This document shows positions 1 through 64,000 of a stretch of 64,000 nucleotides of DNA, in pieces (the stretch's first letter is position 1; every line of letters starts with the position of its first letter). Source of the DNA: Bacteroidales bacterium. Its GTDB lineage: Bacteria; Bacteroidota; Bacteroidia; Bacteroidales; Bacteroidaceae. The position numbers and the translations under genes are program-made. The notes under the pieces were generated by a model that was given only the letters and a program-made list of their open reading frames with translations, was not told the origin of the DNA and made no database searches. The stretch lies in the NCBI GenBank assembly GCA_024690405.1, contig JAILCU010000117.1, positions 253 to 64,252 on the forward strand, written 5' to 3'.

Positions 1-458
1 TTGACGCAGATGGCGTGCACCTTGGTGACGTCGTCAGCGATAGCGCAGAGCTGGGGCATGGGGCCGAAGGGCAGCCCCTTGAAATCGAGGTCCAGCCCGG
101 CCACAATGACGCGGATACCGCGGTTGGCGAGTTCGTTGCATACGCCGACGATCTGATCGTCGAAGAATTGCGCCTCGTCAATGCCCAGGACATCGCAGTC
201 GGAGCCCATGAGGAGGATGCTGGCGGCATTCTCCACAGGCGTGGAGGTGATTGCGTTGCCTTCGTGGCTGACCACGTCTTCCTCACTGTAGCGCACGTCG
301 ATGGCAGGCTTGAAGATCTCAACTTTCTGCCGTGCGAACTTCGCCCGCTTCATTCTGCGAATCAGTTCCTCGGTCTTGCCGGAAAACATAGAACCGCAGA
401 TCACCTCCACACGCCCCCGGCGCATCATCTCTCCATTATAGTCTTTTGAGCCTGTCAT
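1..458 (-). CDS. tdk: thymidine kinase (N-terminal part; the gene runs off the window start)
   Basis: Manual minus-strand translation from ATG at 456-458 gives [68 protein letters not shown]... It has the P-loop GSMFSGKT and a typical TK layout. It is absent from the ORF track because it has no stop inside the window. Confidence 0.85.
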
Positions 459-483
459 ATTACTTTTTGTCGCTTTACGAGGC

Positions 484-491
484 CAAAAGTA
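484..491 (-). promoter_or_regulatory. candidate Bacteroidetes -7 promoter element (TActTTTG on the minus strand) for tdk
   Basis: The plus strand reads caaaagta, whose reverse complement TACTTTTG matches TAnnTTTG. It lies about 26 nt upstream of the tdk ATG. Confidence 0.4.
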
Positions 492-601
492 GTACTTTAT
501 TCGTTCACGACCAAAGAAATAAGACTAAAATACAGGCCAAAACGCAAATTAATTATAAAAAGTGATTCGTGAATCACAATTTATACCTATCTTTGCCGCG
601 T

Positions 602-1270
602 ATGCTTTATCTGGTTCCCACCCCCGTAGGCAATTTGGAAGATATCACGCTCCGTGCCTTGCGCGTGCTCAAAGAAGCCGACCTCATCCTGGCCGAAGAC
701 ACGCGCACAAGCGGTCTGCTGCTAAAGCACTTCGATATCCACCGCCCCATGCTCTCGTACCATAAGTTCAACGAGCACCAGACAGTGGAGCGTATCGTAG
801 AGCGTCTGCGCGCCGGAGAGACAGTGGCCGTCATCAGCGACGCAGGCACTCCCGGTATCAGCGACCCGGGTTTTCTGGTGGCACGTGAAGCGTCACGTGC
901 TGGTGTGGAGGTGAGCTGTCTTCCTGGTGCTACGGCTTTCGTGCCGGCCCTGGTCGTCTCGGGATTGCCCTGCGACAAGTTCTGCTTCGAGGGCTTTCTG
1001 CCACAGAAGAAAGGACGCCAGACGCGCCTGTCACAGCTGGCTGGTGAGACACGCACAATGGTGTTCTACGAGTCTCCGCACCGTGTAATCAAGACACTGC
1101 AGCAGTTTGTGGAGGTCTTCGGCCCCGAACGCCCCGTGTCTGTCTGCCGTGAGATCTCGAAGATCCACGAGGAGGTCGTACGCGGCACAACGACTGAGGT
1201 TCTGGCGCATTTCATGGAGCATGAGCCGCGCGGAGAGTTTGTCATCGTGGTAGGCGCAGGGACCCTCTAA
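602..1270 (+). CDS. rsmI: 16S rRNA (cytidine1402-2'-O)-methyltransferase, tetrapyrrole-methylase fold
   Basis: MLYLVPTPVGNLEDITLRALRVLKEADLILAEDTRTSGLLLKHF... and ISDAGTPGISDPGF are RsmI hallmarks. I moved the start to the internal ATG at 602 of ORF 569..1270. Confidence 0.85.
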   Translation: MLYLVPTPVGNLEDITLRALRVLKEADLILAEDTRTSGLLLKHFDIHRPMLSYHKFNEHQTVERIVERLRAGETVAVISDAGTPGISDPGFLVAREASRAGVEVSCLPGATAFVPALVVSGLPCDKFCFEGFLPQKKGRQTRLSQLAGETRTMVFYESPHRVIKTLQQFVEVFGPERPVSVCREISKIHEEVVRGTTTEVLAHFMEHEPRGEFVIVVGAGTL

Positions 1271-1388
1271 GCCCTCACATTTGCCATTAGACCAGGTACC
1301 ATTTACCATTTGGGCTAGCGCGGTGTGAAGGGGGTAAGAGGCGGCAGGGGACGAGGCGGCTTCGCTGGCAGGCCTTTATACGGGTGCT

Positions 1389-1706
1389 TACCTGGGCGAC
1401 GACGCCCAGGAATAGGACCGCCTCCGGGAAGGAAGGCGAGCAGCTTAAACCGCAAGCAAGGCGAGCAGCTTAAACCGCAAGCAAGGCGAGCTGCTTAAAC
1501 CGCAAGCAAGGCGAGCTGCTTAGACCGCAAGCAAGGTACCTGGGCGAGAACGCCCAGGAATAGGACCGCCTTCGGGAAGGAAAGCGAGCAGCTTAAACCG
1601 CGAGCAAGGCGAGCACCTTAAACCCCTTAAACCGCGAGCAAGGCGAGCAACTTAAACCCTTAAACCGCGAGCAAGGCGAGCAACTTAAACCGCAGCCAAA
1701 AGCTGC
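1389..1706. repeat. higher-order intergenic repeat array: two hairpin blocks, each followed by 25-33 bp units carrying CTTAAACCGC
   Basis: Block A (1389-1440) and block A' (1537-1588) are near-identical, and each contains the hairpin CCTGGGCG-nnnn-CGCCCAGG. Each block is followed by 4 tandem units, for example cagcttaaaccgcaagcaaggcgag at 1441, 1466 and 1491. No ORF spans the array. Confidence 0.9.
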
Positions 1707-1727
1707 ACAAAAGATAGAAAATAGAAT

Positions 1728-2579
1728 ATGAAGAAGTTAATGATTTTGCCACTTTGCATGATGATGCTGGTGGCTTGCAACGATTTCAAGAAAGCAGAGG
1801 AGCGTGCTCAGATGGAGCGCGATTCACTCATGCAAGTGATTGACGAGAAAGAGACGGAGCTCAACGAGATCATGGGGTCCATCAACGAGGTTCAGGAAGG
1901 TTTCCGTCAGATCAACGAAGCCGAGGGTCGCATCACGGTCGCCAACAGCAACCCCGAAGCGGCATCTTCGAAACAGGTGATCCGCGAGAATATGTCCTTC
2001 ATCCGCGAAGCAATGCAACAGAACCGCGAGCGCATCGCACAGCTCAAGGAGCGTCTGAAGACCTCTACCATCAACGTGGAGAAGCTCACCAAAACCATCC
2101 AGAACCTTTCTGCACAGCTGGAAGAACAAACCACGCGCATTCAGGAGATGGAAGCTCAGCTGGCCGAGAAAGACATTCAGATCGCAGAGCAGGGCGAGCA
2201 GATCAACGCCCTCAGCGAGAATGTCAGCAACCTGCAGGAAGACAATGCCCAGAAGCAGCAGACCATCGAAAGCCAGGACAAGGACCTGCACAGTGCATGG
2301 TTTGTGTTCGGCACGAAGGCAGAGCTCAAGGAGCAGAAGATTCTGCTAAAGGGTGATGTGCTGCAGAGCAAGGACTTCAACAAGAACTATTTCACCAAGA
2401 TCGACACGCGCATCGACAAGGAGATCAAGCTCTACAGCAAGAGCGCGAAGCTCCTGACGAACCACCCCGAAGGCAGCTATAGCCTGACAAAGGATGCCAA
2501 GGACCAGTACGTCCTGAAGATCACGGCTCCCGAGAAGTTCTGGAGCGCCAGCAAGTATCTGGTCATTCAGGTGAAATAA
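1728..2579 (+). CDS. coiled-coil lipoprotein of unknown function
   Basis: It has a lipoprotein signal, MKKLMILPLCMMMLVAC. A long heptad-like Q/E/L-rich segment follows (IQNLSAQLEEQTTRIQEMEAQLAEKDIQIAEQGEQINALSENVSNLQEDNAQKQQ). The C-terminal part is globular. Confidence 0.75.
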   Translation: MKKLMILPLCMMMLVACNDFKKAEERAQMERDSLMQVIDEKETELNEIMGSINEVQEGFRQINEAEGRITVANSNPEAASSKQVIRENMSFIREAMQQNRERIAQLKERLKTSTINVEKLTKTIQNLSAQLEEQTTRIQEMEAQLAEKDIQIAEQGEQINALSENVSNLQEDNAQKQQTIESQDKDLHSAWFVFGTKAELKEQKILLKGDVLQSKDFNKNYFTKIDTRIDKEIKLYSKSAKLLTNHPEGSYSLTKDAKDQYVLKITAPEKFWSASKYLVIQVK

Positions 2580-2592
2580 AGAACCGGTCCGT

Positions 2593-3843
2593 TTGAAAGA
2601 ATTTGTTATCACAGAAGCACAGACCGAAACGGCTGTGCTCGTGGGTCTTATCACCCCCGAACAGGACGAGCGCAAGACGACGGAGTATCTTGATGAACTG
2701 GAGTTCCTCGCCACCACGGCCGGAGCCGTCACCGTCAAGCGTTTCACACAACGTGTGGGAGGTCCCAATCAGGTGACCTACGTGGGCAAGGGTAAGCTCG
2801 ATGAGATCCGTGCGTATATCGTCGCGGAAGAAGATGCCGACCGCGAGGTAGGAATGGTCATCTTCGACGACGAGCTCAGCGCCAAGCAGCTCCGCAACAT
2901 CGAACAGGTGCTGAAGGTGAAGATCCTTGACCGCACCAGTCTCATCCTCGACATCTTCGCCATGCGCGCACAGACGTCCAACGCCAAGACGCAGGTGGAG
3001 CTGGCGCAGTATCGCTATATGCTGCCGCGCCTGCAACGCCTGTGGACGCACCTTGAGCGACAGGGAGGCGGTTCGGGTTCGGGCGGCGGCAAAGGCAGCG
3101 TGGGTCTGCGCGGTCCGGGTGAGACGCAACTTGAGATGGACCGCCGCATCATCCTCAACCGCATGAGCCTGCTGAAGCAGCGTCTGGCCGATATCGACCG
3201 TCAGAAGAGCACGCAGCGCGGCAACCGCGGCCGCATGATCCGCGTGGCGCTTGTGGGCTACACCAACGTGGGCAAAAGCACGCTGATGAACCTGCTCTCG
3301 AAGAGCGAGGTCTTTGCTGAAAACAAACTGTTCGCGACCCTCGACACCACCGTGCGCAAAGTCATCATCGACAACCTGCCCTTCCTCCTCTCCGACACCG
3401 TGGGTTTCATCCGCAAGCTGCCCACCGACCTCATCGAGTCGTTCAAGAGCACCCTCGACGAAGTGCGCGAGGCCGACCTGCTGGTTCACGTGGTAGATAT
3501 TTCACACCCGGATTTCGAAGAGCAGATCAAGGTCGTTGACAAAACGCTCAGCGACCTGAGCTGCGCCGACAAGCCTTCGATGCTCGTATTCAATAAGGTG
3601 GATGCCTACACCTTCACGCCGAAGGACCCCGATGACCTCACCCCCGTTTCACGTGAGAACCTCAGTCTGGCCGACCTGCAGCAGACATGGATGGCCCGCA
3701 TGGGCGAAGACTGTCTGTTCATCAGCGCCCGCGAGAAGACCAACTGCGAGCAGCTGCGCCAAGTGCTCTACGATCGCGTGCGCCAGCTGCACGTGCAGAA
3801 ATACCCCTACAACGACTTCCTTTTCCAGCACTACGATGAGTAG
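2593..3843 (+). CDS. hflX: GTPase HflX
   Basis: The HflX N-domain is followed by G1 GYTNVGKST, G3 DTVGF and G4 NKVD. The start appears to be TTG at 2593. Confidence 0.9.
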   Translation: MKEFVITEAQTETAVLVGLITPEQDERKTTEYLDELEFLATTAGAVTVKRFTQRVGGPNQVTYVGKGKLDEIRAYIVAEEDADREVGMVIFDDELSAKQLRNIEQVLKVKILDRTSLILDIFAMRAQTSNAKTQVELAQYRYMLPRLQRLWTHLERQGGGSGSGGGKGSVGLRGPGETQLEMDRRIILNRMSLLKQRLADIDRQKSTQRGNRGRMIRVALVGYTNVGKSTLMNLLSKSEVFAENKLFATLDTTVRKVIIDNLPFLLSDTVGFIRKLPTDLIESFKSTLDEVREADLLVHVVDISHPDFEEQIKVVDKTLSDLSCADKPSMLVFNKVDAYTFTPKDPDDLTPVSRENLSLADLQQTWMARMGEDCLFISAREKTNCEQLRQVLYDRVRQLHVQKYPYNDFLFQHYDE

Positions 3844-5047
3844 CGCCGCATCACAGGCAGCAGCCACAGCGGCGGGCCCGACCACGGGCCTCCAGCGTCA
3901 CGTAGTGCTCGATGCCCTGCGTGGCACGGCCTTGATGGGCATAGCCCTGGCCAACTTCCCTGAGTTCGCACTGTGGACCTTCCTCAGCCCTTCTGCTCAG
4001 GAAGCGCTACCCACCGCCGCAGCCGACCGTGTCGTGCGTTTCCTGCAGTATCTGTTCATCGACGGCAAGTTCTACACCATCTTCTCCCTGCTCTTCGGCA
4101 TCGGCTTCGCCCTCATCCTGGAGCGTCACAGTCTCAGCCTCTTCGTGCGGCGCATGCTCATCCTCGTGGCCATCGGACTGCTGCACCTACTCTTCATCTG
4201 GAGCGGCGACATTCTCCTGCTCTATGCAGTGGGCGGACTGCTGCTGACGCTCTTCGTGCGCCGTTCCACCCCTACCCTTCTCTATCTTGCCGCCGCCCTC
4301 ATCCTGGTGCCGGTGGTCCTCGACGCCCTCACCGAGTTCTGCGGAATGGATTTTGCCGCCCCTTTCTATCAGGCCTGGTGGAACGAAGCCGACACACGCG
4401 GCATCACTGAGGACAACTTCGCCACCTGGCTGCGCGACGCACATTCCTATCCGCAGATGTTTGCTTTCCTCTGCCAGGGGGCTTACGAACGCATCTGGGA
4501 ATTTGTGAGCGGCCACCGCCTGCCCAAGGTGCTCGGCCTCTTCATTTTGGGCTATCTCATCGGTAAGCACCGCCTCTATGCCCGCCTGCCAGAGTTGCCG
4601 TTGCGGCCTCTGCTCCGCCGGCTCACCCTGCCGGCCCTCCTCCTCTCGTTCGCCTACGCCTGGAGCGCCACCCATCATCAGCCATGGGGTCTTACCCTCC
4701 ATTCCGCACTTTACGCGTTCAGCGTCATCCCGCTGGCCGCGTGCTACGTAGCGGCCTTCAGCCTCAAACCCGTAAAGATGCTGGCAGCCCCCGGACGCAT
4801 GGCCCTCACCAACTATATCAGCCAGTCGGTCATCGGCATCCTCATCTTCTATGGCATGGGCTTCGGATTAGGCACCCGGGTGGGCCTCATCTACGTGGAA
4901 CTCATCGCCATGGGCGTTTTTGCCGTGCAAATCGTGCTCAGCCACCTCTGGCTGCACTATTTCCGCTTCGGTCCGCTGGAATGGGTGTGGCGCATGCTCA
5001 CCTACGGCCGCTATTTCCCCCTGCTGAAGAGGTCAGAGCCCGTTTGA
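3836..5047 (+). CDS. DUF418/YeiB-like polytopic membrane protein
   Basis: LDALRGTALMGIALANFPEF is followed by many hydrophobic helices and ends FGPLEWVWRMLTYG, as in the YeiB family. I set the start at ATG 3836, which overlaps the hflX stop (ATGAGTAG). The upstream part of ORF 3602..5047 overlaps hflX out of frame. Confidence 0.75.
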   Translation: MSSAASQAAATAAGPTTGLQRHVVLDALRGTALMGIALANFPEFALWTFLSPSAQEALPTAAADRVVRFLQYLFIDGKFYTIFSLLFGIGFALILERHSLSLFVRRMLILVAIGLLHLLFIWSGDILLLYAVGGLLLTLFVRRSTPTLLYLAAALILVPVVLDALTEFCGMDFAAPFYQAWWNEADTRGITEDNFATWLRDAHSYPQMFAFLCQGAYERIWEFVSGHRLPKVLGLFILGYLIGKHRLYARLPELPLRPLLRRLTLPALLLSFAYAWSATHHQPWGLTLHSALYAFSVIPLAACYVAAFSLKPVKMLAAPGRMALTNYISQSVIGILIFYGMGFGLGTRVGLIYVELIAMGVFAVQIVLSHLWLHYFRFGPLEWVWRMLTYGRYFPLLKRSEPV

Positions 5048-5103
5048 TTCCTTGCCCGAACAAATATTTTCCGCAACTTCGCGCGCATATAAAAAATAAT
5101 TTG

Positions 5104-5111
5104 TATCTTTG
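5104..5111 (+). promoter_or_regulatory. candidate -7 promoter element TAtcTTTG for the fumarate hydratase gene
   Basis: TATCTTTG matches the Bacteroides TAnnTTTG consensus and lies 77 nt upstream of ATG 5188. Confidence 0.5.
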
Positions 5112-5187
5112 CGCCACTCTATCAAACTCTTAAACCCCTTAAACCGCAGTCTTCGGCTGCACCTTAAACTCTTAAACGAGATAACCT

Positions 5188-6834
5188 ATGGCCAACAAAC
5201 CCGATTTCAAGTACGCCCCTATGTTTCAGCTGGGCGAAGACAAGACCGAATACCGCCTGCTCACGCGCGACGGCGTAACCACTTCCACCTTCGAAGGCAA
5301 GGAGATTGTCAAGGTCTCGCCCGAGGCACTGACGCTTCTGGCGCAGCAAGCCTTCCACGACTGCGAGTTCATGCTCCGCCGCGAGCACAACAAACAAGTC
5401 GCTGCCATCCTCACCGACCCCGAGGCTTCGGAAAACGACAAATACGTAGCCCTGCAGTTCCTGCGTAACGCCGAGACATCGGCAAAAGGCATCCTCCCCT
5501 TCTGCCAGGACACCGGCACCGCCATCATCCACGGCGAGAAGGGTCAGCAGGTATGGACGGGCTTTGAGGACGAAGAAGCCCTCTCGCGCGGCGTATTCAA
5601 CACGTACGTGAACGACAACCTTCGCTATTCGCAGAACGCCCCGTTGAATATGTACGACGAGGTGAACACCCGCTGCAACCTGCCCGCACAAATCGACATT
5701 GAAGCCACCGAGGGCGCCGAATACCGCTTCGTGATGGTGGCAAAAGGGGGCGGTTCGGCCAACAAGACCTATTTCTATCCGATGACCAAGGCCACCATCC
5801 AGAACGAAGGCACGCTCATCCCCTTCCTCGTAGAGAAGATGAAGAGCCTCGGCACCGCCGCCTGTCCGCCTTATCACATCGCTTTTGTCATCGGTGGCAC
5901 ATCGGCTGAGAAGAACTTACTGACGGTGAAACTCGCCAGCATCAAGTACTACGACGGACTGCCCACGACGGGCGACGAGACTGGTCGTGCCTTCCGCGAC
6001 GTCGATTTGGAAAAGAAGCTGCTGAAAGAAGCACACAATATCGGACTCGGAGCACAGTTCGGCGGAAAATACATGGCCCACGACATCCGCGTGGTCCGCT
6101 TGCCCCGTCATGGTGCCTCGTGTCCCATCGGCATGGGCGTGAGTTGTTCGGCCGACCGCAACATCAAAGCCAAAATCAACCGCGACGGTGTGTGGCTGGA
6201 AGTGATGGACAGCAATCCCACGGAACTGATTCCCGAAGAACTGCGTCGTCCGGGCGAAGGCACAAAGGGCATAGAGATTGACCTGTCAAAAGGCATTGAT
6301 GCCGTACGTGCCGAACTGACGAAATATCCCGTCTCCACCCGCGTGAACCTGAAAGGCACCATCATTGTTGCCCGCGACATCGCTCACGCCAAGTTGAAAG
6401 CACGTCTGGATGCTGGCGAGGAGATGCCACAGTACTTCAAAGACTATCCCGTGCTCTATGCCGGACCCGCCAAGACGCCCGAAGGCTATCCCTGCGGCTC
6501 CATGGGTCCGACCACGGCCAACCGTATGGACCCCTACGTGGACGAGTTCCAGGATCACGGTGCCAGTCTGGTGATGATAGCCAAGGGCAACCGTTCACAG
6601 CAGGTGACTGACGCCTGCCAGAAACACGGCGGTTTCTACCTCGGCACCATCGGTGGCGTAGCAGCCGTACTGTCACAGTCAAGCATCAAGTCCATCGAAT
6701 GCGTAGAATATCCCGAACTCGGCATGGAGGCTATCTGGAAAATTGAAGTCGAAGACTTCCCCGCCTTCATCCTCGTCGACGACAAAGGCAATGACTTCTT
6801 CAAGCAGTTGAAGCCATTGTGCTGCAAGAACTAA
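5188..6834 (+). CDS. class I (Fe-S, FumA/FumB-type) fumarate hydratase, fused alpha and beta domains
   Basis: The 548-aa protein carries [10 protein letters not shown], the GGTSAEKN region and a C-terminal beta-domain ([13 protein letters not shown]...GNRS). Confidence 0.9.
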
Positions 6835-6856
6835 AGAAACGTTCAATAACAAGAAA

Positions 6857-6896
6857 GGGGTCCACTTCAATGATGAAGTGGACCCCTTGTTTTTTC
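6857..6896 (+). terminator. rho-independent terminator after the fumarate hydratase gene
   Basis: A perfect 13-bp stem, GGGGTCCACTTCA/TGAAGTGGACCCC, has a 4-nt loop and is followed by TTGTTTTTT. Confidence 0.85.
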
Positions 6897-7272
6897 ATTC
6901 TTCAGCGCCCACCTGTCATTAAGAAAGCGATCAAAGCCGTGAATGGGCTGCACCAATCTTATATCTTTTTTGACATTGAATAATTGGCAGAGAGACTGCT
7001 GCCAATGGCTGAGTTCACGAATGCGGGCGTGACTAAAATCACGATTGATTAGAATGATGAGGGGGAAGAAGAAGTGACAGGGGACGGCCCTGAAGTGAAT
7101 CCCCCTCCAGTAGTGGAGCGTTTTATGTAGTATGTAGGCAGATTTTGTTAAAAAATATTTTTTTCTTGCTAAAAAGGCGATGCAGCGCAGGTCATTTTCT
7201 TGGCAAGGGGCAAAAAGATTGCGGGATTTGGCATTTTTATCTCTAATTCTTTGATAATTAGTAACTAATGTG

Positions 7273-7280
7273 TATTTTTG
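7273..7280 (+). promoter_or_regulatory. candidate -7 promoter element TAttTTTG
   Basis: TATTTTTG lies 34 nt upstream of ATG 7314. Confidence 0.4.
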
Positions 7281-7313
7281 CCGCGTAACACTACTGACCT
7301 AATAAAACTAACA

Positions 7314-8123
7314 ATGAAAAAATTCCTATTCTTATTCCTGTTCTTGTGTCCCGTATTTGCTTCGGCACAGGATGTCATCGTGAAGACCGACGGTTCGACG
7401 ATTATCAGCAAAGTCACGGAAATCACGGGCACGGAGGTCAAGTACAAGAAGTTCTCCAATCTTGAAGGGCCGACGTACAGCCTGCTTAAATCGGAGATAC
7501 AAGTGATTAACTATGAGAACGGCGAAAAGGAGTCTTTCTCTCAAGCCCCCGGCCCCGACGTAACGGAGGAGGAACGTGATGATCCCGATGACAACAACCG
7601 CGTTCCGGACCGTATGCACATGAGTTTTCGTGCCGGCACATCTTTGGGCGTGGGAGAAGCCGGCGGTATCTTCTTCGTTCAGGGCGGTTTTGGCTTTGAC
7701 TACCAGATTGCCAGAATCCCTCTCTTCCTGGAGACGGGCCTGCAGTATATGAACAAGGGGCAACTTGATTGGGAATACTCCTATAATAATTACAGCGACA
7801 GGTACCGCACCGTTGAAGAGAATCATTGCTTTTACGTTCCTGTGCTCGTCAGTTATCACATGAACATCGGTCCCAACCTCTTCCTCCAGCCATTTGGCGG
7901 CTTGACGGTTGGTTTCAGCGGAACGCGGCTGTTCTTCGATTCGGCCGTTCGTCTAGGTTTAGGCTTTAATTTCGGACGCCTGTACAGCAATGTGGGTTTT
8001 GACATAGGCATCACTCCCCATGAGTCAGAAAATTCCATTTACGATGGACAGAGTGAAAAAGACCATTGGGCCAACTATAATGCCTTCTTCACCGTAGGTG
8101 TCAACTTCCTGGGTCGCCGATAA
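7314..8123 (+). CDS. outer-membrane beta-barrel protein with a small N-terminal domain
   Basis: The signal peptide is MKKFLFLFLFLCPVFASAQ. An acidic linker (EEERDDPDDNN) follows, then alternating-hydrophobic strands ending in an aromatic-rich C-terminus (FFTVGVNFLGRR). I moved the start to the internal ATG of ORF 7278..8123. Confidence 0.7.
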   Translation: MKKFLFLFLFLCPVFASAQDVIVKTDGSTIISKVTEITGTEVKYKKFSNLEGPTYSLLKSEIQVINYENGEKESFSQAPGPDVTEEERDDPDDNNRVPDRMHMSFRAGTSLGVGEAGGIFFVQGGFGFDYQIARIPLFLETGLQYMNKGQLDWEYSYNNYSDRYRTVEENHCFYVPVLVSYHMNIGPNLFLQPFGGLTVGFSGTRLFFDSAVRLGLGFNFGRLYSNVGFDIGITPHESENSIYDGQSEKDHWANYNAFFTVGVNFLGRR

Positions 8124-8528
8124 AATGCCGTGAAACAATATTTATAGGTTATTTAATAGAAAGAGACAACGAAAATCGAATTCTACTGGCAAATTTCGGA
8201 TTATAATCCCAAAAAGTGAGGAAGATTTGGATTTTGACCGCTTTTAGCCTTATCTTCATTACACCGACATTACGCTAAAAGCTATTCTTGGCGAACGAAA
8301 TCGCAACTGGAAACAGACTATATTGAGGAATGCGACGACACATTCCGCGCCTTCGAGCGTATCGGCTCGACCACTCAAACTATTAACGAAAATTTAACGG
8401 CCAATTATACAGCAATTACACGTTCAAAAAAAGATATAAAGAGGATCTTCGGTGAATAATTAGGAGGAGCAAGAAAGCGATTTTTAGTTTTTTATATTCG
8501 GAATGTATCCTTTTTCCATATTTATGCT

Positions 8529-8536
8529 TACCTTTG
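8529..8536 (+). promoter_or_regulatory. candidate -7 promoter element TAccTTTG for metF
   Basis: TACCTTTG lies 66 nt upstream of ATG 8602. Confidence 0.45.
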
Positions 8537-8601
8537 CTGCGATTTCACATCAGGCTGTCCATAAGAGAACCACACGGGGCGCCTAAGAAAAGACAGGAAC
8601 A

Positions 8602-9582
8602 ATGCTATCACAACTTTATCCAAAGGTATCTGCCACCTCATCCACTGAGAAGGTCGTGGAAAGACCTGGTTTCTCCTTCGAAGTTCTGCCGCCCCTGAAA
8701 GGCACAGGCACCGAAGCCATTTTCAAGACAATTGAAACACTGGCCCCGTTCAGCCCGCGCCACATCAACATCACGACCCACCGTGCAGAGTATGTCTATC
8801 GCGAGTTGGAGAACGGACTGGTGGAGCGCCGACGTGTGCGCCGCCGACCTGGGACCATTGCAATTTCCGCTGCCATTCAGCAGCGCTACAGTATTCCGGT
8901 AATTCCGCATCTCGTCTGTTCCGGTTCTACGCGAGAAGATATAGAATATGCGTTGTTAGACTTACAATTCCTTGGAATCAGTGATGTCTTTCTGCTTCGC
9001 GGTGACAAGGCTAAAGAGGAGAGCAGTTATCAGCCGACACCTGGCGGCTACACGCATGCCATGGAACTCATCGACCAAGTGAACCAGTTCAATGAAGGCT
9101 GCTTCGCTGACGGTACACCCATGAAAGTCAAAGGAACGCCTTTTGATTTCGGCGTGGCTTGTTATCCCGAGAAACACGAAGAAGCCCCCAACCTGGAAGC
9201 CGACATTCAGGTACTGTTAGAGAAACAGCATCGCGGGGCAAAAGTGGCCATCACGCAGCTGTTCTACGACAACGACAAGTTCTATGAATTCCAGCGTCAA
9301 GCCCGCAAAGCAGGCGTCAACATACCCATTATCCCCGGTCTGAAGCCTCTCACCAAACTGTCACAGTTATCCATGGTCCCCAAGACCTTCCGCTGCGATT
9401 TTCCTCCTGCACTCTATGCTGAATTACGCCGTTGCCAGAGCGACGCAGACGTGAAGCAGGTAGGCATCGAATGGGCCGTAAGCCAATGCCAGGACCTGAT
9501 TGCACACGATATCCCGAGTCTGCATTTCTACACGCTCAGCGCCACAGACAGCATTCGCCAAATTGCAGAGAGGGTGTATTGA
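8602..9582 (+). CDS. metF: 5,10-methylenetetrahydrofolate reductase
   Basis: FSFEVLPPLKG, the HLVCSG region and LHFYTLS are typical of MetF/MTHFR. Confidence 0.9.
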   Translation: MLSQLYPKVSATSSTEKVVERPGFSFEVLPPLKGTGTEAIFKTIETLAPFSPRHINITTHRAEYVYRELENGLVERRRVRRRPGTIAISAAIQQRYSIPVIPHLVCSGSTREDIEYALLDLQFLGISDVFLLRGDKAKEESSYQPTPGGYTHAMELIDQVNQFNEGCFADGTPMKVKGTPFDFGVACYPEKHEEAPNLEADIQVLLEKQHRGAKVAITQLFYDNDKFYEFQRQARKAGVNIPIIPGLKPLTKLSQLSMVPKTFRCDFPPALYAELRRCQSDADVKQVGIEWAVSQCQDLIAHDIPSLHFYTLSATDSIRQIAERVY

Positions 9583-9647
9583 GGGACGGTGCCTTAAACG
9601 GTAAAGGCCATATGCTTTCTTGAGAAGACTAACGTATTAGCCAAACG

Positions 9648-10484
9648 CTAATTGTCCGACAATTTAAGTCCGTCGGGTTCTATAATAATAAGGTGACGTT
9701 TGTAGAGGTCACCCACCGCCTTTTTAAACACTTTCTTACTGACACCAAAGACTGCATAAATCTCGTCGGCAGGACTCTTGTCACCGAGCGGCGTACGTCC
9801 CCCGTTGGTCTGCAGGTGATTTAACAAGGTCTCACTGAAATCCACGACGGCACGCTGGCCTTTCTTCTGCAGGGAAAGGTCGATTTTTCCATCGGGACGG
9901 ACCTGCTTGACATAAGCCGTCACGCGATCACCGCTATGCAAGGTGCGGAAGATTTCATCGTCGAAGAGCAAGCCGGCGAACCGGTTGTCCACAATAGCCT
10001 TGAAGCCGAGGTCGGTCTTCTGCCAAATCAGCAATTGCACCTCATCACCCCCGTGATAGGGAGGATAGTCGGTGGAAAGATAACGTTCAACTTTGGCAGA
10101 AGCCATAATCCGATAGGTAGCAGGATCCACATGAAGATGCACCAGATAATAGTGGTCCTTCTGCATCTTCATCTTTTGTTCGCGGAAGGGGACGAAGAGA
10201 TCTTTGGTGAGGCCCCAGTCGAGGAAAGCACCGAAGTTATTCACCCAAGCCACCTTCAACCATGCGAAATCCCCCACCTGCGCCAGCGGCGTCTCGGTGG
10301 TTGCCACGAGTCGTTCCTCAGCATCCAAGTACACAAAAACATCCATTTCATCGCCGATTTTCGTTTCTTCCGGCACATATTTCTTGGGGAGAAGAATGTC
10401 TTCGGGACCACCTGCAAGGTAAGCCCCATGTTCGGCGAAACGTACTACGGAGAGATGATTGATGCGTCCTAATTGAAGTTTCAT
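9648..10484 (-). CDS. S1-domain RNA-binding protein (CvfB/YitL family)
   Basis: The N-terminus is [18 protein letters not shown]. Repeated S1-like modules follow, and the C-terminus is winged-helix-like. The start overlaps the upstream stop (ATGA). Confidence 0.75.
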
Positions 10485-11245
10485 ATCACAGGGTCGGTTT
10501 CAATGGTGGTTCCGTTGTCGGTGTCGGCGGTGGCAGTTCCGGTGTCGGTGCCGGCGGTGGCAGTTCCGGTGTCGTTATCGGCGACACCGTTGACATTTTC
10601 AATGATGCCGTCGCGCAGATGAATGGTGCGGTCAGTGGTTGCTGCAAGTTGTTCGTCATGAGTGACAATAACAAATGTTTGCCCGAGTTCCTCACGAAGA
10701 CGGAAGAAAAGGGCATGCAGTTCGGCTTTGTTGGCAGAGTCAAGACTGCCGCTCGGTTCGTCGGCCAGGACGACATCAGGTTTGTTGACCAAGGCACGGG
10801 CCACAGCCACGCGTTGTTTCTCGCCTCCCGACAGTTGGGCCGGCTTGTGAGAGGCACGTTCGCTAAGTCCCATAAAGGCAAGCAACTCTTCTGCCCGCTT
10901 GCGTGCCTCGCTGCGACTGGTACCTGCGATGAGGGCCGGAATCATCACATTCTCGAGTGCCGTGAATTCAGGGAGCAACTGATGGAACTGAAAGACGAAA
11001 CCTATGTGCTGACCGCGGAAACGTGCAAGCGCCTTCGAGGAAAGACGACTGACATCGGTGCCACCGATAGAGACCGTGCCGCTATCAGCACTATCCAGCG
11101 TTCCCATAATCTGAAGTAATGTCGTCTTGCCGGCACCGCTGGGGCCAACAATACTGACAATCTCACCCTTGGCGATGTCAAGGTCAATACCTTTGAGCAC
11201 GCTCAGTGAGCCAAAGTTCTTGTGTATATTGCGAAGTTGAATCAT
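10481..11245 (-). CDS. ABC transporter ATP-binding protein (LolD/MacB-type) with a T/G/D-rich C-terminal tail
   Basis: It has Walker [10 protein letters not shown], signature LSGGEKQR and Walker [13 protein letters not shown]. The tail [22 protein letters not shown] is encoded by a 27-nt tandem repeat (10525-10574). Confidence 0.85.
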
Positions 11246-11265
11246 TGTCTGTTAGATATAAACCC

Positions 11266-13362
11266 CTATTCCCGTATCTTACGCAACCATTCCTCAAAGA
11301 GCAGTTGACGTTGAGTGACACTCTGACCATTCGGAGCGAATACCGAGAGAGATTCCTGCGGGTCGCCATACTGGTCGGGATAGAGAAGGATTACATTGGC
11401 GTTATTGAAATGTCGGGCTAGGTAGGCAGGCACAGTATTGAGTGCGGGTGTATGTGAAATAAAACCGCTGCGAGACGTGATGACAGCCAACAAATAGTCG
11501 TTCCCGACCTCTGAAGGCAAGCGCGTAAGCAAATTGCCGAAGCCACGCTCCACCTGCATCTCCAAGGTGACCGATGGATGATGCTCAGTGACGTATTCTT
11601 TAATATAAAAGCCCGTGTCGCCGATGGTGTGGAAGCGCATAGGCTGGGCCGTGAGTTCACCGATACGGCACAGGTGTTCAAGCCATTTGTAGAAGCCCAC
11701 CTCATATTCAGCCATGGGCGGAACGGCCACAACGATATGCCGCATCGTACCTATCGGCATAAGCATACGTACGAGCAAGACCTCGCGGTGTGCCGTGGAA
11801 AGGACGCTCTGCGCAATCACCCCAAGCCGGCCTGCCAATTGTCCCTCTTCGTTTTCGTGTAAGCCCATGATGATTTCACCCGCATCCACCTCCTTCATCG
11901 TATGCGTAATGGCACTGGCTACGTTGGAACTGATGCGACTCATGGTAGACATGGTGACATCGGCCGCTGCTGCTATCTGCTTGGCCATCGCGAGATTGTG
12001 CTCACCTTGAGCCCGCACACTGTCGTCAGGGTCATCGTCCATAGACACCGCCAGCCCCATAATGCTATCGTGAATGCGCGGATTACGAATCATGATGGAG
12101 AGTTGCGTGAGCGCATCGACCGTCTGAGGATAAGCGTAAGCCGTAAGACATTTACCATGGTAACTACCTTTATTGCGCTCCAATTCGTTGGTGCGCAGCG
12201 CGATGGTGCGCGCCCCCTTTCCCGTGGCCAGAGAACTGATAATGCAAGAAAAAAGGATGAGGATAACCGTTGCGTTGAGCACATCGGTGTCCATCAATGC
12301 GATGTCAGGGTCGGTACCTATCATCACGATAGCAAGGGCACCGGCAGCATGCGAATTGGTGAGGCCGAACATGATGAGACGGTCGGCCCGCGAGAGCCGG
12401 TACATCCGCTGCATAGTCAATGCTCCCAGCCATTTTCCCAATGTAGCCACCACGAGAATGGCACCACAAAGCAGCAAGATATGGGTATCGCGCACCAGGA
12501 TGCCAATGTCGATAATCATACCTACGCCGACAAGGAACCAAGGCACGAACAACGCATTACCGACGAACTCGATACGCGTCATCAACGGTCCGCCGTGAGG
12601 GACCACGCGGTTCAGCACCAAGCCAGCAATGAAAGCGCCCAGGAGACCTTCCAACCCCACGGCCATAGCCAGACAAGCGCTGATAAAGACCATGACGAGG
12701 ATAAACACGTACTGCGTGACAGCATCTTCATTGCGTCGCAGGAACCAGCGTCCGACCTTCGGGAAGGCATACGCCACAAAAAACATATATAAGGTAATGC
12801 CCACAGTGAAACGCAGCCAATACCACAAATCGCCCCCTCCGCGCTCGTTCTGAACAACAATTGCCAACAATAACAACGCGGTAAACGAGGCCAAGGCCGT
12901 AGCCACAATGGAGTAAACCACACTCGGGTGCTTACTTAAGCCGTAACGGCCTACTATCGGATAAGTGACCAAGGTGTGAGAAGCCAGGATACAACTCAGC
13001 ATCAGCGAGGTAGCCCAACTGAAATGCAGCAGATAGTAAGCCGCAAACAAGCCTATCAGTGCCGGTATCAGAAAAGTAAGTACCCCGAAGACGATTCCTC
13101 CCCGGCCATGACGGCGGAAACTACCCATATCCATTTCCAACCCGGCCAGAAACATAATATAATAGATACCCACCTGACCAAAGAGTTCGAACGAAGCATC
13201 ACGCTCCAGCAGGTTGAACCCATGCTCACCCAAAAGCACACCGGCCAGGATGAGGCCGATGATATGCGGAATATGCAGACGCCGGAAGATAACAGGCGCC
13301 AGCAACAGCACAAGGAGCATGACGAGGAAAATCCACGTCGGGTCGGTAATGATAGGTGTCAT
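11266..13362 (-). CDS. cation:proton antiporter (CPA family) with a large cytoplasmic C-terminal domain
   Basis: The 698-aa protein has an N-terminal region of about 400 aa with many TM helices (IIGLILAGVLLGEHGFNLL is typical of Kef/NapA-type CPA). The C-terminal half is soluble. Confidence 0.8.
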   Translation of the reverse strand: MTPIITDPTWIFLVMLLVLLLAPVIFRRLHIPHIIGLILAGVLLGEHGFNLLERDASFELFGQVGIYYIMFLAGLEMDMGSFRRHGRGGIVFGVLTFLIPALIGLFAAYYLLHFSWATSLMLSCILASHTLVTYPIVGRYGLSKHPSVVYSIVATALASFTALLLLAIVVQNERGGGDLWYWLRFTVGITLYMFFVAYAFPKVGRWFLRRNEDAVTQYVFILVMVFISACLAMAVGLEGLLGAFIAGLVLNRVVPHGGPLMTRIEFVGNALFVPWFLVGVGMIIDIGILVRDTHILLLCGAILVVATLGKWLGALTMQRMYRLSRADRLIMFGLTNSHAAGALAIVMIGTDPDIALMDTDVLNATVILILFSCIISSLATGKGARTIALRTNELERNKGSYHGKCLTAYAYPQTVDALTQLSIMIRNPRIHDSIMGLAVSMDDDPDDSVRAQGEHNLAMAKQIAAAADVTMSTMSRISSNVASAITHTMKEVDAGEIIMGLHENEEGQLAGRLGVIAQSVLSTAHREVLLVRMLMPIGTMRHIVVAVPPMAEYEVGFYKWLEHLCRIGELTAQPMRFHTIGDTGFYIKEYVTEHHPSVTLEMQVERGFGNLLTRLPSEVGNDYLLAVITSRSGFISHTPALNTVPAYLARHFNNANVILLYPDQYGDPQESLSVFAPNGQSVTQRQLLFEEWLRKIRE

Positions 13363-13461
13363 TTCGGGTACAAAGGTAGGAAAAAGTTTCTTTTGATGTA
13401 CCGGAAAGAGATAAGTTTTTGAAAAACGTCTTCATTTTGAGGAATCCGCCACCTCATTGAA

Positions 13462-13938
13462 TCAAGATTCCAAGACGAAGGCAACGGCCCTCACGGCCTC
13501 GTCGGCGGAGAAACCCCGACCAGCGGCAAAGCGAAGCAGTTTGGCGCGCCGCATACGTTCGTCCTCGTCATGCAGCGTCCCCGCCTTCTGTGCGAGCACG
13601 CCGTGCAGCACCTGCCGGTATTCCTCCCCGTTGAGGTCCTGCAGCGCCTGACGGATATCCTCGTGTGGCAAGCCCTTCAGGTGCAAAGCCTGTCCGATTT
13701 TCACTCTTCCCCAATGCTCGAAACGCAACTTGTCGTGCGCAAAGGCCCGACAGTAGCGTTCTGTATTCAGATAGCCTTCCGCATAGAGGCGACTGATAAC
13801 ACGTTCGGTATCATCAACAGACAGAGCGGCCTTCTGCAGCTTCAGCCGGATTTCACTTTCACAGTGTTCGCTTACGCTGCAGAGGGCCGCCATGCGGGAT
13901 AAGGCTTGTTCGTAGTCCAAAACGTGCATAGAAATCAA
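13462..13938 (-). CDS. recX: recombination regulator RecX
   Basis: The 158-aa protein is a helical repeat protein. RLYAEGYLNTERYCRAFAHDKLRFEHWGRVKIGQAL is a typical RecX repeat. Confidence 0.75.
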   Translation of the reverse strand: MISMHVLDYEQALSRMAALCSVSEHCESEIRLKLQKAALSVDDTERVISRLYAEGYLNTERYCRAFAHDKLRFEHWGRVKIGQALHLKGLPHEDIRQALQDLNGEEYRQVLHGVLAQKAGTLHDEDERMRRAKLLRFAAGRGFSADEAVRAVAFVLES

Positions 13939-13991
13939 ACCGCGAACAGATCAGCGGTCATGAAAGGCGTCATTCTCTGGCGCGTCACTTT

Positions 13992-14153
13992 TTACTCTTC
14001 AGCCGAGAAATCCTCTTTACCTACGCCGCAGATGGGGCACACCCAATCATCGGGCAGGTCCTCGAAAGCGGTGCCGGGTTCAATGCCATTGTCGGGATCA
14101 CCGAGAGCGGGATCGTAAACATAACCGCAAGGGTCGCAAACATACTTCTTCAT
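13992..14153 (-). CDS. rubredoxin
   Basis: [15 protein letters not shown]...DDWVCPICG has two CxxCG knuckles. The start is set at the internal ATG. Confidence 0.9.
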
Positions 14154-14325
14154 AGTCTCTTGTGTTTTTAGGGGTAAGTAACTCAATAATTAGTGGTCAG
14201 ACAGGAAGCATCAATACACTATTCCCTGCCTTTCGGGCACAAAAGTAGTGTTTTTCTGCGAAACACACACACTTCCCACCCATTTTTCATTATTTTTATT
14301 CTTTTTTGGGGACAGCCCCATCTCA

Positions 14326-16815
14326 TCAAGGCGCCACGTTCCTCAGTTTCAGCTTCGCGGTCTTGAGGCCTGGAGCCGTAGCGGTGAGGACAACCTCTGA
14401 AGGTTGACAAGTGGCACGAAGGATAGCGAGGCACTGACCTTCGTAGAGCCGGCGGTGATCAACCTGTGTGAGTTCATCGCTATAGTGATCACCACTGCTG
14501 ACTGCAGCGAGGGTGGCACCGGTGACAGAGAATTGGACATCGTCGTTCGCAGCGGGGACGCGACGGCCTTTGCGATCGACGGCCTCCACACGAACATGCT
14601 GCAAATCGATACCATCAGCACGCCATGTCTGCTGGTCTGGTACAAGTCGCAGCGCCACAGCCTTGCCGGCTGTTTCAACACGATGACGGGCAACAACCTT
14701 ACCGCCAGTACGTGCCACAGCCTCAATATAACCAGGCTCATACGTGAATTTATCCCAACGAATCTGGTTGCGAGCCTTGGCATTGGCACGGTCGTTGCGT
14801 TTGGTGCCGAGACTACGGCCATTCAAGATAAGTTCCACTTCGTCGGCGTTGGTATAGACGGTGAGGTTCAGTTCCTCGCCGGCCGTGCGCGTCCAATGGT
14901 CGGTGAGGCGACGTATGCGCTGGCGCACGCCATTCCATTCGATGTCCTGACTTTGCTCCTGAAAACAAAGATGTACGACGGGTTCGTCGGAGAAGATGCT
15001 CTTGGCCAGATAGGCATTGGGCTTGGTGGTGAGGTCGATATAGAAGACCCCTTGCGCCCAACCCTTGGCCGGCCATCCCTGACTTTCACCAAGATAGTCA
15101 ATAGCGCCCCAATAGGCAAGACCTATGACCTTGTCGAGATCCATTTCAAAGTAGTTGGGTCCCATGGCTGCCGTGGTGGCTTCGCTCTGATAGAACATCA
15201 TCCAAGGGAACTTTCGGCCGTCGCCGGGGAAATACATATAGCGGTAGTTGTAAGCCGCAATATCCGTTTCCATCACGAGCGGTGCGGGCAGCGAATCCGT
15301 CTCCTGGGAACGTCCGCGAGGATGCATCGCCACGGTGAGGAGGCGCGAATCATCGTAGCGCCGCAGCAGCGGTTTCATCATGCGGTACGGCGTGACGCCC
15401 CAATCGGCATAGGGGATGTTCCAATAAGTCTGCAACTCATTGCCCAGGCTCCAGAAGACGATGCTGGGATGGTTGCGGTCACGCGTAATCCACTCCGGGA
15501 TATCGTGCTGCCAAAGTTCCGTCCATGGTGTACGTCCGCCACAATATTGCGTGAGCCATTTATCATACAGTTCATCCACGACGAGAATACCGAGGGAGTC
15601 GCAGAGGTCGAGCAGGCTCTCGGAATAGGGATTGTGGCTGGTGCGGATATGGTTGAAGCCGAAGTCCTTGAGAAGGCGCAAGCGTTTCTCGATGGCACGG
15701 GGATAAGCCGCTGCACCAAGGGCGCCGAGGGTGTGGTGATTGGCTATACCTTTAAGTATCACCTTGCGTCCGTTCAGTTTCAAGCCGAAAGCAGGAGAGA
15801 ATTCCAACCTGCGAACGCCAAAGCGCGAACGGACACAGTCGGCCACAGCGCCGTCGGCATGACGCACCGTCACTTCTGCCGTGTAAAGATAAGGATCATC
15901 GACATCCCACAGGTGAGCATCGGGCAAAGAGATGGCGGGCAACTCATATTCACGCGTCTTCTGGTTGCCGCGGAAAGGAGCCTCGGTGGTCTGCTCCGCC
16001 ACGCAACGGCCCTCGCGGTCAAGGATGCGTGTAGTGATCGAAAGGTTGCGTAATCCGCGCTCAGAACAAGCAATCTCAGCGGCAAGACGGACGAGTGGCG
16101 CCGCGGCAGCATCATCGGGGAAGGCTGTAGTGATACGGAGCGGATGGCGGGTGAAGAAGAGAGCAGGGTCGGTGACAACGATATGAACATCACGATACAG
16201 ACCTGCGCCAGTGTACCAACGACTATTGTTGGCTGCACGCGAGTCGGCACGCACAGCCAGCACGTTGGGTTCACCCCAGCGAAGGAGTTTGGAGATATCA
16301 GCCTCGAAGCCCAAGTATCCGTAGTCCGTTTTGCCGATGAAATGGCCGTTTAAATAAGCATCACCGACATAAAGGATGCCTTCAAAGTCCACGAGGACCC
16401 GCTTTCCGCGCCAGGCCTCATCAGGTGTGAAAGTCTTGCGATACCAACCAATGCCCATCTCTTTGAAACCGCGCGGAGACAAGAGACTCTTGATATTAGC
16501 CCCGGGGTCGCTGGTATCGGGGCGCTCATCCTGACCGGGCGTCACCCACGGCTGCTCGATCTGGTAGTCGTGAGGGAGGTCAACGGCACGCCAACCGCCA
16601 TCGTCGAAGGATACGGCCTCAGCCCCCTGGAGGTCGCCGGCATGGAATTTCCAGCCGAAGTTGAAGAGGACAGACTGACGAGGAGAGGCATCGGCGGACG
16701 CCGCAAGATTAAGAGACGCTTGCGATGCCTGAAGGGACATGTCGGAAGCGAATAGGTAGCCCGACGAGAGAGAGAGGAGCAGGGCCCCTGCGAAAAGTTT
16801 CATTTTCATGAGCAT
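14326..16815 (-). CDS. glycoside hydrolase family 2 (beta-galactosidase-like), secreted
   Basis: It has a signal peptide and the GH2 sugar-binding region (WRAVDLPHDYQIE), followed by a TIM barrel with NHIRTSHNPYS and WSLGNE (the acid/base Glu motif). Confidence 0.85.
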   Translation of the reverse strand: MLMKMKLFAGALLLSLSSGYLFASDMSLQASQASLNLAASADASPRQSVLFNFGWKFHAGDLQGAEAVSFDDGGWRAVDLPHDYQIEQPWVTPGQDERPDTSDPGANIKSLLSPRGFKEMGIGWYRKTFTPDEAWRGKRVLVDFEGILYVGDAYLNGHFIGKTDYGYLGFEADISKLLRWGEPNVLAVRADSRAANNSRWYTGAGLYRDVHIVVTDPALFFTRHPLRITTAFPDDAAAAPLVRLAAEIACSERGLRNLSITTRILDREGRCVAEQTTEAPFRGNQKTREYELPAISLPDAHLWDVDDPYLYTAEVTVRHADGAVADCVRSRFGVRRLEFSPAFGLKLNGRKVILKGIANHHTLGALGAAAYPRAIEKRLRLLKDFGFNHIRTSHNPYSESLLDLCDSLGILVVDELYDKWLTQYCGGRTPWTELWQHDIPEWITRDRNHPSIVFWSLGNELQTYWNIPYADWGVTPYRMMKPLLRRYDDSRLLTVAMHPRGRSQETDSLPAPLVMETDIAAYNYRYMYFPGDGRKFPWMMFYQSEATTAAMGPNYFEMDLDKVIGLAYWGAIDYLGESQGWPAKGWAQGVFYIDLTTKPNAYLAKSIFSDEPVVHLCFQEQSQDIEWNGVRQRIRRLTDHWTRTAGEELNLTVYTNADEVELILNGRSLGTKRNDRANAKARNQIRWDKFTYEPGYIEAVARTGGKVVARHRVETAGKAVALRLVPDQQTWRADGIDLQHVRVEAVDRKGRRVPAANDDVQFSVTGATLAAVSSGDHYSDELTQVDHRRLYEGQCLAILRATCQPSEVVLTATAPGLKTAKLKLRNVAP

Positions 16816-16853
16816 AAGAGCAGTATTTGGAATGGTTTGACGACTTTCCGCGA

Positions 16854-16861
16854 CAAAAATA
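16854..16861 (-). promoter_or_regulatory. candidate -7 element (TAttTTTG on the minus strand) for the GH2 gene
   Basis: The plus strand reads caaaaata, whose reverse complement is TATTTTTG. It lies about 40 nt upstream of the GH2 start. Confidence 0.4.
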
Positions 16862-17088
16862 ATGATTTTTTACGTATCCATAATAAAAAAGGGGAAAGAA
16901 ATTCACGTCCCTGCGAGTTCGGGGGCAGCAGTCCGATGGTTTGCGGCGGCAAAAATGATTCATCTGCGAAACTTTTCATCCGCCATACAATACGCTCAAA
17001 AATCCGATTAGCAGCCCCAACAGAGACTTAATCCATGAGAAAAATGACAAATTTGTTCTTTTTTTTGTAGTATTTGAAAAGAAATGTA

Positions 17089-17096
17089 TATCTTTG
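17089..17096 (+). promoter_or_regulatory. candidate -7 element TAtcTTTG, likely the promoter of the polyene island
   Basis: TATCTTTG lies 20 nt upstream of ATG 17116, and TTTG at 17064-17067 is at plausible -33 spacing. It sits inside the 5' extension of ORF 17074, which argues for the downstream start. Confidence 0.5.
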
Positions 17097-17115
17097 CGCT
17101 CGCATATTATGTAAT

Positions 17116-18648
17116 ATGATTATGACAACAACAAAAATTGATTACGAACAGATAGTAGAAAGCCTTTTTGAAGGCGCCCCACTTACTGTTGACGCAAAAG
17201 CAAAGGCAGAAGTGGAGCGCTGCTATCACTTCCTAGAGGCATTCTCCAAAGAGAAAGTGATCTATGGCATCAACACAGGTTTCGGTCCGATGGCACAATG
17301 GCGTGTCGACGACCAATACCTTAAAGATTTACAGTATAACATTATTCGCAGCCATTCCACCGGCGCCGGCGAACCCCTACCCGACCTCTACGTCAAAGCC
17401 GCGATGATAGCCCGCCTGGGGTCGTTGCTACAAGGGCGCAGTGGCATCCACACCGAAGTCGTGGACCTGCTCACAGAATTTATCAACCGCGGCATCTATC
17501 CCCTCATTCCCGAGCATGGCAGCGTAGGTGCCAGCGGCGACCTGGTGCAATTGGCACACATCGCACTGACGCTCATCGGCGAAGGTGAAGTGCACTACCA
17601 CGACGAATGGCGTCCGGCAGGCGACGTCTTGCGCGAATGCGGACTGAAGCCCATCAGCATCCATATCCGCGAAGGACTCTCCATCACCAACGGCACCAGC
17701 GTGATGACCGGCATCGGTCTAGTGAACCAAGTATTGGCAGAGAGACTGCTGGACTGGAGTATCGTAGCCGCAGTGTGGATGAACGAGATTGCCGAAAGTT
17801 ACGACGACATGATGGCGGTCCCCCTCAACGAATGCCGTCGCCACGAAGGACAGCAAGTGGTGGCCGAGCGGATGCGAAAGATAGCTGAAGGCGGCAGTCT
17901 GATGAAGAAACGCGAACACGAACTCTACGACCCCACGAAGAACACGGAACGCGTGTTCAAGCACAAAGTGCAAGCCTACTACTCCTTGCGCTGCACGCCC
18001 CAGATATTAGGTCCCATCTATGACACTCTGAAGGCTTCGCGCCAGATTCTCGAAGACGAAGTGAACTCAGCCAGCGACAATCCCATCGTTGACCCCGACA
18101 CCCAGAACGTGTACCATGGCGGCAATTTCCACGGCGACTACATCTCGCTGGAACAGGATAAGGTGAAGATTGCCATCGTTCGCCTGGCCATGACCAGCGA
18201 ACGCCAACTGAACTACCTCTTCCACGACCGCATCAACGATGCCATTCTCCCGCCGTTCCTCAACCTGGGCACGCTGGGGCTCAACTATGGTATGCAGGCC
18301 TGCCAGTTCACAGCCACTTCGACGACGGCAGAATGCCAAACCCTGGCCATGCCAAACTACGTGCACAGCATCCCCAACAACAACGACAACCAAGACATCG
18401 TTTCGATGGGTACCAACACCGCACTGCTCACCAAGAAAGTTATCGAGAACGCCTATCAAGTGATGGCCGTGCAGTTCATTGCCCTGACACAGGCCACAGA
18501 TTGCCGCAAGGTCGCTGACCGTCTTTCGCCTACGACCCGAACAATATATGAACACGTGCGACAACTCGTTCCTCTGTTCATCGAAGATACACCTTTCTAT
18601 AAAGAAATCGCCTCCGTAGAAGCCTATCTGAAGGACGGCAAATACTAA
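17116..18648 (+). CDS. MIO-dependent aromatic amino acid ammonia-lyase (HAL/TAL/PAL family)
   Basis: The MIO-forming triad Ala-Ser-Gly sits in GSVGASGDLVQLAH (17530-17538). It also has GINTGFGP, NIIRSHSTGAG and the QDIVSMG region. Confidence 0.85.
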   Translation: MIMTTTKIDYEQIVESLFEGAPLTVDAKAKAEVERCYHFLEAFSKEKVIYGINTGFGPMAQWRVDDQYLKDLQYNIIRSHSTGAGEPLPDLYVKAAMIARLGSLLQGRSGIHTEVVDLLTEFINRGIYPLIPEHGSVGASGDLVQLAHIALTLIGEGEVHYHDEWRPAGDVLRECGLKPISIHIREGLSITNGTSVMTGIGLVNQVLAERLLDWSIVAAVWMNEIAESYDDMMAVPLNECRRHEGQQVVAERMRKIAEGGSLMKKREHELYDPTKNTERVFKHKVQAYYSLRCTPQILGPIYDTLKASRQILEDEVNSASDNPIVDPDTQNVYHGGNFHGDYISLEQDKVKIAIVRLAMTSERQLNYLFHDRINDAILPPFLNLGTLGLNYGMQACQFTATSTTAECQTLAMPNYVHSIPNNNDNQDIVSMGTNTALLTKKVIENAYQVMAVQFIALTQATDCRKVADRLSPTTRTIYEHVRQLVPLFIEDTPFYKEIASVEAYLKDGKY

Positions 18649-18668
18649 CCCAACACTGCATCTTCACA

Positions 18669-19403
18669 ATGACAAAATACGCTTTAGTCACAGGCGGTTC
18701 ACGCGGACTCGGTCGTGCCGTATGCCTGAAGTTGGCTCAGATGGGGATTCCCGTCATCATCAACTACCAGTCCAACGCCACCGCTGCCGAGGAAGTCAAG
18801 ACTCAGATAGAAGCCACGGGGGGCATCGCAGAACTGCTGCCCTTCAACGTTGGCGACGAAACACAGGTGGAAGCCGCCCTCACCACGTGGCAGGACGCGC
18901 ACCCCGAAGATTATATCGCTTATCTGGTGAACAATGCCGGCATCCGCCGCGACAACCTGATGTTCATGATGCCCAGCGAAGACTGGCACGCCGTGCTCTC
19001 GACTTCGCTTGATGGTTTCTACTACGTCACCAAACGCTGCCTGCCAAAGATGATGATGCGACGCCACGGTGGGCGCATTGTCAATATGGCCTCGCTCAGC
19101 GGCATCAAAGGTCTGCCTGGCCAAGCCAACTACAGTGCAGCCAAGGCGGCCCTCATCGGTGCCACCAAGGCGCTGGCACAGGAATGTGCAGCCCGTGGCG
19201 TCACGGTCAACGCCGTAGCCCCCGGCTTCATTGAAACCGACATGACCAAAGACCTGGATGTGGACGAACTGAAGAAACTCGTACCCATGAACCGCTTCGG
19301 ACGTCCCGAAGAAGTGGCAGAATTGGTGGGGTTCCTCGTTTCCGACGCTGCCGCATATATCACCGGTGAAGTCGTCAGCATCAATGGCGGGCTGTACACC
19401 TAA
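18669..19403 (+). CDS. 3-oxoacyl-ACP reductase (SDR, FabG-like)
   Basis: It has TGGSRGLGRA (TGxxxGxG), NNAG and the catalytic YSAAK. Confidence 0.85.
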   Translation: MTKYALVTGGSRGLGRAVCLKLAQMGIPVIINYQSNATAAEEVKTQIEATGGIAELLPFNVGDETQVEAALTTWQDAHPEDYIAYLVNNAGIRRDNLMFMMPSEDWHAVLSTSLDGFYYVTKRCLPKMMMRRHGGRIVNMASLSGIKGLPGQANYSAAKAALIGATKALAQECAARGVTVNAVAPGFIETDMTKDLDVDELKKLVPMNRFGRPEEVAELVGFLVSDAAAYITGEVVSINGGLYT

Positions 19404-19448
19404 ACACAAAATAATGTAGAATATAACAACGAAAGCAAATAAACCAAC

Positions 19449-20714
19449 ATGGCTCCATATAACGACATCTCAGGAAAAGTTGCAGGCTCACGCCGCGTCG
19501 TCATTACCGGCATGGGCATCTGGTCGTGCATCGGACAGAACCTCGAGGAGGTGACCGCCTCCCTGCGTGCCGGACGTTCGGGCATTGGCACCGAACCAGA
19601 GCGCATCAGTTACGGTTACCAAAGTTCGCTCACAGGCATCGTGCCGCGCCCGGACTTGAAGAAACTGCTGCACCGACGCCTGCGTGCAGGTCTGCCCGAG
19701 GAGGGCGAATACGCCTTCATGGCCACCAAAGAAGCCTTTGAAGTGGCAGGCATAGACGAAGAATACCTGCTGGAGAACGAGGTCGGCGTGATTTTCGGTA
19801 ACGACTCATCGGCACAGCCCGTGATCGAGAGTGCCAATATCATGGCAGAGAAACACGACTCTCAGTTGCTGGGGTCGGGGCTCATCTTCCAGTCGATGAA
19901 CTCGACCGTGAACATGAACCTCTCCACCATTTTCCACCTGCGCGGTGTCAACTTCACCGTCAGTTCTGCCTGTGCCAGCGGCAGCCACAGCATCGGTCTG
20001 GCCTACATGATGATCAAGCAAGGTCTGCAGGACCTCGTCCTTGCCGGCGGTGCCCAAGAGACCAACTATTATTCGATGGCCTCGTTTGATGCGCTCGGAA
20101 CATTCAGCAAACGCCTCGACGAGCCTACGAAGGCCAGCCGTCCCTTCGACCGCGACCGCGACGGTCTCATCCCGAGCGGCGGCGCTGCAGCGCTGGTCCT
20201 CGAAGACTACGACCACGCCGTGGCGCGCGGAGCCCATATTCTGGCAGAAGTCTGCGGTTACGGTTTCTCATCGAACGGCGGTGGCATTTCCCAACCTTCC
20301 GACGACGGAAGTATGGTAGCGATGCAACGCGCCATGAACGATGCAGGCGTCACCGCCGATGATATTGACTATGTCAACGCACACGCCACCTCAACCCCCC
20401 AAGGCGATATGTACGAGGCCATTGCCCTCACCCGTCTGTTTGAAGGGCGGCATGCGTTCATCAGTTCCACCAAGAGCATGACGGGTCACGAATGCTGGAT
20501 GGCAGGTGCCAGCGAAGCCATTTACAGCATCCTGATGATGCGCAACCGCTTCGTTGCCCCCAATATCAACCTTGAAAATCCCGACGAGCACGCCGCCACT
20601 CTCAATTTGGCGCGCACTACCGTCGAGAACATAGACCTTCACACCATACTTAGCAATAGTTTCGGTTTCGGAGGAACAAACAGTGCTTTAGTAATCAAAG
20701 AGTTCAAGGAATAG
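19449..20714 (+). CDS. beta-ketoacyl-ACP synthase (FabF/FabB-type, catalytic)
   Basis: The Cys-His-His triad motifs are present: SSACASGSHS, NAHATSTPQGD and KSMTGHECWMAGA. Confidence 0.85.
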   Translation: MAPYNDISGKVAGSRRVVITGMGIWSCIGQNLEEVTASLRAGRSGIGTEPERISYGYQSSLTGIVPRPDLKKLLHRRLRAGLPEEGEYAFMATKEAFEVAGIDEEYLLENEVGVIFGNDSSAQPVIESANIMAEKHDSQLLGSGLIFQSMNSTVNMNLSTIFHLRGVNFTVSSACASGSHSIGLAYMMIKQGLQDLVLAGGAQETNYYSMASFDALGTFSKRLDEPTKASRPFDRDRDGLIPSGGAAALVLEDYDHAVARGAHILAEVCGYGFSSNGGGISQPSDDGSMVAMQRAMNDAGVTADDIDYVNAHATSTPQGDMYEAIALTRLFEGRHAFISSTKSMTGHECWMAGASEAIYSILMMRNRFVAPNINLENPDEHAATLNLARTTVENIDLHTILSNSFGFGGTNSALVIKEFKE

Positions 20715-20765
20715 AACTTCAACAACAAACAATTATTTATTCACCTTTTTAAAACCGACAAGAAA

Positions 20766-21332
20766 ATGAAACGTACACTTTTCACCGCTATCCTGGCAAT
20801 AGTAGCCATGGTAGCCTTCGCCAAGGCTGATGAGAAACAACTTCAACTGACGAAGACTGACGGCATTGCCAACTTCTTCGACAAATCCCAAACCGCTACC
20901 GTCAAATTCGTCTATGCATCTGACTGCGTAGCCTCGTACATGGGCGCAAACAAAATCCCCTATGCTGAATATGCACAGCGCAACGGCGAATGGGAAGAAG
21001 AGCACACCTACGGCGAAAGCGGCTTCACCGAAGACTGGAACAAGCGCAATAAGAAAGGCATGAAGATTGTGGAAGAAGGCGGCAACTTCCAGATTATCGT
21101 CACCATCCACGAAATCAAAGAAATGGCTGCTATGCAATCCTGGTGGGAAATCGTCAAGGGCGACATCAAGGTGCTCAATGCCGAAGGACAGTCTGTCGTA
21201 GAATACAAAATCAATGAATACTACGAAGTAGCTGGTGGTTTTGCTGCCATGAAACTGCGCAACCGCATCAAAGAGACCTTCGAAGGTCTGTCGGAGTCCA
21301 TGCTGAACTTCGCCAAGAAAGCAAACAAATAA
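20766..21332 (+). CDS. secreted protein of unknown function
   Basis: The 188-aa protein has the signal peptide MKRTLFTAILAIVAMVAFAKA with no lipobox Cys. I recognise no family motif. Confidence 0.6.
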   Translation: MKRTLFTAILAIVAMVAFAKADEKQLQLTKTDGIANFFDKSQTATVKFVYASDCVASYMGANKIPYAEYAQRNGEWEEEHTYGESGFTEDWNKRNKKGMKIVEEGGNFQIIVTIHEIKEMAAMQSWWEIVKGDIKVLNAEGQSVVEYKINEYYEVAGGFAAMKLRNRIKETFEGLSESMLNFAKKANK

Positions 21333-21338
21333 TCAAGC

Positions 21339-22442
21339 ATGAAACTTTTCCCTGCCTTAGAAAAGGCATACACCAAAGAAACATTATCGGCCCGCGAGGC
21401 GCAAGCCAAGGCCGAGTTCATAGCGTGGGGGCCTGTGGTCTTTCAGGCCTCCCGCTTAATGATTAAGTTCGGTATCCTCGACCTTTTGCGCGATGCCGAC
21501 AAAGGTCTGACACGCCAGGAACTGTGTGACCGTACAGGCCTCTCAGACTATGCCGTGAAATGCCTGACCGAGGCCGGTCTGTGCATTGGCACCATTCTTG
21601 TGGACACCGAGACGGACCGTTTCACACTGTCTAAGACAGGATGGTTCCTGCTCAACGACCCCGCTACGCGTGTAAACATTGACTTTAACCATGATGTCAA
21701 CTACGAAGGATGGTTCCATTTGGAGGAAGCCCTCAAAGAAGGCCGTCCTGCAGGACTGGAGCACTTCGGTTCATGGCCCACGGTTTACGAAGCGTTGAGT
21801 GAATTGCCGCCACAAGTTCAGAAAAGTTGGTTCGGTTTCGACCATTTCTATTCCGACACCTCATTCCCCGAGGCCTTGGAAATCGTTTTCGGCAAATACC
21901 ATACGCGCTCACTCTATGACGTCGGCGGCAACACCGGGAAATGGGCACTGCAATGCGTTGGCCACGACGACCAGGTGGAAGTGACCATCCTCGACCTGCC
22001 GCAGCAGATCAAGATGATGGAGGCGAACACCGCAGGAAAGCAAGGCGCCGAACGCATCAAAGGCTATGGCATCAACCTGCTCGACACGAACGCGTTGTTC
22101 CCACAGCGCGAAGGCGGACTTGATGCGATTTGGATGAGTCAGTTCCTCGACTGCTTCAGCGGCGAGGAAATCGTGAGCATCCTCACCCGCGCCAAGAATG
22201 CTATGACGGCCGACACGCGTATCTTTATTATGGAGACCCTCTGGGACCGCCAACGCTTCGAACCCGCTGCCTTCTGCCTGACAATGACCAGTCTGTATTT
22301 CACGGCTATTGCAAACGGCAACTCCAAGATGTACAACACAGAAGACATGACCAACTATGTCCACGCCGCCGGTCTTGAGGTGGAAACCATCTTCGATGGA
22401 CTGGGACAAGGACACAGCATCATGGTGGTCAAGAAAAAATAA
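21339..22442 (+). CDS. class I SAM-dependent O-methyltransferase (COMT-like, with an N-terminal winged-helix/dimerisation domain)
   Basis: SAM motif I is LYDVGGNTG, with an acidic residue after beta-2 (ILDLP). The length and N-domain resemble small-molecule O-methyltransferases. Confidence 0.75.
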   Translation: MKLFPALEKAYTKETLSAREAQAKAEFIAWGPVVFQASRLMIKFGILDLLRDADKGLTRQELCDRTGLSDYAVKCLTEAGLCIGTILVDTETDRFTLSKTGWFLLNDPATRVNIDFNHDVNYEGWFHLEEALKEGRPAGLEHFGSWPTVYEALSELPPQVQKSWFGFDHFYSDTSFPEALEIVFGKYHTRSLYDVGGNTGKWALQCVGHDDQVEVTILDLPQQIKMMEANTAGKQGAERIKGYGINLLDTNALFPQREGGLDAIWMSQFLDCFSGEEIVSILTRAKNAMTADTRIFIMETLWDRQRFEPAAFCLTMTSLYFTAIANGNSKMYNTEDMTNYVHAAGLEVETIFDGLGQGHSIMVVKKK

Positions 22443-22526
22443 CAATACCGACCTCACAGAACACTTATCATCAGGAAGTCGATCATTGAAACATAAAAAC
22501 AATATTCAACTCCATTACTAAACACT

Positions 22527-22769
22527 ATGACAAGACAAGAAATTGAAGAGAAAGTAAGAAACTTCCTCATCGAAGACCTCGAGATTGAAGAAGACAAGAT
22601 TACGCCAGAGGCCCGCCTCAAGGAAGATATGGGCATTGACAGCCTCGATTTTGTCGACATCGTCGTCATCGTAGAAAAGAACTTCGGTTTCAAAATCAAG
22701 GCTGAGGAGATGGCCGGCATCACCACGCTGACCCAATTCTGCGACTACATCGAAAGCAAAGTAGCCTGA
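22527..22769 (+). CDS. acyl carrier protein
   Basis: The 80-aa protein has the phosphopantetheine attachment motif GIDSLDFVDIV. Confidence 0.85.
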   Translation: MTRQEIEEKVRNFLIEDLEIEEDKITPEARLKEDMGIDSLDFVDIVVIVEKNFGFKIKAEEMAGITTLTQFCDYIESKVA

Positions 22770-22902
22770 CGACGCTGTTTGCAGTTCTTGCGGCAAAGAG
22801 AGAGACCGGACGACTGAAGTAGAAATAAGCAGACATGGCTGAAAGCCTCATCGCATCAGGGCCCCGGTTCTTGAGAGACGATGCCGGCTGAATGTAGTAT
22901 TT

Positions 22903-23805
22903 ATGGAACAACACCCACACCAGCAATGGAAAGGCACCACGGGCGGAACGCCTTGGATGCAACGTGCACTTGTTTACTGCCTCGGATGGATGAACCTACC
23001 GGTGGTCTATACAGGCATGGCGTTGGTTGTGCCGTTCTATATGCTTTTTAACCATCAAGGCTACCTCAGCCAATACCACTTCTTCCGGCGTCGGTTCGGG
23101 CACAATCCCGTCCGCTCGTTCTTCGACGTATATGCCAACCATTTCCGCTTCGGTCAAATCATTTTGGACCGCTTCGCCTTCTATGGCGGAGCCCGTTTCA
23201 AACTCATCACCGAGGGCAACGAACGCTTCATGGCACTCTGCAACCAACCGGAAGGTTTCATGCAGATAGGCACTCATGTAGGCAATTTTGAATTGGCCGG
23301 TTACATGCTTTCCCAAGACAAAAAAACCATCAATGCCCTCGTCTACGGGGGCGAGACGGGGACGGTGATGGAGAACCGGGAACGCGTGTTTGAACATCAG
23401 AACCTGCGGCTCATCATGACCAACGGTGACATTGATCACGTCTTCAAGATGAACAACGCCTTGGCCGACGGCCAGATCGTTTCGATGCACGGCGACCGTG
23501 TTTTCGGTTCACAAAAGACCATCCGATGCACCATTCTTGACGCTGAAGCCGAACTGCCAATGGGTCCCTACATTCTTGCCGCCACAAGAGATGTGCCCAT
23601 GGTGTGCACCTTTGTCATGAAAGACAATGTATACACCTATCACATCTATGTGCACGAGTTGCAACTCCCTGACGAGGTGAAAGGGAAAAGTGCCAAAGTC
23701 CGGGCCGCGGCACTGGCCCAAGCCTATGCCGACTGCCTGACGGATATCCTGAAGCGCTATCCGCACCAATGGCTCAACTACTACGAATTTTGGGGCGATA
23801 ACTAA
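22903..23805 (+). CDS. LpxL/HtrB-family (lysophospholipid/lipid A-type) acyltransferase
   Basis: The 300-aa protein has an N-terminal membrane anchor, GTHVGNFELAG (like the H-x4-E/D region of the LpxL family) and HGDRVFG. It occupies the position of ApeD-type genes in aryl-polyene clusters. The family call rests on weak motifs. Confidence 0.65.
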   Translation: MEQHPHQQWKGTTGGTPWMQRALVYCLGWMNLPVVYTGMALVVPFYMLFNHQGYLSQYHFFRRRFGHNPVRSFFDVYANHFRFGQIILDRFAFYGGARFKLITEGNERFMALCNQPEGFMQIGTHVGNFELAGYMLSQDKKTINALVYGGETGTVMENRERVFEHQNLRLIMTNGDIDHVFKMNNALADGQIVSMHGDRVFGSQKTIRCTILDAEAELPMGPYILAATRDVPMVCTFVMKDNVYTYHIYVHELQLPDEVKGKSAKVRAAALAQAYADCLTDILKRYPHQWLNYYEFWGDN

Positions 23806-23819
23806 ACAACCAACTCACT

Positions 23820-24251
23820 GTGAACGTAATAGACACCCCCATACTGGAACTCATTCCACAGCGTCCGCCTTTTGTCATGGTGGACCGGGTCGTGGCTTTC
23901 GACCGCATTAACACGACCACTACATTTCTTGTGCGCGAGGACTGCATCTTCGTGGAGGACGGTGTGCTCGTGCCCAATGGAATGGTAGAGAATATCGCCC
24001 AGACCTGTGCTGCACGAATGGGCTGCGTGAACTCTCTGAACAAGGAGAGCGTCAAACTCGGATTCATCGGTGCCGTACGAGATATGTCGTTCCTCCGCCT
24101 GCCACGCATCGGAGAAACACTTTCCACAAGCATCATTGTTCGCGAAGAAGTTTTCCGCATGACGCTGGTCGACGCCGAGGTTCGCGTGGGCGAGGAAATC
24201 ATAGCCACCGCTGAAATGAAAATCGCCTTAAGCGAAGTCGATGCGCAATAA
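23820..24251 (+). CDS. hotdog-fold dehydratase subunit (ApeI/ApeP-like)
   Basis: The 143-aa protein begins LIPQRPPFVMVDRV, typical of FabZ-like hotdog N-termini, but it lacks the HFPxxP motif. It has a GTG start. Confidence 0.6.
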   Translation: MNVIDTPILELIPQRPPFVMVDRVVAFDRINTTTTFLVREDCIFVEDGVLVPNGMVENIAQTCAARMGCVNSLNKESVKLGFIGAVRDMSFLRLPRIGETLSTSIIVREEVFRMTLVDAEVRVGEEIIATAEMKIALSEVDAQ

Positions 24252-24293
24252 CATTAATGAACGATGCGCAATCACACAAATGAACGATAAACA

Positions 24294-24713
24294 ATGAAGG
24301 AACTACGCGCAAGCAAACTGTTAGACATACGATTCAGCGAAGTTGACTCCATGGGAGTCGTCTGGCACGGTTCGTACCCACTCTATTTCGAGGATGCCCG
24401 CGAGGAATGGGGCCGAAAATATGGTTTCGGCTATCTTGACATGTTCGAACATGAGTTCTACGCCCCCCTTGTCGACTTGCAGTTTTGCTACAAGCGCCCT
24501 ATAATATATGGTATGCGCCCGCGCGTGGACATCATCTATCGTCCCACCGAGGCCGCCAAGATTATTTACGACTACGAGATTCATGACACCCGCGACGAGA
24601 GTCTGCTCACCACCGGGCATAGCATCCAGGTGTTCATGAACAAACAATATCAACTGCTTTGGGAGAATCCTCCCTTCTACGAGCAATGGAAACAACGATG
24701 GGAAAACGAGTAG
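24294..24713 (+). CDS. 4HBT/YbgC-type acyl-CoA/ACP thioesterase
   Basis: IRFSEVDSMGVVWHGSYPLYFEDAREEW carries the catalytic-Asp motif of YbgC/4HBT hotdog thioesterases. Confidence 0.75.
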   Translation: MKELRASKLLDIRFSEVDSMGVVWHGSYPLYFEDAREEWGRKYGFGYLDMFEHEFYAPLVDLQFCYKRPIIYGMRPRVDIIYRPTEAAKIIYDYEIHDTRDESLLTTGHSIQVFMNKQYQLLWENPPFYEQWKQRWENE

Positions 24714-25813
24714 CCAAAGTCATCGCTCACCACGCGCTGACCCCTCTGGCCGACGGTAGTCTCGAGAACTACCGCCTCGTCAAAGAGGGGCGTTCGGCCG
24801 TACAGCATCACGATGCCCAGGAATGGAACGTCGGCGAAGATTTTATGGCTGGTCTGATTGCAACGCCTTTTGCCTCTCCGAGAGCAACGAATCTGGCCTT
24901 GCACTCCATCCGTTGTGCCTTGGAACAATTATCCGAGCCACTTCCGACTAGCGATACGATGCTCATAATCAGCACCACAAAAGGCAATATCGAACTCATC
25001 AACCACGCGCGTGCCGATGTCCGGTTAGGTGCAATGGCAGAACAGATTGCCCACGAGTTAGGCCTCACACGCCAACCTGTTGTGGTGAGCAATGCTTGCA
25101 CGAGCGGTGTCTGCGCCCAAGTGGTCGCACAACGCTTGCTGACGGCGGGCGTATGCCGCTATGCAATCGTCTGCGGCGTAGAAGCCCAGAGTCGTTTCAT
25201 CGTGAGTGGTTTCCAAAGTTTCCACGCCCTGTCACCCGAGCCCTGCCGCCCCTTCAGCAAGAACCGTATCGGACTCAATGTGGGCGAAGCCGCAGCCACC
25301 ATTATCTATGCGGCCACGCCTGCCGAAGACATTCAACCAAACGATTGGGTCCTTCGTGCCGGAGCAATCCGCAACGACGCCAATCATATCAGCGGCCCCT
25401 CGCGAACAGGCGAAGGCAGTTACCGTGCTTTGAAAGCCGTGATGACAGGCGCAAAGGCCGATGAATTGGCATTCATCAGTCTGCATGGCACCGCCACGCC
25501 CTACAACGACGAAATGGAAAGTATTGCCGTAGACCGCGCCGGCCTGATCGACGTCCCTATCGGCAGTCTGAAAGGCTACTACGGGCATACCATGGGCGCT
25601 GCCGGTGTACTCGAGACCATCCTCTCGATGGCCGCCGTTGACGACCATACCGTCCTGGCTACCTTAGGCTACGACGATGAACTTGGCGTAAGCCATCCCG
25701 TAAAGGTCGCCTCTACCAACCGCAGCACCGACAAACGTGCATTCCTCAAACTAATCAGCGGTTTCGGAGGTTCCAATGCTGCCATCCGCATGCAGAAAGG
25801 AGGCGTACAATGA
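24698..25813 (+). CDS. beta-ketoacyl synthase (catalytic)
   Basis: It has NACTSGVCA (Cys), LHGTATPYND (His) and GYYGHTMGAAG (His). I set the start at ATG 24698, a 16-nt overlap with the thioesterase gene. Confidence 0.8.
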   Translation: MGKRVAKVIAHHALTPLADGSLENYRLVKEGRSAVQHHDAQEWNVGEDFMAGLIATPFASPRATNLALHSIRCALEQLSEPLPTSDTMLIISTTKGNIELINHARADVRLGAMAEQIAHELGLTRQPVVVSNACTSGVCAQVVAQRLLTAGVCRYAIVCGVEAQSRFIVSGFQSFHALSPEPCRPFSKNRIGLNVGEAAATIIYAATPAEDIQPNDWVLRAGAIRNDANHISGPSRTGEGSYRALKAVMTGAKADELAFISLHGTATPYNDEMESIAVDRAGLIDVPIGSLKGYYGHTMGAAGVLETILSMAAVDDHTVLATLGYDDELGVSHPVKVASTNRSTDKRAFLKLISGFGGSNAAIRMQKGGVQ

Positions 25814-26373
25814 ACATCAGAGGAACAATTAAGATTACGCCGCAAGCCGTCGTGCGCGACGGGCAGACGCTGCCTACCACCAAGCACGGCGATGCCTTGC
25901 TCACCGAATGCTATCGCAACAGTCACGCCGACTATCCGAAATATTTCAAGATGGACGGTTTGTGCCGCCTGGGGTTTGTTGCCTCTGAACTATTGCTTAT
26001 GGCACAAGCCGAAGAGCGTTTCCAACCGCGCGACGACCGTGCCGTTGTGCTTGCCTCATGCCATGGCTGCCTCGAAACCGACCAACGCTACGAGACGACC
26101 ATCGATGACAACGACAACTATTTCCCCAGCCCTGCCGTCTTTGTTTACACACTCCCTAACATTGTCACGGGAGAGATTGCCATCCGCAACAAATACCTGG
26201 GCGAATCATCGATGTATCTATTCGAAGAAACCACCAGTGAGGAAGAACGTCTGCAATTGCTGCAAATACTTACCTTTGAAGACCCGATGACGACATCGGC
26301 ACTCATCGGATGGCTTAATTATCTGGACGGCGAACACTATTTAGCCAAACTCTATTTGATTACCAACGAATAA
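25810..26373 (+). CDS. small KS-partner / chain-length-factor-like protein (non-catalytic)
   Basis: The 187-aa protein has an ATGA overlap with the preceding KS. It shows thiolase-like segments but no Cys-His-His triad. Confidence 0.55.
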   Translation: MNIRGTIKITPQAVVRDGQTLPTTKHGDALLTECYRNSHADYPKYFKMDGLCRLGFVASELLLMAQAEERFQPRDDRAVVLASCHGCLETDQRYETTIDDNDNYFPSPAVFVYTLPNIVTGEIAIRNKYLGESSMYLFEETTSEEERLQLLQILTFEDPMTTSALIGWLNYLDGEHYLAKLYLITNE

Positions 26374-26394
26374 TAATAAATAATCTCATCTATT

Positions 26395-26652
26395 ATGGAA
26401 GAATTAATTGAACAACTGAAGAAGCAAATTATCGAAGTATTGAACCTGGAAGACGTCACTCCCGCAGACATCGAAAACGATGCGCCTCTGTTTGGCGAAG
26501 GCCTCGGCCTCGATAGCATCGATGCGCTCGAGTTAATTGTCATGATGGAAAAAGAATATGGCATCAAGTTGAAGAATCCCGCCGAAGGTAAGGAAATCTT
26601 CAAGAGCATCAATGTGATGGCTCAGTATGTCAACGAACATCGTACGAAATAA
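26395..26652 (+). CDS. acyl carrier protein
   Basis: The 85-aa protein has the motif LGLDSIDALELIV. Confidence 0.85.
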   Translation: MEELIEQLKKQIIEVLNLEDVTPADIENDAPLFGEGLGLDSIDALELIVMMEKEYGIKLKNPAEGKEIFKSINVMAQYVNEHRTK

Positions 26653-26661
26653 GGAGGACGC

Positions 26662-28911
26662 ATGAGTGAACCTATCCTGATTACTGGAATAGGCATCGTG
26701 TCGGCCATCGGTTTAGACCGTGCCGAGACGCTGGCATCGCTCCGGGCAGAACGGACAGGCGTCAGTGCGTTGCGTTTCCTGAAAACGGATCATCACGAAT
26801 TTCCTGTAGGCGAGGTGCCGCTCTCTACTGACGAGATGGCTGAGCGCATGGGAATCCCGGAGGGACAGCCTCGCACGCGCACTGCCCTCATGGGCATGAT
26901 GGCACTTCAGCAAGCCCTGAAAGAAGCACGTCTGGAAGCGTCAGATATGGCTCGTGCCGCTTTCGTATCCGGCACGACCGTCGGCGGTATGGATATGAGC
27001 GAGCAATTCTATCTCGACTTCCTGAACAACGACCTTCACAACGATTATATCTCGCAGCACGACTGTGGCGCTTGCACCGAGAGCATTGCCGACCATTTTG
27101 GTCCGTTTGCCTCCGTGTCAACATTGTCTACGGCTTGTTCGTCGGCCGCCAACGCCATGATCAACGGTGCCAACGACTTGCGTTGCGGACGTCACGAGAT
27201 AGCGGTTGTCGGCGGAAGTGAATGCATCACCAAGTTCCACCTCAATGGTTTCAACTCGCTGATGATTCTCGACCACGAACAGTGCAGGCCTTTTGACGAG
27301 ACACGTGCCGGCTTGAACCTGGGCGAGGGAGCAGCCTTCCTGGTCCTCGAGACCGAGGCCTCTGCACGCCGCCGCGGCGTCAAGCCGTTGGGCGTGCTTG
27401 AAGGCTATGGCAACGCTTGCGATGCTTTCCATCAGACCGCTTCGTCGCCTGATGGCGAAGGTTCTTACCGGGCAATGAAAGAGGCTTTGGCGGATGCCGG
27501 TCTGACACCTGCAGATATCGACTATGTCAATGCTCATGGTACGGGCACGCCCAACAACGACTCCAGCGAGAGTCAGGCAATGATGCGCCTTTTTGGCGCT
27601 GATATGCCACCAGTAAGCAGCACCAAGTCGTTCACAGGTCACACCACAAGTGCTTCCGGCAGTATAGAAGCAGTCATCTGCCTGCTGGCCCTGCAAGAGC
27701 AGTTTCTGCCTGTCAATTTGGGATGGCAGCACCAAATGCCTGATGGCATTACACCTGTCACCGACCCGCATCCCCAGCGTCCATTACGCCATGTCCTCTG
27801 TAATTCCTTTGGATTCGGAGGAAACGACAGTTCGCTGGTGCTGGCGTTGCCAACAGACACCGAGCCTGCAGCATCGGACAAACAAGTAACGGAAAAGCAG
27901 GCAACAGCCAATATCCCTGTTTACATCACTGCAGCCGAGCAGATTTCTATACAGAAAGGTCTCTGTGAGGAATGGATAGAGAATCCTATCCGTTACGAAG
28001 AGCCCTATGTCCGGTCTCTCGATGTCGACTTTAAGCAATGGTTTACGCCAAGTGAATCACGCCGCATGGGCAAACTGCTCAAGCGTGCACTTGCCACTTC
28101 GTTGACGGCCATGCAGAAGAGCGGAACAGAGCACCCCGATGCCGTCATCACAGGCACCGGGCTGGGTTGCATTGAGAATACTGAAATCCTTCTGACACAC
28201 CTCTGCGAGGAGGGCGAAGAGAACTGCAAACCGACACCTTTCATGCAGTCGACCCATAATACCATCAGTTCGCTCGTCAGCATCCATACCCGCTCCCACG
28301 GCTATAACGCCACCTATGCCCACAAAGAAGCCTCTTTTGACTGTGCCCTTGAGGATGCCTGGCTGCAGATGCAGTTACGCTGCATCCAGACAGCACTCGT
28401 AGGTGGTCAGGACGAGATGACACCCAAATATTTTGGGCTGCTCTGCAAGACTGGCTATCTGGGGCATCCGGGACAGACGGCCGGCGAAGCGGCTGTCAGC
28501 GTCATGCTTGATACCAACGCATCGGAGAAAGCCCTCTGCCGACTCACCTATTTCAAGCGCTGCTACCGCCCCACTCAAGATCTGTTGGCACAAGTGGCTG
28601 CTGAAATAGGGAAGGTGAGCGCTGTGATGACCGCCGTCACGGGTCAGGTCCACCCCGACTCGCCAATGCTTCGCACCGCAGCAACCCTTTTCCCAGATAC
28701 GCCGCTGCTCCAATTCAAGAATCTCTTCGGAGAAAGTTATACTGCTTATGGCTTAGGTCTCTACGCTACTGCGCAAGTGCTCCACCACCAGCAGTTGCCC
28801 GAAGACATGCTGATACCTGGTTGTGGACAACCGACAGCGCTCTCGCGCATTCTCGTGCTGAATCAAATCAACGACAAGGACTACACCTTTGCGGTGTTGG
28901 AAGCCTTGTAA
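26662..28911 (+). CDS. fused ketosynthase and CLF-like protein
   Basis: The N-terminal half has TACSSAANA, NAHGTGTPNND and KSFTGHTTSASG and ends FGFGGNDSSLVL at about aa 395. After a linker, a second thiolase-like half of about 320 aa lacks the triad. Confidence 0.8.
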   Translation: MSEPILITGIGIVSAIGLDRAETLASLRAERTGVSALRFLKTDHHEFPVGEVPLSTDEMAERMGIPEGQPRTRTALMGMMALQQALKEARLEASDMARAAFVSGTTVGGMDMSEQFYLDFLNNDLHNDYISQHDCGACTESIADHFGPFASVSTLSTACSSAANAMINGANDLRCGRHEIAVVGGSECITKFHLNGFNSLMILDHEQCRPFDETRAGLNLGEGAAFLVLETEASARRRGVKPLGVLEGYGNACDAFHQTASSPDGEGSYRAMKEALADAGLTPADIDYVNAHGTGTPNNDSSESQAMMRLFGADMPPVSSTKSFTGHTTSASGSIEAVICLLALQEQFLPVNLGWQHQMPDGITPVTDPHPQRPLRHVLCNSFGFGGNDSSLVLALPTDTEPAASDKQVTEKQATANIPVYITAAEQISIQKGLCEEWIENPIRYEEPYVRSLDVDFKQWFTPSESRRMGKLLKRALATSLTAMQKSGTEHPDAVITGTGLGCIENTEILLTHLCEEGEENCKPTPFMQSTHNTISSLVSIHTRSHGYNATYAHKEASFDCALEDAWLQMQLRCIQTALVGGQDEMTPKYFGLLCKTGYLGHPGQTAGEAAVSVMLDTNASEKALCRLTYFKRCYRPTQDLLAQVAAEIGKVSAVMTAVTGQVHPDSPMLRTAATLFPDTPLLQFKNLFGESYTAYGLGLYATAQVLHHQQLPEDMLIPGCGQPTALSRILVLNQINDKDYTFAVLEAL

Positions 28912-29014
28912 GATTTGCAAATCCCCATTCGGCCGCTATCCTGAAGACTCTGCCAAGCAAATCATTGTGTGCAGATACCTTATTAATAATGAATAGTTAA
29001 ACGCTCAAACCAAT

Positions 29015-29368
29015 ATGTGGCAGTTACTCCTTTTAGCCGTCTTGCAAAGCATTTTGCTGAGTGCCGGTCAAGTATTCCTGAAATTCGCCCTCAACGAAAT
29101 GGGTACGCCATCGTGGCGCTGGAGTTTCATCGCTGCTCAGGTGACAAACTGGTGGTTCCTGGCCACAGGCGTGTGCCTGATTGCCAGTTCCGTGCTATGG
29201 ATGTACATTCTCAAGAAATACCCGTTCAGCATGGCTTATCCGTTAGCAAGCATGAGTTATGTATTCGGGATGCTAGCCGCCATCTTCATTTTCCACGAGG
29301 ATGTGCCGCTCACCCGCTGGTTAGGTGTCGTACTGATTATGGGCGGATGCTATTTCATCGCCAAATAA
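29015..29368 (+). CDS. small 4-TM membrane protein, EamA/SMR-like (ArnE/ArnF-like)
   Basis: The 117-aa protein has four hydrophobic helices, and its size and pattern (ILLSAGQVFLKFAL...VVLIMGGCYFIAK) resemble the DMT/SMR half-transporters ArnE/F. This is a family-level guess. Confidence 0.6.
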   Translation: MWQLLLLAVLQSILLSAGQVFLKFALNEMGTPSWRWSFIAAQVTNWWFLATGVCLIASSVLWMYILKKYPFSMAYPLASMSYVFGMLAAIFIFHEDVPLTRWLGVVLIMGGCYFIAK

Positions 29369-29377
29369 CAAGAATTT

Positions 29378-30007
29378 ATGAGAAAGTTGTTATTTATAAT
29401 AGGTCTCTGGCTGTCGATGGGTGCATTTGCCCAGTCGGCCGTATCCAAGAGCGAGCAGGAGCGCATCATCCGTGAAATCAACACTGCAGCACAAGCCATC
29501 CGCACGCTGCAATGTACGTTCGTTCAGACCAAGGAACTCAGCATCATGAACGACAAGATGGTGAGCAACGGCACGATGTCTTTTGCCCAGCCGAACAAAC
29601 TCTGCTGGCACTATACCTCGCCCTATGACTACACCTTCATCATCACCGGTGAAAAGGTGCTTATCGGTAAGGGTAAGAACCGCAACAGCATTGACCTGAA
29701 GAGCAGTCAGGCTTTTCAGGGCATTGCCAAACTGATAGCCGGAAGTGTGACGGGCAAGTGCCTCACACAAACCGATGAGTTTGATGTCAAAATACTGGCT
29801 GACAAACGCTATTACGTTGCCCAACTCATTCCAAAGACCAAGAGGTTGAAAAAGATGTTCAAGACCATCCGCCTCAACTTCAACCGTGCCAGCAGCACGA
29901 TGGAACGCGTGGAGATGATTGAAAACAGTGGAGACAACACCACAATCGTGTTCCAGGACGTGAAACAAAACCAAAGCATCAGTGAGAAGACATTTACTCT
30001 GGATTAG
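29378..30007 (+). CDS. LolA-like outer-membrane carrier protein
   Basis: A signal peptide is followed by the LolA-family pattern TLQCTFVQTKELSIMNDKMVSNGTMSFAQPNKLCWHYTSPYDYTFIITGEKVLI. Confidence 0.7.
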   Translation: MRKLLFIIGLWLSMGAFAQSAVSKSEQERIIREINTAAQAIRTLQCTFVQTKELSIMNDKMVSNGTMSFAQPNKLCWHYTSPYDYTFIITGEKVLIGKGKNRNSIDLKSSQAFQGIAKLIAGSVTGKCLTQTDEFDVKILADKRYYVAQLIPKTKRLKKMFKTIRLNFNRASSTMERVEMIENSGDNTTIVFQDVKQNQSISEKTFTLD

Positions 30008-30428
30008 TCTGTGCTTGTGTCTCTGCTCCCCCATCGTCAGGGCGCAGGTCACCTATCCCCTTCTGCTCTCAGGAGAGGAGCGGGCGACGTGGAATTTCAC
30101 GTTGGAGCGCGGGACAATGGTCATTACGGGAATCTGTCTTGCACGTCAGACTGAGCAGGGACTTGTGGGTTCTGTCGTCAACGAATTCGGCATTCATTTC
30201 TTCGATTTCACGTGCACCGACGACCGTGTGAAGGTGAGCAACGTCTTTTCCGCAATGGACAAATGGTATATTCGCCGCGTACTCAAGAAAGACCTCCGAC
30301 TGTTGGCTGCCAGCAAAGCATACAAGACAGGACGACGGCGCTCCCTGAGTTTGGCATTACCAGACTCCATGTCATTGCAGAATAATAAATATGGTATCAC
30401 CTATCGCTTCGAACGATTACAACAATAA
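29982..30428 (+). CDS. secreted protein of unknown function
   Basis: The 148-aa protein has the signal-like N-terminus LWISLCLCLCSPIVRAQ. Its GTG start overlaps the LolA-like gene by 26 nt, and the start is uncertain. Confidence 0.5.
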   Translation: MRRHLLWISLCLCLCSPIVRAQVTYPLLLSGEERATWNFTLERGTMVITGICLARQTEQGLVGSVVNEFGIHFFDFTCTDDRVKVSNVFSAMDKWYIRRVLKKDLRLLAASKAYKTGRRRSLSLALPDSMSLQNNKYGITYRFERLQQ

Positions 30429-30437
30429 AACGCCGCT

Positions 30438-30812
30438 ATGATACTGATGAATGACTTTTTCAAGGTTCTCTCCGCCACGCAGGACGAGGCATCTTCCACC
30501 TACGAGATTGCGCTGAACCCTGAGCATTTTATCTACAAAGCCCATTTTCCAGGCAATCCCATCACACCGGGCGTTTGCCAATTAGGCATTGTTGAAGAGT
30601 TGCTGTCGCAGCAGACAGGCCAGCCCTTGCTGCTGTCTCATGTCAACAACATCAAGTATATGAGCATTATCTCGCCGCTCAACAGTCCGACCCTGCAAGT
30701 TCGCTTTTCGCGACTTCAACCTACAGACGACGGCTATAGCCTTCAAGTGCTGATGGCCAATGAGCAAGCCTCGTTCACCAAGATGTCCCTGCAATTCACC
30801 CGTAAGGTGTAA
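30438..30812 (+). CDS. FabZ/FabA-like 3-hydroxyacyl-ACP dehydratase
   Basis: The catalytic motif AHFPGNPITPGV matches the FabZ HFPxxPxxPGV pattern. Confidence 0.75.
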   Translation: MILMNDFFKVLSATQDEASSTYEIALNPEHFIYKAHFPGNPITPGVCQLGIVEELLSQQTGQPLLLSHVNNIKYMSIISPLNSPTLQVRFSRLQPTDDGYSLQVLMANEQASFTKMSLQFTRKV

Positions 30813-30839
30813 ATACATTATCCAATCACTGTTCCGAAT

Positions 30840-31589
30840 ATGCGCATCACCCTTCTCATACCCACCTATAACAACGCCACTACGGTTTGCGAAGTCATCC
30901 GTCGTGCCACTGCGGTATGGGAAAACGTGATGGTCGTCAACGACGGCAGCACGGACGACACCCTAACCCGATTGCAGGCATTAAGGGAAGAGTTGACTTT
31001 CGAGTTGGTCTCTTACACTGGGAACCGCGGTAAAGGGGGCGCCTTGAAAGCGGGATTCCGCCGTGCCAAAGAGATGGGCTTCACTCATGTGCTGACCCTT
31101 GATGCCGACGGACAGCACTATCCCGAGGATGCACCGCGCCTTATCGAAGCGGGTGAACAGAATCCCGAAGCCCTTATCGTCGGTAGCCGTTCGTTCGAAG
31201 ACAAGAATATGCCAGGCGGTAACGTCTTCGCGAACAAATTCAGCAACTTCTGGTTCACGGTGCAGACCTTACAAAGCATCCCTGACACCCAAACCGGTTT
31301 CCGCCTATATCCCCTCGCACACATTGGAGGGTTAAGCGTACTCACCTCCCGCTACGAAGCGGAGTTGGAGTTGCTCGTCTTCAGTGCTTGGCGCGGCACT
31401 AAGATTATCCCTGTCACGGTGCGGGTCTACTATCCTTCTCCCGAGGAGCGCGTGACCCATTTCCGTCCGACATTGGATTTCTTGCGCATCACCGTTCTCA
31501 ATACGGTGTTATGCCTGTTGGCCATCGTTTATGGTGGTCCGCGCATGCTGATCAATAAGATTATAAAACTGTTTCATCGCCCATCCTGA
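30840..31589 (+). CDS. family 2 glycosyltransferase (DPM1/ArnC-like, with a C-terminal TM helix)
   Basis: It has IPTYNN, VVNDGSTDDT and LDADGQH (DxD). The C-terminal hydrophobic segment is VLNTVLCLLAIVYGG. Confidence 0.85.
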   Translation: MRITLLIPTYNNATTVCEVIRRATAVWENVMVVNDGSTDDTLTRLQALREELTFELVSYTGNRGKGGALKAGFRRAKEMGFTHVLTLDADGQHYPEDAPRLIEAGEQNPEALIVGSRSFEDKNMPGGNVFANKFSNFWFTVQTLQSIPDTQTGFRLYPLAHIGGLSVLTSRYEAELELLVFSAWRGTKIIPVTVRVYYPSPEERVTHFRPTLDFLRITVLNTVLCLLAIVYGGPRMLINKIIKLFHRPS

Positions 31590-31596
31590 CATTCTG

Positions 31597-34500
31597 ATGA
31601 ATCCCTTTATCTGGACATATAATCATCTTTCGCCACGTCGCTGGTTAGCCCTGACCCTCTGGTTAGGCGCCTTGGCTGTGTCGTTGGTATTGTCCTCCCG
31701 GATTCACCTGAAAGAAGACATCGGTGATTTTCTCTCTACCGATTCCACGAGCACACGTTATATGTCGGTGTTCCAACAGATTGGCGGACAGAATCGCATC
31801 GTTGTCGTGGCATCGTCCGATGAGAGCGATGCCGAAGCCCGCGCCGACACCATCAAGGCGGCCCTCGCTGATTTCACGATGTTTTTATCCGATGCAGATA
31901 CGGCACAGGTGATTAAAGACGTCTCCATTCAAACCGATGAAGAAGCGTTTGCAGAAATGCTCGATTTCATCGTGGATAATGCTCCTTTGCTGCTCACTAA
32001 GGCCGACTTGCAGCGAGCCGACAGCCTGCTCTCTTCGCCGACTTATGTCCACGAAGCGCTGGAGCAGAACCGCCAGATGCTGCAGTTCCCCACCGGTGGA
32101 TTCACGGAACTGACCGTCCGTAAAGACCCGCTACATCTGTTCACGCCCCTACTGACACGTCTGCAGACACTCCGCGGCAACAACAACTATACGCTCGACG
32201 AAGGCTATATCTTTACTCCCGATCACCGTGCCGGCATCGGTTTTATTACCAGCCCGTTCGGAGCGAGTGAGAGCGGGCAAAACCGCGCGCTGAAAGAGTT
32301 GCTTGAAAAAACAGCCGCAACGACCGCCAGTGCGCATTCCTCTGTCCACGTGTCCACGATTGGAGCCCCGCTGATTGCCGTCACAAATGCCGACCAGATA
32401 AAGACCGACGGCCTTATCGCAGGACTGCTCAGCATCCTGCTGATTGCCCTCATCCTCTGGTACGTTTTCCGGCGTGTCAGCGATATTATGTGGATGGTGC
32501 TCTCCATCCTGACCGGCTACACGATTGCCTTGGGCGTGATGAGTTTATACCACCACGAACTTTCGGTCATAGTCCTGGGCACCGGTTCCGTACTGATTGG
32601 TATCGCAGCCAACTATCCCCTTCATTATCTCGACCACCGCCGCCACGAGCACGACGAACGCAAGGCACTGTCAGATATGGTACCTCCACTTCTCACTGGC
32701 AATATCACTACGGTGAGTGCCTTTGCATGCCTGGCCTGGATGGACTCCGAGGCGATGCGCGATTTAGGCGTTTTAGGCGCTTTGGTACTGATTGGAACCA
32801 TTTTATTCGTGCTCACCATTCTGCCCGTATTGGCTGCAAAACACAGACATCCGTCAGCACCAGATACCGCAAGCTCGTCTGAAACAATTCCTGTCAACGA
32901 AAAAGCGGCGACAAAAGAAGAAGTCACGACAAACGAAAATGCTGATGAAACAAAGGACTTCACTCCATATCGTCCCGAAGCCGCGACTTCCCCTGTTGCC
33001 GCCAAGCGCTCCCTTTGGTCACAGCGTCTCTTGCAGATCAGCCGTTCCCCGTGGTTCTTCCTTCTGATGGTTGCCATCACGTGCGTCTTAGGCTATTTCA
33101 GTTTGCAGACTACTTTCGACACCAACCTGCAGCACATTAATTATATGACCACTGAGCAGCGCGAACATTTGTCGCTACTCAACGTTGGTCTGGAGACAGC
33201 CACTGGCAATGAAGTGCTTTCTGTCTCCGAGGGTATGACGGCCGAAGAGGCACTGATGAATGCCGAAAAGATGAACGACAGCCTCACGTCAACAGGCCTT
33301 CAGGTGCGCAGTCTGAGCGGACTGATGCCTTCTCAGCACCTGCAGCAGGAAAACATTGCACGATGGAACGAGTTTGTCAGCCGTCATCGCCAGACACTCA
33401 CAGACCAACTGCTCACAGAAGGGCACGCCCTCGGCTTCAGCGGACATGCCTTCGAACCTTTCCTCACCCTGCTCGATACCTCTTGGGAGCCACAGGATGC
33501 AGACTTCTTCAAGCCCATTGAAGCCGTTATCGGGGCACCGTTCATATTAAGAGGCGAAGACACAGCCCCCCTGCGCGTAGTATCCTACATCCAGTCTGCA
33601 GAGCCGATGGCCGAGGCCGAAAAGCAACAATGGAGAGAACGTTTTGCGCATCTCGGGTTCGTTTTTGACAATCGCGACGTACAAACGAGTTTGTCCACGA
33701 CCCTCTCAGACGACTTCAACTATATCGGTTTCGTCTGCGGTTTCGTGGTATTCTTCTTCCTATGGCTCTCCATGGCCAGTCTGGAATTGAGTCTGATGTC
33801 TTTCCTGCCATTGGCCGTTGGCTGGGTTTGGATTTTAGGCATCATGCAGTTGCTCGGGATTCAGTTTAATATCGTCAACATCATCCTGGCCACTTTCATC
33901 TTCGGCCAGGGAGACGACTATACCATTTTCATCACTGAAGGTCTGGTGCATGAGCACACCTACGGCCGACCGGTGCTGAAAAGTTACAAGAACAGCGTCG
34001 CACTATCCGCTTTGCTGATGTTCATCGGTATCGGTTCACTGATCATTGCCCGCCATCCGGCAATGCGTTCTCTGGGCGAAGTCGTCATCGTAGGCATGGC
34101 AACGGTGGTGCTGATGGCTTTCTACCTGCCGCCGCTCATCTTCCGTTGGATTACCACTGAAAACGGTAAATTACGCGAAGTGCCCCTCACGCTTGAGCGC
34201 ATTGCCTTCACCGTCTTTGCCTCGGTTTTCTACCTGATTGTTGCCAGCATCTACCAGATTTTCGCCTTCCTATGGAGTCACATAGGTCGCTATACCAAAG
34301 CCCGGAAACTCTTTTTCCATCGCACCCTCTGCCGAATCTCCCGCTTCTGCATTGAGCATGTACCCGGCACCACCTTCAGCGTCCGCAATCCCTATGGCGA
34401 GACACTTGAGCGACCGGCCATCATCGTGGCCAACCATCAGTCACAACTCGACCTGATGGCAGTGCTGAGCATCTCGCCCAAAGCCGTCATTCTCACCAAG

Positions 34501-35214
34501 GAATGGGTGTGGAAGAATCCCCTCTACAGCCTCATCCTCCGTGCGGCAGAATTCTATCCCGTAAGCGAGGGCGTCGACAATATCCACTACCGCGTGGCAG
34601 ACCTCCTCCGTCGCGGTTATAGCGTCATCACTTTCCCCGAAGGTACCCGCTCCAAGGATTGCCAGATACATCGTTTCCATCAAGGCGCTTTCCATATGGC
34701 CAAGGAACACGGCGTTGATATTCTGCCCATTTTCCTGACGGGTCTCGGCCACGTCCTGCCCAAGGACGAACTCGCGTTCCGCCGCGGACAGATGCACATG
34801 GAAATTGGCAAGAGAATGACACCGGAGGAATTTGAGCAGACAGACACACGCACACTCACACACCAGTTCCATCATTTATTCATTGAAAAGTACGCAGCAT
34901 TGCGGCGAGAACACGAAAAGACTCTGGCCGTCTTGCCTTATGTGCGTTATCAATATATATATAAGGAAGTGGGGGTGAAACGCGAAGCACTCCGACGCCT
35001 CAAGGAAATCAAAGCAAAGGCTGCGGAAATCGATGCTTGGAGCGAGGGCTGCGAGCGTACCATCGAACATTGCGGGCAAGGCGAACTGGCCTTTGTCTTC
35101 GCATTAGTGCACCCCGACGTGCAAGTGGTTGCCACCGACCCCGACCCAGACAAGATTGCTGTGGCACAAAACGTCAATATCCATCTCAAGAATCTCCGGT
35201 TCGAAGTGTCATGA
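31597..35214 (+). CDS. trifunctional fusion: MMPL/RND-type exporter, PlsC-type acyltransferase and a class I methyltransferase-like tail
   Basis: The 1205-aa protein has two blocks of TM helices separated by a soluble loop (aa 1 to about 880). The acyltransferase motifs are NHQSQLD (HX4D, 34435-34452) and FPEGTRS (34633-34653). The tail is CGQGELAFVFALVHPDVQVVATDPDPDKI, which resembles SAM motif I. Confidence 0.8.
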   Translation: MNPFIWTYNHLSPRRWLALTLWLGALAVSLVLSSRIHLKEDIGDFLSTDSTSTRYMSVFQQIGGQNRIVVVASSDESDAEARADTIKAALADFTMFLSDADTAQVIKDVSIQTDEEAFAEMLDFIVDNAPLLLTKADLQRADSLLSSPTYVHEALEQNRQMLQFPTGGFTELTVRKDPLHLFTPLLTRLQTLRGNNNYTLDEGYIFTPDHRAGIGFITSPFGASESGQNRALKELLEKTAATTASAHSSVHVSTIGAPLIAVTNADQIKTDGLIAGLLSILLIALILWYVFRRVSDIMWMVLSILTGYTIALGVMSLYHHELSVIVLGTGSVLIGIAANYPLHYLDHRRHEHDERKALSDMVPPLLTGNITTVSAFACLAWMDSEAMRDLGVLGALVLIGTILFVLTILPVLAAKHRHPSAPDTASSSETIPVNEKAATKEEVTTNENADETKDFTPYRPEAATSPVAAKRSLWSQRLLQISRSPWFFLLMVAITCVLGYFSLQTTFDTNLQHINYMTTEQREHLSLLNVGLETATGNEVLSVSEGMTAEEALMNAEKMNDSLTSTGLQVRSLSGLMPSQHLQQENIARWNEFVSRHRQTLTDQLLTEGHALGFSGHAFEPFLTLLDTSWEPQDADFFKPIEAVIGAPFILRGEDTAPLRVVSYIQSAEPMAEAEKQQWRERFAHLGFVFDNRDVQTSLSTTLSDDFNYIGFVCGFVVFFFLWLSMASLELSLMSFLPLAVGWVWILGIMQLLGIQFNIVNIILATFIFGQGDDYTIFITEGLVHEHTYGRPVLKSYKNSVALSALLMFIGIGSLIIARHPAMRSLGEVVIVGMATVVLMAFYLPPLIFRWITTENGKLREVPLTLERIAFTVFASVFYLIVASIYQIFAFLWSHIGRYTKARKLFFHRTLCRISRFCIEHVPGTTFSVRNPYGETLERPAIIVANHQSQLDLMAVLSISPKAVILTKEWVWKNPLYSLILRAAEFYPVSEGVDNIHYRVADLLRRGYSVITFPEGTRSKDCQIHRFHQGAFHMAKEHGVDILPIFLTGLGHVLPKDELAFRRGQMHMEIGKRMTPEEFEQTDTRTLTHQFHHLFIEKYAALRREHEKTLAVLPYVRYQYIYKEVGVKREALRRLKEIKAKAAEIDAWSEGCERTIEHCGQGELAFVFALVHPDVQVVATDPDPDKIAVAQNVNIHLKNLRFEVS

Positions 35215-36704
35215 AGAAATGCGTCATCATAGGCAGCGGCCTCGGAGGCCTCTCTACGGGTGTCATTCTGGCACGCGAAGGGTTCGACGTGACCATCCTC
35301 GAACAGGAAGCGCAGCCCGGAGGTTGCCTGCAATGTTTCCAGCGACGCGGTGTCAAGTTCGAGACTGGCATGCATTTCATCGGCAGCGCCCAACGCGGAC
35401 AGACGCTGAACCGCTTGATGCGCTATCTCGAGATTGACGATATCGCGCTGCAGGCCCTTGATACGCAAGCCTACGACATTGTCCGCTTAGGCAACGATGA
35501 GTTTCGTTTCCCCAATGGAACCGAGGCCTTCATCGAGCAGATGAGCCGGTATTTCCCGCACGAGCGAGAAGGTATTGAAGCATACATTAATTGCGTGGAG
35601 AGCGTTGCCCAGGCCTCGAGTCTGCACACCCTCAACCTGGAGAATGCAGACAGCGCTATCAGCACGGAATATCAGTTGCGGAGCATCAACGAAGTCATTG
35701 AGAGTCACATTCAGGACCATGTCTTGCGCGATGTGCTCGTGGGGAATCTGCCTCTCTATGCGGCCCAACGCGACAAGACGCCTTTCTCCACCCACGCCTT
35801 CATCGTTGATTTCTATAATCAAAGCAGTTTCCGCGTTACGGGCGGCAGCGACCTCATCGGACTGGCACTGCAAAAGAGGTTGGAGCACCACGGAGGACAT
35901 CTGTTCACACATCAGAAGGCGGTGAAGATTCACGACGACGGTCAGCGGGTGACAGGCGTTACCACTGCAGATGGCAACTACTACGATGCCGATATCGTTG
36001 TCAGCGCCATTCATCCGGTGCCAACCCTGGCGATGACCGACAGCCCGCTCATCCGTCCTGCCTTCCGCCGGCGCATGAACCACTTGCCCAACACCATCGG
36101 CATTTTCGCGGTTTACCTGCATTTCAAGGAAGGCCGTATGCCTTATCTCAACAGCAATTACTATGGCTACCGCCCAGGTGTCTCACCTTGGGACAGTGGG
36201 GAATATACCCTCGCCGACTGGCCACGTGGATACCTCTATATGCATCTCTGTCACCAAGCACAGCCCCGATATGCCCGTGCCGGTGTCATCCTCAGTTATA
36301 TGAGATTCGAAGAGATGGCGCCATGGGTGGGCACGGAAGTGGGCCATCGCGGAGCCGATTATGAACAGTTCAAGCGCCAGCGTGCCGAACGTCTCATTGA
36401 CGCGGTGGGCAAGGCTTTCCCCACGCTGCGCGACAGCATAGAACATTATTATACATCTACGCCGCTCACCTATCTCAACTATACAGGCACACCCGAGGGC
36501 AGTGCCTATGGTATCGCCCGCGATATCTCATTGGGCGTCTCATGCCATGTCCCCCAGCGGACCAAACTGCCCGGTCTGTACCTGACAGGACAAAACATCA
36601 ACTCACATGGTATCCTGGGAGTATTGGTGGGCACGGTCGTTACCTGCTCCGACCTCCTTGGTACAGAGTACCTTTATCAGCAGATCATCAAAGCGAATTT
36701 ATGA
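35211..36704 (+). CDS. FAD-dependent oxidoreductase, phytoene desaturase (CrtI)-like, copy 1
   Basis: The Rossmann motif is KKCVIIGSGLGGLSTGVILAREGFDVTILEQ...GG. The C-terminal CrtI-like motif is LPGLYLTGQNINSHGILG. It has an ATGA overlap with the upstream gene. Confidence 0.8.
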   Translation: MKKCVIIGSGLGGLSTGVILAREGFDVTILEQEAQPGGCLQCFQRRGVKFETGMHFIGSAQRGQTLNRLMRYLEIDDIALQALDTQAYDIVRLGNDEFRFPNGTEAFIEQMSRYFPHEREGIEAYINCVESVAQASSLHTLNLENADSAISTEYQLRSINEVIESHIQDHVLRDVLVGNLPLYAAQRDKTPFSTHAFIVDFYNQSSFRVTGGSDLIGLALQKRLEHHGGHLFTHQKAVKIHDDGQRVTGVTTADGNYYDADIVVSAIHPVPTLAMTDSPLIRPAFRRRMNHLPNTIGIFAVYLHFKEGRMPYLNSNYYGYRPGVSPWDSGEYTLADWPRGYLYMHLCHQAQPRYARAGVILSYMRFEEMAPWVGTEVGHRGADYEQFKRQRAERLIDAVGKAFPTLRDSIEHYYTSTPLTYLNYTGTPEGSAYGIARDISLGVSCHVPQRTKLPGLYLTGQNINSHGILGVLVGTVVTCSDLLGTEYLYQQIIKANL

Positions 36705-38218
36705 AAAATGTGATTATCATAGGAGGTGGATTCGGAGGTCTTACGACCGGTGCCCTGCTGGCCCATGAAGGCTTGCACGTCACTGTCATCGAGAAGAACC
36801 ATGAAATCGGCGGTGGGCTGCAGAGTTTCACACGCCACGGCATCCATTTCGAAACAGGTATGCACATTCTCGGCGGATTGTCGGAGGGCGGTTCGGTGCG
36901 TCGTATTTTCGAGTACCTGGGCATTATGGACAAAGTGTGCATCAAGCGCTGCGACCTCGATTGCATGGATGAAGTCACCTATCTCCGCACCGGCGACCAC
37001 TATCAGTTGCCTCAGGGACGCGAAGCCTTCACCGAGGCTTTGTGCCGCTATTTCCCTGCCGAACGCGAAGGCATTCATCGCTACTTACAGGCTTGCTACG
37101 ACCTCACCGAGGAAGTGGATATCTTCTATTTGCGTCCAACGACCAGTGTCTTCTCAGCCCATAGCGAACGCTTCATGCAACCGGCCGACGAGTTTATCGC
37201 CGATTTCATCGAAGATCCGCGACTACGTGACCTCCTGGCGTATATGAATCCCATGTACGGAGGTGTGAAAGGCCATACGCCGGCTTATATCCATGCACTC
37301 ATCAATGTGCTGTACATCGGCGGCCAATACCATTTCATCGGCCGCAGTCAGCACTTGGCAGAACTCCTGGCAGACGTCATCCGCAAGAACGGCGGCGAAG
37401 TCATCACCGGGAAAGGGGTCAAGAGCATACACGTCGAGGACAAGTGCGTCACTGACGTTGAAACTACCGACGGCACGCACTTTCAAGGCGATTACTATAT
37501 TTCATCCATACACGTCAAGACGCTGCTGCCATTGCTCACGGACGGTGCCCTGCCACGAGGTTATGTCAACCGATTGACCGACGCGCCCGTCACCTATTCC
37601 GCCTTTATTCTCTACCTCGTCTTCAAGCCTGAGACCTTCCCCTACATCAACCATACAGGCTACATCCAGGACGACTACGGACAGATATGGACCCACGCGC
37701 AATACGACGGCACCTGGCCCCGTGGCATTATGTTCCTTACGCCGCCAAGTGAACATCAAGGTCCGTGGGCAAAGCGAATGACGCTCAACTGCATTATGAG
37801 TTGGGACGAAGTGAAGCGATGGGAGCACACTCACATCGGTCATCGGGGCCGCGACTATGAAGCGTGGAAGCAAGAACAGGCCGAACGCATCATTGCCAAA
37901 CTCGAGCAACGTTTTCCGCAAATCCGTTCGTGCATCGATACTTATTACACAGCCTCGCCGCTCACCATCCGCGACTATTACGCATCACCCGAAGGCTCGC
38001 TCTACGGCTACAGCAAGGACGGTCTGGATACAGCCCGGACCCTGATTGCACCAGTCACCCGCGTCCGCAACCTCCTGCTCTCAGGACAATGCGTCAACCT
38101 CCACGGCATCTGTGGCGTTCCGCTCACGGCCATCAATACCGCCGAATGTATTTTCGGATTCAACAACATCGTGAACAAGATCAACGAAACGACCCTGCCG
38201 CACGACGAGAAAAAGTAA
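36701..38218 (+). CDS. FAD-dependent oxidoreductase, phytoene desaturase (CrtI)-like, copy 2
   Basis: KNVIIIGGGFGGLTTGALLAHEGLHVTVIEK...GGG is clearly paralogous to copy 1 along its whole length. It has an ATGA overlap with copy 1. Confidence 0.8.
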   Translation: MKNVIIIGGGFGGLTTGALLAHEGLHVTVIEKNHEIGGGLQSFTRHGIHFETGMHILGGLSEGGSVRRIFEYLGIMDKVCIKRCDLDCMDEVTYLRTGDHYQLPQGREAFTEALCRYFPAEREGIHRYLQACYDLTEEVDIFYLRPTTSVFSAHSERFMQPADEFIADFIEDPRLRDLLAYMNPMYGGVKGHTPAYIHALINVLYIGGQYHFIGRSQHLAELLADVIRKNGGEVITGKGVKSIHVEDKCVTDVETTDGTHFQGDYYISSIHVKTLLPLLTDGALPRGYVNRLTDAPVTYSAFILYLVFKPETFPYINHTGYIQDDYGQIWTHAQYDGTWPRGIMFLTPPSEHQGPWAKRMTLNCIMSWDEVKRWEHTHIGHRGRDYEAWKQEQAERIIAKLEQRFPQIRSCIDTYYTASPLTIRDYYASPEGSLYGYSKDGLDTARTLIAPVTRVRNLLLSGQCVNLHGICGVPLTAINTAECIFGFNNIVNKINETTLPHDEKK

Positions 38219-38311
38219 CATCAACAGATGAGCCAATCTGTCAAGGACCAGCCATCTGAAACATCATATTTTAGGAACCTTAAAATAAAAGAAACCTTAA
38301 GATAGTAAATT

Positions 38312-39607
38312 ATGGAGACAATCAAAATGAAACTGATCTACCCGAAGTGGCAGAAACTGCGCGGGCAGACAACATTTAACCTTCCGCCTCACGGCCCTGT
38401 GGCGTTTGCGGCAACCCTTCCCGAGTATGTCGACGTATCCTTTACCGACGAGAACGTAGAGGAAATCAACTTCGACGAACCTTGCGATATCGTAGCACTC
38501 TCGATGATGCTTTCGACACAGGTGAAACGGGGTTGGGAGATTGCCGACGAATACCATCGCCGGGGTAAACTCGTGATGGCTGGCGGCATCTCTTCAATGC
38601 TCCACGCCGAAGATATGGTGAACCACGTTGACAGCCTCTTCCTCGGCGAGAGCGAAGGGCGCATGGAACAAGTGATGCAGGACTTCGTGCGCGGCGAGAT
38701 GAAAAAGGTCTACAACTTTATGGGGCAGATGCCACCGATTGAGGACGTAGGTCCGTGTCGTCGCGACCTCTACAAGCGCGACCTTTACAACCACAAGGGT
38801 GTGCCTATGGTTGACCTCTTCCACGCCAGCCGTGGATGTCGTTTCAGTTGCTATCCCTGTGCGGTCAGTTACCTCGGCGGCCGCAAATTCCGCCCTCGTC
38901 CCATCGACAAAGTTGTAGAAGATATGGCTTCGATTGACAACAACCGCCTGTTCATCGTCGACAACTCGCTCGCTCAGAACAAGGATTGGGAGCGCGAACT
39001 CTTCAAGGCCATAGCACCGCTGAAGAAGAAATGGATCAGTCACACCATTGAGGACGACCCCGAAATCCTGGACCTCGCAGGCAAGGCCGGCGCCTGGTAT
39101 GTCTATCAGGCGGTCTATGACACCAGCGACTACATCAAGGAACGTGTCAAGCGCTACCACGACAACGGAATCGGTGTGGAAGGCACGATTCTCTTAGGTC
39201 TGGACAACCAGACGGAGGACGACATCAAACGCCTCATCGATTTCCTCGGAGAAATCGACCTCGACCTGGCTGAGTTCACAGTGATGACACCGTTCCCCCA
39301 CACCAAGGGCTACGATGATTTGTTGCGCCAAGGCCGTATCTTCGACTTCGACTGGAACCACTACAATGCCGGACAGGTGGTCTTCCAACCCAAGCATATG
39401 ACGCCTGAACGCCTACAGGAACTCTACGACTACGCCTGGAAGAGTTTCTACAAGGACGAGACGCAAGAGGCCAAGATGTTCAACCTGTTCTGTCAGGTAG
39501 CCCTGCGCGAGATGAACGAAGGCACCTATCGCCCCCGCGATCGCCGACTCATGAACCGCAGTTTCGGTAAAGTTGTCGACCGCAGCAAGCGTAACGTGAA
39601 CTTATAA
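38312..39607 (+). CDS. B12-binding-domain radical SAM enzyme
   Basis: The N-terminal part is a Rossmann-like B12-binding domain (DIVALSMMLSTQ...LVMAGGIS). The radical SAM cluster motif CRFSCYPC (CX3CX2C) is at 38837-38860. Confidence 0.85.
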   Translation: METIKMKLIYPKWQKLRGQTTFNLPPHGPVAFAATLPEYVDVSFTDENVEEINFDEPCDIVALSMMLSTQVKRGWEIADEYHRRGKLVMAGGISSMLHAEDMVNHVDSLFLGESEGRMEQVMQDFVRGEMKKVYNFMGQMPPIEDVGPCRRDLYKRDLYNHKGVPMVDLFHASRGCRFSCYPCAVSYLGGRKFRPRPIDKVVEDMASIDNNRLFIVDNSLAQNKDWERELFKAIAPLKKKWISHTIEDDPEILDLAGKAGAWYVYQAVYDTSDYIKERVKRYHDNGIGVEGTILLGLDNQTEDDIKRLIDFLGEIDLDLAEFTVMTPFPHTKGYDDLLRQGRIFDFDWNHYNAGQVVFQPKHMTPERLQELYDYAWKSFYKDETQEAKMFNLFCQVALREMNEGTYRPRDRRLMNRSFGKVVDRSKRNVNL

Positions 39608-39741
39608 TATAAATAAAGGTATGGGCCCGTTCCTGGAAGAAGAGGAGCGAGCCCGCCACTCAACTGTTGAAGAATGACGGAAATCCGCTGAAATGGCTTT
39701 CGTTGCAACAGTTCTTGACGTTAATTTTAAATGATTTACCG

Positions 39742-40101
39742 ATGAAAGTACCCAAAGAATATTACGACGAAATCTTTGAATTCCGCGGTCAATGGGATAT
39801 GCCTTCCGCCTGCGGACTGAAGATTCGTACCGTGGAAGGCGTCACCTATGTGATTGTCACAGAGATGTATCAAGAGAATCCCGGAACCAGCGTGACCTAT
39901 GCCGGCCGCAGCCTGGCAGAACAGATTTGCGAGGCCAAGGGACTCAATATGAACGAGATTGTGTACCTCGAATGCACGCCTAACACCAACTCCAAGTTGT
40001 CGTTCTACGACGAAGAATACTTCCGCGTGGACTTCAGCGGCGAGCGACCTGCCTACGAACAACTCCCTGCGGAAGAAGTCCACCGCGTGTTAGGCAACTG
40101 A
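39742..40101 (+). CDS. hypothetical cytoplasmic protein (about 119 aa)
   Basis: The ORF is 39667..40101, and I prefer the start at ATG 39742 (MKVPKEYYDEIFEF...). It has no signal peptide, and I recognise no motif. Confidence 0.5.
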   Translation: MKVPKEYYDEIFEFRGQWDMPSACGLKIRTVEGVTYVIVTEMYQENPGTSVTYAGRSLAEQICEAKGLNMNEIVYLECTPNTNSKLSFYDEEYFRVDFSGERPAYEQLPAEEVHRVLGN

Positions 40102-40119
40102 GCAACGGAGAACTTCATT

Positions 40120-41280
40120 ATGATGCGAACCGTGAAGCACATCTTATGCAGCGCCGTGCTACTCCTCACTGCTACGACGGCTATAGCAGCGGCCTCTGAA
40201 GCAGCCACAACAACTGCCTTAGCCACTGCCCTTCCCTCAGCGCCCCCAAAGGCCTCTTTGCCGGCGAAAAGTGCAGCAGCAGAGAGCACCCCGGCAGCGA
40301 AAGCAAGTGCTCCCGCAGAGGCTACTCCGGCAGCGAAAGCAAGTGCGGCAGCAGAGAGCACCCCGGCAGCGAAAGCAAGTGCTCCCGCAGAGGCCTCGAC
40401 AGCGAGCGTACCACTTGCTCCCATCAGGCTCTGGGAAGAAACTCCTGTGCACGCACGCGGCGTGACGCTTGTTCCTTATCTCCCTGAGGCAGGCCACGCC
40501 AGCCGCTTCGGCACGACGAACGGCACACCGGCCATCATCATCTGTCCCGGTGGAAGTTATTGCTGGCATGACTACGAGGCGGAAGGCACGCTTGTGGCCG
40601 AGTGGCTGCAGCGTGAAGGTATTGCGGCATTTGTGCTGAAATATCGTGTTCAAGGCATTTTCCCCTATGTGTTTCACACCCGTTTAATCGCCCGCGGAAA
40701 CCAGCACCCTGATGCGCTCACCGACGTGCAACGTGCTATTCAATATGTACGTGAACATACGAAGGATTTCGGTATCGACGAACACCGTCTCGGCGTGATG
40801 GGTTTCTCGGCCGGCGGCCATCTGAGTATGAGTGCAGCGGCCTACGCCTCCACCGATTTCCTGTCACAGCACGGCATCCGCCATCACGTCAGCCTGCGAC
40901 CCGATTTCGTAGCACCCATTTATCCCGTAGTGACTATGCACAAGCCTTACGTTCACAGCCGCAGCCGCCGTGCCTTGCTCGGTGAGTACCGCAAGCACCG
41001 GCAGGCTATGCGCGATTCAATGTCCCTGGAGATGCACGTCCCGAACGATTGTCCGCCGGTGTTTCTTCTCAACTGCACCGACGACCCCATCGTGATGTAT
41101 CAGAACAGCGAATTGCTCGATAGCGCCCTTACCGCTGCCGGCGTTCCTCACCAGTACACGCAATATCGGACCGGCGGCCACGGGTTCGGTGGGGATTCAG
41201 CACGTTTCACGGCCGAGACGGCCCACTGGCAAGAGACCTTCCTGCTATGGCTCACCCAACTTTTTCATACAACCCTCTGA
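40120..41280 (+). CDS. secreted alpha/beta hydrolase (Aes-type esterase/lipase) with an Ala/Pro-rich repeat linker
   Basis: The signal peptide is MMRTVKHILCSAVLLLTATTAIAA. It has an oxyanion-region CPGGSY, the nucleophile elbow GFSAGGH and a C-terminal GGHGF. Confidence 0.8.
   Translation: MMRTVKHILCSAVLLLTATTAIAAASEAATTTALATALPSAPPKASLPAKSAAAESTPAAKASAPAEATPAAKASAAAESTPAAKASAPAEASTASVPLAPIRLWEETPVHARGVTLVPYLPEAGHASRFGTTNGTPAIIICPGGSYCWHDYEAEGTLVAEWLQREGIAAFVLKYRVQGIFPYVFHTRLIARGNQHPDALTDVQRAIQYVREHTKDFGIDEHRLGVMGFSAGGHLSMSAAAYASTDFLSQHGIRHHVSLRPDFVAPIYPVVTMHKPYVHSRSRRALLGEYRKHRQAMRDSMSLEMHVPNDCPPVFLLNCTDDPIVMYQNSELLDSALTAAGVPHQYTQYRTGGHGFGGDSARFTAETAHWQETFLLWLTQLFHTTL
40276..40394 (+). repeat. 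in-frame 72-nt tandem duplication inside the esterase linker
   Basis: The identical 47-mer gcagcagagagcaccccggcagcgaaagcaagtgctcccgcagaggc occurs at 40276-40322 and 40348-40394. It encodes AESTPAAKASAPAEA repeats. Confidence 0.85.
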
Positions 41281-41283
41281 CTT

Positions 41284-42576
41284 ATGAACCACGAAGATAT
41301 TGAATTCAGACAACCTGCTGAGATACGCGCCTTCCAGGAACAACTCCTGCGCAAGGCACTGGACTACCTCGACGCGCATTCGCCTTACTATCAGCGCCTG
41401 TTCAGGGAACAGCACATTGATGTGAAGGAGATACACACGCTGGACGACCTCCGGCGCCTGCCCTTTACAGAGAAGAAGGACTTGCAACTCTTCAACGACG
41501 ATTTCCTCTGCTGCCCAAAAGAGAAGATAGTGGATTACATCACCACCAGCGGCACCCTGGGCGAACCCGTCACCTTCGGCTGCACCGATGCAGACCTTGA
41601 ACGCCTGGCCTACAACGAACAGAAGTCTTTTGCCTGTGCTGGTCTCAAGCCCGGCAATATCCTGCAGTTGATGACGACCATCGACAAACGTTTTATGGCA
41701 GGTCTGGCCTACTTCCTCGGCATCCGCCGATTGGGCGCCAGCATTATCCGTGTAGGCAACGGAATCCCCGAACTGCAGTGGGATACGATCCAGCGATTGC
41801 ACCCCGACACGATTATGTGCGTGCCCTCATTCATCTTGCGCTTGATTGAATATGCCGAGGAACACGGAATTGACTACCGCGCCAGCAGCGTCAAACGCAT
41901 TATCGGCATCGGCGAAGGACTGCGCGACCAGGATTTCAACCTCAACCTGCTCGGCCGGCGCATCAAGGAGAAATGGGATGTTGAACTCTATGCCACCTAC
42001 TCCAGCACCGAGATGGGGGCAACCTTCTCGGAATGTCAGTACGGGTGTGGCGGACACGTTCACCCCGAACTCATCATCGTCGAGATCATCGGTGACGATG
42101 ACCAACCGGTCCCCGACGGGCAGCCTGGCGAAGTGGTCGTGACCACCCTTGGCGTGGAGGCGATGCCCTTGCTCCGTTTCCGCACAGGTGATATCGCGGC
42201 CAAACGTGTTGAGCAGTGCCAATGCGGACGTTGGAGTTATCGGCTGACGCCGCTCGTAGGGCGCAAGAACAATATGATAAAACTCAAGGGCACGACGCTC
42301 TATCCTCCTGCAATCAACGACGTTCTGGACAACACCGAGTACGTCCAGAACTATATCGTATATGTGCGTTCATCCTCTGCCGGCACCGACCAGGTGGACG
42401 TCTGCGTAGGTCTGAAGCACGAACCTCCGTTTGACGCCGTCAAAGACCTGAAGGACCGTTTCCGCTCGCGCATCCGTGTGGCTCCGAATGTCGAGATTCT
42501 CAACGTGGATGAAATCCAGCGGCGCAATTTCCCCGCCAAGAGCCGCAAACCCATCAAATTCGTGGACCTCAGATAA
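41284..42576 (+). CDS. PaaK-like adenylate-forming enzyme (phenylacetate-CoA ligase / F390 synthetase family)
   Basis: The 430-aa protein has TTSGTLGEPV (the AMP-binding P-loop-like motif), YSSTEMG and FRTGD, with the short PaaK architecture. Confidence 0.8.
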   Translation: MNHEDIEFRQPAEIRAFQEQLLRKALDYLDAHSPYYQRLFREQHIDVKEIHTLDDLRRLPFTEKKDLQLFNDDFLCCPKEKIVDYITTSGTLGEPVTFGCTDADLERLAYNEQKSFACAGLKPGNILQLMTTIDKRFMAGLAYFLGIRRLGASIIRVGNGIPELQWDTIQRLHPDTIMCVPSFILRLIEYAEEHGIDYRASSVKRIIGIGEGLRDQDFNLNLLGRRIKEKWDVELYATYSSTEMGATFSECQYGCGGHVHPELIIVEIIGDDDQPVPDGQPGEVVVTTLGVEAMPLLRFRTGDIAAKRVEQCQCGRWSYRLTPLVGRKNNMIKLKGTTLYPPAINDVLDNTEYVQNYIVYVRSSSAGTDQVDVCVGLKHEPPFDAVKDLKDRFRSRIRVAPNVEILNVDEIQRRNFPAKSRKPIKFVDLR

Positions 42577-42607
42577 GTTACTAACTAACTCATAAACCTC
42601 TACGCTT

Positions 42608-43750
42608 ATGGACACTACCGCACAATTCGACGATATCCGTCCTTTCTACGACTCCGAAATCCCGGCAGCGATGCAGCGCATCGCAGAGAGCCCTCATTTC
42701 CCGCTTCTGGCACAATATGTCTATCCCGGTGCCGACCTTGAAAAAGTCAAGCAACTGCTGGTGCAGTTCAAGACCGTACGCGATTTCCAACTCGAAGTGA
42801 TGCGCTGCGTCAACGAACAGGTCATTGCCCGCAGCATCACCGATTTCACGTATGACGGCATTGAGCGCCTCGACCCTGAAAAACGCTATCTTTTCGTGAG
42901 CAACCACCGCGACATTATGCTCGACGCGTGTCTGCTGCAATACGTTCTGTGGAAGAACGGGCACGAGACCACGGAAATCACTTTCGGAGCCAATCTGATG
43001 AGTTCACCATTGGTGATTGATATCGGTAAGTCAAACAAGATGTTCCGCGTGGAGCGAGGCGGCACGCCCCGCGAGTTCTACCGTTCATCCATGCATCTTT
43101 CGCAGTACATCCGCCATTGCATCACCGAGAAGCACCAGTCCGTGTGGATTGCTCAGCGCAACGGCCGTACCAAGGACGGTATCGACCAGACCGACCAAGG
43201 CATCATCAAGATGTTCGGAATGAGTATGGCCAAGCAACCCGTCCAGGCACTGGCTGAATTGAACATCGTACCCGTGAGCATCAGTTACGAATGGGAAAGT
43301 TGCGACTTGCTGAAAGCACGCGAACTCTACCTGAGCCAAGGCACCAAATATGTCAAGCAACCCGGCGAGGACCTCAACAGCATCCTCACGGGCGTGTTGC
43401 AGCCTAAAGGCTGCGTGCATATCTCTTTCTGCGAGCCTGTCACTGCCGCCGACCTCGAGCCCCTGGCCGCCGATGTCAACAGCGAGTTCAACCGCGCTGT
43501 TGCCCGTCTCTTGGACAAGCGCATCACCAGTGCCTACCATCTCACCCCCAACAACTACATCGCTTATGACCTGCTGCACTGCACGTCGAAATATGCCGAC
43601 CGCTACACAGCCGCCCAGCGCGATGCATTCCTGGCCCACACCGAAAAACTCAGCAACTTGCACATCGACGACCTCTGCACCATCAATGCCATGCGCTCGA
43701 TTCTCTGGGGCATCTATGCCAATCCCATTGACAACGTCGTCACGGAATAA
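42608..43750 (+). CDS. PlsC-superfamily (lysophospholipid) acyltransferase
   Basis: The 380-aa protein has YLFVSNHRDIMLDA (the acyltransferase His/Asp block) and AQRNGRTKDG (block III-like). Confidence 0.7.
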   Translation: MDTTAQFDDIRPFYDSEIPAAMQRIAESPHFPLLAQYVYPGADLEKVKQLLVQFKTVRDFQLEVMRCVNEQVIARSITDFTYDGIERLDPEKRYLFVSNHRDIMLDACLLQYVLWKNGHETTEITFGANLMSSPLVIDIGKSNKMFRVERGGTPREFYRSSMHLSQYIRHCITEKHQSVWIAQRNGRTKDGIDQTDQGIIKMFGMSMAKQPVQALAELNIVPVSISYEWESCDLLKARELYLSQGTKYVKQPGEDLNSILTGVLQPKGCVHISFCEPVTAADLEPLAADVNSEFNRAVARLLDKRITSAYHLTPNNYIAYDLLHCTSKYADRYTAAQRDAFLAHTEKLSNLHIDDLCTINAMRSILWGIYANPIDNVVTE

Positions 43751-43777
43751 AGCCTTCTCCGGTCTCCTCCATCACAA

Positions 43778-43818
43778 CAGCCCGCCGCAAACATCACATT
43801 TGCGGCGGGCTGTTTTTT
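43778..43818. terminator. strong hairpin terminator between the island and the convergent mdh
   Basis: A perfect 13-bp GC-rich stem, CAGCCCGCCGCAA/TTGCGGCGGGCTG, has an 8-nt loop and is followed by TTTTTT on the plus strand. Confidence 0.85.
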
Positions 43819-43854
43819 ATCGGTCAGCCTTATAGGGCTAATCAGATGCTCCGT

Positions 43855-44853
43855 TTAGAGATTGGGATTAATCTTGTTCCATTCGCTGACGGGGGGCACG
43901 ATGTTCAGCGTTACGAGTTCGTCGCGCATCTTGCAAAGGTGCTCGTAACTCTGGTCGAGTTTAGCCATCTCCTCGGGCGTGCCGACGGGCATCTTATAGG
44001 TGCAACCGTTCGTGCCGAGAGTGGTGTCCATAGCCATCATAATGTGGTTGTACTTCTCGTTGCAGACATAGGTGCCGGCAGGCCAGCGGAAAGGTTCGCC
44101 GCCCATCACCGCACGAATCATCTCAACGGAGCAGTAAGCGGGGCTCTGCCAGGAACTGCGTCCGCGCAATTCAATAATCTTGGCACCGCCCTTGGTCACA
44201 TCGACCTTCAACTGTGCCCATTCCTCCTCGGTGCAAGCGGGCGTGCCGATGAGGTCGTGCAGGGGCTTGCCAGCCACCTTCACAGCGCTGCCGAAGACAG
44301 CCATCTGTTCGCCGTGACCGCCATAGGTGGCGCAACCGGTGACTTCGTACTGCTTCACGCCGAACTTCTTGGCTAGAGCGCTCTGCAGACGCGTGCTGTC
44401 GAGGGCTGCCAAAGTGGTCACCTGACCGGGCTTGAGGCCGCTGTAAAGCAATGTGACCAGACCCGTGAGGTCAGCGGGATTGAAGATGATGACCACGTGC
44501 TTCACATCTGGGCAGTAGGTCTTGATGTTCTTGCCGAGTTCTTCAGCAATCTTGCAGTTGCCGGCGAGCAAATCCTCACGCGTCATACCAGCCTTGCGGG
44601 GAGCACCGCCACTGGAGATGATGTACTTGGCGTCCTTGAAAGCCTCTGCCACATCGGTGGTAGCGGTGAGGTTGACACCATCGTAACCGCAATGGAACAT
44701 CTCTTCCATCACGCCTTCCATAGCGGGAGCATAAACGTCATAAAGACATACGTTGGGCGTCAACTTCATCGTCAGCGCCGTCTGAACCATTGTGGAACCG
44801 ATGGCACCGCCAGCACCCACAATCACGAGTTTGTCATTTGTTAAGAAATCCAT
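43855..44853 (-). CDS. mdh: malate dehydrogenase (LDH-like family)
   Basis: It has KLVIVGAGGAIGS, the SSGGAPRKAGMTRED region and GGHGE. The length is 332 aa. Confidence 0.85.
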   Translation of the reverse strand: MDFLTNDKLVIVGAGGAIGSTMVQTALTMKLTPNVCLYDVYAPAMEGVMEEMFHCGYDGVNLTATTDVAEAFKDAKYIISSGGAPRKAGMTREDLLAGNCKIAEELGKNIKTYCPDVKHVVIIFNPADLTGLVTLLYSGLKPGQVTTLAALDSTRLQSALAKKFGVKQYEVTGCATYGGHGEQMAVFGSAVKVAGKPLHDLIGTPACTEEEWAQLKVDVTKGGAKIIELRGRSSWQSPAYCSVEMIRAVMGGEPFRWPAGTYVCNEKYNHIMMAMDTTLGTNGCTYKMPVGTPEEMAKLDQSYEHLCKMRDELVTLNIVPPVSEWNKINPNL

Positions 44854-44908
44854 TGTTTTTGTTGTTTTATAGGTGAATATTTCTGTAAGTTGTCCTCATA
44901 ATGCAGGG

Positions 44909-44916
44909 CAAAAGTA
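44909..44916 (-). promoter_or_regulatory. candidate -7 element (TActTTTG on the minus strand) for mdh
   Basis: The plus strand reads caaaagta, about 55 nt upstream of the mdh start. Confidence 0.45.
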
Positions 44917-44979
44917 GACATTTTTTTGGATTAAGTCAACAAAAGGACGGAATATTTTTGCAAACCTGTATGAATTCCG

Positions 44980-44987
44980 TACTTTTG
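44980..44987 (+). promoter_or_regulatory. candidate -7 element TActTTTG for the aminopeptidase gene
   Basis: TACTTTTG lies 45 nt upstream of ATG 45032. A second match, TATTTTTG, is at 44953-44960. Confidence 0.45.
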
Positions 44988-45031
44988 CAAAGCCGAACGA
45001 GCATTTTTGACCATCAACCTTATATATAATA

Positions 45032-46915
45032 ATGACAAAAGCATCTATCATCACTCAACGCGTAGAGGCGCTTCGCCAATGGATGCGCGAGCATCAACTT
45101 ATGGCATTCATCTTCCCCTCCACCGACCCGCACGCCGGGGAATATGTACCGGACCGATGGAAGTGCCGCGAATGGATAAGCGGATTCAACGGCTCGGCAG
45201 GGATTGCCGTTGTCACCCTGAAGCGCGCAGCCTTATGGACCGACAGCCGCTATTGGCTTGCTGCCGAGGAGCAACTCGAAGGGACGCCTTTCGAACTCAT
45301 CCGCTGCAAACGCAATGTGGCTACGGCCGCTGAATTGGCCGAATGGATTCAGGCCGAGAACAACATGCAGCATCCTGTTGGCATCGATGGATGGTGCTAT
45401 ATGCAGAGCGAAGCCGCTGCGCTGGAGGCAGAACTGATGGCTCGCGGTATGATGTTACGCACGGAATCCGACCCCGCCGCGGCATTGTGGAAGGAACGCC
45501 CTGCTATTCCTCTGAACCCGGTGGAAGTGCAGCCGTTGGAATATGCCGGCGAGACCGTGGAAAGCAAACTCGCCCGCCTCCGCGAGGCACTCAAGGGATT
45601 GCACGCCAATGCGCTCATCGTCACGCAACTCGACCAAATCGCCTGGACGCTGAACCTGCGCGGCACCGACGTACATTGCACGCCTCTCTTCGTCTCCTAT
45701 CTGGCGATTCTGCCCGACGAAGTCATTCTATATGTCGCCCCGGAAAAACTCACTTGGGAGGTGAAAGACTATCTTCGCGCGAATCATATTCATACGCGAC
45801 GCTACGAAGAATTGGCTGAAGACCTCGGCAACGGACGTTCGCTGCGCGGTCTCACCTTCCTCGTGGACACTGCGGTCACGAATGCCACCATCTACAACCA
45901 CATCAGCCTCATCGAACCGCTGCCGGGCGAAAGTGTGATGCCCGACGATTTCATTGCGTTTGCCGGAGGCTTGACCCATAAGACCGAACTACCCGTAGGG
46001 GCATCCATCGTTGAAGCAGAATCGCCTATTGCACAGATGATGACGATGAAAAACGATGCCGAGATAGCGGGCTTTCGCCGTGCTATGCTCAAGGATGGCG
46101 TCGCGCTGGTGAAATTCCTGCGGTGGTTGAAACCGGCGGTGGAGGCCGGCGGCGTCACTGAGATAGGAGTTGACCGGAAGTTGACCGGTCTGCGCGCCGA
46201 ACAGGAAGGTTTCCGCGACATCTCTTTTGACACCATCGCAGGTTATGGTGCGCACGCGGCCATTGTCCACTACGAAGCATCGCCCGAGACCGACGTCCCG
46301 CTTGAACCGCACGGTCTGCTGCTCCTCGACAGTGGCGCGCAGTACCTCGACGGCACCACTGACATCACACGTACCATCGCCTTAGGTCCCCTTACGGATT
46401 CAGAGCGGCGCGACTACACCCTGGTGCTCAAAGGCCACATCCGCCTGGCTATGGCCGTTTTCCCCGAAGGTACATCCGGGACTCAACTCGATGTGCTGGC
46501 ACGCTATGCGATGTGGCAGGAGCACAAGAACTTTGGGCACGGAACAGGTCACGGCGTAGGCAGTTACCTCAGCGTCCACGAAGGGCCTCATCAGTTCCGT
46601 ATGAATTGGATGCCTGCGCCCCTGCGCGCCGGTATGACCATCACTGACGAGCCCGGCATTTACATCGCTGGCAGTCACGGCGCACGCACCGAGAACACGA
46701 TGCTCATCGTAGAGGACGGCGAACCCGGATGGCTGCGTCTGGAACCCCTCACCCTCTGCCCCATTGACACCACGCCCATCGTGCGCGAACTGATGGCCAA
46801 CGACGAAATCAACTATCTCAACCGCTACCACGACCACGTCCGCGAGGCGCTCCTGCCCCTGCTCGACGACGAAGCAGACCGCGAATGGCTCCGCGCTGCA
46901 ACGCAGAAATTCTAA
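45032..46915 (+). CDS. Xaa-Pro aminopeptidase (aminopeptidase P family, M24B)
   Basis: A creatinase-like N-domain is followed by an M24 domain with metal ligands in LLDSGAQY...DITRT, GHGVGSYLSVHEGP and TDEPGIY..ENT. Confidence 0.85.
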   Translation: MTKASIITQRVEALRQWMREHQLMAFIFPSTDPHAGEYVPDRWKCREWISGFNGSAGIAVVTLKRAALWTDSRYWLAAEEQLEGTPFELIRCKRNVATAAELAEWIQAENNMQHPVGIDGWCYMQSEAAALEAELMARGMMLRTESDPAAALWKERPAIPLNPVEVQPLEYAGETVESKLARLREALKGLHANALIVTQLDQIAWTLNLRGTDVHCTPLFVSYLAILPDEVILYVAPEKLTWEVKDYLRANHIHTRRYEELAEDLGNGRSLRGLTFLVDTAVTNATIYNHISLIEPLPGESVMPDDFIAFAGGLTHKTELPVGASIVEAESPIAQMMTMKNDAEIAGFRRAMLKDGVALVKFLRWLKPAVEAGGVTEIGVDRKLTGLRAEQEGFRDISFDTIAGYGAHAAIVHYEASPETDVPLEPHGLLLLDSGAQYLDGTTDITRTIALGPLTDSERRDYTLVLKGHIRLAMAVFPEGTSGTQLDVLARYAMWQEHKNFGHGTGHGVGSYLSVHEGPHQFRMNWMPAPLRAGMTITDEPGIYIAGSHGARTENTMLIVEDGEPGWLRLEPLTLCPIDTTPIVRELMANDEINYLNRYHDHVREALLPLLDDEADREWLRAATQKF

Positions 46916-47200
46916 CCAAAGTGCTGCGGCACTGAAACGTTAGCACAAGCCTACTTCTATTTGGCCCAAAATGGCCTAGGTTTTCTAGATTTTCTAGAGC
47001 CTCAAGCACTGCGGCGCTGAAACGTTGAACCCAAGATAGTCTTGGTCTTCTATAGCCTCAAGCACTGCGGAGCAGAAACGTTGAACCCAAGATGGTTTAG
47101 GTCTTTTAGAGCCCCAAGTGCTGCGGCGCAGAAACGTTGAACCCAAGATGGTCTGGGTCTTCTAGAGCCCCAAACGATGCGACGCATAAATTCTAACCCA
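46897..47200. repeat. tandem 56-bp repeats (3 good copies plus degenerate flanking copies) beginning inside the pepP 3' end
   Basis: The units are at 47003-47058, 47059-47114 and 47115-47170, for example caagtgctgcggcgcagaaacgttgaacccaagatggtctgggtcttctagagccc. Related flanking copies are at 46897-46919 and 47178-47199. Confidence 0.85.
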
Positions 47201-47244
47201 GGAAATAGCCTCATAGCAATCATATATTAATAAGAACAACCAAA

Positions 47245-47814
47245 ATGGCAATAGTTAAAATAGTGAAGGGTCTGAAGCCCAAATTCGGCAAGCACTGCTA
47301 TCTGGCAGACGGCGCCGTCATCGTCGGCGAAGTCACGCTTGGCGACGACGTCACCATCTGGCCCTGCGCCGTCCTGCGCGGCGATGTTCACTACATCAAG
47401 ATTGGCAATCGTAGCAATATCCAGGACAACTCCTGCGTTCACACGCTCAACGGCAAAGCACCCGTGGAAATCGGCGAGGACGTAACGGTCGGACATAGCG
47501 TGACCTTACACGGCTGCACTATTCTCGATGGCGCTCTCATCGGAATGGGTGCTACTGTGCTTGACCACGCTGTCGTCGGTCGCGGCGCCATCGTGGCAGC
47601 CGGTGCCCTGGTCCTCTCCGGCACCCATATCCCCGACGGAGAACTATGGGGCGGCGTACCGGCAAAGTTCATCAAACGCGTTGATCCCGAGCAGGCCCAA
47701 GCCCTCAACAAGACCTTCGCTGCCCACTATATCGAATATTCCGATTGGTACCGCGAGGCAGACCGCAACCCTGAAAACACGCAGAACATTCTCAACGGCG
47801 AAGACTACCACTAA
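47245..47814 (+). CDS. gamma-carbonic-anhydrase-like hexapeptide-repeat protein
   Basis: It has left-handed beta-helix repeats, with IWPCAVLRGDVHYIKIGNRSNIQDNSCVH typical of the YrdA/PaaY/gamma-CA family. Confidence 0.8.
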   Translation: MAIVKIVKGLKPKFGKHCYLADGAVIVGEVTLGDDVTIWPCAVLRGDVHYIKIGNRSNIQDNSCVHTLNGKAPVEIGEDVTVGHSVTLHGCTILDGALIGMGATVLDHAVVGRGAIVAAGALVLSGTHIPDGELWGGVPAKFIKRVDPEQAQALNKTFAAHYIEYSDWYREADRNPENTQNILNGEDYH

Positions 47815-47881
47815 GAGATCTAACTAAGGGCGACCTTGCAAAGTATAGGGTGTCGGCGGACTAGTGCACCGCTAACCCGTC

Positions 47882-48802
47882 TCACTCTTTTTTGGCACAC
47901 AACATCCGAGGGCGGTTGAACTGGTCGTTGTGCACACTGACACCAGTATAACCATCCTCTACGAACAGGCTCCGGGTAGGATCAGCAAGCGCTGCATTGA
48001 TCTCCACAAAAAGACGGCCGCCAGCGACAAGGTATTTCTGGCCGATTTGAGAGATGGCCCTATAGAAACAAAGAGGATCTTCGTCAGGAACAAACAAAGC
48101 CAACGAAGGTTCGTGGTCAAGGACGTGAGACTCCATCTCAGCCGCTTCACTGAGACAGACATAAGGCGGATTAGAAATCAATAGAGAAACAGATGGTCCT
48201 ACAGACGGGCAAGTTCCCGGAACCGCCTGATGCACAGAAGGAACGAAGCATGGCTCGAGGACATCAGCACACTGGAAACAGACATTGCCGGCACCAAGAT
48301 CCTTTGCATTCTGACGCGCAATAGCCAAAGCCCCTTCGCTTACATCGACCGCCAAAACAGGATTTGCCGGGAACTCGAGGGCTAAAGAAACGGCAATACA
48401 ACCAGAACCCGTACAAAGATCCCAAACAGCTCCTCCGGCAGCTGCCGTATGAAGGTTCTCCGTCGGGAGCCGTTGCATGTCTGCCTTCATCTCCGCCACT
48501 GCCCAGGCCACAAGTTCCTCGGTCTCCGGACGAGGGATAAGGACATCGGGCGAGACCTTAAAGCGATGGCCGCAGAAGTCCGTAAAGCCAAGGACATACT
48601 GAACGGGAACGCCCTCAAGCAATAACAATAAACATTTTTCGATTTCCTCTTGGTGACTCAAGAAAAAAGGTCTATCTTTGCCAAGCAAAAGGTCGGTCTG
48701 GGAGAGCCCGAAACGGTCTTCCATCAGCAGCCGGACAATCGCCCGCGCCTCGCCGCCGCCATATCGTGGCGTCAAAGCTGTGATAAGGTCACGATGATTC
48801 AC
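47882..48802 (-). CDS. prmC: peptide chain release factor N5-glutamine methyltransferase
   Basis: It has VLIPRPETEEL, DLCTGSGCIA and the NPPY motif (ISNPPYV). Confidence 0.85.
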   Translation of the reverse strand: MNHRDLITALTPRYGGGEARAIVRLLMEDRFGLSQTDLLLGKDRPFFLSHQEEIEKCLLLLLEGVPVQYVLGFTDFCGHRFKVSPDVLIPRPETEELVAWAVAEMKADMQRLPTENLHTAAAGGAVWDLCTGSGCIAVSLALEFPANPVLAVDVSEGALAIARQNAKDLGAGNVCFQCADVLEPCFVPSVHQAVPGTCPSVGPSVSLLISNPPYVCLSEAAEMESHVLDHEPSLALFVPDEDPLCFYRAISQIGQKYLVAGGRLFVEINAALADPTRSLFVEDGYTGVSVHNDQFNRPRMLCAKKE

Positions 48803-48928
48803 GGCGCAAAGGTATACGAAATTGTTGAAAGGACAAAAGAAAAAGAAGAATTCATCCTAAAATCCTGCTATCAGCAATCCGTTCTTAGGAACATGCAACG
48901 ATTATTCATCTGATCATCAGAAAGAGCC

Positions 48929-49885
48929 TTGACAACAAACGACGAAAAATATATGATAAGGTGCCTTCAGCTGGCACGCCACGGAGAAGGAATGACCGCA
49001 CCGAACCCGATGGTAGGTGCAGTGATTGTGCACAAGGACCGCATCATCGGAGAAGGCTGGCACAGAGCGTATGGGGGGCCGCACGCTGAGGTCAACGCCG
49101 TGCGTTCGGTGCGCCCCGAGGACGAACCTATACTGTGCGAGTCGACCATCTACGTGAGTTTGGAGCCATGCTCGCATTGGGGCAAAACGCCGCCCTGCAC
49201 CGAATTGCTGGTGAAGTGTGATTTCAAGCGCGTCGTAGTAGGGTGCGAGGACCCTAATGAGAAGGTGGCAGGACGTGGGATTGCGCGTCTGCGCGCTGCC
49301 GGCATTGAGGTCTGCGTTGGTGTGCTCCGTGAGGAGTGCCGATGGCTCAACCGCAAATTCTTTATGCAGCACGAGCACCACCGGCCATGGATAACGCTGA
49401 AGTGGGCAGAAAGCGCCGACGGATTCATCGACCGCCGCCGCGAAAGTATGGAGCGTGATGGTGAGGCCGTACGTTTTTCCACACCTTGGACGCAGATGCT
49501 GGTCCATCGGCTGCGTGCATCGCACCAGGGAATCCTCGTAGGACGGCGCACATGGGCATTGGACAAACCCAGTCTGACCACGCGCCAATGGCCAGGAAAG
49601 AATCCGCAAAGGTTTGTGCTTACCCAAGGCTGCGCAGTGAATGCCGACGACCTCCCTGCCACAGAAAGACACTCAGATGGTCTGGAAGACATCCTCCGAG
49701 ATATGCATGACTGCCAGTCGCTGCTCATCGAAGGGGGAGCGGAAACTCTGCAATCTTTCATCGATGCCGACTTATGGGACGAGGCTTACATAGAGCGCTC
49801 AGACATGGTTCTAGGCGATGGGATAAAAGCCCCGAAAATCCAAACAGACCCTAAAGGGAGGCTGATTCACGTTAATTTTGCCTAA
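48929..49885 (+). CDS. ribD: bifunctional riboflavin biosynthesis deaminase/reductase
   Basis: It has DEKYMIRCLQLARHG, the deaminase zinc motifs HAEVNA and LEPCSHWGKTPPC, and a C-terminal reductase domain. The start appears to be TTG. Confidence 0.9.
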   Translation: MTTNDEKYMIRCLQLARHGEGMTAPNPMVGAVIVHKDRIIGEGWHRAYGGPHAEVNAVRSVRPEDEPILCESTIYVSLEPCSHWGKTPPCTELLVKCDFKRVVVGCEDPNEKVAGRGIARLRAAGIEVCVGVLREECRWLNRKFFMQHEHHRPWITLKWAESADGFIDRRRESMERDGEAVRFSTPWTQMLVHRLRASHQGILVGRRTWALDKPSLTTRQWPGKNPQRFVLTQGCAVNADDLPATERHSDGLEDILRDMHDCQSLLIEGGAETLQSFIDADLWDEAYIERSDMVLGDGIKAPKIQTDPKGRLIHVNFA

Positions 49886-49945
49886 TAATAAGGAGTTAAG
49901 GTGGTTTTTAAGGCGCAGATATTTCGCTATCGCCATAAAAAGTAG

Positions 49946-49953
49946 TACTTTTG
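49946..49953 (+). promoter_or_regulatory. candidate -7 element TActTTTG
   Basis: TACTTTTG lies 30 nt upstream of ATG 49983. Confidence 0.45.
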
Positions 49954-49982
49954 CAGTTGCTTTTCAAGTAAGGTACCCCAAA

Positions 49983-51305
49983 ATGAAAAAACTTCTATAT
50001 GCCTTGATGCTTCTCGTGGTATGCTCCACGGGTTTTGTGGCTTGCAGCAGCGATGATGACGAGACTGAGTTAACCAGCAACTGCTATATCAGTGCTTTCA
50101 AACTCACTTCGCTCAAGCGCATTGTCACGACGACCTCCACTTCGGGCACCGACAGCACCTATACGACCACGACGAGCGCATCTTCCGTTCGTATGCGTAT
50201 CGACCACCGCGAAGGCACCATCACCAACATTGACCTGCTGCCAATGGGGTCCCAGTTGGACAAGGTAGTCGTGGCTATTACGGCCGAGGGCACCGTAGCC
50301 TATGCGCCGCAGAACGACACAACCACTTGGACCGTGCCCTCCACGAGCGACAGTCTCGACTTCACCTCACCCCTCATATTTCGTGTGATTGCGAACAACG
50401 GCAATGGTTACCGAGACTACAGGGTAACGCTGCAGGTGCGCGAGAACAATGCTTACGGCTATACGTGGACGCGTCTGGATGATCAGGCCGCTATGGCCGG
50501 CAAGACCGATGCCAAACTGCTCGTGTGGAACGGCAGCCAACTGCTGCTGACCGAGGATTCGTTGGGACAATGCTTTGCCAACGAAAATCTCTGCAAGGGA
50601 CTGCCACTCGGCGCAAAAGTGCGCTCAGTGGTTGCCTACAACGGATGCCTGTGGATGAACACCGCCACGGGCTTGCTCTTCAACACGAACGATGGCATCA
50701 ACTGGCAGCAGGTAGGCAATGGAAGCACATCCGTCCGGCTGACCGCAGCCTCGCGGAACGCCCTTTATGCGATGATATCCGAAGGTACGGCCGCCCCCGC
50801 GATGGCCTCAACCAATGACGGTCTCACCTGGACGACCTCCCCTGTAGAGAACCTGCTTTTCGACGAAACCAAAGCCGCAGTGGCCTACACCCAAAGCAAC
50901 GGCAACCAACGCGTGCTGGCCTTGGCAGATGTCTACGACGACAACAGCAGCAGACCCATGTGGGCCTGGAGCCTGCTCGAGGGTAGCGGCGAGGCGTGGC
51001 TGCCCTTCAATGACGGCACGACCCAATATCCACTGCCTCGATGGGAGAACCCTACGGTGGTAAGTTACAACGATTGGCTCGTGGCCTTGGGCGACCGAGA
51101 CCTCAGCACCAACCACACGCCCTTAGACACCATATTCATCAGCCGAGACAACGGCATCAACTGGAGATATGACTCGTACCTCAACACGCCCAGTGCCCTA
51201 AAGGGCGCAGAAGGTCCGGTGACAGCGGCTGTGATAGGTGAATACATACATATCATAGCCGGTCAGCAGAAATGGGCCGTGCGCTATAACAGTTACGGCG
51301 AATGA
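49983..51305 (+). CDS. lipoprotein with Asp-box (BNR-like) repeats, probable beta-propeller
   Basis: The lipobox is LLVVCSTGFVAC-SSDDDE. Three Asp-box-like motifs are present: NTNDGINW, STNDGLTW and SRDNGINW. Confidence 0.7.
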   Translation: MKKLLYALMLLVVCSTGFVACSSDDDETELTSNCYISAFKLTSLKRIVTTTSTSGTDSTYTTTTSASSVRMRIDHREGTITNIDLLPMGSQLDKVVVAITAEGTVAYAPQNDTTTWTVPSTSDSLDFTSPLIFRVIANNGNGYRDYRVTLQVRENNAYGYTWTRLDDQAAMAGKTDAKLLVWNGSQLLLTEDSLGQCFANENLCKGLPLGAKVRSVVAYNGCLWMNTATGLLFNTNDGINWQQVGNGSTSVRLTAASRNALYAMISEGTAAPAMASTNDGLTWTTSPVENLLFDETKAAVAYTQSNGNQRVLALADVYDDNSSRPMWAWSLLEGSGEAWLPFNDGTTQYPLPRWENPTVVSYNDWLVALGDRDLSTNHTPLDTIFISRDNGINWRYDSYLNTPSALKGAEGPVTAAVIGEYIHIIAGQQKWAVRYNSYGE

Positions 51306-52030
51306 CGGCTCGACGGCTGCATATACTTCTCACGGCCGTGCTGCTCTCAATCTCAGCGAAGGCACAAGTCGGTGACCTGCTGGACTATCAGCAGGAAATC
51401 GGTGGTGGTTTGGGCATCAGCAGCTATATAGGTGATGCCGGAGGAGGACTCACCAAAAATCCAGGATTCATGGGCACCCTCATCTGGCGACGCAATTACA
51501 ACCCTCGGATGAGTGTAAAGACGAATCTGGCCTTCGGTCACATCAGCGGCGACAGCAAGGGCATCTTCATTCCCGAAAACCCGCTCAGCCAAACGCCCGA
51601 AGGAGGCACAAGAGCCCACACCATACGTTTCAGCAGACAGCTGTTGGACTTGGGTGCACAATTTGAATTCAACTTTCTTGGTTACGGCATCGGAGCGGCT
51701 TATAAAGGTGTGAAACGCTGGACTCCCTATCTGTTGGGGGGCGCGGAAATCACCTTAGCAATGGGCGGTGGAGCACCGACAGCAGGAGCCTTCACCATTC
51801 CCTTGGGAGCGGGATTCCGCTATAAGATTAAGCCCCGCCTGAACATCGGTCTCGAATGGAGCATTAACTTCACCACCACCGACAGACTCGACGACGCCAA
51901 CGACCCAACCCATCTGAGAGACCCCTACGGTGTTGAAAGCGGGACGTTCAAGAATAAGGACTGCTATATGAAGACCTTCATCTTCCTCACCTACGACATC
52001 GCGCCGAAATACAGAAAGTGCAACAACTGA
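51302..52030 (+). CDS. outer-membrane beta-barrel protein (small, DUF-type)
   Basis: It has a signal peptide, alternating beta-strand patterns and a C-terminal aromatic residue. It has an ATGA overlap with the upstream lipoprotein gene. Confidence 0.6.
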   Translation: MTARRLHILLTAVLLSISAKAQVGDLLDYQQEIGGGLGISSYIGDAGGGLTKNPGFMGTLIWRRNYNPRMSVKTNLAFGHISGDSKGIFIPENPLSQTPEGGTRAHTIRFSRQLLDLGAQFEFNFLGYGIGAAYKGVKRWTPYLLGGAEITLAMGGGAPTAGAFTIPLGAGFRYKIKPRLNIGLEWSINFTTTDRLDDANDPTHLRDPYGVESGTFKNKDCYMKTFIFLTYDIAPKYRKCNN

Positions 52031-52054
52031 AAACAATCATAAACGTCAAACATT

Positions 52055-52795
52055 ATGGCTGAACTCGACAGACAACGTATTCCCAAGCATGTAGCCGTCA
52101 TTATGGACGGCAACGGACGATGGGCTAAGGCCAAGGGACTCCCCCGGACGGCAGGGCACATCGAAGGCGTGGAAGCCGTTCGACGCGTCACCGAAGCGTG
52201 CGTCGACCTGGGTGTAAAATATCTGACGCTCTACACCTTCTCCACCGAAAATTGGAACCGTCCTGCCGAAGAAGTGAAAGCCTTAATGGGTCTGCTCTTC
52301 AAGAACCTCGAGGACGAGATTTTCATGAAAAACAATGTCCGCTTCCGCGTGATTGGCGATACAGGCCGCCTGCCTGCGGAAGTACAGGAGAAGATGCAAA
52401 AGATGATCAACCACACCGCGCAGAACGATGCGATGACAATGGTGCTGGCCATCAGTTACTCGGCCCGCTGGGAAATCACCCGTGCCATGCAAGAGATGGC
52501 TCGCGAGGGCCTCGCGCCCGCAGACATTACCGAAGAGGTCGTCGGCCAGCACATGCAGACGGCTTTTATGCCCGACCCGGACCTGCTCATCCGCACCGGC
52601 GGCGAACAGCGCATCAGCAACTACCTGCTGTGGCAGATAGCCTACTCCGAACTCTATTTCACCGATACCTACTGGCCCGACTTCGGTGCCGCCCAACTTG
52701 AGGAGGCCATCTCAGCCTACCAAGCCCGCGAGCGCCGCTACGGCAAGACCAGCGAGCAGGTTAGCCAGAACCTATCCCCGCAGGAACAAGCATAA
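52055..52795 (+). CDS. uppS: undecaprenyl diphosphate synthase (isoprenyl transferase)
   Basis: It has [22 protein letters not shown] and [15 protein letters not shown]. Confidence 0.9.
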
Positions 52796-52816
52796 CCCGC
52801 CCCCTTTTTATCAACG

Positions 52817-55456
52817 ATGAAACATACATTAAGATATAACTTACTCTTCCACACCCTTACGCTACTGCTCACTCTCGGCGGAGGCTCCCTCTATGCACAG
52901 ACCGAGCGCGTAGTGAATCCCACCATCGACTATGCCCGCACCTCGCAGCAGTATTATATCGGCGGCATAGAAGTGGAAGGAGTCAAGAGTTACGATGATT
53001 TCGTCATCATCGGCCTTTCGGGCCTCTCCAAAGGTCAACGTATCTCGCTCCCCGGCGAGGAGATTTCAACAGCCGTCCGGCGCTATTGGAAGAACGGCCT
53101 CTTCAGCAACGTCGCAATCCAGGCCGACAGTATCGTGGGCGACAGCGTGTACCTAAAGATTAAACTCGCGATGCGCCCGCGCATCTCACAAATCAACTAC
53201 AACGGCGTGAAGAAAAGCGAGCGCGAGGACCTCGAGACCAAGATGGGCCTGATGAAAGAGATGCAGATCACGCCGAACATGCTCGACCGTGCCCGCATCT
53301 GGGGTAAGAAATACTTCGAGGAAAAAGGTTTCAAGAACGTAGAAATCAGTTTTGAGCAAAAGGAAGATATCAGCCAACAAGGACGCGTTATCCTCGATGT
53401 CAACATCGACAAGAAGGAGAAAGTGAAAGTGAACAGCATCACGATTGAAGGCAACCAGTCACTGAAGATGAAGCAGATCAAAGGTTCGCTCATCAAGAAC
53501 GGTGCCTTCAAGAAGACGCACGAGAAGGGTCTCATTAGCAGTTGGTTCCGCAGCAAGAAATTCATCGACGAACGGTGGAAAGAGGACAAAGACCGCCTCA
53601 TCGAAAAATACAACTCTTTAGGCTATCGCGATGCACGCATCGTCTACGACAGCGTTAAGCCTCATAATGAAAAGAGTGTAGATATCGTCGTCAAGGTGGA
53701 AGAAGGACAGAAATACTACGTGCGCAATATTGAATGGGTCGGGAATACACTCTATAGCACCGATGCCCTGAATGAACTCCTGCGCATGAAAAAAGGCGAT
53801 GTCTACGACCTCACCCATATCCAGAAACGCACCAATTCCGACGAAGATGCCATCGGCAACCTCTACTACGACAATGGTTATCTCTTCTACAGCCTGGATG
53901 CCAAGGAAGTGAACATCGTGGGCGATAGCGTAGACTTGGAGATGCGTATCGAGGAAGGACAGCAGGCCTACATCAATCGAGTTACCATCACCGGCAATGA
54001 CCGCGTCTATGAGAATGTCATCCGCCGCGAATTGCGCAACAAGCCTGGCGACCTCTTCTCGAAGGAAGCTCTCGAGCGTTCCTACCGCGAGATCGCTTCT
54101 ATGGGACACTTCGACGAGAATATCGAGTACGACATCAAACCTGACCCCGAAAACGGTACCGTAGACCTCAGTTGGGGACTCACCTCGAAGAGCAACGACC
54201 AGGTGGAATTCTCTCTCGGTTACGGACAGACCGGCGTCATCGGAAAGATTGGCCTTAAGTTCAGTAACTTTGCCATGGCCAACCTCTTCAAAAAGAATGG
54301 AATGAGGCGTGGCATTATCCCGCAAGGTAACGGCGAGACATTCAGCATCAACGGTCAGACCAACGGCCGTTATTACCAGGCCTACTCCGTCAACTACGTC
54401 AATCCGTGGTTCGGCGGCAAGCGACCCAACTCACTGCAAATCTCGGCCTTCTTCTCCAAACAGACCGACGTCAGTGACCAATACTACAACTCAGCCTACT
54501 ATAACTCTTACTACAACTACCTCTACGGCTACGGCAACAGTTACGGCAACTACTACGAGAACTTCTACGACCCCGACAAATATGTCAAGATTTGGGGTGC
54601 CTCCATCGGTTGGGGTAAGCGCCTGAGTTGGCCTGATGACTACTTCCAACTCTCGGCAGACCTGAGTTACACGCGCTACTCACTGAAGGACTGGGAATAC
54701 TTCCTCATCTCCAACGGTTCTTCCAATAATATCAGCCTCAACCTGACCCTTGCACGTTCTTCCACCGACAATCCCATCTATCCGCGTAGCGGTTCGGAGT
54801 TTGTCTTCTCTGTGGGTCTCACGCCACCTTATTCATTATGGGACGGACGCGACTATGCCAACCTTGGCAACAATTCGAGTTCGAGCACCTATATGAGCGA
54901 GTTGCAGGACAAATACCAGTTTACCGAGTATCACAAGTGGAAATTCAAGAGCCGCACTTTCACCGCCCTCACCAGCCACAAGAAATGTCCGGTGCTGATG
55001 ACGCGCGTAGAATTCGGTATCCTGGGCCACTACAACAAGAACAAGCGCTCTCCCTTCGAGACATTCTATGTCGGTGGTGACGGCATGAGCGGCTATTCCT
55101 ATAACTACGCGACAGAGACCATCGGTCTGCGTGGATACGACAACGGCTCGCTCACACCCCGCGGATATACGGGATACGCTTACGACCGCTTCACGCTGGA
55201 ACTCCGCTATCCCTTCATCCTCAGCAACTCTACCAACATCTACGGCCTCGGTTTCGTCGAAGGCGGTAATGCTTGGAACGACATCAAGGATTTCAACCCC
55301 TTTGATATGAAACGTTCCGCGGGTCTAGGTGTTCGCATTTTCCTCCCGATGGTCGGTCTGCTCGGAATCGACTGGGCCTATGGCTTCGACAAAGTCTTCG
55401 GCAGCAAGAGCTACGGCGGCAGCCAATTCCACTTCATCCTCGGTCAAGAATTCTAA
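52817..55456 (+). CDS. bamA: outer membrane protein assembly factor BamA
   Basis: The 879-aa protein has a signal peptide, repeated POTRA modules (I..I.GN...), a C-terminal 16-strand barrel and terminal F (ILGQEF). It sits in the uppS-bamA-ompH synteny. Confidence 0.9.
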   Translation: MKHTLRYNLLFHTLTLLLTLGGGSLYAQTERVVNPTIDYARTSQQYYIGGIEVEGVKSYDDFVIIGLSGLSKGQRISLPGEEISTAVRRYWKNGLFSNVAIQADSIVGDSVYLKIKLAMRPRISQINYNGVKKSEREDLETKMGLMKEMQITPNMLDRARIWGKKYFEEKGFKNVEISFEQKEDISQQGRVILDVNIDKKEKVKVNSITIEGNQSLKMKQIKGSLIKNGAFKKTHEKGLISSWFRSKKFIDERWKEDKDRLIEKYNSLGYRDARIVYDSVKPHNEKSVDIVVKVEEGQKYYVRNIEWVGNTLYSTDALNELLRMKKGDVYDLTHIQKRTNSDEDAIGNLYYDNGYLFYSLDAKEVNIVGDSVDLEMRIEEGQQAYINRVTITGNDRVYENVIRRELRNKPGDLFSKEALERSYREIASMGHFDENIEYDIKPDPENGTVDLSWGLTSKSNDQVEFSLGYGQTGVIGKIGLKFSNFAMANLFKKNGMRRGIIPQGNGETFSINGQTNGRYYQAYSVNYVNPWFGGKRPNSLQISAFFSKQTDVSDQYYNSAYYNSYYNYLYGYGNSYGNYYENFYDPDKYVKIWGASIGWGKRLSWPDDYFQLSADLSYTRYSLKDWEYFLISNGSSNNISLNLTLARSSTDNPIYPRSGSEFVFSVGLTPPYSLWDGRDYANLGNNSSSSTYMSELQDKYQFTEYHKWKFKSRTFTALTSHKKCPVLMTRVEFGILGHYNKNKRSPFETFYVGGDGMSGYSYNYATETIGLRGYDNGSLTPRGYTGYAYDRFTLELRYPFILSNSTNIYGLGFVEGGNAWNDIKDFNPFDMKRSAGLGVRIFLPMVGLLGIDWAYGFDKVFGSKSYGGSQFHFILGQEF

Positions 55457-55685
55457 TCTCCCTTTAAACCCTCCCTCACAAAAGACATCAAACCCATAAA
55501 CACCCAAGCGACGGCGGCCAGCCTTGCCCCCCGAGAACAGACGCCGCCCTGTTATAACGACAAACAATAATACACTGGTCACTGTGTTCTCACGCTCAAG
55601 CGAGTGCTTCACAAAAGGCCACTTCAAATCAAGCATAAAAAACCAAACGACAAGGCGCAAGCCCTGCCTAAAACAAGGAACTGCA

Positions 55686-56210
55686 ATGAAAAGAATTCTC
55701 ACAATCATCACCTTAGCAGCCTGTGCCCTCGGCATTGGTCTGCCCTCATCGGCACAGAAGTTTGTGCTCGTCGATATGGAATACATTCTCAAGAACATCC
55801 CAGCCTACGAGCGTGCCAACGAACAACTCAGCCAAGTCTCACGCAAATGGCAGACAGAGATTGAAGCACTCACCACCGAGGCGCAGCAACTCTACAAGAC
55901 TTACCAGAGCGAAGCCGTTTTCCTCAGCGCCGAGCAAAAGAAAGAGCGCGAAGGTGCTATCGTAGCTAAGGAAAAGGAAGCTGCTGAACTCAAAAAGAAA
56001 TACTTCGGTCCGGAAGGTGAGCTCTTCAAAAAGCGCGAAAGTCTGATGACACCCATCAACGACGAAATCTACACTGCCGTCAAGGACATATGCGAGACCA
56101 AGGGATATAGCCTGGTACTCGACCGCGCCAGCGACAGCGGCATCATCTTTGCCTCGCCCAAGATTGACATCTCAGCCGACGTGCTCGAAAAAATGGGATA
56201 TGGCCTCTAA
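55686..56210 (+). CDS. OmpH/Skp-family periplasmic chaperone, copy 1
   Basis: It has a signal peptide, a coiled K/E/Q-rich body and a conserved C-terminal GYSLVLD region. The start is set at the internal ATG. Confidence 0.8.
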   Translation: MKRILTIITLAACALGIGLPSSAQKFVLVDMEYILKNIPAYERANEQLSQVSRKWQTEIEALTTEAQQLYKTYQSEAVFLSAEQKKEREGAIVAKEKEAAELKKKYFGPEGELFKKRESLMTPINDEIYTAVKDICETKGYSLVLDRASDSGIIFASPKIDISADVLEKMGYGL

Positions 56211-56251
56211 ATAAGGAACAATAACACATCAACAATAACAAAACAGTAACA

Positions 56252-56746
56252 ATGAAAAAAATCCTCATCATTGCCCTTCTGCTCGCCCCTATGAGCATGA
56301 TGGCTCAGAAATTCGGTCACTTCAACTCTGCCGAAGTCGTACAACTCCTTCCCGAGTACACAGCTGCTCAAAACGAGATGCAAACCCTTGCCACACAATA
56401 TCAGGACGACCTCAAGCGCATGCAAGACGAGCTCCAGAAGAAGAGCGAGGAGTTTGAGAAAGAACAAGCCAACCTCCTTGACAACGTTCGTCAGCGCCGC
56501 CAGGCTGAACTCCAGGACCTCTACCAGCGTATGCAACAGAGTGCACAGGACAATCAGGAAGCATTTGAGAAAGCTCGTGCCGAGAAACTCCAGGCTATCT
56601 CTGACAAAGTCACTACTGCTGTCAAGAAGATTGGCGACGAAGGCGGCTATGTCTACATCATGGACGTGACAGCTGGCATCCCTTACATCAGCACCAAACT
56701 CAGCACGGACATCACTCCCGAGTTGAAAAAAGCTCTCGGAATCTAA
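56252..56746 (+). CDS. OmpH/Skp-family periplasmic chaperone, copy 2
   Basis: The signal peptide is MKKILIIALLLAPMSMMAQKFGH, the body is helical, and GGYVYIMD lies near the C-terminus. Confidence 0.8.
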   Translation: MKKILIIALLLAPMSMMAQKFGHFNSAEVVQLLPEYTAAQNEMQTLATQYQDDLKRMQDELQKKSEEFEKEQANLLDNVRQRRQAELQDLYQRMQQSAQDNQEAFEKARAEKLQAISDKVTTAVKKIGDEGGYVYIMDVTAGIPYISTKLSTDITPELKKALGI

Positions 56747-56952
56747 GCCTCACCACCCATTGACGGATTAACGTATCAACTGCTATGCACAAAAGCGGTT
56801 ATGCGTTAATCCGTTCATTTATGGCACACTTGCCATTATCTTATAGCACTCTTTCAAGAGTACATTTGCCATCATCGGGAAAGTTACGGCCTGCACAGCC
56901 TGACCGCTCCTACCCTTTACTCCAACCACAGAATCCACTAATCATCCCTCAA

Positions 56953-57540
56953 ATGAAACGCTTATTCCTCTCGATCCTCCTCATTCTTCCTGTCGGCCTG
57001 GGGTTGACAGCCAACCTGCAGGCCCAAGAGCAGACCGACGTCCAGCCCGCGACGACAGCCGATACGACTACGGCAGCCGCATCATCGGTCGCCATTCCAC
57101 AATTTGGCTACCTCAGTTACAGCCAGGTCTTCGAACAGATGCCCGACTACCAGAAAGCCAAGGAAGACTTCGCAGCCCTCAAGGCACAATATGACGCCGA
57201 AGCCACTCGCGCTGAGGATGAGTTCCAGCGTAAGTTCTCCGAATTTCTTCAAGGCCAGAAAGACTTCCCCAAAAGCATTATGCAGAAGCGCCAGGCCGAA
57301 CTGCAGGAGCTGATGGACAAGAGCATCAATTTCCGCAAAGAAGCACAGCGCCTGCTTGCCGATGCCGAGAAGAAACTTCAGCAGCCCGTAGCAGACCGGC
57401 TGAACGCAGCCATACACGAAGTCGCTGCCAAGCAAGGACTTATCTTCGTGCTCAATACCGACGGCAATGCAGTACCCTTCATCCATCCGCAAGTCGGCAT
57501 TGACGTCACCGAGACCGTCCTGGCCATAGTTACCCAATAA
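56953..57540 (+). CDS. OmpH/Skp-family periplasmic chaperone, copy 3
   Basis: It has MKRLFLSILLILPVGLGLTANLQAQ, a helical Q/E/K-rich body and QGLIFVLN near the C-terminus. The start is set at the internal ATG of ORF 56785. Confidence 0.7.
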   Translation: MKRLFLSILLILPVGLGLTANLQAQEQTDVQPATTADTTTAAASSVAIPQFGYLSYSQVFEQMPDYQKAKEDFAALKAQYDAEATRAEDEFQRKFSEFLQGQKDFPKSIMQKRQAELQELMDKSINFRKEAQRLLADAEKKLQQPVADRLNAAIHEVAAKQGLIFVLNTDGNAVPFIHPQVGIDVTETVLAIVTQ

Positions 57541-57574
57541 ATAGCAGCAACCATCGGCGCAGCCCTCTCCTTGT

Positions 57575-58426
57575 ATGTCGCCCATCGGAGTTTTTGACAG
57601 CGGTTATGGTGGTCTCACCGTCTTGCGTGAAATCCGCCAGTTGATGCCTGAATACGATTATCTGTATTTAGGCGATAATGCCCGTGCTCCCTATGGTCCG
57701 CGCAGTTTCGAGCGTGTGTACGAATTTACGTCCGAAGCCGTACGCCGCCTTTTTGAGATGGGCTGTCCGCTGGTGATTCTGGCCTGCAACACCGCCTCAG
57801 CCAAAGCCCTGCGTACGATTCAGCAGCACGACCTCCCCCAACTCTTTCCGCCCACCGACGCACAACCCGACGGCCTGCCCTCACGCCGCGTCTTGGGCGT
57901 AATCCGCCCCACCGTAGAGGCTGTCGGCGAACTCACCCATTCACGGCACGTAGGCATAGTCGCAACGCAAGGAACCATTGCCAGCCAAACCTACGAACTT
58001 GAGATGGCCAAATTGCACCCTGATATTTCCGTGACCGGACAAGCCTGTCCGATGTGGGTGCCTCTCGTAGAAAACTATGAGTTCGACAGTCCGGGGGCAG
58101 ATTATTTCGTCCAGCGGGATATCAAGCATTTACTCGATCACGACCCGCTTATCGACACCATCATCCTTGGCTGCACGCATTTCCCCCTCCTTTATCATAA
58201 GATACGCGCGTACACGCCCAGGCACATCCAACTCATCTCACAAGGCGAATATGTCGCCCGCAGTCTGCACGACTATTTCAGCCGTCACAGCGACCTCGCC
58301 GCCCGCGTCTCACGAGGTGCCTCTGCCCGCTTCCTTACCACCGAGCAAAGCAGCAACTTCTCCCCCGCAGCCACACTCTTCCTTGGGCAGGCTGTAGAGG
58401 CAGAACACATCACTTTCGGCAATTGA
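57575..58426 (+). CDS. murI: glutamate racemase
   Basis: It has IGVFDSGYGGLTV, LACNTAS (catalytic Cys) and ILGCTHFP (second catalytic Cys). Confidence 0.9.
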   Translation: MSPIGVFDSGYGGLTVLREIRQLMPEYDYLYLGDNARAPYGPRSFERVYEFTSEAVRRLFEMGCPLVILACNTASAKALRTIQQHDLPQLFPPTDAQPDGLPSRRVLGVIRPTVEAVGELTHSRHVGIVATQGTIASQTYELEMAKLHPDISVTGQACPMWVPLVENYEFDSPGADYFVQRDIKHLLDHDPLIDTIILGCTHFPLLYHKIRAYTPRHIQLISQGEYVARSLHDYFSRHSDLAARVSRGASARFLTTEQSSNFSPAATLFLGQAVEAEHITFGN

Positions 58427-58523
58427 TATCCCCGGTGAACACAAGAGCCGCTTGCACCGAAACGGGATTCACAAATAATTGAAACGCCCGAACCGCTTTT
58501 CATTGCGCTTTTCATTGCTCCCC

Positions 58524-58573
58524 CAAACAAAGAACTCCTGCACACTTTCATCTGTGCAGGAGTTCTTTGTTTG
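58524..58573. terminator. long perfect hairpin between the convergent murI and nhaA
   Basis: A perfect 21-bp stem, CAAACAAAGAACTCCTGCACA/TGTGCAGGAGTTCTTTGTTTG, has an 8-nt loop. Confidence 0.8.
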
Positions 58574-58593
58574 TATGCAGAATCTTTCAGGCG

Positions 58594-59970
58594 CTAAGCG
58601 ACTTGTGTCGCATCCTTCGGCAGCGTGTGATTGAGCATCAGGGCACCCACAAGAGCCGAAGCCAGCGTACCACAGAGGATGCCGAGTTTAGCCTCATTAA
58701 GCATTTCGGCAGCCTCAGCGCCCAAATGGGTTGGATAACTCAGCGCCGCTATAAACATTGATACGGTGAAACCGATACCGCAGACCATACAGACACTGGC
58801 AAACGAACGCCAATTGCCACCGACAGGCATCTGGCACCAACCCAACTTGATGCTGAGCCAGGAGAAACTGAGCACGCCCAAGAACTTGCCGATGAGCAGA
58901 CCAAGGAACACACCGAGAGCCACTCCGTGGAACAGGCTCATAATGGACATTCCCTCGAAATTCACGCCCGCATTGGCGAACGCGAAGAGAGGAATCACGA
59001 CGTAGTTGATGGGCATTGCCAGTTGGTCCTCAATATCTTGCAGAGGGGAGATGAGTTTATCAGCAGCCGTCTCGATCCGACGAAGCAACTGAATATCGTC
59101 CTTACTCACGACCATCGCTTTCTTGCGGTCGGCCTCGCTGAATTCAATATCGGGGTATTCCTTCAAGTACTCGCGAATATATTCCATGTAATAACGCGTT
59201 CCACGCGTGAGATTGGCAGGAATACAGAAAGCCAGGACCACACCGGCAATCGTGGCGTGAATACCTGAATTCATCACCATATACCACAGCACAAGGCCAA
59301 AACTCATATAGAACGCCTTGGCCCTGACTTCCTTCTTATTACCGATAAGCAGAATTGCTACAATGATAGCGGCGCCGATGAGGTGAGGCCATGACAAGCC
59401 CTGACTGTAAAACAAGGCGATAACGATGATACCTCCGAGGTCGTCTGCCACGGCCAAGGCTGCCAGGAAGATTTTCAAGCCCAGTGGCACACGCTTGCCG
59501 AACATCGAAAGCACGCCGAGCGAGAAAGCAATGTCGGTTGCCATCGGAATGGCACAGCCACGCTCCATCAGGGGATGGCCATAACACACGCAGAAAAAGA
59601 CAATCACAGGCACGAGCATACCACCACAGGCACCTATGACCGGCAGCAGCGCTTTCTGCCGGCTGCTCAGTTCACCACACAAGACCTCGCGCTTGATTTC
59701 CAGTCCTACACTCAGGAAGAAGAAGAACATCAGGAAATCGTTGATGAAGTCCATCAGCGTCAATGTGTGCCCGCCGTGGCTGAACACATTGAAGCCGCCG
59801 ATGCTCAACGAAACGGGTTGTTCCCAAAGCCAGGCATAAAGGTCACGTGTGGCTGGCAGATTGGCAAAAAACAAAGCCAGCACTGTTGCAATAATCAGAA
59901 GGACGCTCGCATTGACATAGCGTCGGATGAGTCCTGCAAAGGACGAATCAGGATGTTGAATGTTTGACAT
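58594..59970 (-). CDS. nhaA: Na+/H+ antiporter NhaA
   Basis: The 458-aa polytopic protein has FFFLSVGLEIKRE and LAALAVADDLGGIIVIALFY, the NhaA signature with the DD pair. Confidence 0.9.
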   Translation of the reverse strand: MSNIQHPDSSFAGLIRRYVNASVLLIIATVLALFFANLPATRDLYAWLWEQPVSLSIGGFNVFSHGGHTLTLMDFINDFLMFFFFLSVGLEIKREVLCGELSSRQKALLPVIGACGGMLVPVIVFFCVCYGHPLMERGCAIPMATDIAFSLGVLSMFGKRVPLGLKIFLAALAVADDLGGIIVIALFYSQGLSWPHLIGAAIIVAILLIGNKKEVRAKAFYMSFGLVLWYMVMNSGIHATIAGVVLAFCIPANLTRGTRYYMEYIREYLKEYPDIEFSEADRKKAMVVSKDDIQLLRRIETAADKLISPLQDIEDQLAMPINYVVIPLFAFANAGVNFEGMSIMSLFHGVALGVFLGLLIGKFLGVLSFSWLSIKLGWCQMPVGGNWRSFASVCMVCGIGFTVSMFIAALSYPTHLGAEAAEMLNEAKLGILCGTLASALVGALMLNHTLPKDATQVA

Positions 59971-60183
59971 AATTTTTGTTTAATATCTCTATATCGAAAA
60001 ACGAATGATTTACGATTGAACGATAATCTATAGTTGAGGACTCCATTGGCTTCCGGCAATTACCTTTCAAGCAGTGTCATACTTAACCGCCAATAATCGG
60101 CGTTGTATCTTTTGAGCCCCCACATTGACCGCACTTCACTGTTCATTATTCCATTGTCTCTATGTTTAACTCCACGCGAGGTC

Positions 60184-60966
60184 CTATTTCTTCACTACCG
60201 CCCTGACAACAAACCAAGCATGCATGGCCAATGCCCTCAGCCACCCATAATGTACAGCCATCAGACGCAGCCGCTCCTTGAGCGAACGCTGGTGATTGCG
60301 TGTCGTCAGTCCTTCAGAGAGGTAGTCAGTAAGGATGAGATGCGTGTTATGAATAACTATTCCGCGCCTCTCGGCCACTTTGAGGATGCGTATACACCAA
60401 TCATAGTCGGCCGAGTAACGATACTTTAAATTATAGAGGTTCGCGCGCGCGATATCCGTACGCACATAAAAACTCTGATGGCAAACAAGCATTCCACTGA
60501 GGAAACTCTTTGACGTCAGGCGCTCCGGTGCCTCGAGACGACGGTGACGCAGGAACTGCCCCGCTTCGTCCACCAAATCCGTTTCACCATAGACGACCGC
60601 CGGCAGGCGCGAAGAGTTGTAAGTCGCGATTTGAGCCGCAATTTCAGCCAACTGCGTATCCGTGTGAAACTTATCTCCCGCATTCAAGAACACGATATAA
60701 TCCCCCTTGCATTGCAAGAGTGCCTTATTCATCGCATCGTACAAACCGTTGTCCGGTTCACGAACCAGCACAATATGGTGCGGATGCTGCACATCTGTGT
60801 TGTGTTCAACGTAATGATGAATCTCCGCCATCGTCCTATCCGTAGAACAACCGTCAATAATCAGATGTTCCACGGCATTATACGTTTGCGCAGCCACACT
60901 ATCCAAAGTTCTCCGGATGGTGGCTCCTGCGTTGTAAGTGACGGTGGCTATCGTGAATTTAATCAT
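60184..60966 (-). CDS. family 2 glycosyltransferase
   Basis: It has FTIATVTYNAGATIRRTLDSV, IIDGCSTD and FLNAGD. The start is set at the internal ATG, an 8-nt overlap with the upstream GT4 gene. Confidence 0.8.
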   Translation of the reverse strand: MIKFTIATVTYNAGATIRRTLDSVAAQTYNAVEHLIIDGCSTDRTMAEIHHYVEHNTDVQHPHHIVLVREPDNGLYDAMNKALLQCKGDYIVFLNAGDKFHTDTQLAEIAAQIATYNSSRLPAVVYGETDLVDEAGQFLRHRRLEAPERLTSKSFLSGMLVCHQSFYVRTDIARANLYNLKYRYSADYDWCIRILKVAERRGIVIHNTHLILTDYLSEGLTTRNHQRSLKERLRLMAVHYGWLRALAMHAWFVVRAVVKK

Positions 60967-62236
60967 TTCTACTATCAGGTTGAGCAGCAACGCACAGTTG
61001 CCCATAAAGACGAATATACTGTTGAGCGACTACATCTGCCGAGAAACGCGAAACGATGCTTTGGCGCAGGGTATTGGCCTCCACAGGATTCTCCAATGCC
61101 CAACGGATGCCAACTGCCAGGTCGTTCACATCGGGATAATGAGCCAGGTAACCATTGCGACCGTGCTCGATGATATCGGTCTGACCGCCGCAATCGAAAC
61201 TGACTGGCGTACAACCGCAAGCCATAGCCTCAGCCAGCGTTAGTCCAAAACTCTCGCGGTCGGAAGCACTCACGACAACATCCGCCGCTGAATAAATACG
61301 ACTCTGCACGTCTGCTCCACTAACGATGCCGGCATAAGTGTAGGCACACGGGATCCGCTGCCACAACTGGCTGTCCTTGCAACCACCAAACAAGAGTAGA
61401 TGCAACGGTTTTTCTGGCGTATCGATTTCACTGCCTAAGAGATGCCCAAGCGCCTCGAACAAGCGATTGATGCCCTTCATTGGTTGGTCAAGGCGGGCGG
61501 CACCGAAGACCACTACACGTGCATTCTCCGGCAAGCCCAAAGCGGCTCGCGCCTGGACACGGTCCTGACGATGGAACTGCTCTACCGGGATGGCATTCGG
61601 AATTACAACGACACTATGGCCGCGCGCCAAAGCACTGCGACGGGCCATGTCAGCCTCCCAATGACTCACGCCGACAAAGGTGAGCGGTGCTGATGAGTAG
61701 ACACGCTGCTTCTGCCCGAAAACCTTCCACGACAAGTCGTGAGCACCAGGGTATCGCAATTGGGGACAAAAAGAGCAATGCTCCTGAAACTGCGAACAAT
61801 CGAGCATATGATGGCAAATACCCGCTATTGGCCACAAATCGTGCATGGTCCAAACCACGGGTTTTCCGCTATTGAAGATACGCGCCAATTGGTCCATAGA
61901 CAGCAGGCCTTGATTCACCCAATGCAAATGAATGACATCTGCTGCGCGGAATGCCGGCAGACGAGTGATGTCAGCACCTGCGTTGGCAATGTCAACAGCC
62001 CACAAGCCCTTGCGCGAAAAACCATTTGCCAACCAAATACACAAACGTTCCCAAAGGAAACTCAAACGCAAGCGCAAACGTTGCGCCAACACCATCGTAG
62101 TGTCCTTATTACTCTGCTTGTCACGCACCAAAAGCCGTGCCTCTAATCCATTCCGATTCAAAGCATCAGCCAAGCGTGAAGCGGCAACCGCCGCTCCACC
62201 ACCCTGTTCTGAAGTGTTAACAAGTAGAATCCGCAT
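60959..62236 (-). CDS. family 4 (GT-B) glycosyltransferase
   Basis: It has MRILLVNTSEQGGGAA, a C-terminal E-x7-E-like region (SDRESFGLTLAEAMACGCTPV) and GRNGYL. Confidence 0.8.
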   Translation of the reverse strand: MRILLVNTSEQGGGAAVAASRLADALNRNGLEARLLVRDKQSNKDTTMVLAQRLRLRLSFLWERLCIWLANGFSRKGLWAVDIANAGADITRLPAFRAADVIHLHWVNQGLLSMDQLARIFNSGKPVVWTMHDLWPIAGICHHMLDCSQFQEHCSFCPQLRYPGAHDLSWKVFGQKQRVYSSAPLTFVGVSHWEADMARRSALARGHSVVVIPNAIPVEQFHRQDRVQARAALGLPENARVVVFGAARLDQPMKGINRLFEALGHLLGSEIDTPEKPLHLLLFGGCKDSQLWQRIPCAYTYAGIVSGADVQSRIYSAADVVVSASDRESFGLTLAEAMACGCTPVSFDCGGQTDIIEHGRNGYLAHYPDVNDLAVGIRWALENPVEANTLRQSIVSRFSADVVAQQYIRLYGQLCVAAQPDSRND

Positions 62237-62392
62237 AACCAATGCTCTTTACGCTCAGCCATCTTAGCCTCGCCTAGATGTGTGCTCTCTTGAGACATCC
62301 CGTTCGGCGCGGCCAGAACTTACAATGAGGGCCTTGCGGCTGCTTTATCCCCGTTGTCCGCGAAGATCTTCCACCGCTGCCCACTACGCTGC

Positions 62393-62400
62393 AAAGATAC
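62393..62400 (-). promoter_or_regulatory. candidate -7 element (TAtcTTTG on the minus strand) for the GT4-GT2 operon
   Basis: The plus strand reads caaagata, about 155 nt upstream of the GT4 start. Confidence 0.35.
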
Positions 62401-62558
62401 AAAGAAAATCACAAACCGCCGCCGAAACAACTCTTTTTCTCACTAACAACCTGCGACATCGGCCACAAAAAACATCAAAAAGCACCTTCCTCCTTAAAAA
62501 CTTCTGCACCAGACCCGCTTTTTTTGCCTTTTTACTTTCTCTTTTATACTTTTCTTCG

Positions 62559-62566
62559 TACCTTTG
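62559..62566 (+). promoter_or_regulatory. candidate -7 element TAccTTTG for tRNA-Leu
   Basis: TACCTTTG lies 17 nt upstream of the first tRNA nucleotide. Confidence 0.5.
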
Positions 62567-62582
62567 CACCCACGATTCCGAA

Positions 62583-62668
62583 GCCCAGATGGTGGAATTG
62601 GTAGACACGAGGGACTTAAAATCCCTTGGCCAGTGATGGCCGTACGGGTTCGATTCCCGTTCCGGGCA
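62583..62668 (+). tRNA. tRNA-Leu (anticodon TAA), class II with a long variable arm
   Basis: It folds by eye. The acceptor is GCCCAGA/TCCGGGC, and the D-arm is GTGGAATTGGTAGACAC. The anticodon stem AGGGA/TCCCT carries the loop CTTAAAA. The variable arm is TGGCCAGTGATGGCCGT, and the T-arm is ACGGG-TTCGATT-CCCGT with discriminator A. Confidence 0.9.
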
Positions 62669-62783
62669 CTTCTTCGAGGTTTTCAAAAGAAAACAACGGA
62701 AGATAAAAGAAATGAAAATGAGGCAGTTATGAGATTGTCTCAAATTGTTGTTTTCCGTCATTTATCTTATTTTTGGTTAAAAA

Positions 62784-62814
62784 GTACACTTTTAGTACAC
62801 CTTGAAAAGTACAC
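62784..62814 (+). repeat. three direct GTACAC(C/T)TT repeats between the tRNA and the integrase gene (possible arm-type sites)
   Basis: GTACAC occurs at 62784, 62795 and 62809. The last two are extended to AGTACACCTTG. Confidence 0.5.
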
Positions 62815-62830
62815 CTTGCCGATTTTTGTT

Positions 62831-62838
62831 TATCTTTG
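62831..62838 (+). promoter_or_regulatory. candidate -7 element TAtcTTTG for the integrase gene
   Basis: TATCTTTG lies 28 nt upstream of ATG 62866. Confidence 0.45.
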
Positions 62839-62865
62839 CCCTCGCAAAACCAAAATATAGTCGAT

Positions 62866-64000
62866 ATGGCAAAGCTACAGCAAAAGCGAAAGCAAAACCC
62901 GAAGCTTGAACAACGGCCGATGTCTGACGGCCAAATAGGGCTTTATCTCGAATACTACTTAGGCAGTAAGCGCGAACCCGTCACCGATGAATACGGCGAC
63001 CCCGTGCTATATGAAAGCGGCCGGATGAAGGGGACACCGAAAATAAAGGTGACTCATCTCAGACGAAAAGGAAAGCTACCGTTATATTTGGTCGCCTCGC
63101 CGCGAACACCGTTAGACCGACGGCACAATGACGAGGTGCTTGCGAAGGCTGAGGCTATACGATTTGAACGCGAACAGGAACTTATCAATGATCAAGAAGG
63201 ATTCAGGCTAAAGAAGCGGGGAAAGACGAACCTTTTGGACTTCTTCGCCACTTGTATAGAACAATCAATGGTCATTGACAAGAAAGTGCTTCGATGTGCT
63301 TTGAAAAGCTTTCGTGATTTCCTTCGTGAAGACTACCCGCTTTTTGCTGACCACATAGAAGCAAAGCACTTGAACAAGGACATGATGGAACAGTACCTTG
63401 AATATTTGACCCACTATCATTCAGGGCAGGGCATCGAGTCCTATTTCAATCGATTCAAGCGCATTCTGAACTATGCCGTAGAAAAGGGAGAGCTGCAAAG
63501 GAATCCTTGTGAAGGCGTGAAGGCTCCTTCGGCGGGTGACATCCTCGCAAAGGACATTCTCAGCGCAAAGGAGCTGCAGCAACTCTTCGACACCCATTAT
63601 CCCGGGGAAAGTGCAGAAATAAGAAGGGCGTTCGCAATGACTTGTCTCAGCGGGATAAGACGGTGTGACATCGTGAGACTGAAATATAGCGATGTGGACT
63701 ACAGCAACAAGATACTTGTCTTCCGGCAGCATAAGACCGAGGGACACAGCAAGGCAAGCGGCGTAGTGATACCGCTTAATGAAACGCTGTTGTCATTGAT
63801 AGGGCGAAAGCCCAAAGGGGCTGCAGACGATTTCATCTTCCATCTTCCGAGCGATACGATGTGTTTGAAGGCGCTGCGGCGATGGACGAAGAAAGCGGGC
63901 ATAGAGAAACATATCACTTGGCACTGCGGCCGTCATAGCTTCGCCACGTTAGCCCTTACCAATGGTGCAAATATCAAAGTAGTGTCAAGCCTCTTAGGTC
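62866..64000 (+). CDS. tyrosine recombinase / site-specific integrase (Bacteroides CTn/NBU type), C-terminus beyond the window
   Basis: Manual translation gives MAKLQQKRKQNPKLEQRPMSDGQIGLYLEYYLG... The SAM-like core-binding domain is (NRFKRILNYAVEKGELQRNPCEG). The catalytic Arg is in AMTCLSGIRRCDIVRL, and the HxxR box is ITWHCGRHSFATLAL (63919-63945). It has no stop before 64000, so it is absent from the ORF track. Confidence 0.85.
   Translation, partial: MAKLQQKRKQNPKLEQRPMSDGQIGLYLEYYLGSKREPVTDEYGDPVLYESGRMKGTPKIKVTHLRRKGKLPLYLVASPRTPLDRRHNDEVLAKAEAIRFEREQELINDQEGFRLKKRGKTNLLDFFATCIEQSMVIDKKVLRCALKSFRDFLREDYPLFADHIEAKHLNKDMMEQYLEYLTHYHSGQGIESYFNRFKRILNYAVEKGELQRNPCEGVKAPSAGDILAKDILSAKELQQLFDTHYPGESAEIRRAFAMTCLSGIRRCDIVRLKYSDVDYSNKILVFRQHKTEGHSKASGVVIPLNETLLSLIGRKPKGAADDFIFHLPSDTMCLKALRRWTKKAGIEKHITWHCGRHSFATLALTNGANIKVVSSLLG

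Follow-up and report, generated by a model that had tools for sequence, protein, structure and literature searches.

A flexirubin-type polyene gene cluster with lineage-specific additions in uncultured rumen and gut Bacteroidales

On profile scores and gene order, the 26-gene block at 17116-43750 of the 64,000-nucleotide stretch analysed here (the window) is a flexirubin (flx) polyene cluster, more than an aryl-polyene (Ape)-like one. This supports a preliminary description of the DNA as an aryl-polyene/flexirubin-type type II polyketide synthase (PKS) cluster that also encodes lipid anchoring and export. Among the curated NCBIfam models, five flexirubin equivalogs score above cut-off (the tyrosine ammonia-lyase [TAL] FlxA, the ketoreductase FlxB, the methyltransferase FlxJ, LolA2 and the ligase FlxY), 20 of the 26 genes can be paired one-to-one, and in the same order, with homologues in the flx cluster of Persicobacter psychrovividus pPP6, which is a collinear relative together with that of Aureispira anguillae pAUEa, and the genes can likewise be matched to the Chitinophaga pinensis flxA-flxY table. 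We put the probability of a functional flexirubin-type aryl-polyene pathway with the general mechanism outlined below at about 0.85, a figure that does not cover our leaning towards a dialkylresorcinol-free product.

Locus layout and family assignment

All 26 plus-strand open reading frames (numbered g1 to g26) are in frame with a single stop. The preliminary description had placed the co-directional genes correctly, except that the likeliest start of g23 is ATG 39742 (119 aa) and not TTG 39667; the five overlaps that it listed (24698/24713, 25810/25813, 29982/30007, 35211/35214 and 36701/36704) are real, and the widest intergenic gap is 133 nt. The promoter motif reported in front of the cluster is likewise present: TATCTTTG at 17089-17096 (+), a Bacteroidota -7-type (TAnnTTTG) match, lies 20 nt upstream of the FlxA ATG. 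The window holds 30 TAnnTTTG matches, an only marginal enrichment over shuffles (21.9 +/- 4.7), and the majority lie closely ahead of gene starts. Between 17089 and 44900 there are only two, the second being internal, at 26271, about 120 nt upstream of the acyl carrier protein (ACP) gene g12. The GC hairpin noted behind the cluster is an intrinsic terminator (43776-43822, +) with a 16-bp stem (43776-43814, of which 10 pairs are G-C) and a T run after it, and is the sole strong plus-strand terminator-like site in the 26.7-kb block. A transcript probably runs through the whole cluster, from the 17089 promoter as far as the 43776 terminator. Its boundaries are sharp, since housekeeping genes lie on both flanks, with GH2 and RecX on the upstream side and Mdh and an M24 peptidase on the downstream side.

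That the ketosynthase (KS), ACP, ketoreductase and dehydratase genes serve ordinary type II fatty-acid synthesis, making the block a lipid-metabolism region and not a pigment cluster, is a reading to which we give next to no credence. Products of g3, g10 and g13 do match FabB/FabF models at low E-values, and g2 passes a FabG cut-off as well, but the FabB/FabF equivalog scores fall far below cut-off (g3 401/630, g13 311/494, g10 125/494), while the flexirubin-specific equivalogs pass. The block also combines a chain length factor (CLF) devoid of an active site with a TAL and a PaaK-type ligase, and has no FabD, FabI/K or FabH. Profile scores thus effectively refute an ordinary fatty-acid assignment of the KS, ACP and dehydratase genes.

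Biosynthetic, anchoring and export genes

Every domain call made previously was reproduced with Pfam or NCBIfam. The cluster opens with g1 (17116-18648), encoding FlxA, a TAL of the MIO type with the ASG motif present (NF053541 FlxA_rubin_TAL, 841.5 bits versus a cut-off of 700; Pfam Lyase_aromatic, 1e-157; 52.6% identity to Persicobacter FlxA), and the PaaK-type 4-coumarate-CoA ligase FlxY is encoded near its far end by g25 (41284-42576; NF053551 FlxY_rubin, 688 bits, cut-off 520). The location of lyase and ligase at opposite ends, which the preliminary description singled out, is the canonical FlxA...FlxY layout of C. pinensis (PMC3992019) and the Persicobacter plasmid. Chain-processing functions are represented by the SDR ketoreductase FlxB (g2, 18669-19403; NF053542 FlxB_rubin_SDR, 396 bits, cut-off 340), two PP-binding ACPs (g6, 22527-22769, FlxD orthologue, 45% identity to Persicobacter ACP1; g12, 26395-26652, FlxM, NF006617 89.5 bits, cut-off 70, 61% identity to ACP2), the 4HBT thioesterase FlxH (g9, 24294-24713; Pfam 4HBT_2, 45% identity to the Persicobacter thioesterase) and two hotdog dehydratases, the ApeP-like FlxF (g8, 23820-24251; FabZ-like, E 7e-10) and the ApeI-like FlxS (g17, 30438-30812; weak FabA/FabZ matches). 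The FlxJ-family methyltransferase (g5, 21339-22442; NF053543, 584.3 bits, cut-off 560) probably methylates the aryl ring; the flexirubin ring methyl comes from methionine (PMC3992019).

Alignment to E. coli FabF bears out the claim of three catalytic KSs. The Cys-His-His residues are kept in g3 (19449-20714; a stand-alone FlxC orthologue with Pfam KS N and C domains, 60% identical to Persicobacter FlxC), in g10 (24698-25813; FlxI, also matched by Pfam) and in the N-half of g13 (26662-28911; fused KS-CLF, FlxN+FlxO), and all three are lost in the g13 C-half. The g13 equivalent is a KS gene plus a "chain length factor" gene in Persicobacter, Aureispira and the related locus L104. The truncated KS-like product of g11 (25810-26373) is a FlxL-like partner of g10 (33% identity to Persicobacter FlxL), and orthologues of the two are fused as one 572-aa protein in L098/L099. 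In relatives, the g10 identity class co-varies perfectly with ligase type. This swap between FlxY and an alternative ligase, which tracks the g10/g11 cassette, supports g10/g11 as a starter-handling pair, with g10 as the candidate starter-specific KS.

Anchoring and export are represented by the LpxL/HtrB-type acyltransferase g7 (22903-23805; FlxE orthologue, Pfam Lip_A_acyltrans, 32% identity, E 6e-58, to the Persicobacter "lipid A biosynthesis acyltransferase"), the flexirubin-specific periplasmic carrier LolA2 (g15, 29378-30007; NF053544 LolA2_flexi, 217.5 bits, cut-off 125), the GT2 glycosyltransferase FlxT of the polyprenyl-phosphate-sugar synthase type (g18, 30840-31589; Pfam GT2, 44% identity to the Persicobacter orthologue; sub-threshold matches include AglJ, the best at 74.3 bits, PpgS at 65.3 and ArnC at 43.4) and FlxU, an MMPL/RND exporter fused to a PlsC-type acyltransferase (g19, 31597-35214; Pfam MMPL and Acyltransferase, 27% identity to Persicobacter FlxU over 1182 aa). 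The g16 product (29982-30428), formerly listed as an unknown protein, is a LolB2-like partner of LolA2. It has an N-terminal hydrophobic signal-like segment and a sub-threshold NF053540 LolB2_flexi match (E 8e-8, 32 bits versus a cut-off of 60), and its position and 26-nt overlap with LolA2 are identical in Persicobacter.

Among the genes earlier set aside as extras, the B12-type radical SAM enzyme, its small partner g23 and the esterase are indeed absent from characterised clusters, together with g4, g14 and g26. The CrtI-like pair, in contrast, consists of FlxV homologues (about 32% identity, E 1e-95 to 1e-103): the CrtI/CrtD/RetSat-family FAD oxidoreductase g20 (35211-36704; profile and pairwise match, 32%, E 1e-95, to Persicobacter FlxV) and its paralogue g21 (36701-38218; 33%, E 2e-103), which are 33% identical to each other; the best PDB match of g21 is the gamma-carotene desaturase 4rep (E 8e-16). 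The radical SAM enzyme g22 (38312-39607), with a B12-binding-like N-domain and CxxxCxxC at C176/C180/C183, lies below every NCBIfam cut-off, has AprD4 as best PDB match (E 1e-3) and is 93-97% identical across L001-L007. Its obligate neighbour g23 (39742-40101) is present or absent with it in related loci; none of 1284 g23 homologue clusters carries a Pfam domain, and the AF2 model (pLDDT 85.8) matches no PDB fold (best TM-score 0.35). The exported alpha/beta-hydrolase g24 (40120-41280) is a BD-FAE-family esterase (Pfam, 1.6e-23) that carries a signal peptide and a repeat linker rich in Ala, Ser and Pro (tandem repeat at 40279-40392). The 380-aa PlsC-family acyltransferase g26 (42608-43750; Pfam Acyltransferase, no NCBIfam match) is kept in most Bacteroidaceae/Prevotellaceae loci. 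The 117-aa EamA/SMR-type membrane protein g14 (29015-29368; Pfam EamA) resembles ArnE/ArnF flippase subunits (55 and 51 bits, both below cut-off), is conserved in gut loci and sits where other flx clusters have the FlxP deacetylase. The 188-aa secreted protein g4 (20766-21332), with a visible signal peptide and no Pfam or NCBIfam match, is a lineage-specific insertion found at >70% identity only in L003 and L005 and as weak matches (25-27%) in three metagenome loci; L097-L099 carry same-position ORFs of 188-189 aa after the KS, also without a Pfam match.

Conservation and comparison with known clusters

Relatives comprised 15 genome and 80 metagenome loci (L001-L015, L017-L096), plus L097-L099 and L104-L107. 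The block is collinear in the 15 genome and 80 metagenome loci and in common human-gut contigs, and the genes gained relative to characterised clusters (g14, the second FlxV copy, g22 with g23, the esterase and g26) are conserved together among Bacteroidaceae/Prevotellaceae from the rumen and gut that have not been cultured, in line with the earlier proposal that it behaves as one conserved unit. A single transcript is not obligatory, however, since the cluster halves are separated or inverted relative to each other in L007 and L051. These rearrangements, the reordered second half of L104-L107 and the internal TAnnTTTG at 26271 would favour a view in which separate units merely abut, i.e., a core polyene/Lol/glycosyltransferase set (g1-g18) and unrelated lipid-modification genes (g19-g26). 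We consider this very improbable: FlxY, needed to activate the FlxA product, belongs to the second half, every characterised flx cluster contains FlxU, FlxV and FlxY, and the halves remain adjacent even when rearranged.

As one conserved block, the cluster mirrors that of C. pinensis DSM 2588 (Cpin_1853-1877, MIBiG BGC0000839; Schoener et al. 2014, PMC3992019) and the plasmid flx clusters, with TAL first and the PaaK-type ligase at the far end. With the C. pinensis type it shares, in practically the same order, the ketoreductase, three KSs, FlxL-like partner, CLF, two ACPs, two hotdog dehydratases, thioesterase, FlxJ, LpxL-type acyltransferase, LolA2/LolB2, GT2, MMPL-acyltransferase exporter and FlxV oxidoreductase, and in both darAB lies outside the cluster. 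It differs in lacking FlxW (C45 peptidase-like), FlxP (polysaccharide deacetylase), FlxK (halogenase), FlxX (PPTase) and FlxG, in the KS-CLF fusion and FlxV duplication, and in the added g4, ArnE/F-like g14, B12-type radical SAM enzyme with g23, exported esterase and extra PlsC acyltransferase. Whereas C. pinensis-type hosts are aerobic soil or marine bacteria, the present host is an uncultured, presumably anaerobic gut/rumen Bacteroidales. The Flavobacterium johnsoniae UW101 cluster (Fjoh_1074-1110, MIBiG BGC0000838) has the same core enzymes and likewise encloses LolA2/LolB2 (Fjoh_1085/1084; PMC11885536), but also holds two darB/darA pairs, ABC transporter genes and FlxW, none of which occurs here. 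The Ape clusters of Proteobacteria (E. coli CFT073, Xenorhabdus doucetiae), whose aryl-polyene-lipid product (APEL) sits in the outer membrane on a glycerophospho-sugar lipid anchor, share an unusual type II PKS that combines KS/CLF and heteromeric dehydratases (ApeP- and ApeI-like Pfam families match the g8 orthologue in L098 and the g17 orthologue in L104, respectively), two ACPs, methyltransferase, thioesterase, lipid acyltransferase, glycosyltransferase, LolA/LolB-like proteins and RND/MMPL exporter. Unlike the present cluster, they start from 4-hydroxybenzoate loaded by ApeH and have no TAL, FlxY or FlxV-type oxidoreductase. At the sequence level, membership is in the Flx and not the Ape families.

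Membrane acceptor and proposed pathway

No DarA or KSIII/DarB gene occurs in the cluster, as described before, or anywhere in the window. This local absence covers the window and 102 related loci: the 95 loci L001-L015 and L017-L096 yielded no KSIII homologue, and no KSIII Pfam domain is seen among the called genes of L097-L099 and L104-L107. The earlier conclusion that the polyene is not placed on a dialkylresorcinol does not follow, because in C. pinensis darAB (Cpin_6850/6851) is a locus apart from flxA-flxY (PMC3992019); darAB may similarly lie elsewhere in the source genome. Nor are the acyltransferase, GT2, LolA and MMPL genes evidence for a glycolipid anchor, as had been argued, since bona fide flexirubin clusters carry them too.

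A classical flexirubin, in which the polyene acid is esterified to a dialkylresorcinol made by a distant darAB, is therefore a possible product, favoured by the wide separation of flx and dar loci in C. pinensis, by two further flx clusters on plasmids with no annotated darAB within 20-30 kb and by the passing of all five flexirubin-named equivalogs. We nonetheless regard it as rather doubtful given that FlxW, which adjoins FlxY in C. pinensis, F. johnsoniae, Persicobacter and Aureispira, has no homologue in the window or any of 98 gut loci (nor has FlxP), that about 100 neighbourhoods contain no KSIII gene, and that flexirubin-type pigments have, to our knowledge, not been reported for Prevotellaceae/Bacteroidaceae. 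With FlxW and darAB missing from the whole conserved neighbourhood, we lean slightly towards an acceptor other than a dialkylresorcinol and a product more APE-lipid-like than classical flexirubin, for which APE lipids made with equivalent acyltransferase, glycosyltransferase, LolA and RND genes provide a precedent (bioRxiv 10.1101/2020.12.19.423268). The loss of FlxW is weak evidence, since its role in joining the dialkylresorcinol is only a proposal (PMC3992019).

In the pathway that we propose, FlxA would deaminate tyrosine to 4-coumarate, which FlxY would convert to 4-coumaroyl-CoA. The enzymology of both has been demonstrated for the C. pinensis orthologues, with 4-coumarate-CoA ligase activity for FlxY (PMC3992019), and the present genes belong to the same families; all subsequent steps we infer from homology and synteny. 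The g10/g11 pair would take the aryl starter, and g3 with the fused KS-CLF g13 would add malonyl units to it, with the two ACPs as carriers, reduction by FlxB and dehydration by g8 and g17 yielding the conjugated polyene. Ring methylation by FlxJ would follow, the LpxL-type and PlsC-type acyltransferases would transfer the acyl chain to the membrane acceptor, with GT2 and the ArnE/F-like protein supplying a sugar-phosphate-lipid step, and the MMPL exporter with LolA2 and LolB2 would deliver the product to the outer membrane. The second FlxV copy, the radical SAM enzyme with g23, the periplasmic esterase, g26 and g14 most likely tailor the polyene or the lipid acceptor, although the individual roles of FlxV and these proteins, as of g4, are guesses.

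Clusters of this family have been known before and abound in rumen and gut Bacteroidales; the present one is a variant with lineage-specific extra tailoring genes and an uncharacterised final product. The cluster would provide uncultured rumen and gut members of these families with the polyene-forming, anchoring and export genes of a flexirubin-type membrane pigment.

Operon-like anatomy of a flexirubin-type cluster

Profile scores assign the 26 consecutive plus-strand genes at 17116-43750 of the window (g1 to g26, in their order) to a predicted flexirubin (flx) polyene biosynthesis cluster. Against the NCBIfam equivalogs named for flexirubin biosynthesis, used at their trusted cut-offs, g1 scored as FlxA tyrosine ammonia-lyase (NF053541; 841.5 bits versus a cut-off of 700), g2 as FlxB reductase (NF053542; 396 versus 340), g5 as FlxJ methyltransferase (NF053543; 584 versus 560), and g25 as FlxY, a PaaK-type 4-coumarate-CoA ligase (NF053551; 688 versus 520), with g15 reaching 217.5 bits for LolA2 (cut-off of 125). 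The product of g16 gave 32 bits against the LolB2 model (E 8e-8; cut-off of 60) and occupies the position of LolB2 in the Persicobacter cluster, including an identical 26-nt overlap with LolA2; it is thus classed as LolB2-like. Each domain named in the preliminary description, which had read this stretch as an aryl-polyene/flexirubin-type island without dialkylresorcinol (DAR) genes, was recovered by Pfam and NCBIfam.

A housekeeping role in type II fatty-acid synthesis was considered and rejected. The dehydratase candidates g8 and g17 do have weak FabZ/FabA matches, and their orthologues carry Pfam ApeP-like and ApeI-like domains, respectively. The KS genes score far below the FabB/FabF cut-offs, which removes ordinary fatty-acid synthesis as a rival; FabZ scores are likewise well below cut-off, and neither FabD, FabH, nor FabI is encoded in the cluster. 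The type II polyketide synthase (PKS) reading thus outlived the profile check.

ORF listing and translation bore out the claimed run of 26 codirectional genes with five start/stop overlaps, each gene ending in one stop codon and intergenic gaps within the block never exceeding 133 nt. Both flanks consist of housekeeping genes on the opposite strand, with RecX and a GH2 glycosidase (14326-16815) upstream and malate dehydrogenase (43855-44853) downstream. The GC content of the cluster is close to that of the flanks, so there is no evidence of a mobile island, and Rfam and tRNA scans returned no riboswitch, Rfam element, or tRNA near the cluster. A sigma-70-type promoter scan is uninformative for Bacteroidota. 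The motif TAnnTTTG occurs in 30 copies in the window, a mild over-representation relative to the 21.9 +/- 4.7 expected. Since most copies lie directly 5' of gene starts, it is a usable promoter marker in the host genome; examples are found at 588, 5104, 7273, 8529, 16854 (minus strand), 17089, 44909 (minus strand), 44980, and 49946. The match TATCTTTG (17089-17096) stands at the cluster head. The 26.7-kb cluster is nearly devoid of the motif inside, the single further copy between 17097 and 44900 lying at 26271, about 120 nt ahead of the ACP gene g12. The block has only one strong terminator-like site on the plus strand, a hairpin at 43776-43814 with a 16-bp stem (10 G-C pairs) and a T tail. 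Motif and terminator scans thus recovered both the promoter motif and the terminator-like hairpin proposed for the two ends. Taken together, the single-stop gene run, the overlaps, the head motif, and the lone strong end terminator make the operon-like anatomy real as a prediction from sequence.

Other features of the stretch are noted here in passing. The short gap between g8 and g9 contains, at 24239-24288, 2.2 copies of a 23-nt direct repeat (88% match). Farther downstream, 49983-57540 carries outer-membrane biogenesis genes typical of Bacteroidota, specifying a BamI-like protein (score below cut-off), the type IX secretion protein PorG (T9SS), UppS, a BamA-like POTRA protein, and three OmpH-family (Skp-like) proteins, and a Cbp1-family adhesin is encoded upstream at 1728-2579. 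This flanking set is consistent with a Bacteroidales chromosome.

Gene order and conservation among relatives

Plasmids were searched with FlxY by tblastn, which retrieved two complete, RefSeq-annotated reference flx clusters, one on pPP6 of Persicobacter psychrovividus and the other on pAUEa of Aureispira anguillae. Twenty genes of the window match the pPP6 cluster one-to-one in the same order at 27-60% identity, among them g1-g3, g5-g13, g15, g17-g21, and g25, and the published flxA-flxY table of Chitinophaga pinensis gives the same mapping (PMC3992019). In flx letters, the window reads A, B, C, g4, J, D, E, F, H, I, L, M, N and O fused, g14, Q, R, S, T, U, V, V', g22, g23, g24, Y, and g26. 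Neither the window nor any of the 98 gut loci searched has an FlxP homologue, and Pfam and NCBIfam identified no equivalent of the halogenase FlxK or the PPTase FlxX among the 26 products. The placement of ammonia-lyase and ligase at opposite ends had been taken both as a sign of one functional unit and as a peculiarity. FlxA first and FlxY last does support one unit, yet it is the canonical arrangement, shared with C. pinensis and Persicobacter. Proteobacterial Ape clusters are matched in the KS/CLF pair, the ApeI/ApeP-type dehydratases, the RND exporter, and the LolA-like carrier. In contrast, they use a 4-hydroxybenzoate starter that an ApeH-type enzyme loads and have no ammonia-lyase, whereas the window has the FlxA tyrosine ammonia-lyase and FlxY instead.

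Scanning genomes with g19 yielded 15 loci at up to 72% identity in metagenome-assembled genomes of uncultured ruminant or gut Bacteroidaceae, Prevotellaceae, and Paludibacteraceae, and a metagenome scan with FlxA yielded 568 relatives at up to 78% identity in rumen, human, and primate gut samples. The nearest FlxA (92% identical) lies on a rumen metagenome contig (L097; GCA_016295205.1, JAEEGJ010033649.1) that shares the window context from RecX and GH2 through FlxA, KR, and KS to the 188-aa ORF. Exact-sequence searches with g13 and g22 matched no recorded protein. According to tblastn, the block is collinear across related loci, as its predicted co-conservation demanded, and FlxA leads the cluster in FlxA-anchored loci. 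Most Bacteroidaceae/Prevotellaceae loci also contain g20, g21, g24, and g26. In some relatives (loci L007, L051, and L104), the cluster halves are apart, inverted, or reordered, but the genes remain together.

Condensing enzymes and lineage-specific genes

Alignment to E. coli FabF revealed the Cys-His-His triad in g3, g10, and the N-terminal half of g13, and the loss of all three residues from the C-terminal half of g13, which is therefore CLF-like. No profile matches g11; nonetheless, this product shares 33% identity with the protein at the FlxL position in the Persicobacter cluster, and the g10 and g11 orthologues form one 572-aa fusion protein in the close relatives L098 and L099 (L098, 17518-19236), which together identify g11 as the partner of g10. 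The fusion state of condensing enzymes differs among relatives: g10 and g11 are separate in the window, and the KS and CLF fused in g13 (26662-28911) are separate in L104 (1-1760), Persicobacter, and Aureispira.

Eight related genome loci (L001, L002, L003, L005, and L009-L012) lack FlxY and carry, after the g26 orthologue, an unrelated classical ANL-type AMP-binding ligase (20741-22066 in L001). In all seven of these that cover g10 (L002 stops short of g10/g11), the g10/g11 products are 27-45% identical to the window pair, versus 57-80% in the FlxY-bearing Bacteroidaceae loci covering these genes. The adjoining ACP g12 is 81-96% identical in both groups alike. This covariation of ligase type with g10/g11 identity suggests a role for the g10/g11 KS pair in accepting the starter that the ligase delivers. 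A ligase-plus-KS cassette swap (41284-42576 plus 24698-26373 in the window) is thereby flagged that may define starter-unit specificity.

The preliminary description had also listed extras without a role in flexirubin pathways. Measured against the reference flx clusters, that holds for g4, g14, g22-g24, and g26, but not for the LolB2-like g16 or for g20 and g21, which are homologues of Persicobacter FlxV (about 32-33% identity; E 1e-95 and 2e-103). Being both FlxV-like and only 33% identical to each other, the latter two indicate that a standard flx gene was duplicated long ago. The true extras begin with g4, a rarely conserved 188-aa secreted protein, and g14, a 117-aa EamA-type, ArnE/ArnF-like membrane protein in place of the FlxP deacetylase of other clusters. 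The exported BD-FAE esterase g24 has a repeat linker, and g26 is a PlsC-family acyltransferase. The Ala/Ser/Pro-rich linker, between the signal peptide and esterase domain of g24, is specified by 3.2 tandem copies of a 36-nt repeat (40279-40392) of which the 295-aa L104 orthologue is devoid.

The remaining extras, g22 (38312-39607) and g23 (39742-40101), occur together in L001-L007, L051, and L104-L107 and are both missing elsewhere. The radical SAM (rSAM) protein g22 has a CxxxCxxC motif at C176/180/183 and a weak B12-binding N-terminal domain. It scores below every curated cut-off. Across L001-L007 its identity is 93-97%, against mostly 60-90% for the cluster genes around it. A methyltransferase role is possible for g22, although AprD4, the nearest protein of solved structure and a marginal match in a PDB sequence search (E 1e-3), is not a methyltransferase. 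The small protein g23 (119 aa) has homologues in 1284 clusters at 90% identity, all named hypothetical and none with a Pfam domain. These homologues measure 117-125 aa, and translation probably does not begin at the TTG annotated as the start (39667). A PDB sequence search with g23 found no match. Its single-sequence AF2 model was unusable (pLDDT 46), and its alignment-based model, although confident (pLDDT 85.8), found no PDB fold match by Foldseek (best TM-score, 0.35). Our guess is that the FlxV pair, g22/g23, the esterase, and g26 serve in tailoring of the polyene or its acceptor.

Proposed pathway, polyene acceptor, and significance

By homology to C. pinensis FlxA and FlxY, for which tyrosine ammonia-lyase and 4-coumarate-CoA ligase activities have been shown (PMC3992019), tyrosine would be converted to 4-coumarate and then to 4-coumaroyl-CoA. 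Type II PKS extension with KR and DH activities and without enoyl reduction would yield a methylated aryl polyene. Anchoring and export may be extrapolated from the gene set shared with flx clusters and from the Xenorhabdus precedent, where ApeD/ApeJ esterify the polyene to a GalNAc-phosphate-glycerol lipid and an RND pump, acting with LolA/B-like proteins, exports it (bioRxiv 10.1101/2020.12.19.423268). LolA2/LolB2 are found in flexirubin loci without exception (PMC11885536). Sub-threshold NCBIfam matches of the GT2 protein g18 are led by the S-layer glycosyltransferase AglJ and include the polyprenyl-phosphate-sugar synthases PpgS and ArnC; the latter, together with the ArnE/F-like g14, hint at a lipid-linked sugar step.

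Whether the polyene is esterified to a DAR, as in flexirubin, or to a glycolipid bears on what the cluster makes. The acyltransferase, GT2, LolA, and MMPL genes had been invoked in favor of a glycolipid anchor; the same genes occur in genuine flexirubin producers and therefore do not discriminate between the two acceptors. Locally, the reported lack of DAR genes is correct: neither DarA nor a KSIII/DarB was detected by Pfam/NCBIfam among all ORFs of at least 100 aa in the 64-kb window, and E. coli FabH as a query had no KSIII-like match in the window or in 95 related loci (L001-L015 and L017-L096). As an argument against a DAR ester, this absence fails, because C. pinensis keeps darAB (Cpin_6850/6851) in a locus apart from its flx cluster; nor are dar genes annotated within 20-30 kb of the Persicobacter and Aureispira plasmid clusters. 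A search for dar-bearing relatives with FlxA returned gut relatives only, at 72% identity or higher, and the literature yielded nothing relevant on dar genes in Bacteroidia. FlxW, a C45/Ntn-hydrolase-like protein, adjoins FlxY in reference flx clusters and is the proposed polyene-DAR joining enzyme (PMC3992019); tblastn with Persicobacter FlxW gave no match to the window or to any of 98 related loci. As FlxW and the dar genes are both missing from about 100 neighborhoods, we lean slightly toward a DAR-free product for the window cluster. We put at about 40% the probability that rumen and gut Bacteroidaceae/Prevotellaceae use the cluster not for flexirubin but for a novel class of aryl-polyene lipids in the outer membrane, with the tyrosine-derived polyene on a sugar-phospholipid-type anchor and tailoring by the FlxV pair and the B12-type rSAM with its partner; such tailoring would give strict anaerobes a route independent of oxygen.

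Few biosynthetic gene clusters are as abundant in Bacteroidales of the rumen, gut, and mouth as those for aryl polyenes. The family is counted in thousands in antiSMASH surveys of the microbiomes of these sites (PMC8241843, PMC9248904, PMC13455363), with 2,800 clusters in 8,160 rumen genomes and in vivo expression in Prevotella (PMC8241843), and Prevotella clusters are associated with caries (PMC13455363). The family is already known from MIBiG entries and curated HMMs, and the present analysis is therefore an incremental advance. We found no report on the product of any Bacteroidales cluster, and no description of the gene complement specific to Bacteroidales, or of what it makes, emerged from the searchable literature. 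Our dissection separates the canonical flx genes from a lineage-specific tailoring set, thus providing targets for knockout and heterologous expression that bear on the outer-membrane content of abundant commensals.

Follow-up and report, generated by a model that had tools for sequence, protein, structure and literature searches.

A duplicated FlxV-type flavoenzyme pair and a radical SAM module as candidate polyene-tailoring enzymes of a flexirubin-type cluster in Bacteroidales

The window, a 64,000-nucleotide stretch of Bacteroidales DNA, contains a region of ~26.7 kb (17064-43814) that gene content and order identify as a flexirubin-type aryl-polyene cluster and not a generic Ape island. 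The host looks like a rumen member of the Prevotellaceae/Bacteroidaceae. Two adjacent genes encoding FAD enzymes (ORFs A and B) and a radical SAM gene lie in the late half of the cluster, which would serve 'tailoring and anchoring'. The best explanation as a whole, to which we give an even chance, is that A and B arose by duplication of FlxV and, together with the radical SAM enzyme, tailor a polyene lipid.

FlxA, FlxB, FlxJ and FlxY exceeded their NCBIfam cut-offs (Table 1) and the genes follow the order of flxA-flxY in Chitinophaga pinensis (Table S4 of PMC3992019), results that indicate a flexirubin-type cluster and supersede the Ape-type island of the preliminary description. The gene there called COMT-like (21339) belongs to the FlxJ family of SAM methyltransferases (NF053543). 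Compared with the published clusters containing FlxV, the window lacks FlxW (a C45 Ntn hydrolase), FlxX, the FlxK halogenase and the dialkylresorcinol genes DarA/DarB. A common core of KS-CLF, KR, ApeI/ApeP dehydratases, ACPs, thioesterase, LpxL/PlsC-type acyltransferases, GT2, LolA-like protein and MMPL exporter is shared with the Ape clusters of Enterobacteria, Vibrio and Xenorhabdus (Johnston et al. 2021, PMC8253772), from which the window differs in a starter supplied by TAL and FlxY. The full text of that paper contains no 'radical SAM', 'FAD' or 'oxidoreductase' and mentions phytoene for carotenoids only.

Table 1. Features of the flexirubin-type cluster, in window positions.
Feature	Position	Strand	Evidence or remark
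Bacteroidetes-type promoter-like motif TTTG-N21-TAtcTTTG	17064..17096	+	20-26 nt 5' of flxA ATG (17116/17122)
FlxA tyrosine ammonia-lyase	17116..18648	+	NF053541, 841 bits (cut-off 700); start reset from TTG 17074 to in-frame ATG
FlxB SDR ketoreductase	18669..19403	+	NF053542, 396 bits (cut-off 340)
Ketosynthase, FlxC position	19449..20714	+	Pfam ketoacyl-synt N and C domains
FlxJ-family SAM methyltransferase	21339..22442	+	NF053543, 584 bits (cut-off 560)
ACP, FlxD position	22527..22769	+	PF00550, 49.5 bits
LpxL-type acyltransferase, FlxE position	22903..23805	+	PF03279
FabZ-like dehydratase, FlxF position	23820..24251	+	NCBIfam FabZ match, weak
4HBT thioesterase, FlxH position	24294..24713	+	PF13279
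Ketosynthase, FlxI position	24659..25813	+	
ACP, FlxM position	26395..26652	+	PF00550
KS-CLF fusion, FlxN+FlxO positions	26662..28911	+	Pfam ketoacyl-synt and Ketoacyl-synt_2
LolA-like carrier, FlxQ position	29378..30007	+	PF03548
ApeI-like dehydratase, FlxS position	30438..30812	+	weak FabA match; PF22818 ApeI-like in homologues
GT2 glycosyltransferase, FlxT position	30840..31589	+	PF00535
FlxU-type fusion: MMPL/RND exporter, PlsC-type acyltransferase, vestigial methyltransferase N-terminus	31597..35214	+	fits published FlxU description
ORF A, FlxV-type (RetSat/CrtISO-branch) FAD enzyme, clade A	35211..36704	+	
ORF B, FlxV-type FAD enzyme, clade B	36701..38218	+	single-copy genes also fall in clade B
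Radical SAM enzyme, N-terminal Rossmann (B12-binding-like) domain	38312..39607	+	
CRFSCYPC = CX3CX2C [4Fe-4S] motif, C176/C180/C183	38837..38860	+	invariant in two homologue alignments
Conserved 119-aa partner ORF, 3 invariant Cys	39742..40101	+	adjoins radical SAM gene in 80/80 loci
BD-FAE / alpha-beta-hydrolase esterase, Ala/Pro-rich repeat leader	40120..41280	+	found in 72/80 loci
FlxY 4-coumarate-CoA ligase	41284..42576	+	NF053551, 688 bits (cut-off 520)
PlsC-type acyltransferase, final cluster gene	42608..43750	+	PF01553; found in 65/80 loci
Intrinsic-terminator-like hairpin, 16-bp stem, 10 GC pairs, T-run	43776..43814	+	cluster end

The promoter motif occurred 6 times in the window, where 0.83 occurrences were expected, and the match at 17064 was the only full one inside the cluster or at its edge. 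At the level of motifs the cluster thus has a single Bacteroidetes-type promoter before flxA and a single strong terminator after the last acyltransferase. Since, in addition, the 93 nt between ORF B and the radical SAM gene contain no -7 motif, co-transcription of A, B and the radical SAM gene with the polyene genes is plausible.

The products of ORF A (497 aa) and ORF B (505 aa) each begin with a GxGxxG Rossmann motif, pass the Pfam Amino_oxidase and NAD_binding_8 models and align with one another end to end (33% identity, E 4e-89), confirming them as full-length paralogues. Both ATGA overlaps reported previously were read directly, one (gtgtcATGAag, 35211-35214) joining the stop of the upstream 1205-aa FlxU-type ORF to the start of ORF A and the other (tttATGAaa, 36701-36704) joining A to B. 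The tail of the FlxU-type ORF (about 35000-35214), formerly counted as a methylation candidate, is a vestige in which just the initial ~45 residues of the class-I methyltransferase fold are represented, at a score below threshold. The position of A and B directly after FlxU and translationally coupled to it is that of FlxV (Cpin_1874 of C. pinensis and Fjoh_1077 of Flavobacterium johnsoniae; Schöner et al. 2014, PMC3992019), which lies between FlxU and FlxY; cluster position and annotation thus indicate that the pair is a lineage-specific duplication of FlxV. Locus counts refer to 80 related Bacteroidales loci (79 for A/B content). Both genes are present in 52 of the 79, with B after A, and full-length A-B fusions of 997 and 998 aa occur, one of them on 6 contigs with the context unchanged. 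The conserved tandem order and the two independent fusions are the basis for proposing that A and B act together; against a joint requirement, one FlxV-type gene suffices in 23 of the 79 loci.

The best curated HMMs for A and B were cyanobacterial CrtD and CrtISO, ahead of CrtI, with every score far below cut-off (crtI_fam, 94 bits against 238; CrtD, 127 and 137 bits against 550). It is extremely improbable that A and B are ordinary phytoene or carotene desaturases located beside a polyene cluster by chance, the radical SAM gene belonging to an unrelated pathway. The resemblance is at family level, comprising Amino_oxidase, a crtI_fam match of less than half the cut-off and CrtI and CrtD among the PDB relatives. 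The whole 64 kb yielded no gene for phytoene synthase, GGPP synthase or a cyclase, and UppS is the sole prenyltransferase; the absence of crtB, crtE and other carotenoid genes and the low scores bear out the previous view that phytoene is an unlikely substrate. Ordinary carotenoid enzymes are further contradicted by the coupling of ORF A to FlxU and by co-localisation with polyene clusters, a check proposed in the preliminary description that held in 79 of the 80 related loci and extended to distant genomes; all relocations of the radical SAM gene were likewise within the cluster.

The closest named orthology group for FlxV-type genes in the NCBI and JGI annotations, the latter of which assigns that name to the A-homologues, is a saturase (vertebrate retinol saturase, RetSat) of the RetSat and CrtISO/CrtH branch. 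Enzymes of this branch act on conjugated polyenes that carry a polar end. The pathway hosting A and B is polyketide/fatty-acid-like and not isoprenoid. By analogy, site-specific saturation as catalyzed by RetSat is the reaction tentatively preferred for A and B; desaturation is somewhat unlikely, and cis-trans isomerisation quite unlikely. The two are envisaged as membrane-peripheral flavoenzymes that would alter the C=C pattern of a polyene chain bound to lipid or ACP, acting as a heterodimer or successively at two positions of the chain. The authors describing FlxV offered 'reductase' as a guess (PMC3992019). The same work gives flexirubin of C. pinensis as C43H54O4. By our count, two rings, an ester C=O and eight C=C explain this formula, leaving no obvious role for a polyene saturase in C. 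pinensis despite the conservation of FlxV there.

Most CrtI-family enzymes are desaturases, and in the alternative scheme A and B would introduce double bonds into an acyl or polyene chain that is partly saturated, giving a longer chromophore, and the polyunsaturated product would then be rearranged or cyclised by the radical SAM enzyme. The C-3',4' desaturase CrtD as top curated HMM and a gamma-carotene desaturase as best PDB relative are consistent with this scheme, which was proposed for phytoene dehydrogenase-like and radical SAM genes by Rattray et al. 2009 (PMC2649909) and Dietl et al. 2023 (PMC10139942). Those genes occur in FASII-like 'putative ladderane' clusters (anammox bacteria; syntenic in Desulfotalea and Geobacter) with the same mix as the window: divergent FabF-type KS pairs, a dedicated ACP, a FabZ/ApeI-type dehydratase, 1-3 phytoene dehydrogenase-like genes (in Desulfotalea two side by side), radical SAM and B12-radical SAM genes, a phenylacetyl-CoA-ligase-like gene and a GT. 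Phytoene dehydrogenase-like, radical SAM, phenylacetyl-CoA-ligase-like and GT genes were already reported in combination in 2009, for FASII-like clusters of anammox bacteria and Desulfotalea (PMC2649909), contrary to the earlier statement that none of this chemistry belongs to the characterised Ape pathway. Clusters of this type hold orthologues of the window radical SAM gene (54-73% identity), and two radical SAM genes of ~330 and 365 aa that are absent from the window. The orthologues sit in environmental clusters together with ApeI/ApeP, KS-CLF, ACP, LolA, TAL and CrtI-like genes in a GC background of 31-65%; at locus L085 the CrtI-like gene shares just 26% identity with A and B. They also share clusters with 'ladder' radical SAM genes, one cluster carrying a TIGR04072 (rSAM_ladder_B12) protein above cut-off (380 bits against 360), of which family the window protein is no member (39 bits). 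The desaturase scheme is nevertheless judged unlikely: the KS/KR/DH machinery of the cluster has no enoyl reductase and would already make a conjugated polyene with nothing to desaturate, the HMM scores are low, the nearest named orthology group is a saturase, and the anammox literature contains neither experimental evidence nor polyunsaturated intermediates. Saturation stays the preferred reading.

The radical SAM protein (431 aa) has the CX3CX2C motif at the place previously described, 93 nt past ORF B, and C176, C180 and C183 are invariant across 45 homologues. It is the slowest-evolving product of the cluster, with a median identity of 88% against 35-75% for its neighbours. A library clustered at 50% identity contained just two full-length representatives of its orthogroup (65% and 54%), the next match being at most 37%. 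It belongs to a tight, very conserved orthogroup, members of which are found with aryl-polyene/FASII-like clusters in widely differing genomes. The 'B12 domain' assigned earlier is to be corrected, the Pfam B12-binding score of this protein being below threshold (22.5 against 32.1 bits). In the predicted fold a confidently modelled Rossmann domain at the N-terminus precedes the barrel. The AF2 model, mediocre overall (pLDDT 64), had AprD4, MgmA, MiaB, TsrM and CysS as top structural matches. The domain order and CX3CX2C motif are those of class B enzymes and AprD4, from which the protein differs in lacking an auxiliary cluster motif and in having a dedicated 119-aa partner, which those systems lack. 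No curated radical SAM family was reached, the best being TIGR04013 (59 against 251 bits) followed by lower scores for HpnJ, BchE and HpnR.

For the predicted radical SAM step, cobalamin-dependent (class B) C-methylation is the likeliest single option, at less than even confidence. In its favour, the characterised enzymes with a Rossmann and radical SAM architecture are, to our knowledge, mostly methylases; against it, AprD4, the best solved relative, is not known to use cobalamin despite its B12-like domain. A doubtful alternative is a cobalamin-free enzyme other than a methyltransferase, in which a 5'-dA radical would effect dehydration, C-C bond formation or desaturation (compare AprD4, BchE and GDGT ring synthases). 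In anaerobes such an enzyme would take the place of a step that aerobic flexirubin producers either perform by other means or omit, with the Cys-rich 119-aa protein as redox or substrate-presenting partner. AprD4 is the best match in both sequence and fold, although a weak one (E 1e-3, 18% identity), and the B12-binding score and distance from curated class-B methylases point the same way, as do the conventional methyltransferase FlxJ already in the cluster and the obligatory partner with its three invariant Cys. Moreover, every named carrier is an anaerobic member of the Bacteroidales from gut or rumen, and a radical SAM gene is absent from both published aerobic clusters, those of C. pinensis and F. 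johnsoniae (PMC3992019). Against the cobalamin-free alternative, the N-terminal Rossmann domain is conserved in the alignments as strongly as the catalytic core, and many homologues pass PF02310, unlike the window protein.

In either case the radical SAM enzyme and the 119-aa protein would carry out O2-independent radical tailoring of the same molecule as A and B. The esterase and two PlsC-type acyltransferases would then remodel the product or attach it to a glycerolipid-type anchor, with export by FlxU and LolA. The 119-aa ORF adjoins the radical SAM gene in every locus; in 7 loci the two were relocated jointly and still lay inside the cluster. This arrangement indicates an inseparable module that takes the place of FlxW/FlxX in aerobic clusters. 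The partner gene was overlooked in the preliminary description. The mechanical ORF starts at TTG 39667, and the homologues start at M26.

The predicted proteins FlxA, FlxB, FlxJ and FlxY of the island all scored above the corresponding NCBIfam cut-offs (see table); the FlxJ methyltransferase is the gene first described as COMT-like. The cluster begins with FlxA, FlxB, KS, FlxJ, ACP, an LpxL-type acyltransferase, dehydratase, thioesterase, KS, a hypothetical gene and ACP, continues with KS-CLF, an EamA-like gene, LolA, a hypothetical gene, an ApeI-like dehydratase, GT2 and the exporter-acyltransferase in the position of FlxU, and ends with A, B, the radical SAM gene, the 119-aa ORF, an esterase, FlxY and an acyltransferase. 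The two ACPs were located in gaps between other genes. This arrangement is colinear with flxA-flxY of Chitinophaga pinensis (PMC3992019, Table S4), and the island is, as judged from sequence, a flexirubin-type cluster, which is a known cluster type. The KS and CLF halves are fused in one 749-aa ORF, whereas C. pinensis has separate genes for FlxN and FlxO and the related locus L081 encodes KS and CLF as separate proteins of 401 and 324 aa. No DarA-like, KAS-III/DarB-like or FlxW-type peptidase C45 gene was found among the scanned ORFs of the window, and such genes may lie elsewhere in the genome; none was present in the gene tables of the related loci L081, L082 and L086. FlxW is the acyltransferase proposed to join DAR and polyene in flexirubin clusters. 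No halogenase gene was found in the window.

Features of the flexirubin-type cluster, with scores against the NCBIfam models and median identity to the window across 71 related loci
Feature	Position	Strand	Description	Score/cut-off (bits)	Median identity
Promoter motif	17064-17096		Bacteroidetes-type, just 5' of the flxA ATG
FlxA			tyrosine ammonia-lyase	841/700
FlxB				396/340
FlxJ			methyltransferase	584/560
KS-CLF	26662-28911	+	fused ORF		67%
LolA					35%
FlxU	31597-35214	+	exporter-acyltransferase, 1205 aa		39%
ORF A	35211-36704	+	FAD flavoenzyme, 497 aa		49%
ORF B	36701-38218	+	FAD flavoenzyme, 505 aa		44%
Radical SAM	38312-39607	+	431 aa		88%
119-aa ORF	39742-40101	+	start is M26 of the mechanical ORF		69%
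FlxY			CoA ligase	688/520	75%
Hairpin	43776-43814		terminator-like, 16-bp, GC-rich, T-run, closes the cluster

A GH2 gene and a malate/lactate-dehydrogenase-family gene on the opposite strand border the cluster. A scan for sigma-70 promoters, the wrong promoter type for Bacteroidetes, was uninformative, with 7 sites against 10.2 expected, and the search was then done with the TTTG/TAnnTTTG motif in its place. Apart from the motif preceding flxA, the only plus-strand TAnnTTTG inside the cluster is at 26271. The mechanical start of the FlxA ORF, TTG 17074, falls within the promoter-like motif, and translation probably begins at one of two in-frame ATG codons, 17116 or 17122 (window 17064-17124).

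Re-reading of the sequence bore out the coordinates and features given for the two flavoenzymes in the preliminary description. ATGA was read at both junctions (gtgtcATGAag at 35211-35214 and tttATGAaa at 36701-36704), and therefore the stop of each upstream gene overlaps the following start. A and B are paralogues that align end to end with 33% identity (E 4e-89), and the GxGxxG signature of an N-terminal FAD fold is present as IIGSGLGG in A and IIGGGFGG in B. Both proteins pass the Pfam models PF01593 Amino_oxidase (64.5 and 66.8 bits, GA 19.8) and PF13450 NAD_binding_8 (54.7 and 56.4 bits). Scores against curated HMMs served as a proxy for a tree that would place A and B relative to CrtI, CrtN, CrtD, CrtISO, RetSat and HpnE. 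The best curated models were the equivalogs of cyanobacterial-type CrtD (127.5 and 137.5 bits against a cut-off of 549.7) and CrtISO (104 and 88 bits against 586.9), with the NCBIfam model crtI_fam TIGR02734 behind (94.3 bits each against 238.1), all far under cut-off; the HpnE equivalog was not reached either (46.7 bits against 283). A and B were therefore filed as FlxV-type enzymes of the RetSat/CrtISO branch. The absence of carotenoid genes, on which doubt about phytoene as substrate had been based, was upheld for the ORFs scanned across the 64-kb window: no phytoene synthase, GGPP synthase or cyclase gene was among them, and the gene tables and protein-level comparisons of related loci likewise showed none. 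A carotenoid-pathway reading of A and B was rejected on the sub-cut-off family scores and the lack of crt-type partner genes.

ORF A occupies the slot of FlxV, directly 3' of the FlxU-position ORF in a cluster having FlxA, FlxB and FlxY, and the order matches the FlxU/FlxV pairs Cpin_1873/1874 and Fjoh_1078/1077, the latter being the Flavobacterium johnsoniae counterpart of the pair in C. pinensis (PMC3992019). By cluster position, annotation and HMM scores, A and B are thus assigned as a duplicated FlxV, a flavoenzyme catalogued in flexirubin gene tables since 2014. The pair first seen as CrtI-like is real, and it and the cluster are better explained than the first reading supposed. Against the one copy per cluster expected of FlxV, the window has two paralogues. 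In Schöner et al. FlxV comes up a single time, as a candidate for reducing the beta-keto group (PMC3992019), and the literature searched held no later paper on FlxV, Fjoh_1077 or Cpin_1874.

A scan of one genome per species with the radical SAM protein as query returned at least 201 relatives, and the best 80 loci were examined. Nearly all of these 80 are from rumen or gut Bacteroidales MAGs, together with Caecibacteroides pullorum AN421; the closest belongs to an uncultured Prevotellaceae MAG. CrtI-like genes were present in 79 of the 80 loci. Both an A-type and a B-type gene were found in 52 of the 79; in three of these 52 the B-type gene is on the other strand at a distance of a few kb. In 23 loci there is one gene alone, which is closer to B (∼43%) than to A (∼31%), and four loci, some of them truncated, show an A-type gene only. 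Full-length A-B fusions were also found, in two lineages: P0539 (998 aa, locus L088 3792-6788) and P0541 (997 aa, locus L086 8001-10994). One fusion recurs on six contigs, where the gene order is FlxU-[A-B]-rSAM-120 aa-esterase-FlxY-acyltransferase. Apparent fusions of 866, 838 and 798 aa were discounted as truncated or frameshifted versions; full-length fusions occur in the same clusters. The conserved tandem order, the start/stop overlaps and the fusions speak for a joint function of A and B. Neither duplication nor fusion of FlxV was found in the literature searched.

The two enzymes would change the double-bond pattern of an ACP- or lipid-bound polyene at the membrane, adjoining FlxU. A RetSat-like saturation is tentatively favoured over desaturation, which is somewhat less probable, and over isomerisation, which is unlikely. 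The main objection to saturation comes from the flexirubin of C. pinensis, C43H54O4 (PMC3992019). By our count two rings, one ester C=O and eight C=C explain the unsaturation of this formula, which leaves a saturase without an obvious job in C. pinensis, though FlxV is kept there.

The preliminary description counted the methyltransferase-like tail of the FlxU-position ORF as a third methylation candidate. That candidate was rejected, for the last ∼45 residues comprise only the start of a methyltransferase fold; the match covered only profile positions ∼5-60 of 97-145 and the protein stops there. No more than the initial third of a class-I methyltransferase fold is present at the C-terminus of the 1205-aa ORF (window 34717-35211), apparently a vestige of the methyltransferase domain that C. 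pinensis FlxU is reported to have.

The 93-nt gap between B and the radical SAM gene was confirmed, as was the motif CRFSCYPC (C176-x3-C180-x2-C183, 38837-38860), which is invariant in 45 homologues. The protein passes PF04055 with 31.6 bits (GA 29.5). As to the B12-domain label originally given to it, PF02310 scored 22.5 bits in the window protein, below the GA of 32.1, and precomputed PF02310 matches are present in many homologues. Residues 1-135 form a confident Rossmann domain in the AF2 model, and this N-terminal domain is as conserved as the core. No curated family cut-off was reached with TIGR04013 (59 bits against 251), HpnJ (51 against 578), HpnR (35.6 against 650), the MJ_0865 family (31 against 360), the Sden_1168-family P-methyltransferase NF038361 (26.3 against 575) or TIGR04072 rSAM_ladder_B12 (39 against 360), and PhpK and TsrM models gave no match among the HMM results. 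The best solved relative was AprD4 (sequence E 1e-3 to 4e-4, fold E 3e-10), the only hit in single-sequence and profile searches of solved structures. It was followed among fold matches by MgmA, MiaB, TsrM and CysS, and cobalamin users are among the fold matches. AprD4 itself is not known to use cobalamin. With the 119-aa protein as partner, the radical SAM enzyme of the window would carry out a radical tailoring step that needs no O2. Among single reactions class-B C-methylation is the most likely, although held with limited confidence and with cobalamin binding putative; a non-methylating reaction of the AprD4, BchE or Grs kind is nearly as likely.

The radical SAM gene is the slowest-evolving gene of the cluster by median identity across 71 loci (see table), and this one orthogroup is the most conserved gene of the anaerobe-type polyene cluster family. 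Only two full-length members of the orthogroup (65% and 54% identity) were seen in a library of representatives at 50% identity; next below, after a gap, are generic B12-radical SAM proteins of at most 37% identity, none of which reaches any curated family cut-off. The two published aerobic flexirubin clusters are without a radical SAM gene, and the word "radical" was unmatched in the supplement (PMC3992019). All named carriers are anaerobic Bacteroidales. Absence from the aerobic clusters and presence in anaerobes fits an anaerobe-specific step. Beyond Schöner 2014, the literature searched held nothing combining aryl polyenes, Bacteroidales and radical SAM enzymes.

The preliminary description recognized the radical SAM gene and made no mention of the 119-aa ORF, which lies directly 3' of it in all of the best 80 of at least 201 loci. 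The encoded protein has three invariant Cys residues and an AF2 model with pLDDT 84. It had no Pfam match at E<=1, the best E was 0.13 in a PDB profile search, and a Foldseek search with the model reached E 0.019 at best, with TM<=0.35. An obligatory partner of this kind was not found in the literature searched. Seven loci have the radical SAM gene and this partner side by side at another site of the cluster, apart from the FlxV genes, and the two modules can therefore be separated within it. In these Prevotella-like loci (L017, L019, L020, L031, L034, L052 and L057) the two genes are located between the second KS and the KS-CLF/dehydratase genes, and the flavoenzyme pair lies several kb downstream of them.

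Across genomes the radical SAM module is linked to polyene/FASII clusters, including clusters beyond Bacteroidales. The 65% and 54% orthologues are on GC-rich contigs. One of these loci, L083, encodes two KS, two further radical SAM proteins, ACPs, an ApeI-like dehydratase, ApeP, KR and LolA, and then a 221-aa ORF followed by the 65% orthologue. At a distance of 3.3 kb from the latter, a gene at 5394-6743 (-) encodes a 449-aa protein that passes TIGR04072 rSAM_ladder_B12 (380 bits against 360). Further genes in locus L085 encode a KS-CLF fusion, an aromatic ammonia-lyase and a CrtI-like protein with 26% identity to A and B. A metagenome scan returned at least 564 radical SAM relatives, of which the best 80 loci were examined; these have a GC content of 31-65% and 62-73% identity to the window protein, and share a recurring module ApeP-KR-LolA-221 aa-rSAM. 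The module is often flanked by KS-CLF, a TIGR04072-like gene, two other radical SAM genes, an AMP-ligase, GT2 and an LpxL-type acyltransferase, and CrtI-like and TAL genes are also present where contigs are long enough. In loci L083, L098, L102, L110, L111 and L115 the clusters with the orthologue also contain the TIGR04072 gene and two more radical SAM genes, which encode ∼330 and ∼365 aa. A homologue of the 119-aa protein (38%) was found in only two low-GC loci among the best 80 of at least 564. The 221-aa ORF was rejected as a diverged form of this partner (hhalign probability 0.08); it has a lipoprotein-like start and sits in the FlxR position.

The environmental loci have the same gene mix as the putative ladderane clusters of anammox bacteria and the clusters described for Desulfotalea and Geobacter, which contain radical SAM, phytoene-dehydrogenase-like, phenylacetyl-CoA ligase and GT genes (PMC2649909, PMC10139942); in Desulfotalea two phytoene-dehydrogenase-like genes are adjacent (PMC2649909). 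The literature searched did not recognise the radical SAM gene as a member of a tight, highly conserved orthogroup common to ladderane-type clusters. The orthogroup co-occurs with the ladderane-type B12 radical SAM family (TIGR04072). In an alternative to a flexirubin-like pigment as product, A/B and the radical SAM/119-aa module would turn an aryl-polyene intermediate into a chemically distinct envelope lipid, partly saturated and radical-methylated, cross-linked or cyclised, and the orthogroup would do an equivalent core step in environmental ladderane-type FASII clusters. This alternative is improbable; if true, tractable gut Bacteroidales would give the first experimental handle on anammox/Desulfotalea chemistry speculated on since 2006-2009.

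The main value of the cluster is as a tractable way into an old question. Bacteroidales can be cultured and mutated, and therefore the functions of the enzymes could be settled there. For anammox bacteria no genetic system exists, and attempts to express their radical SAM enzyme in a heterologous host have failed (PMC10139942). Knowing the functions would also tell what the abundant Prevotellaceae and Muribaculaceae of rumen and gut place in the outer membrane. Relatives of the radical SAM gene were found at no fewer than 201 places among one-per-species genomes and on many environmental metagenome contigs. [quoted passage not shown]

The esterase gene (40120-41280) contains a 36-nt tandem repeat of 3.2 copies at 40279-40392, coding for an N-terminal linker rich in Ala, Pro, Ser and Thr, and overlapped by a long antisense ORF. 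Esterase homologues elsewhere are 293-317 aa long and, judged by length alone, apparently lack the repeat linker. In locus L086 a gene for NAD-dependent glycerol-3-phosphate dehydrogenase (16082-17149) lies directly 3' of the last acyltransferase, which fits a glycerolipid-type anchor for the product. Downstream of the cluster in the window, UppS, a POTRA-domain (BamA-like) gene and three consecutive OmpH/Skp-like paralogues (52055-57540, +) are an ordinary outer-membrane biogenesis block.
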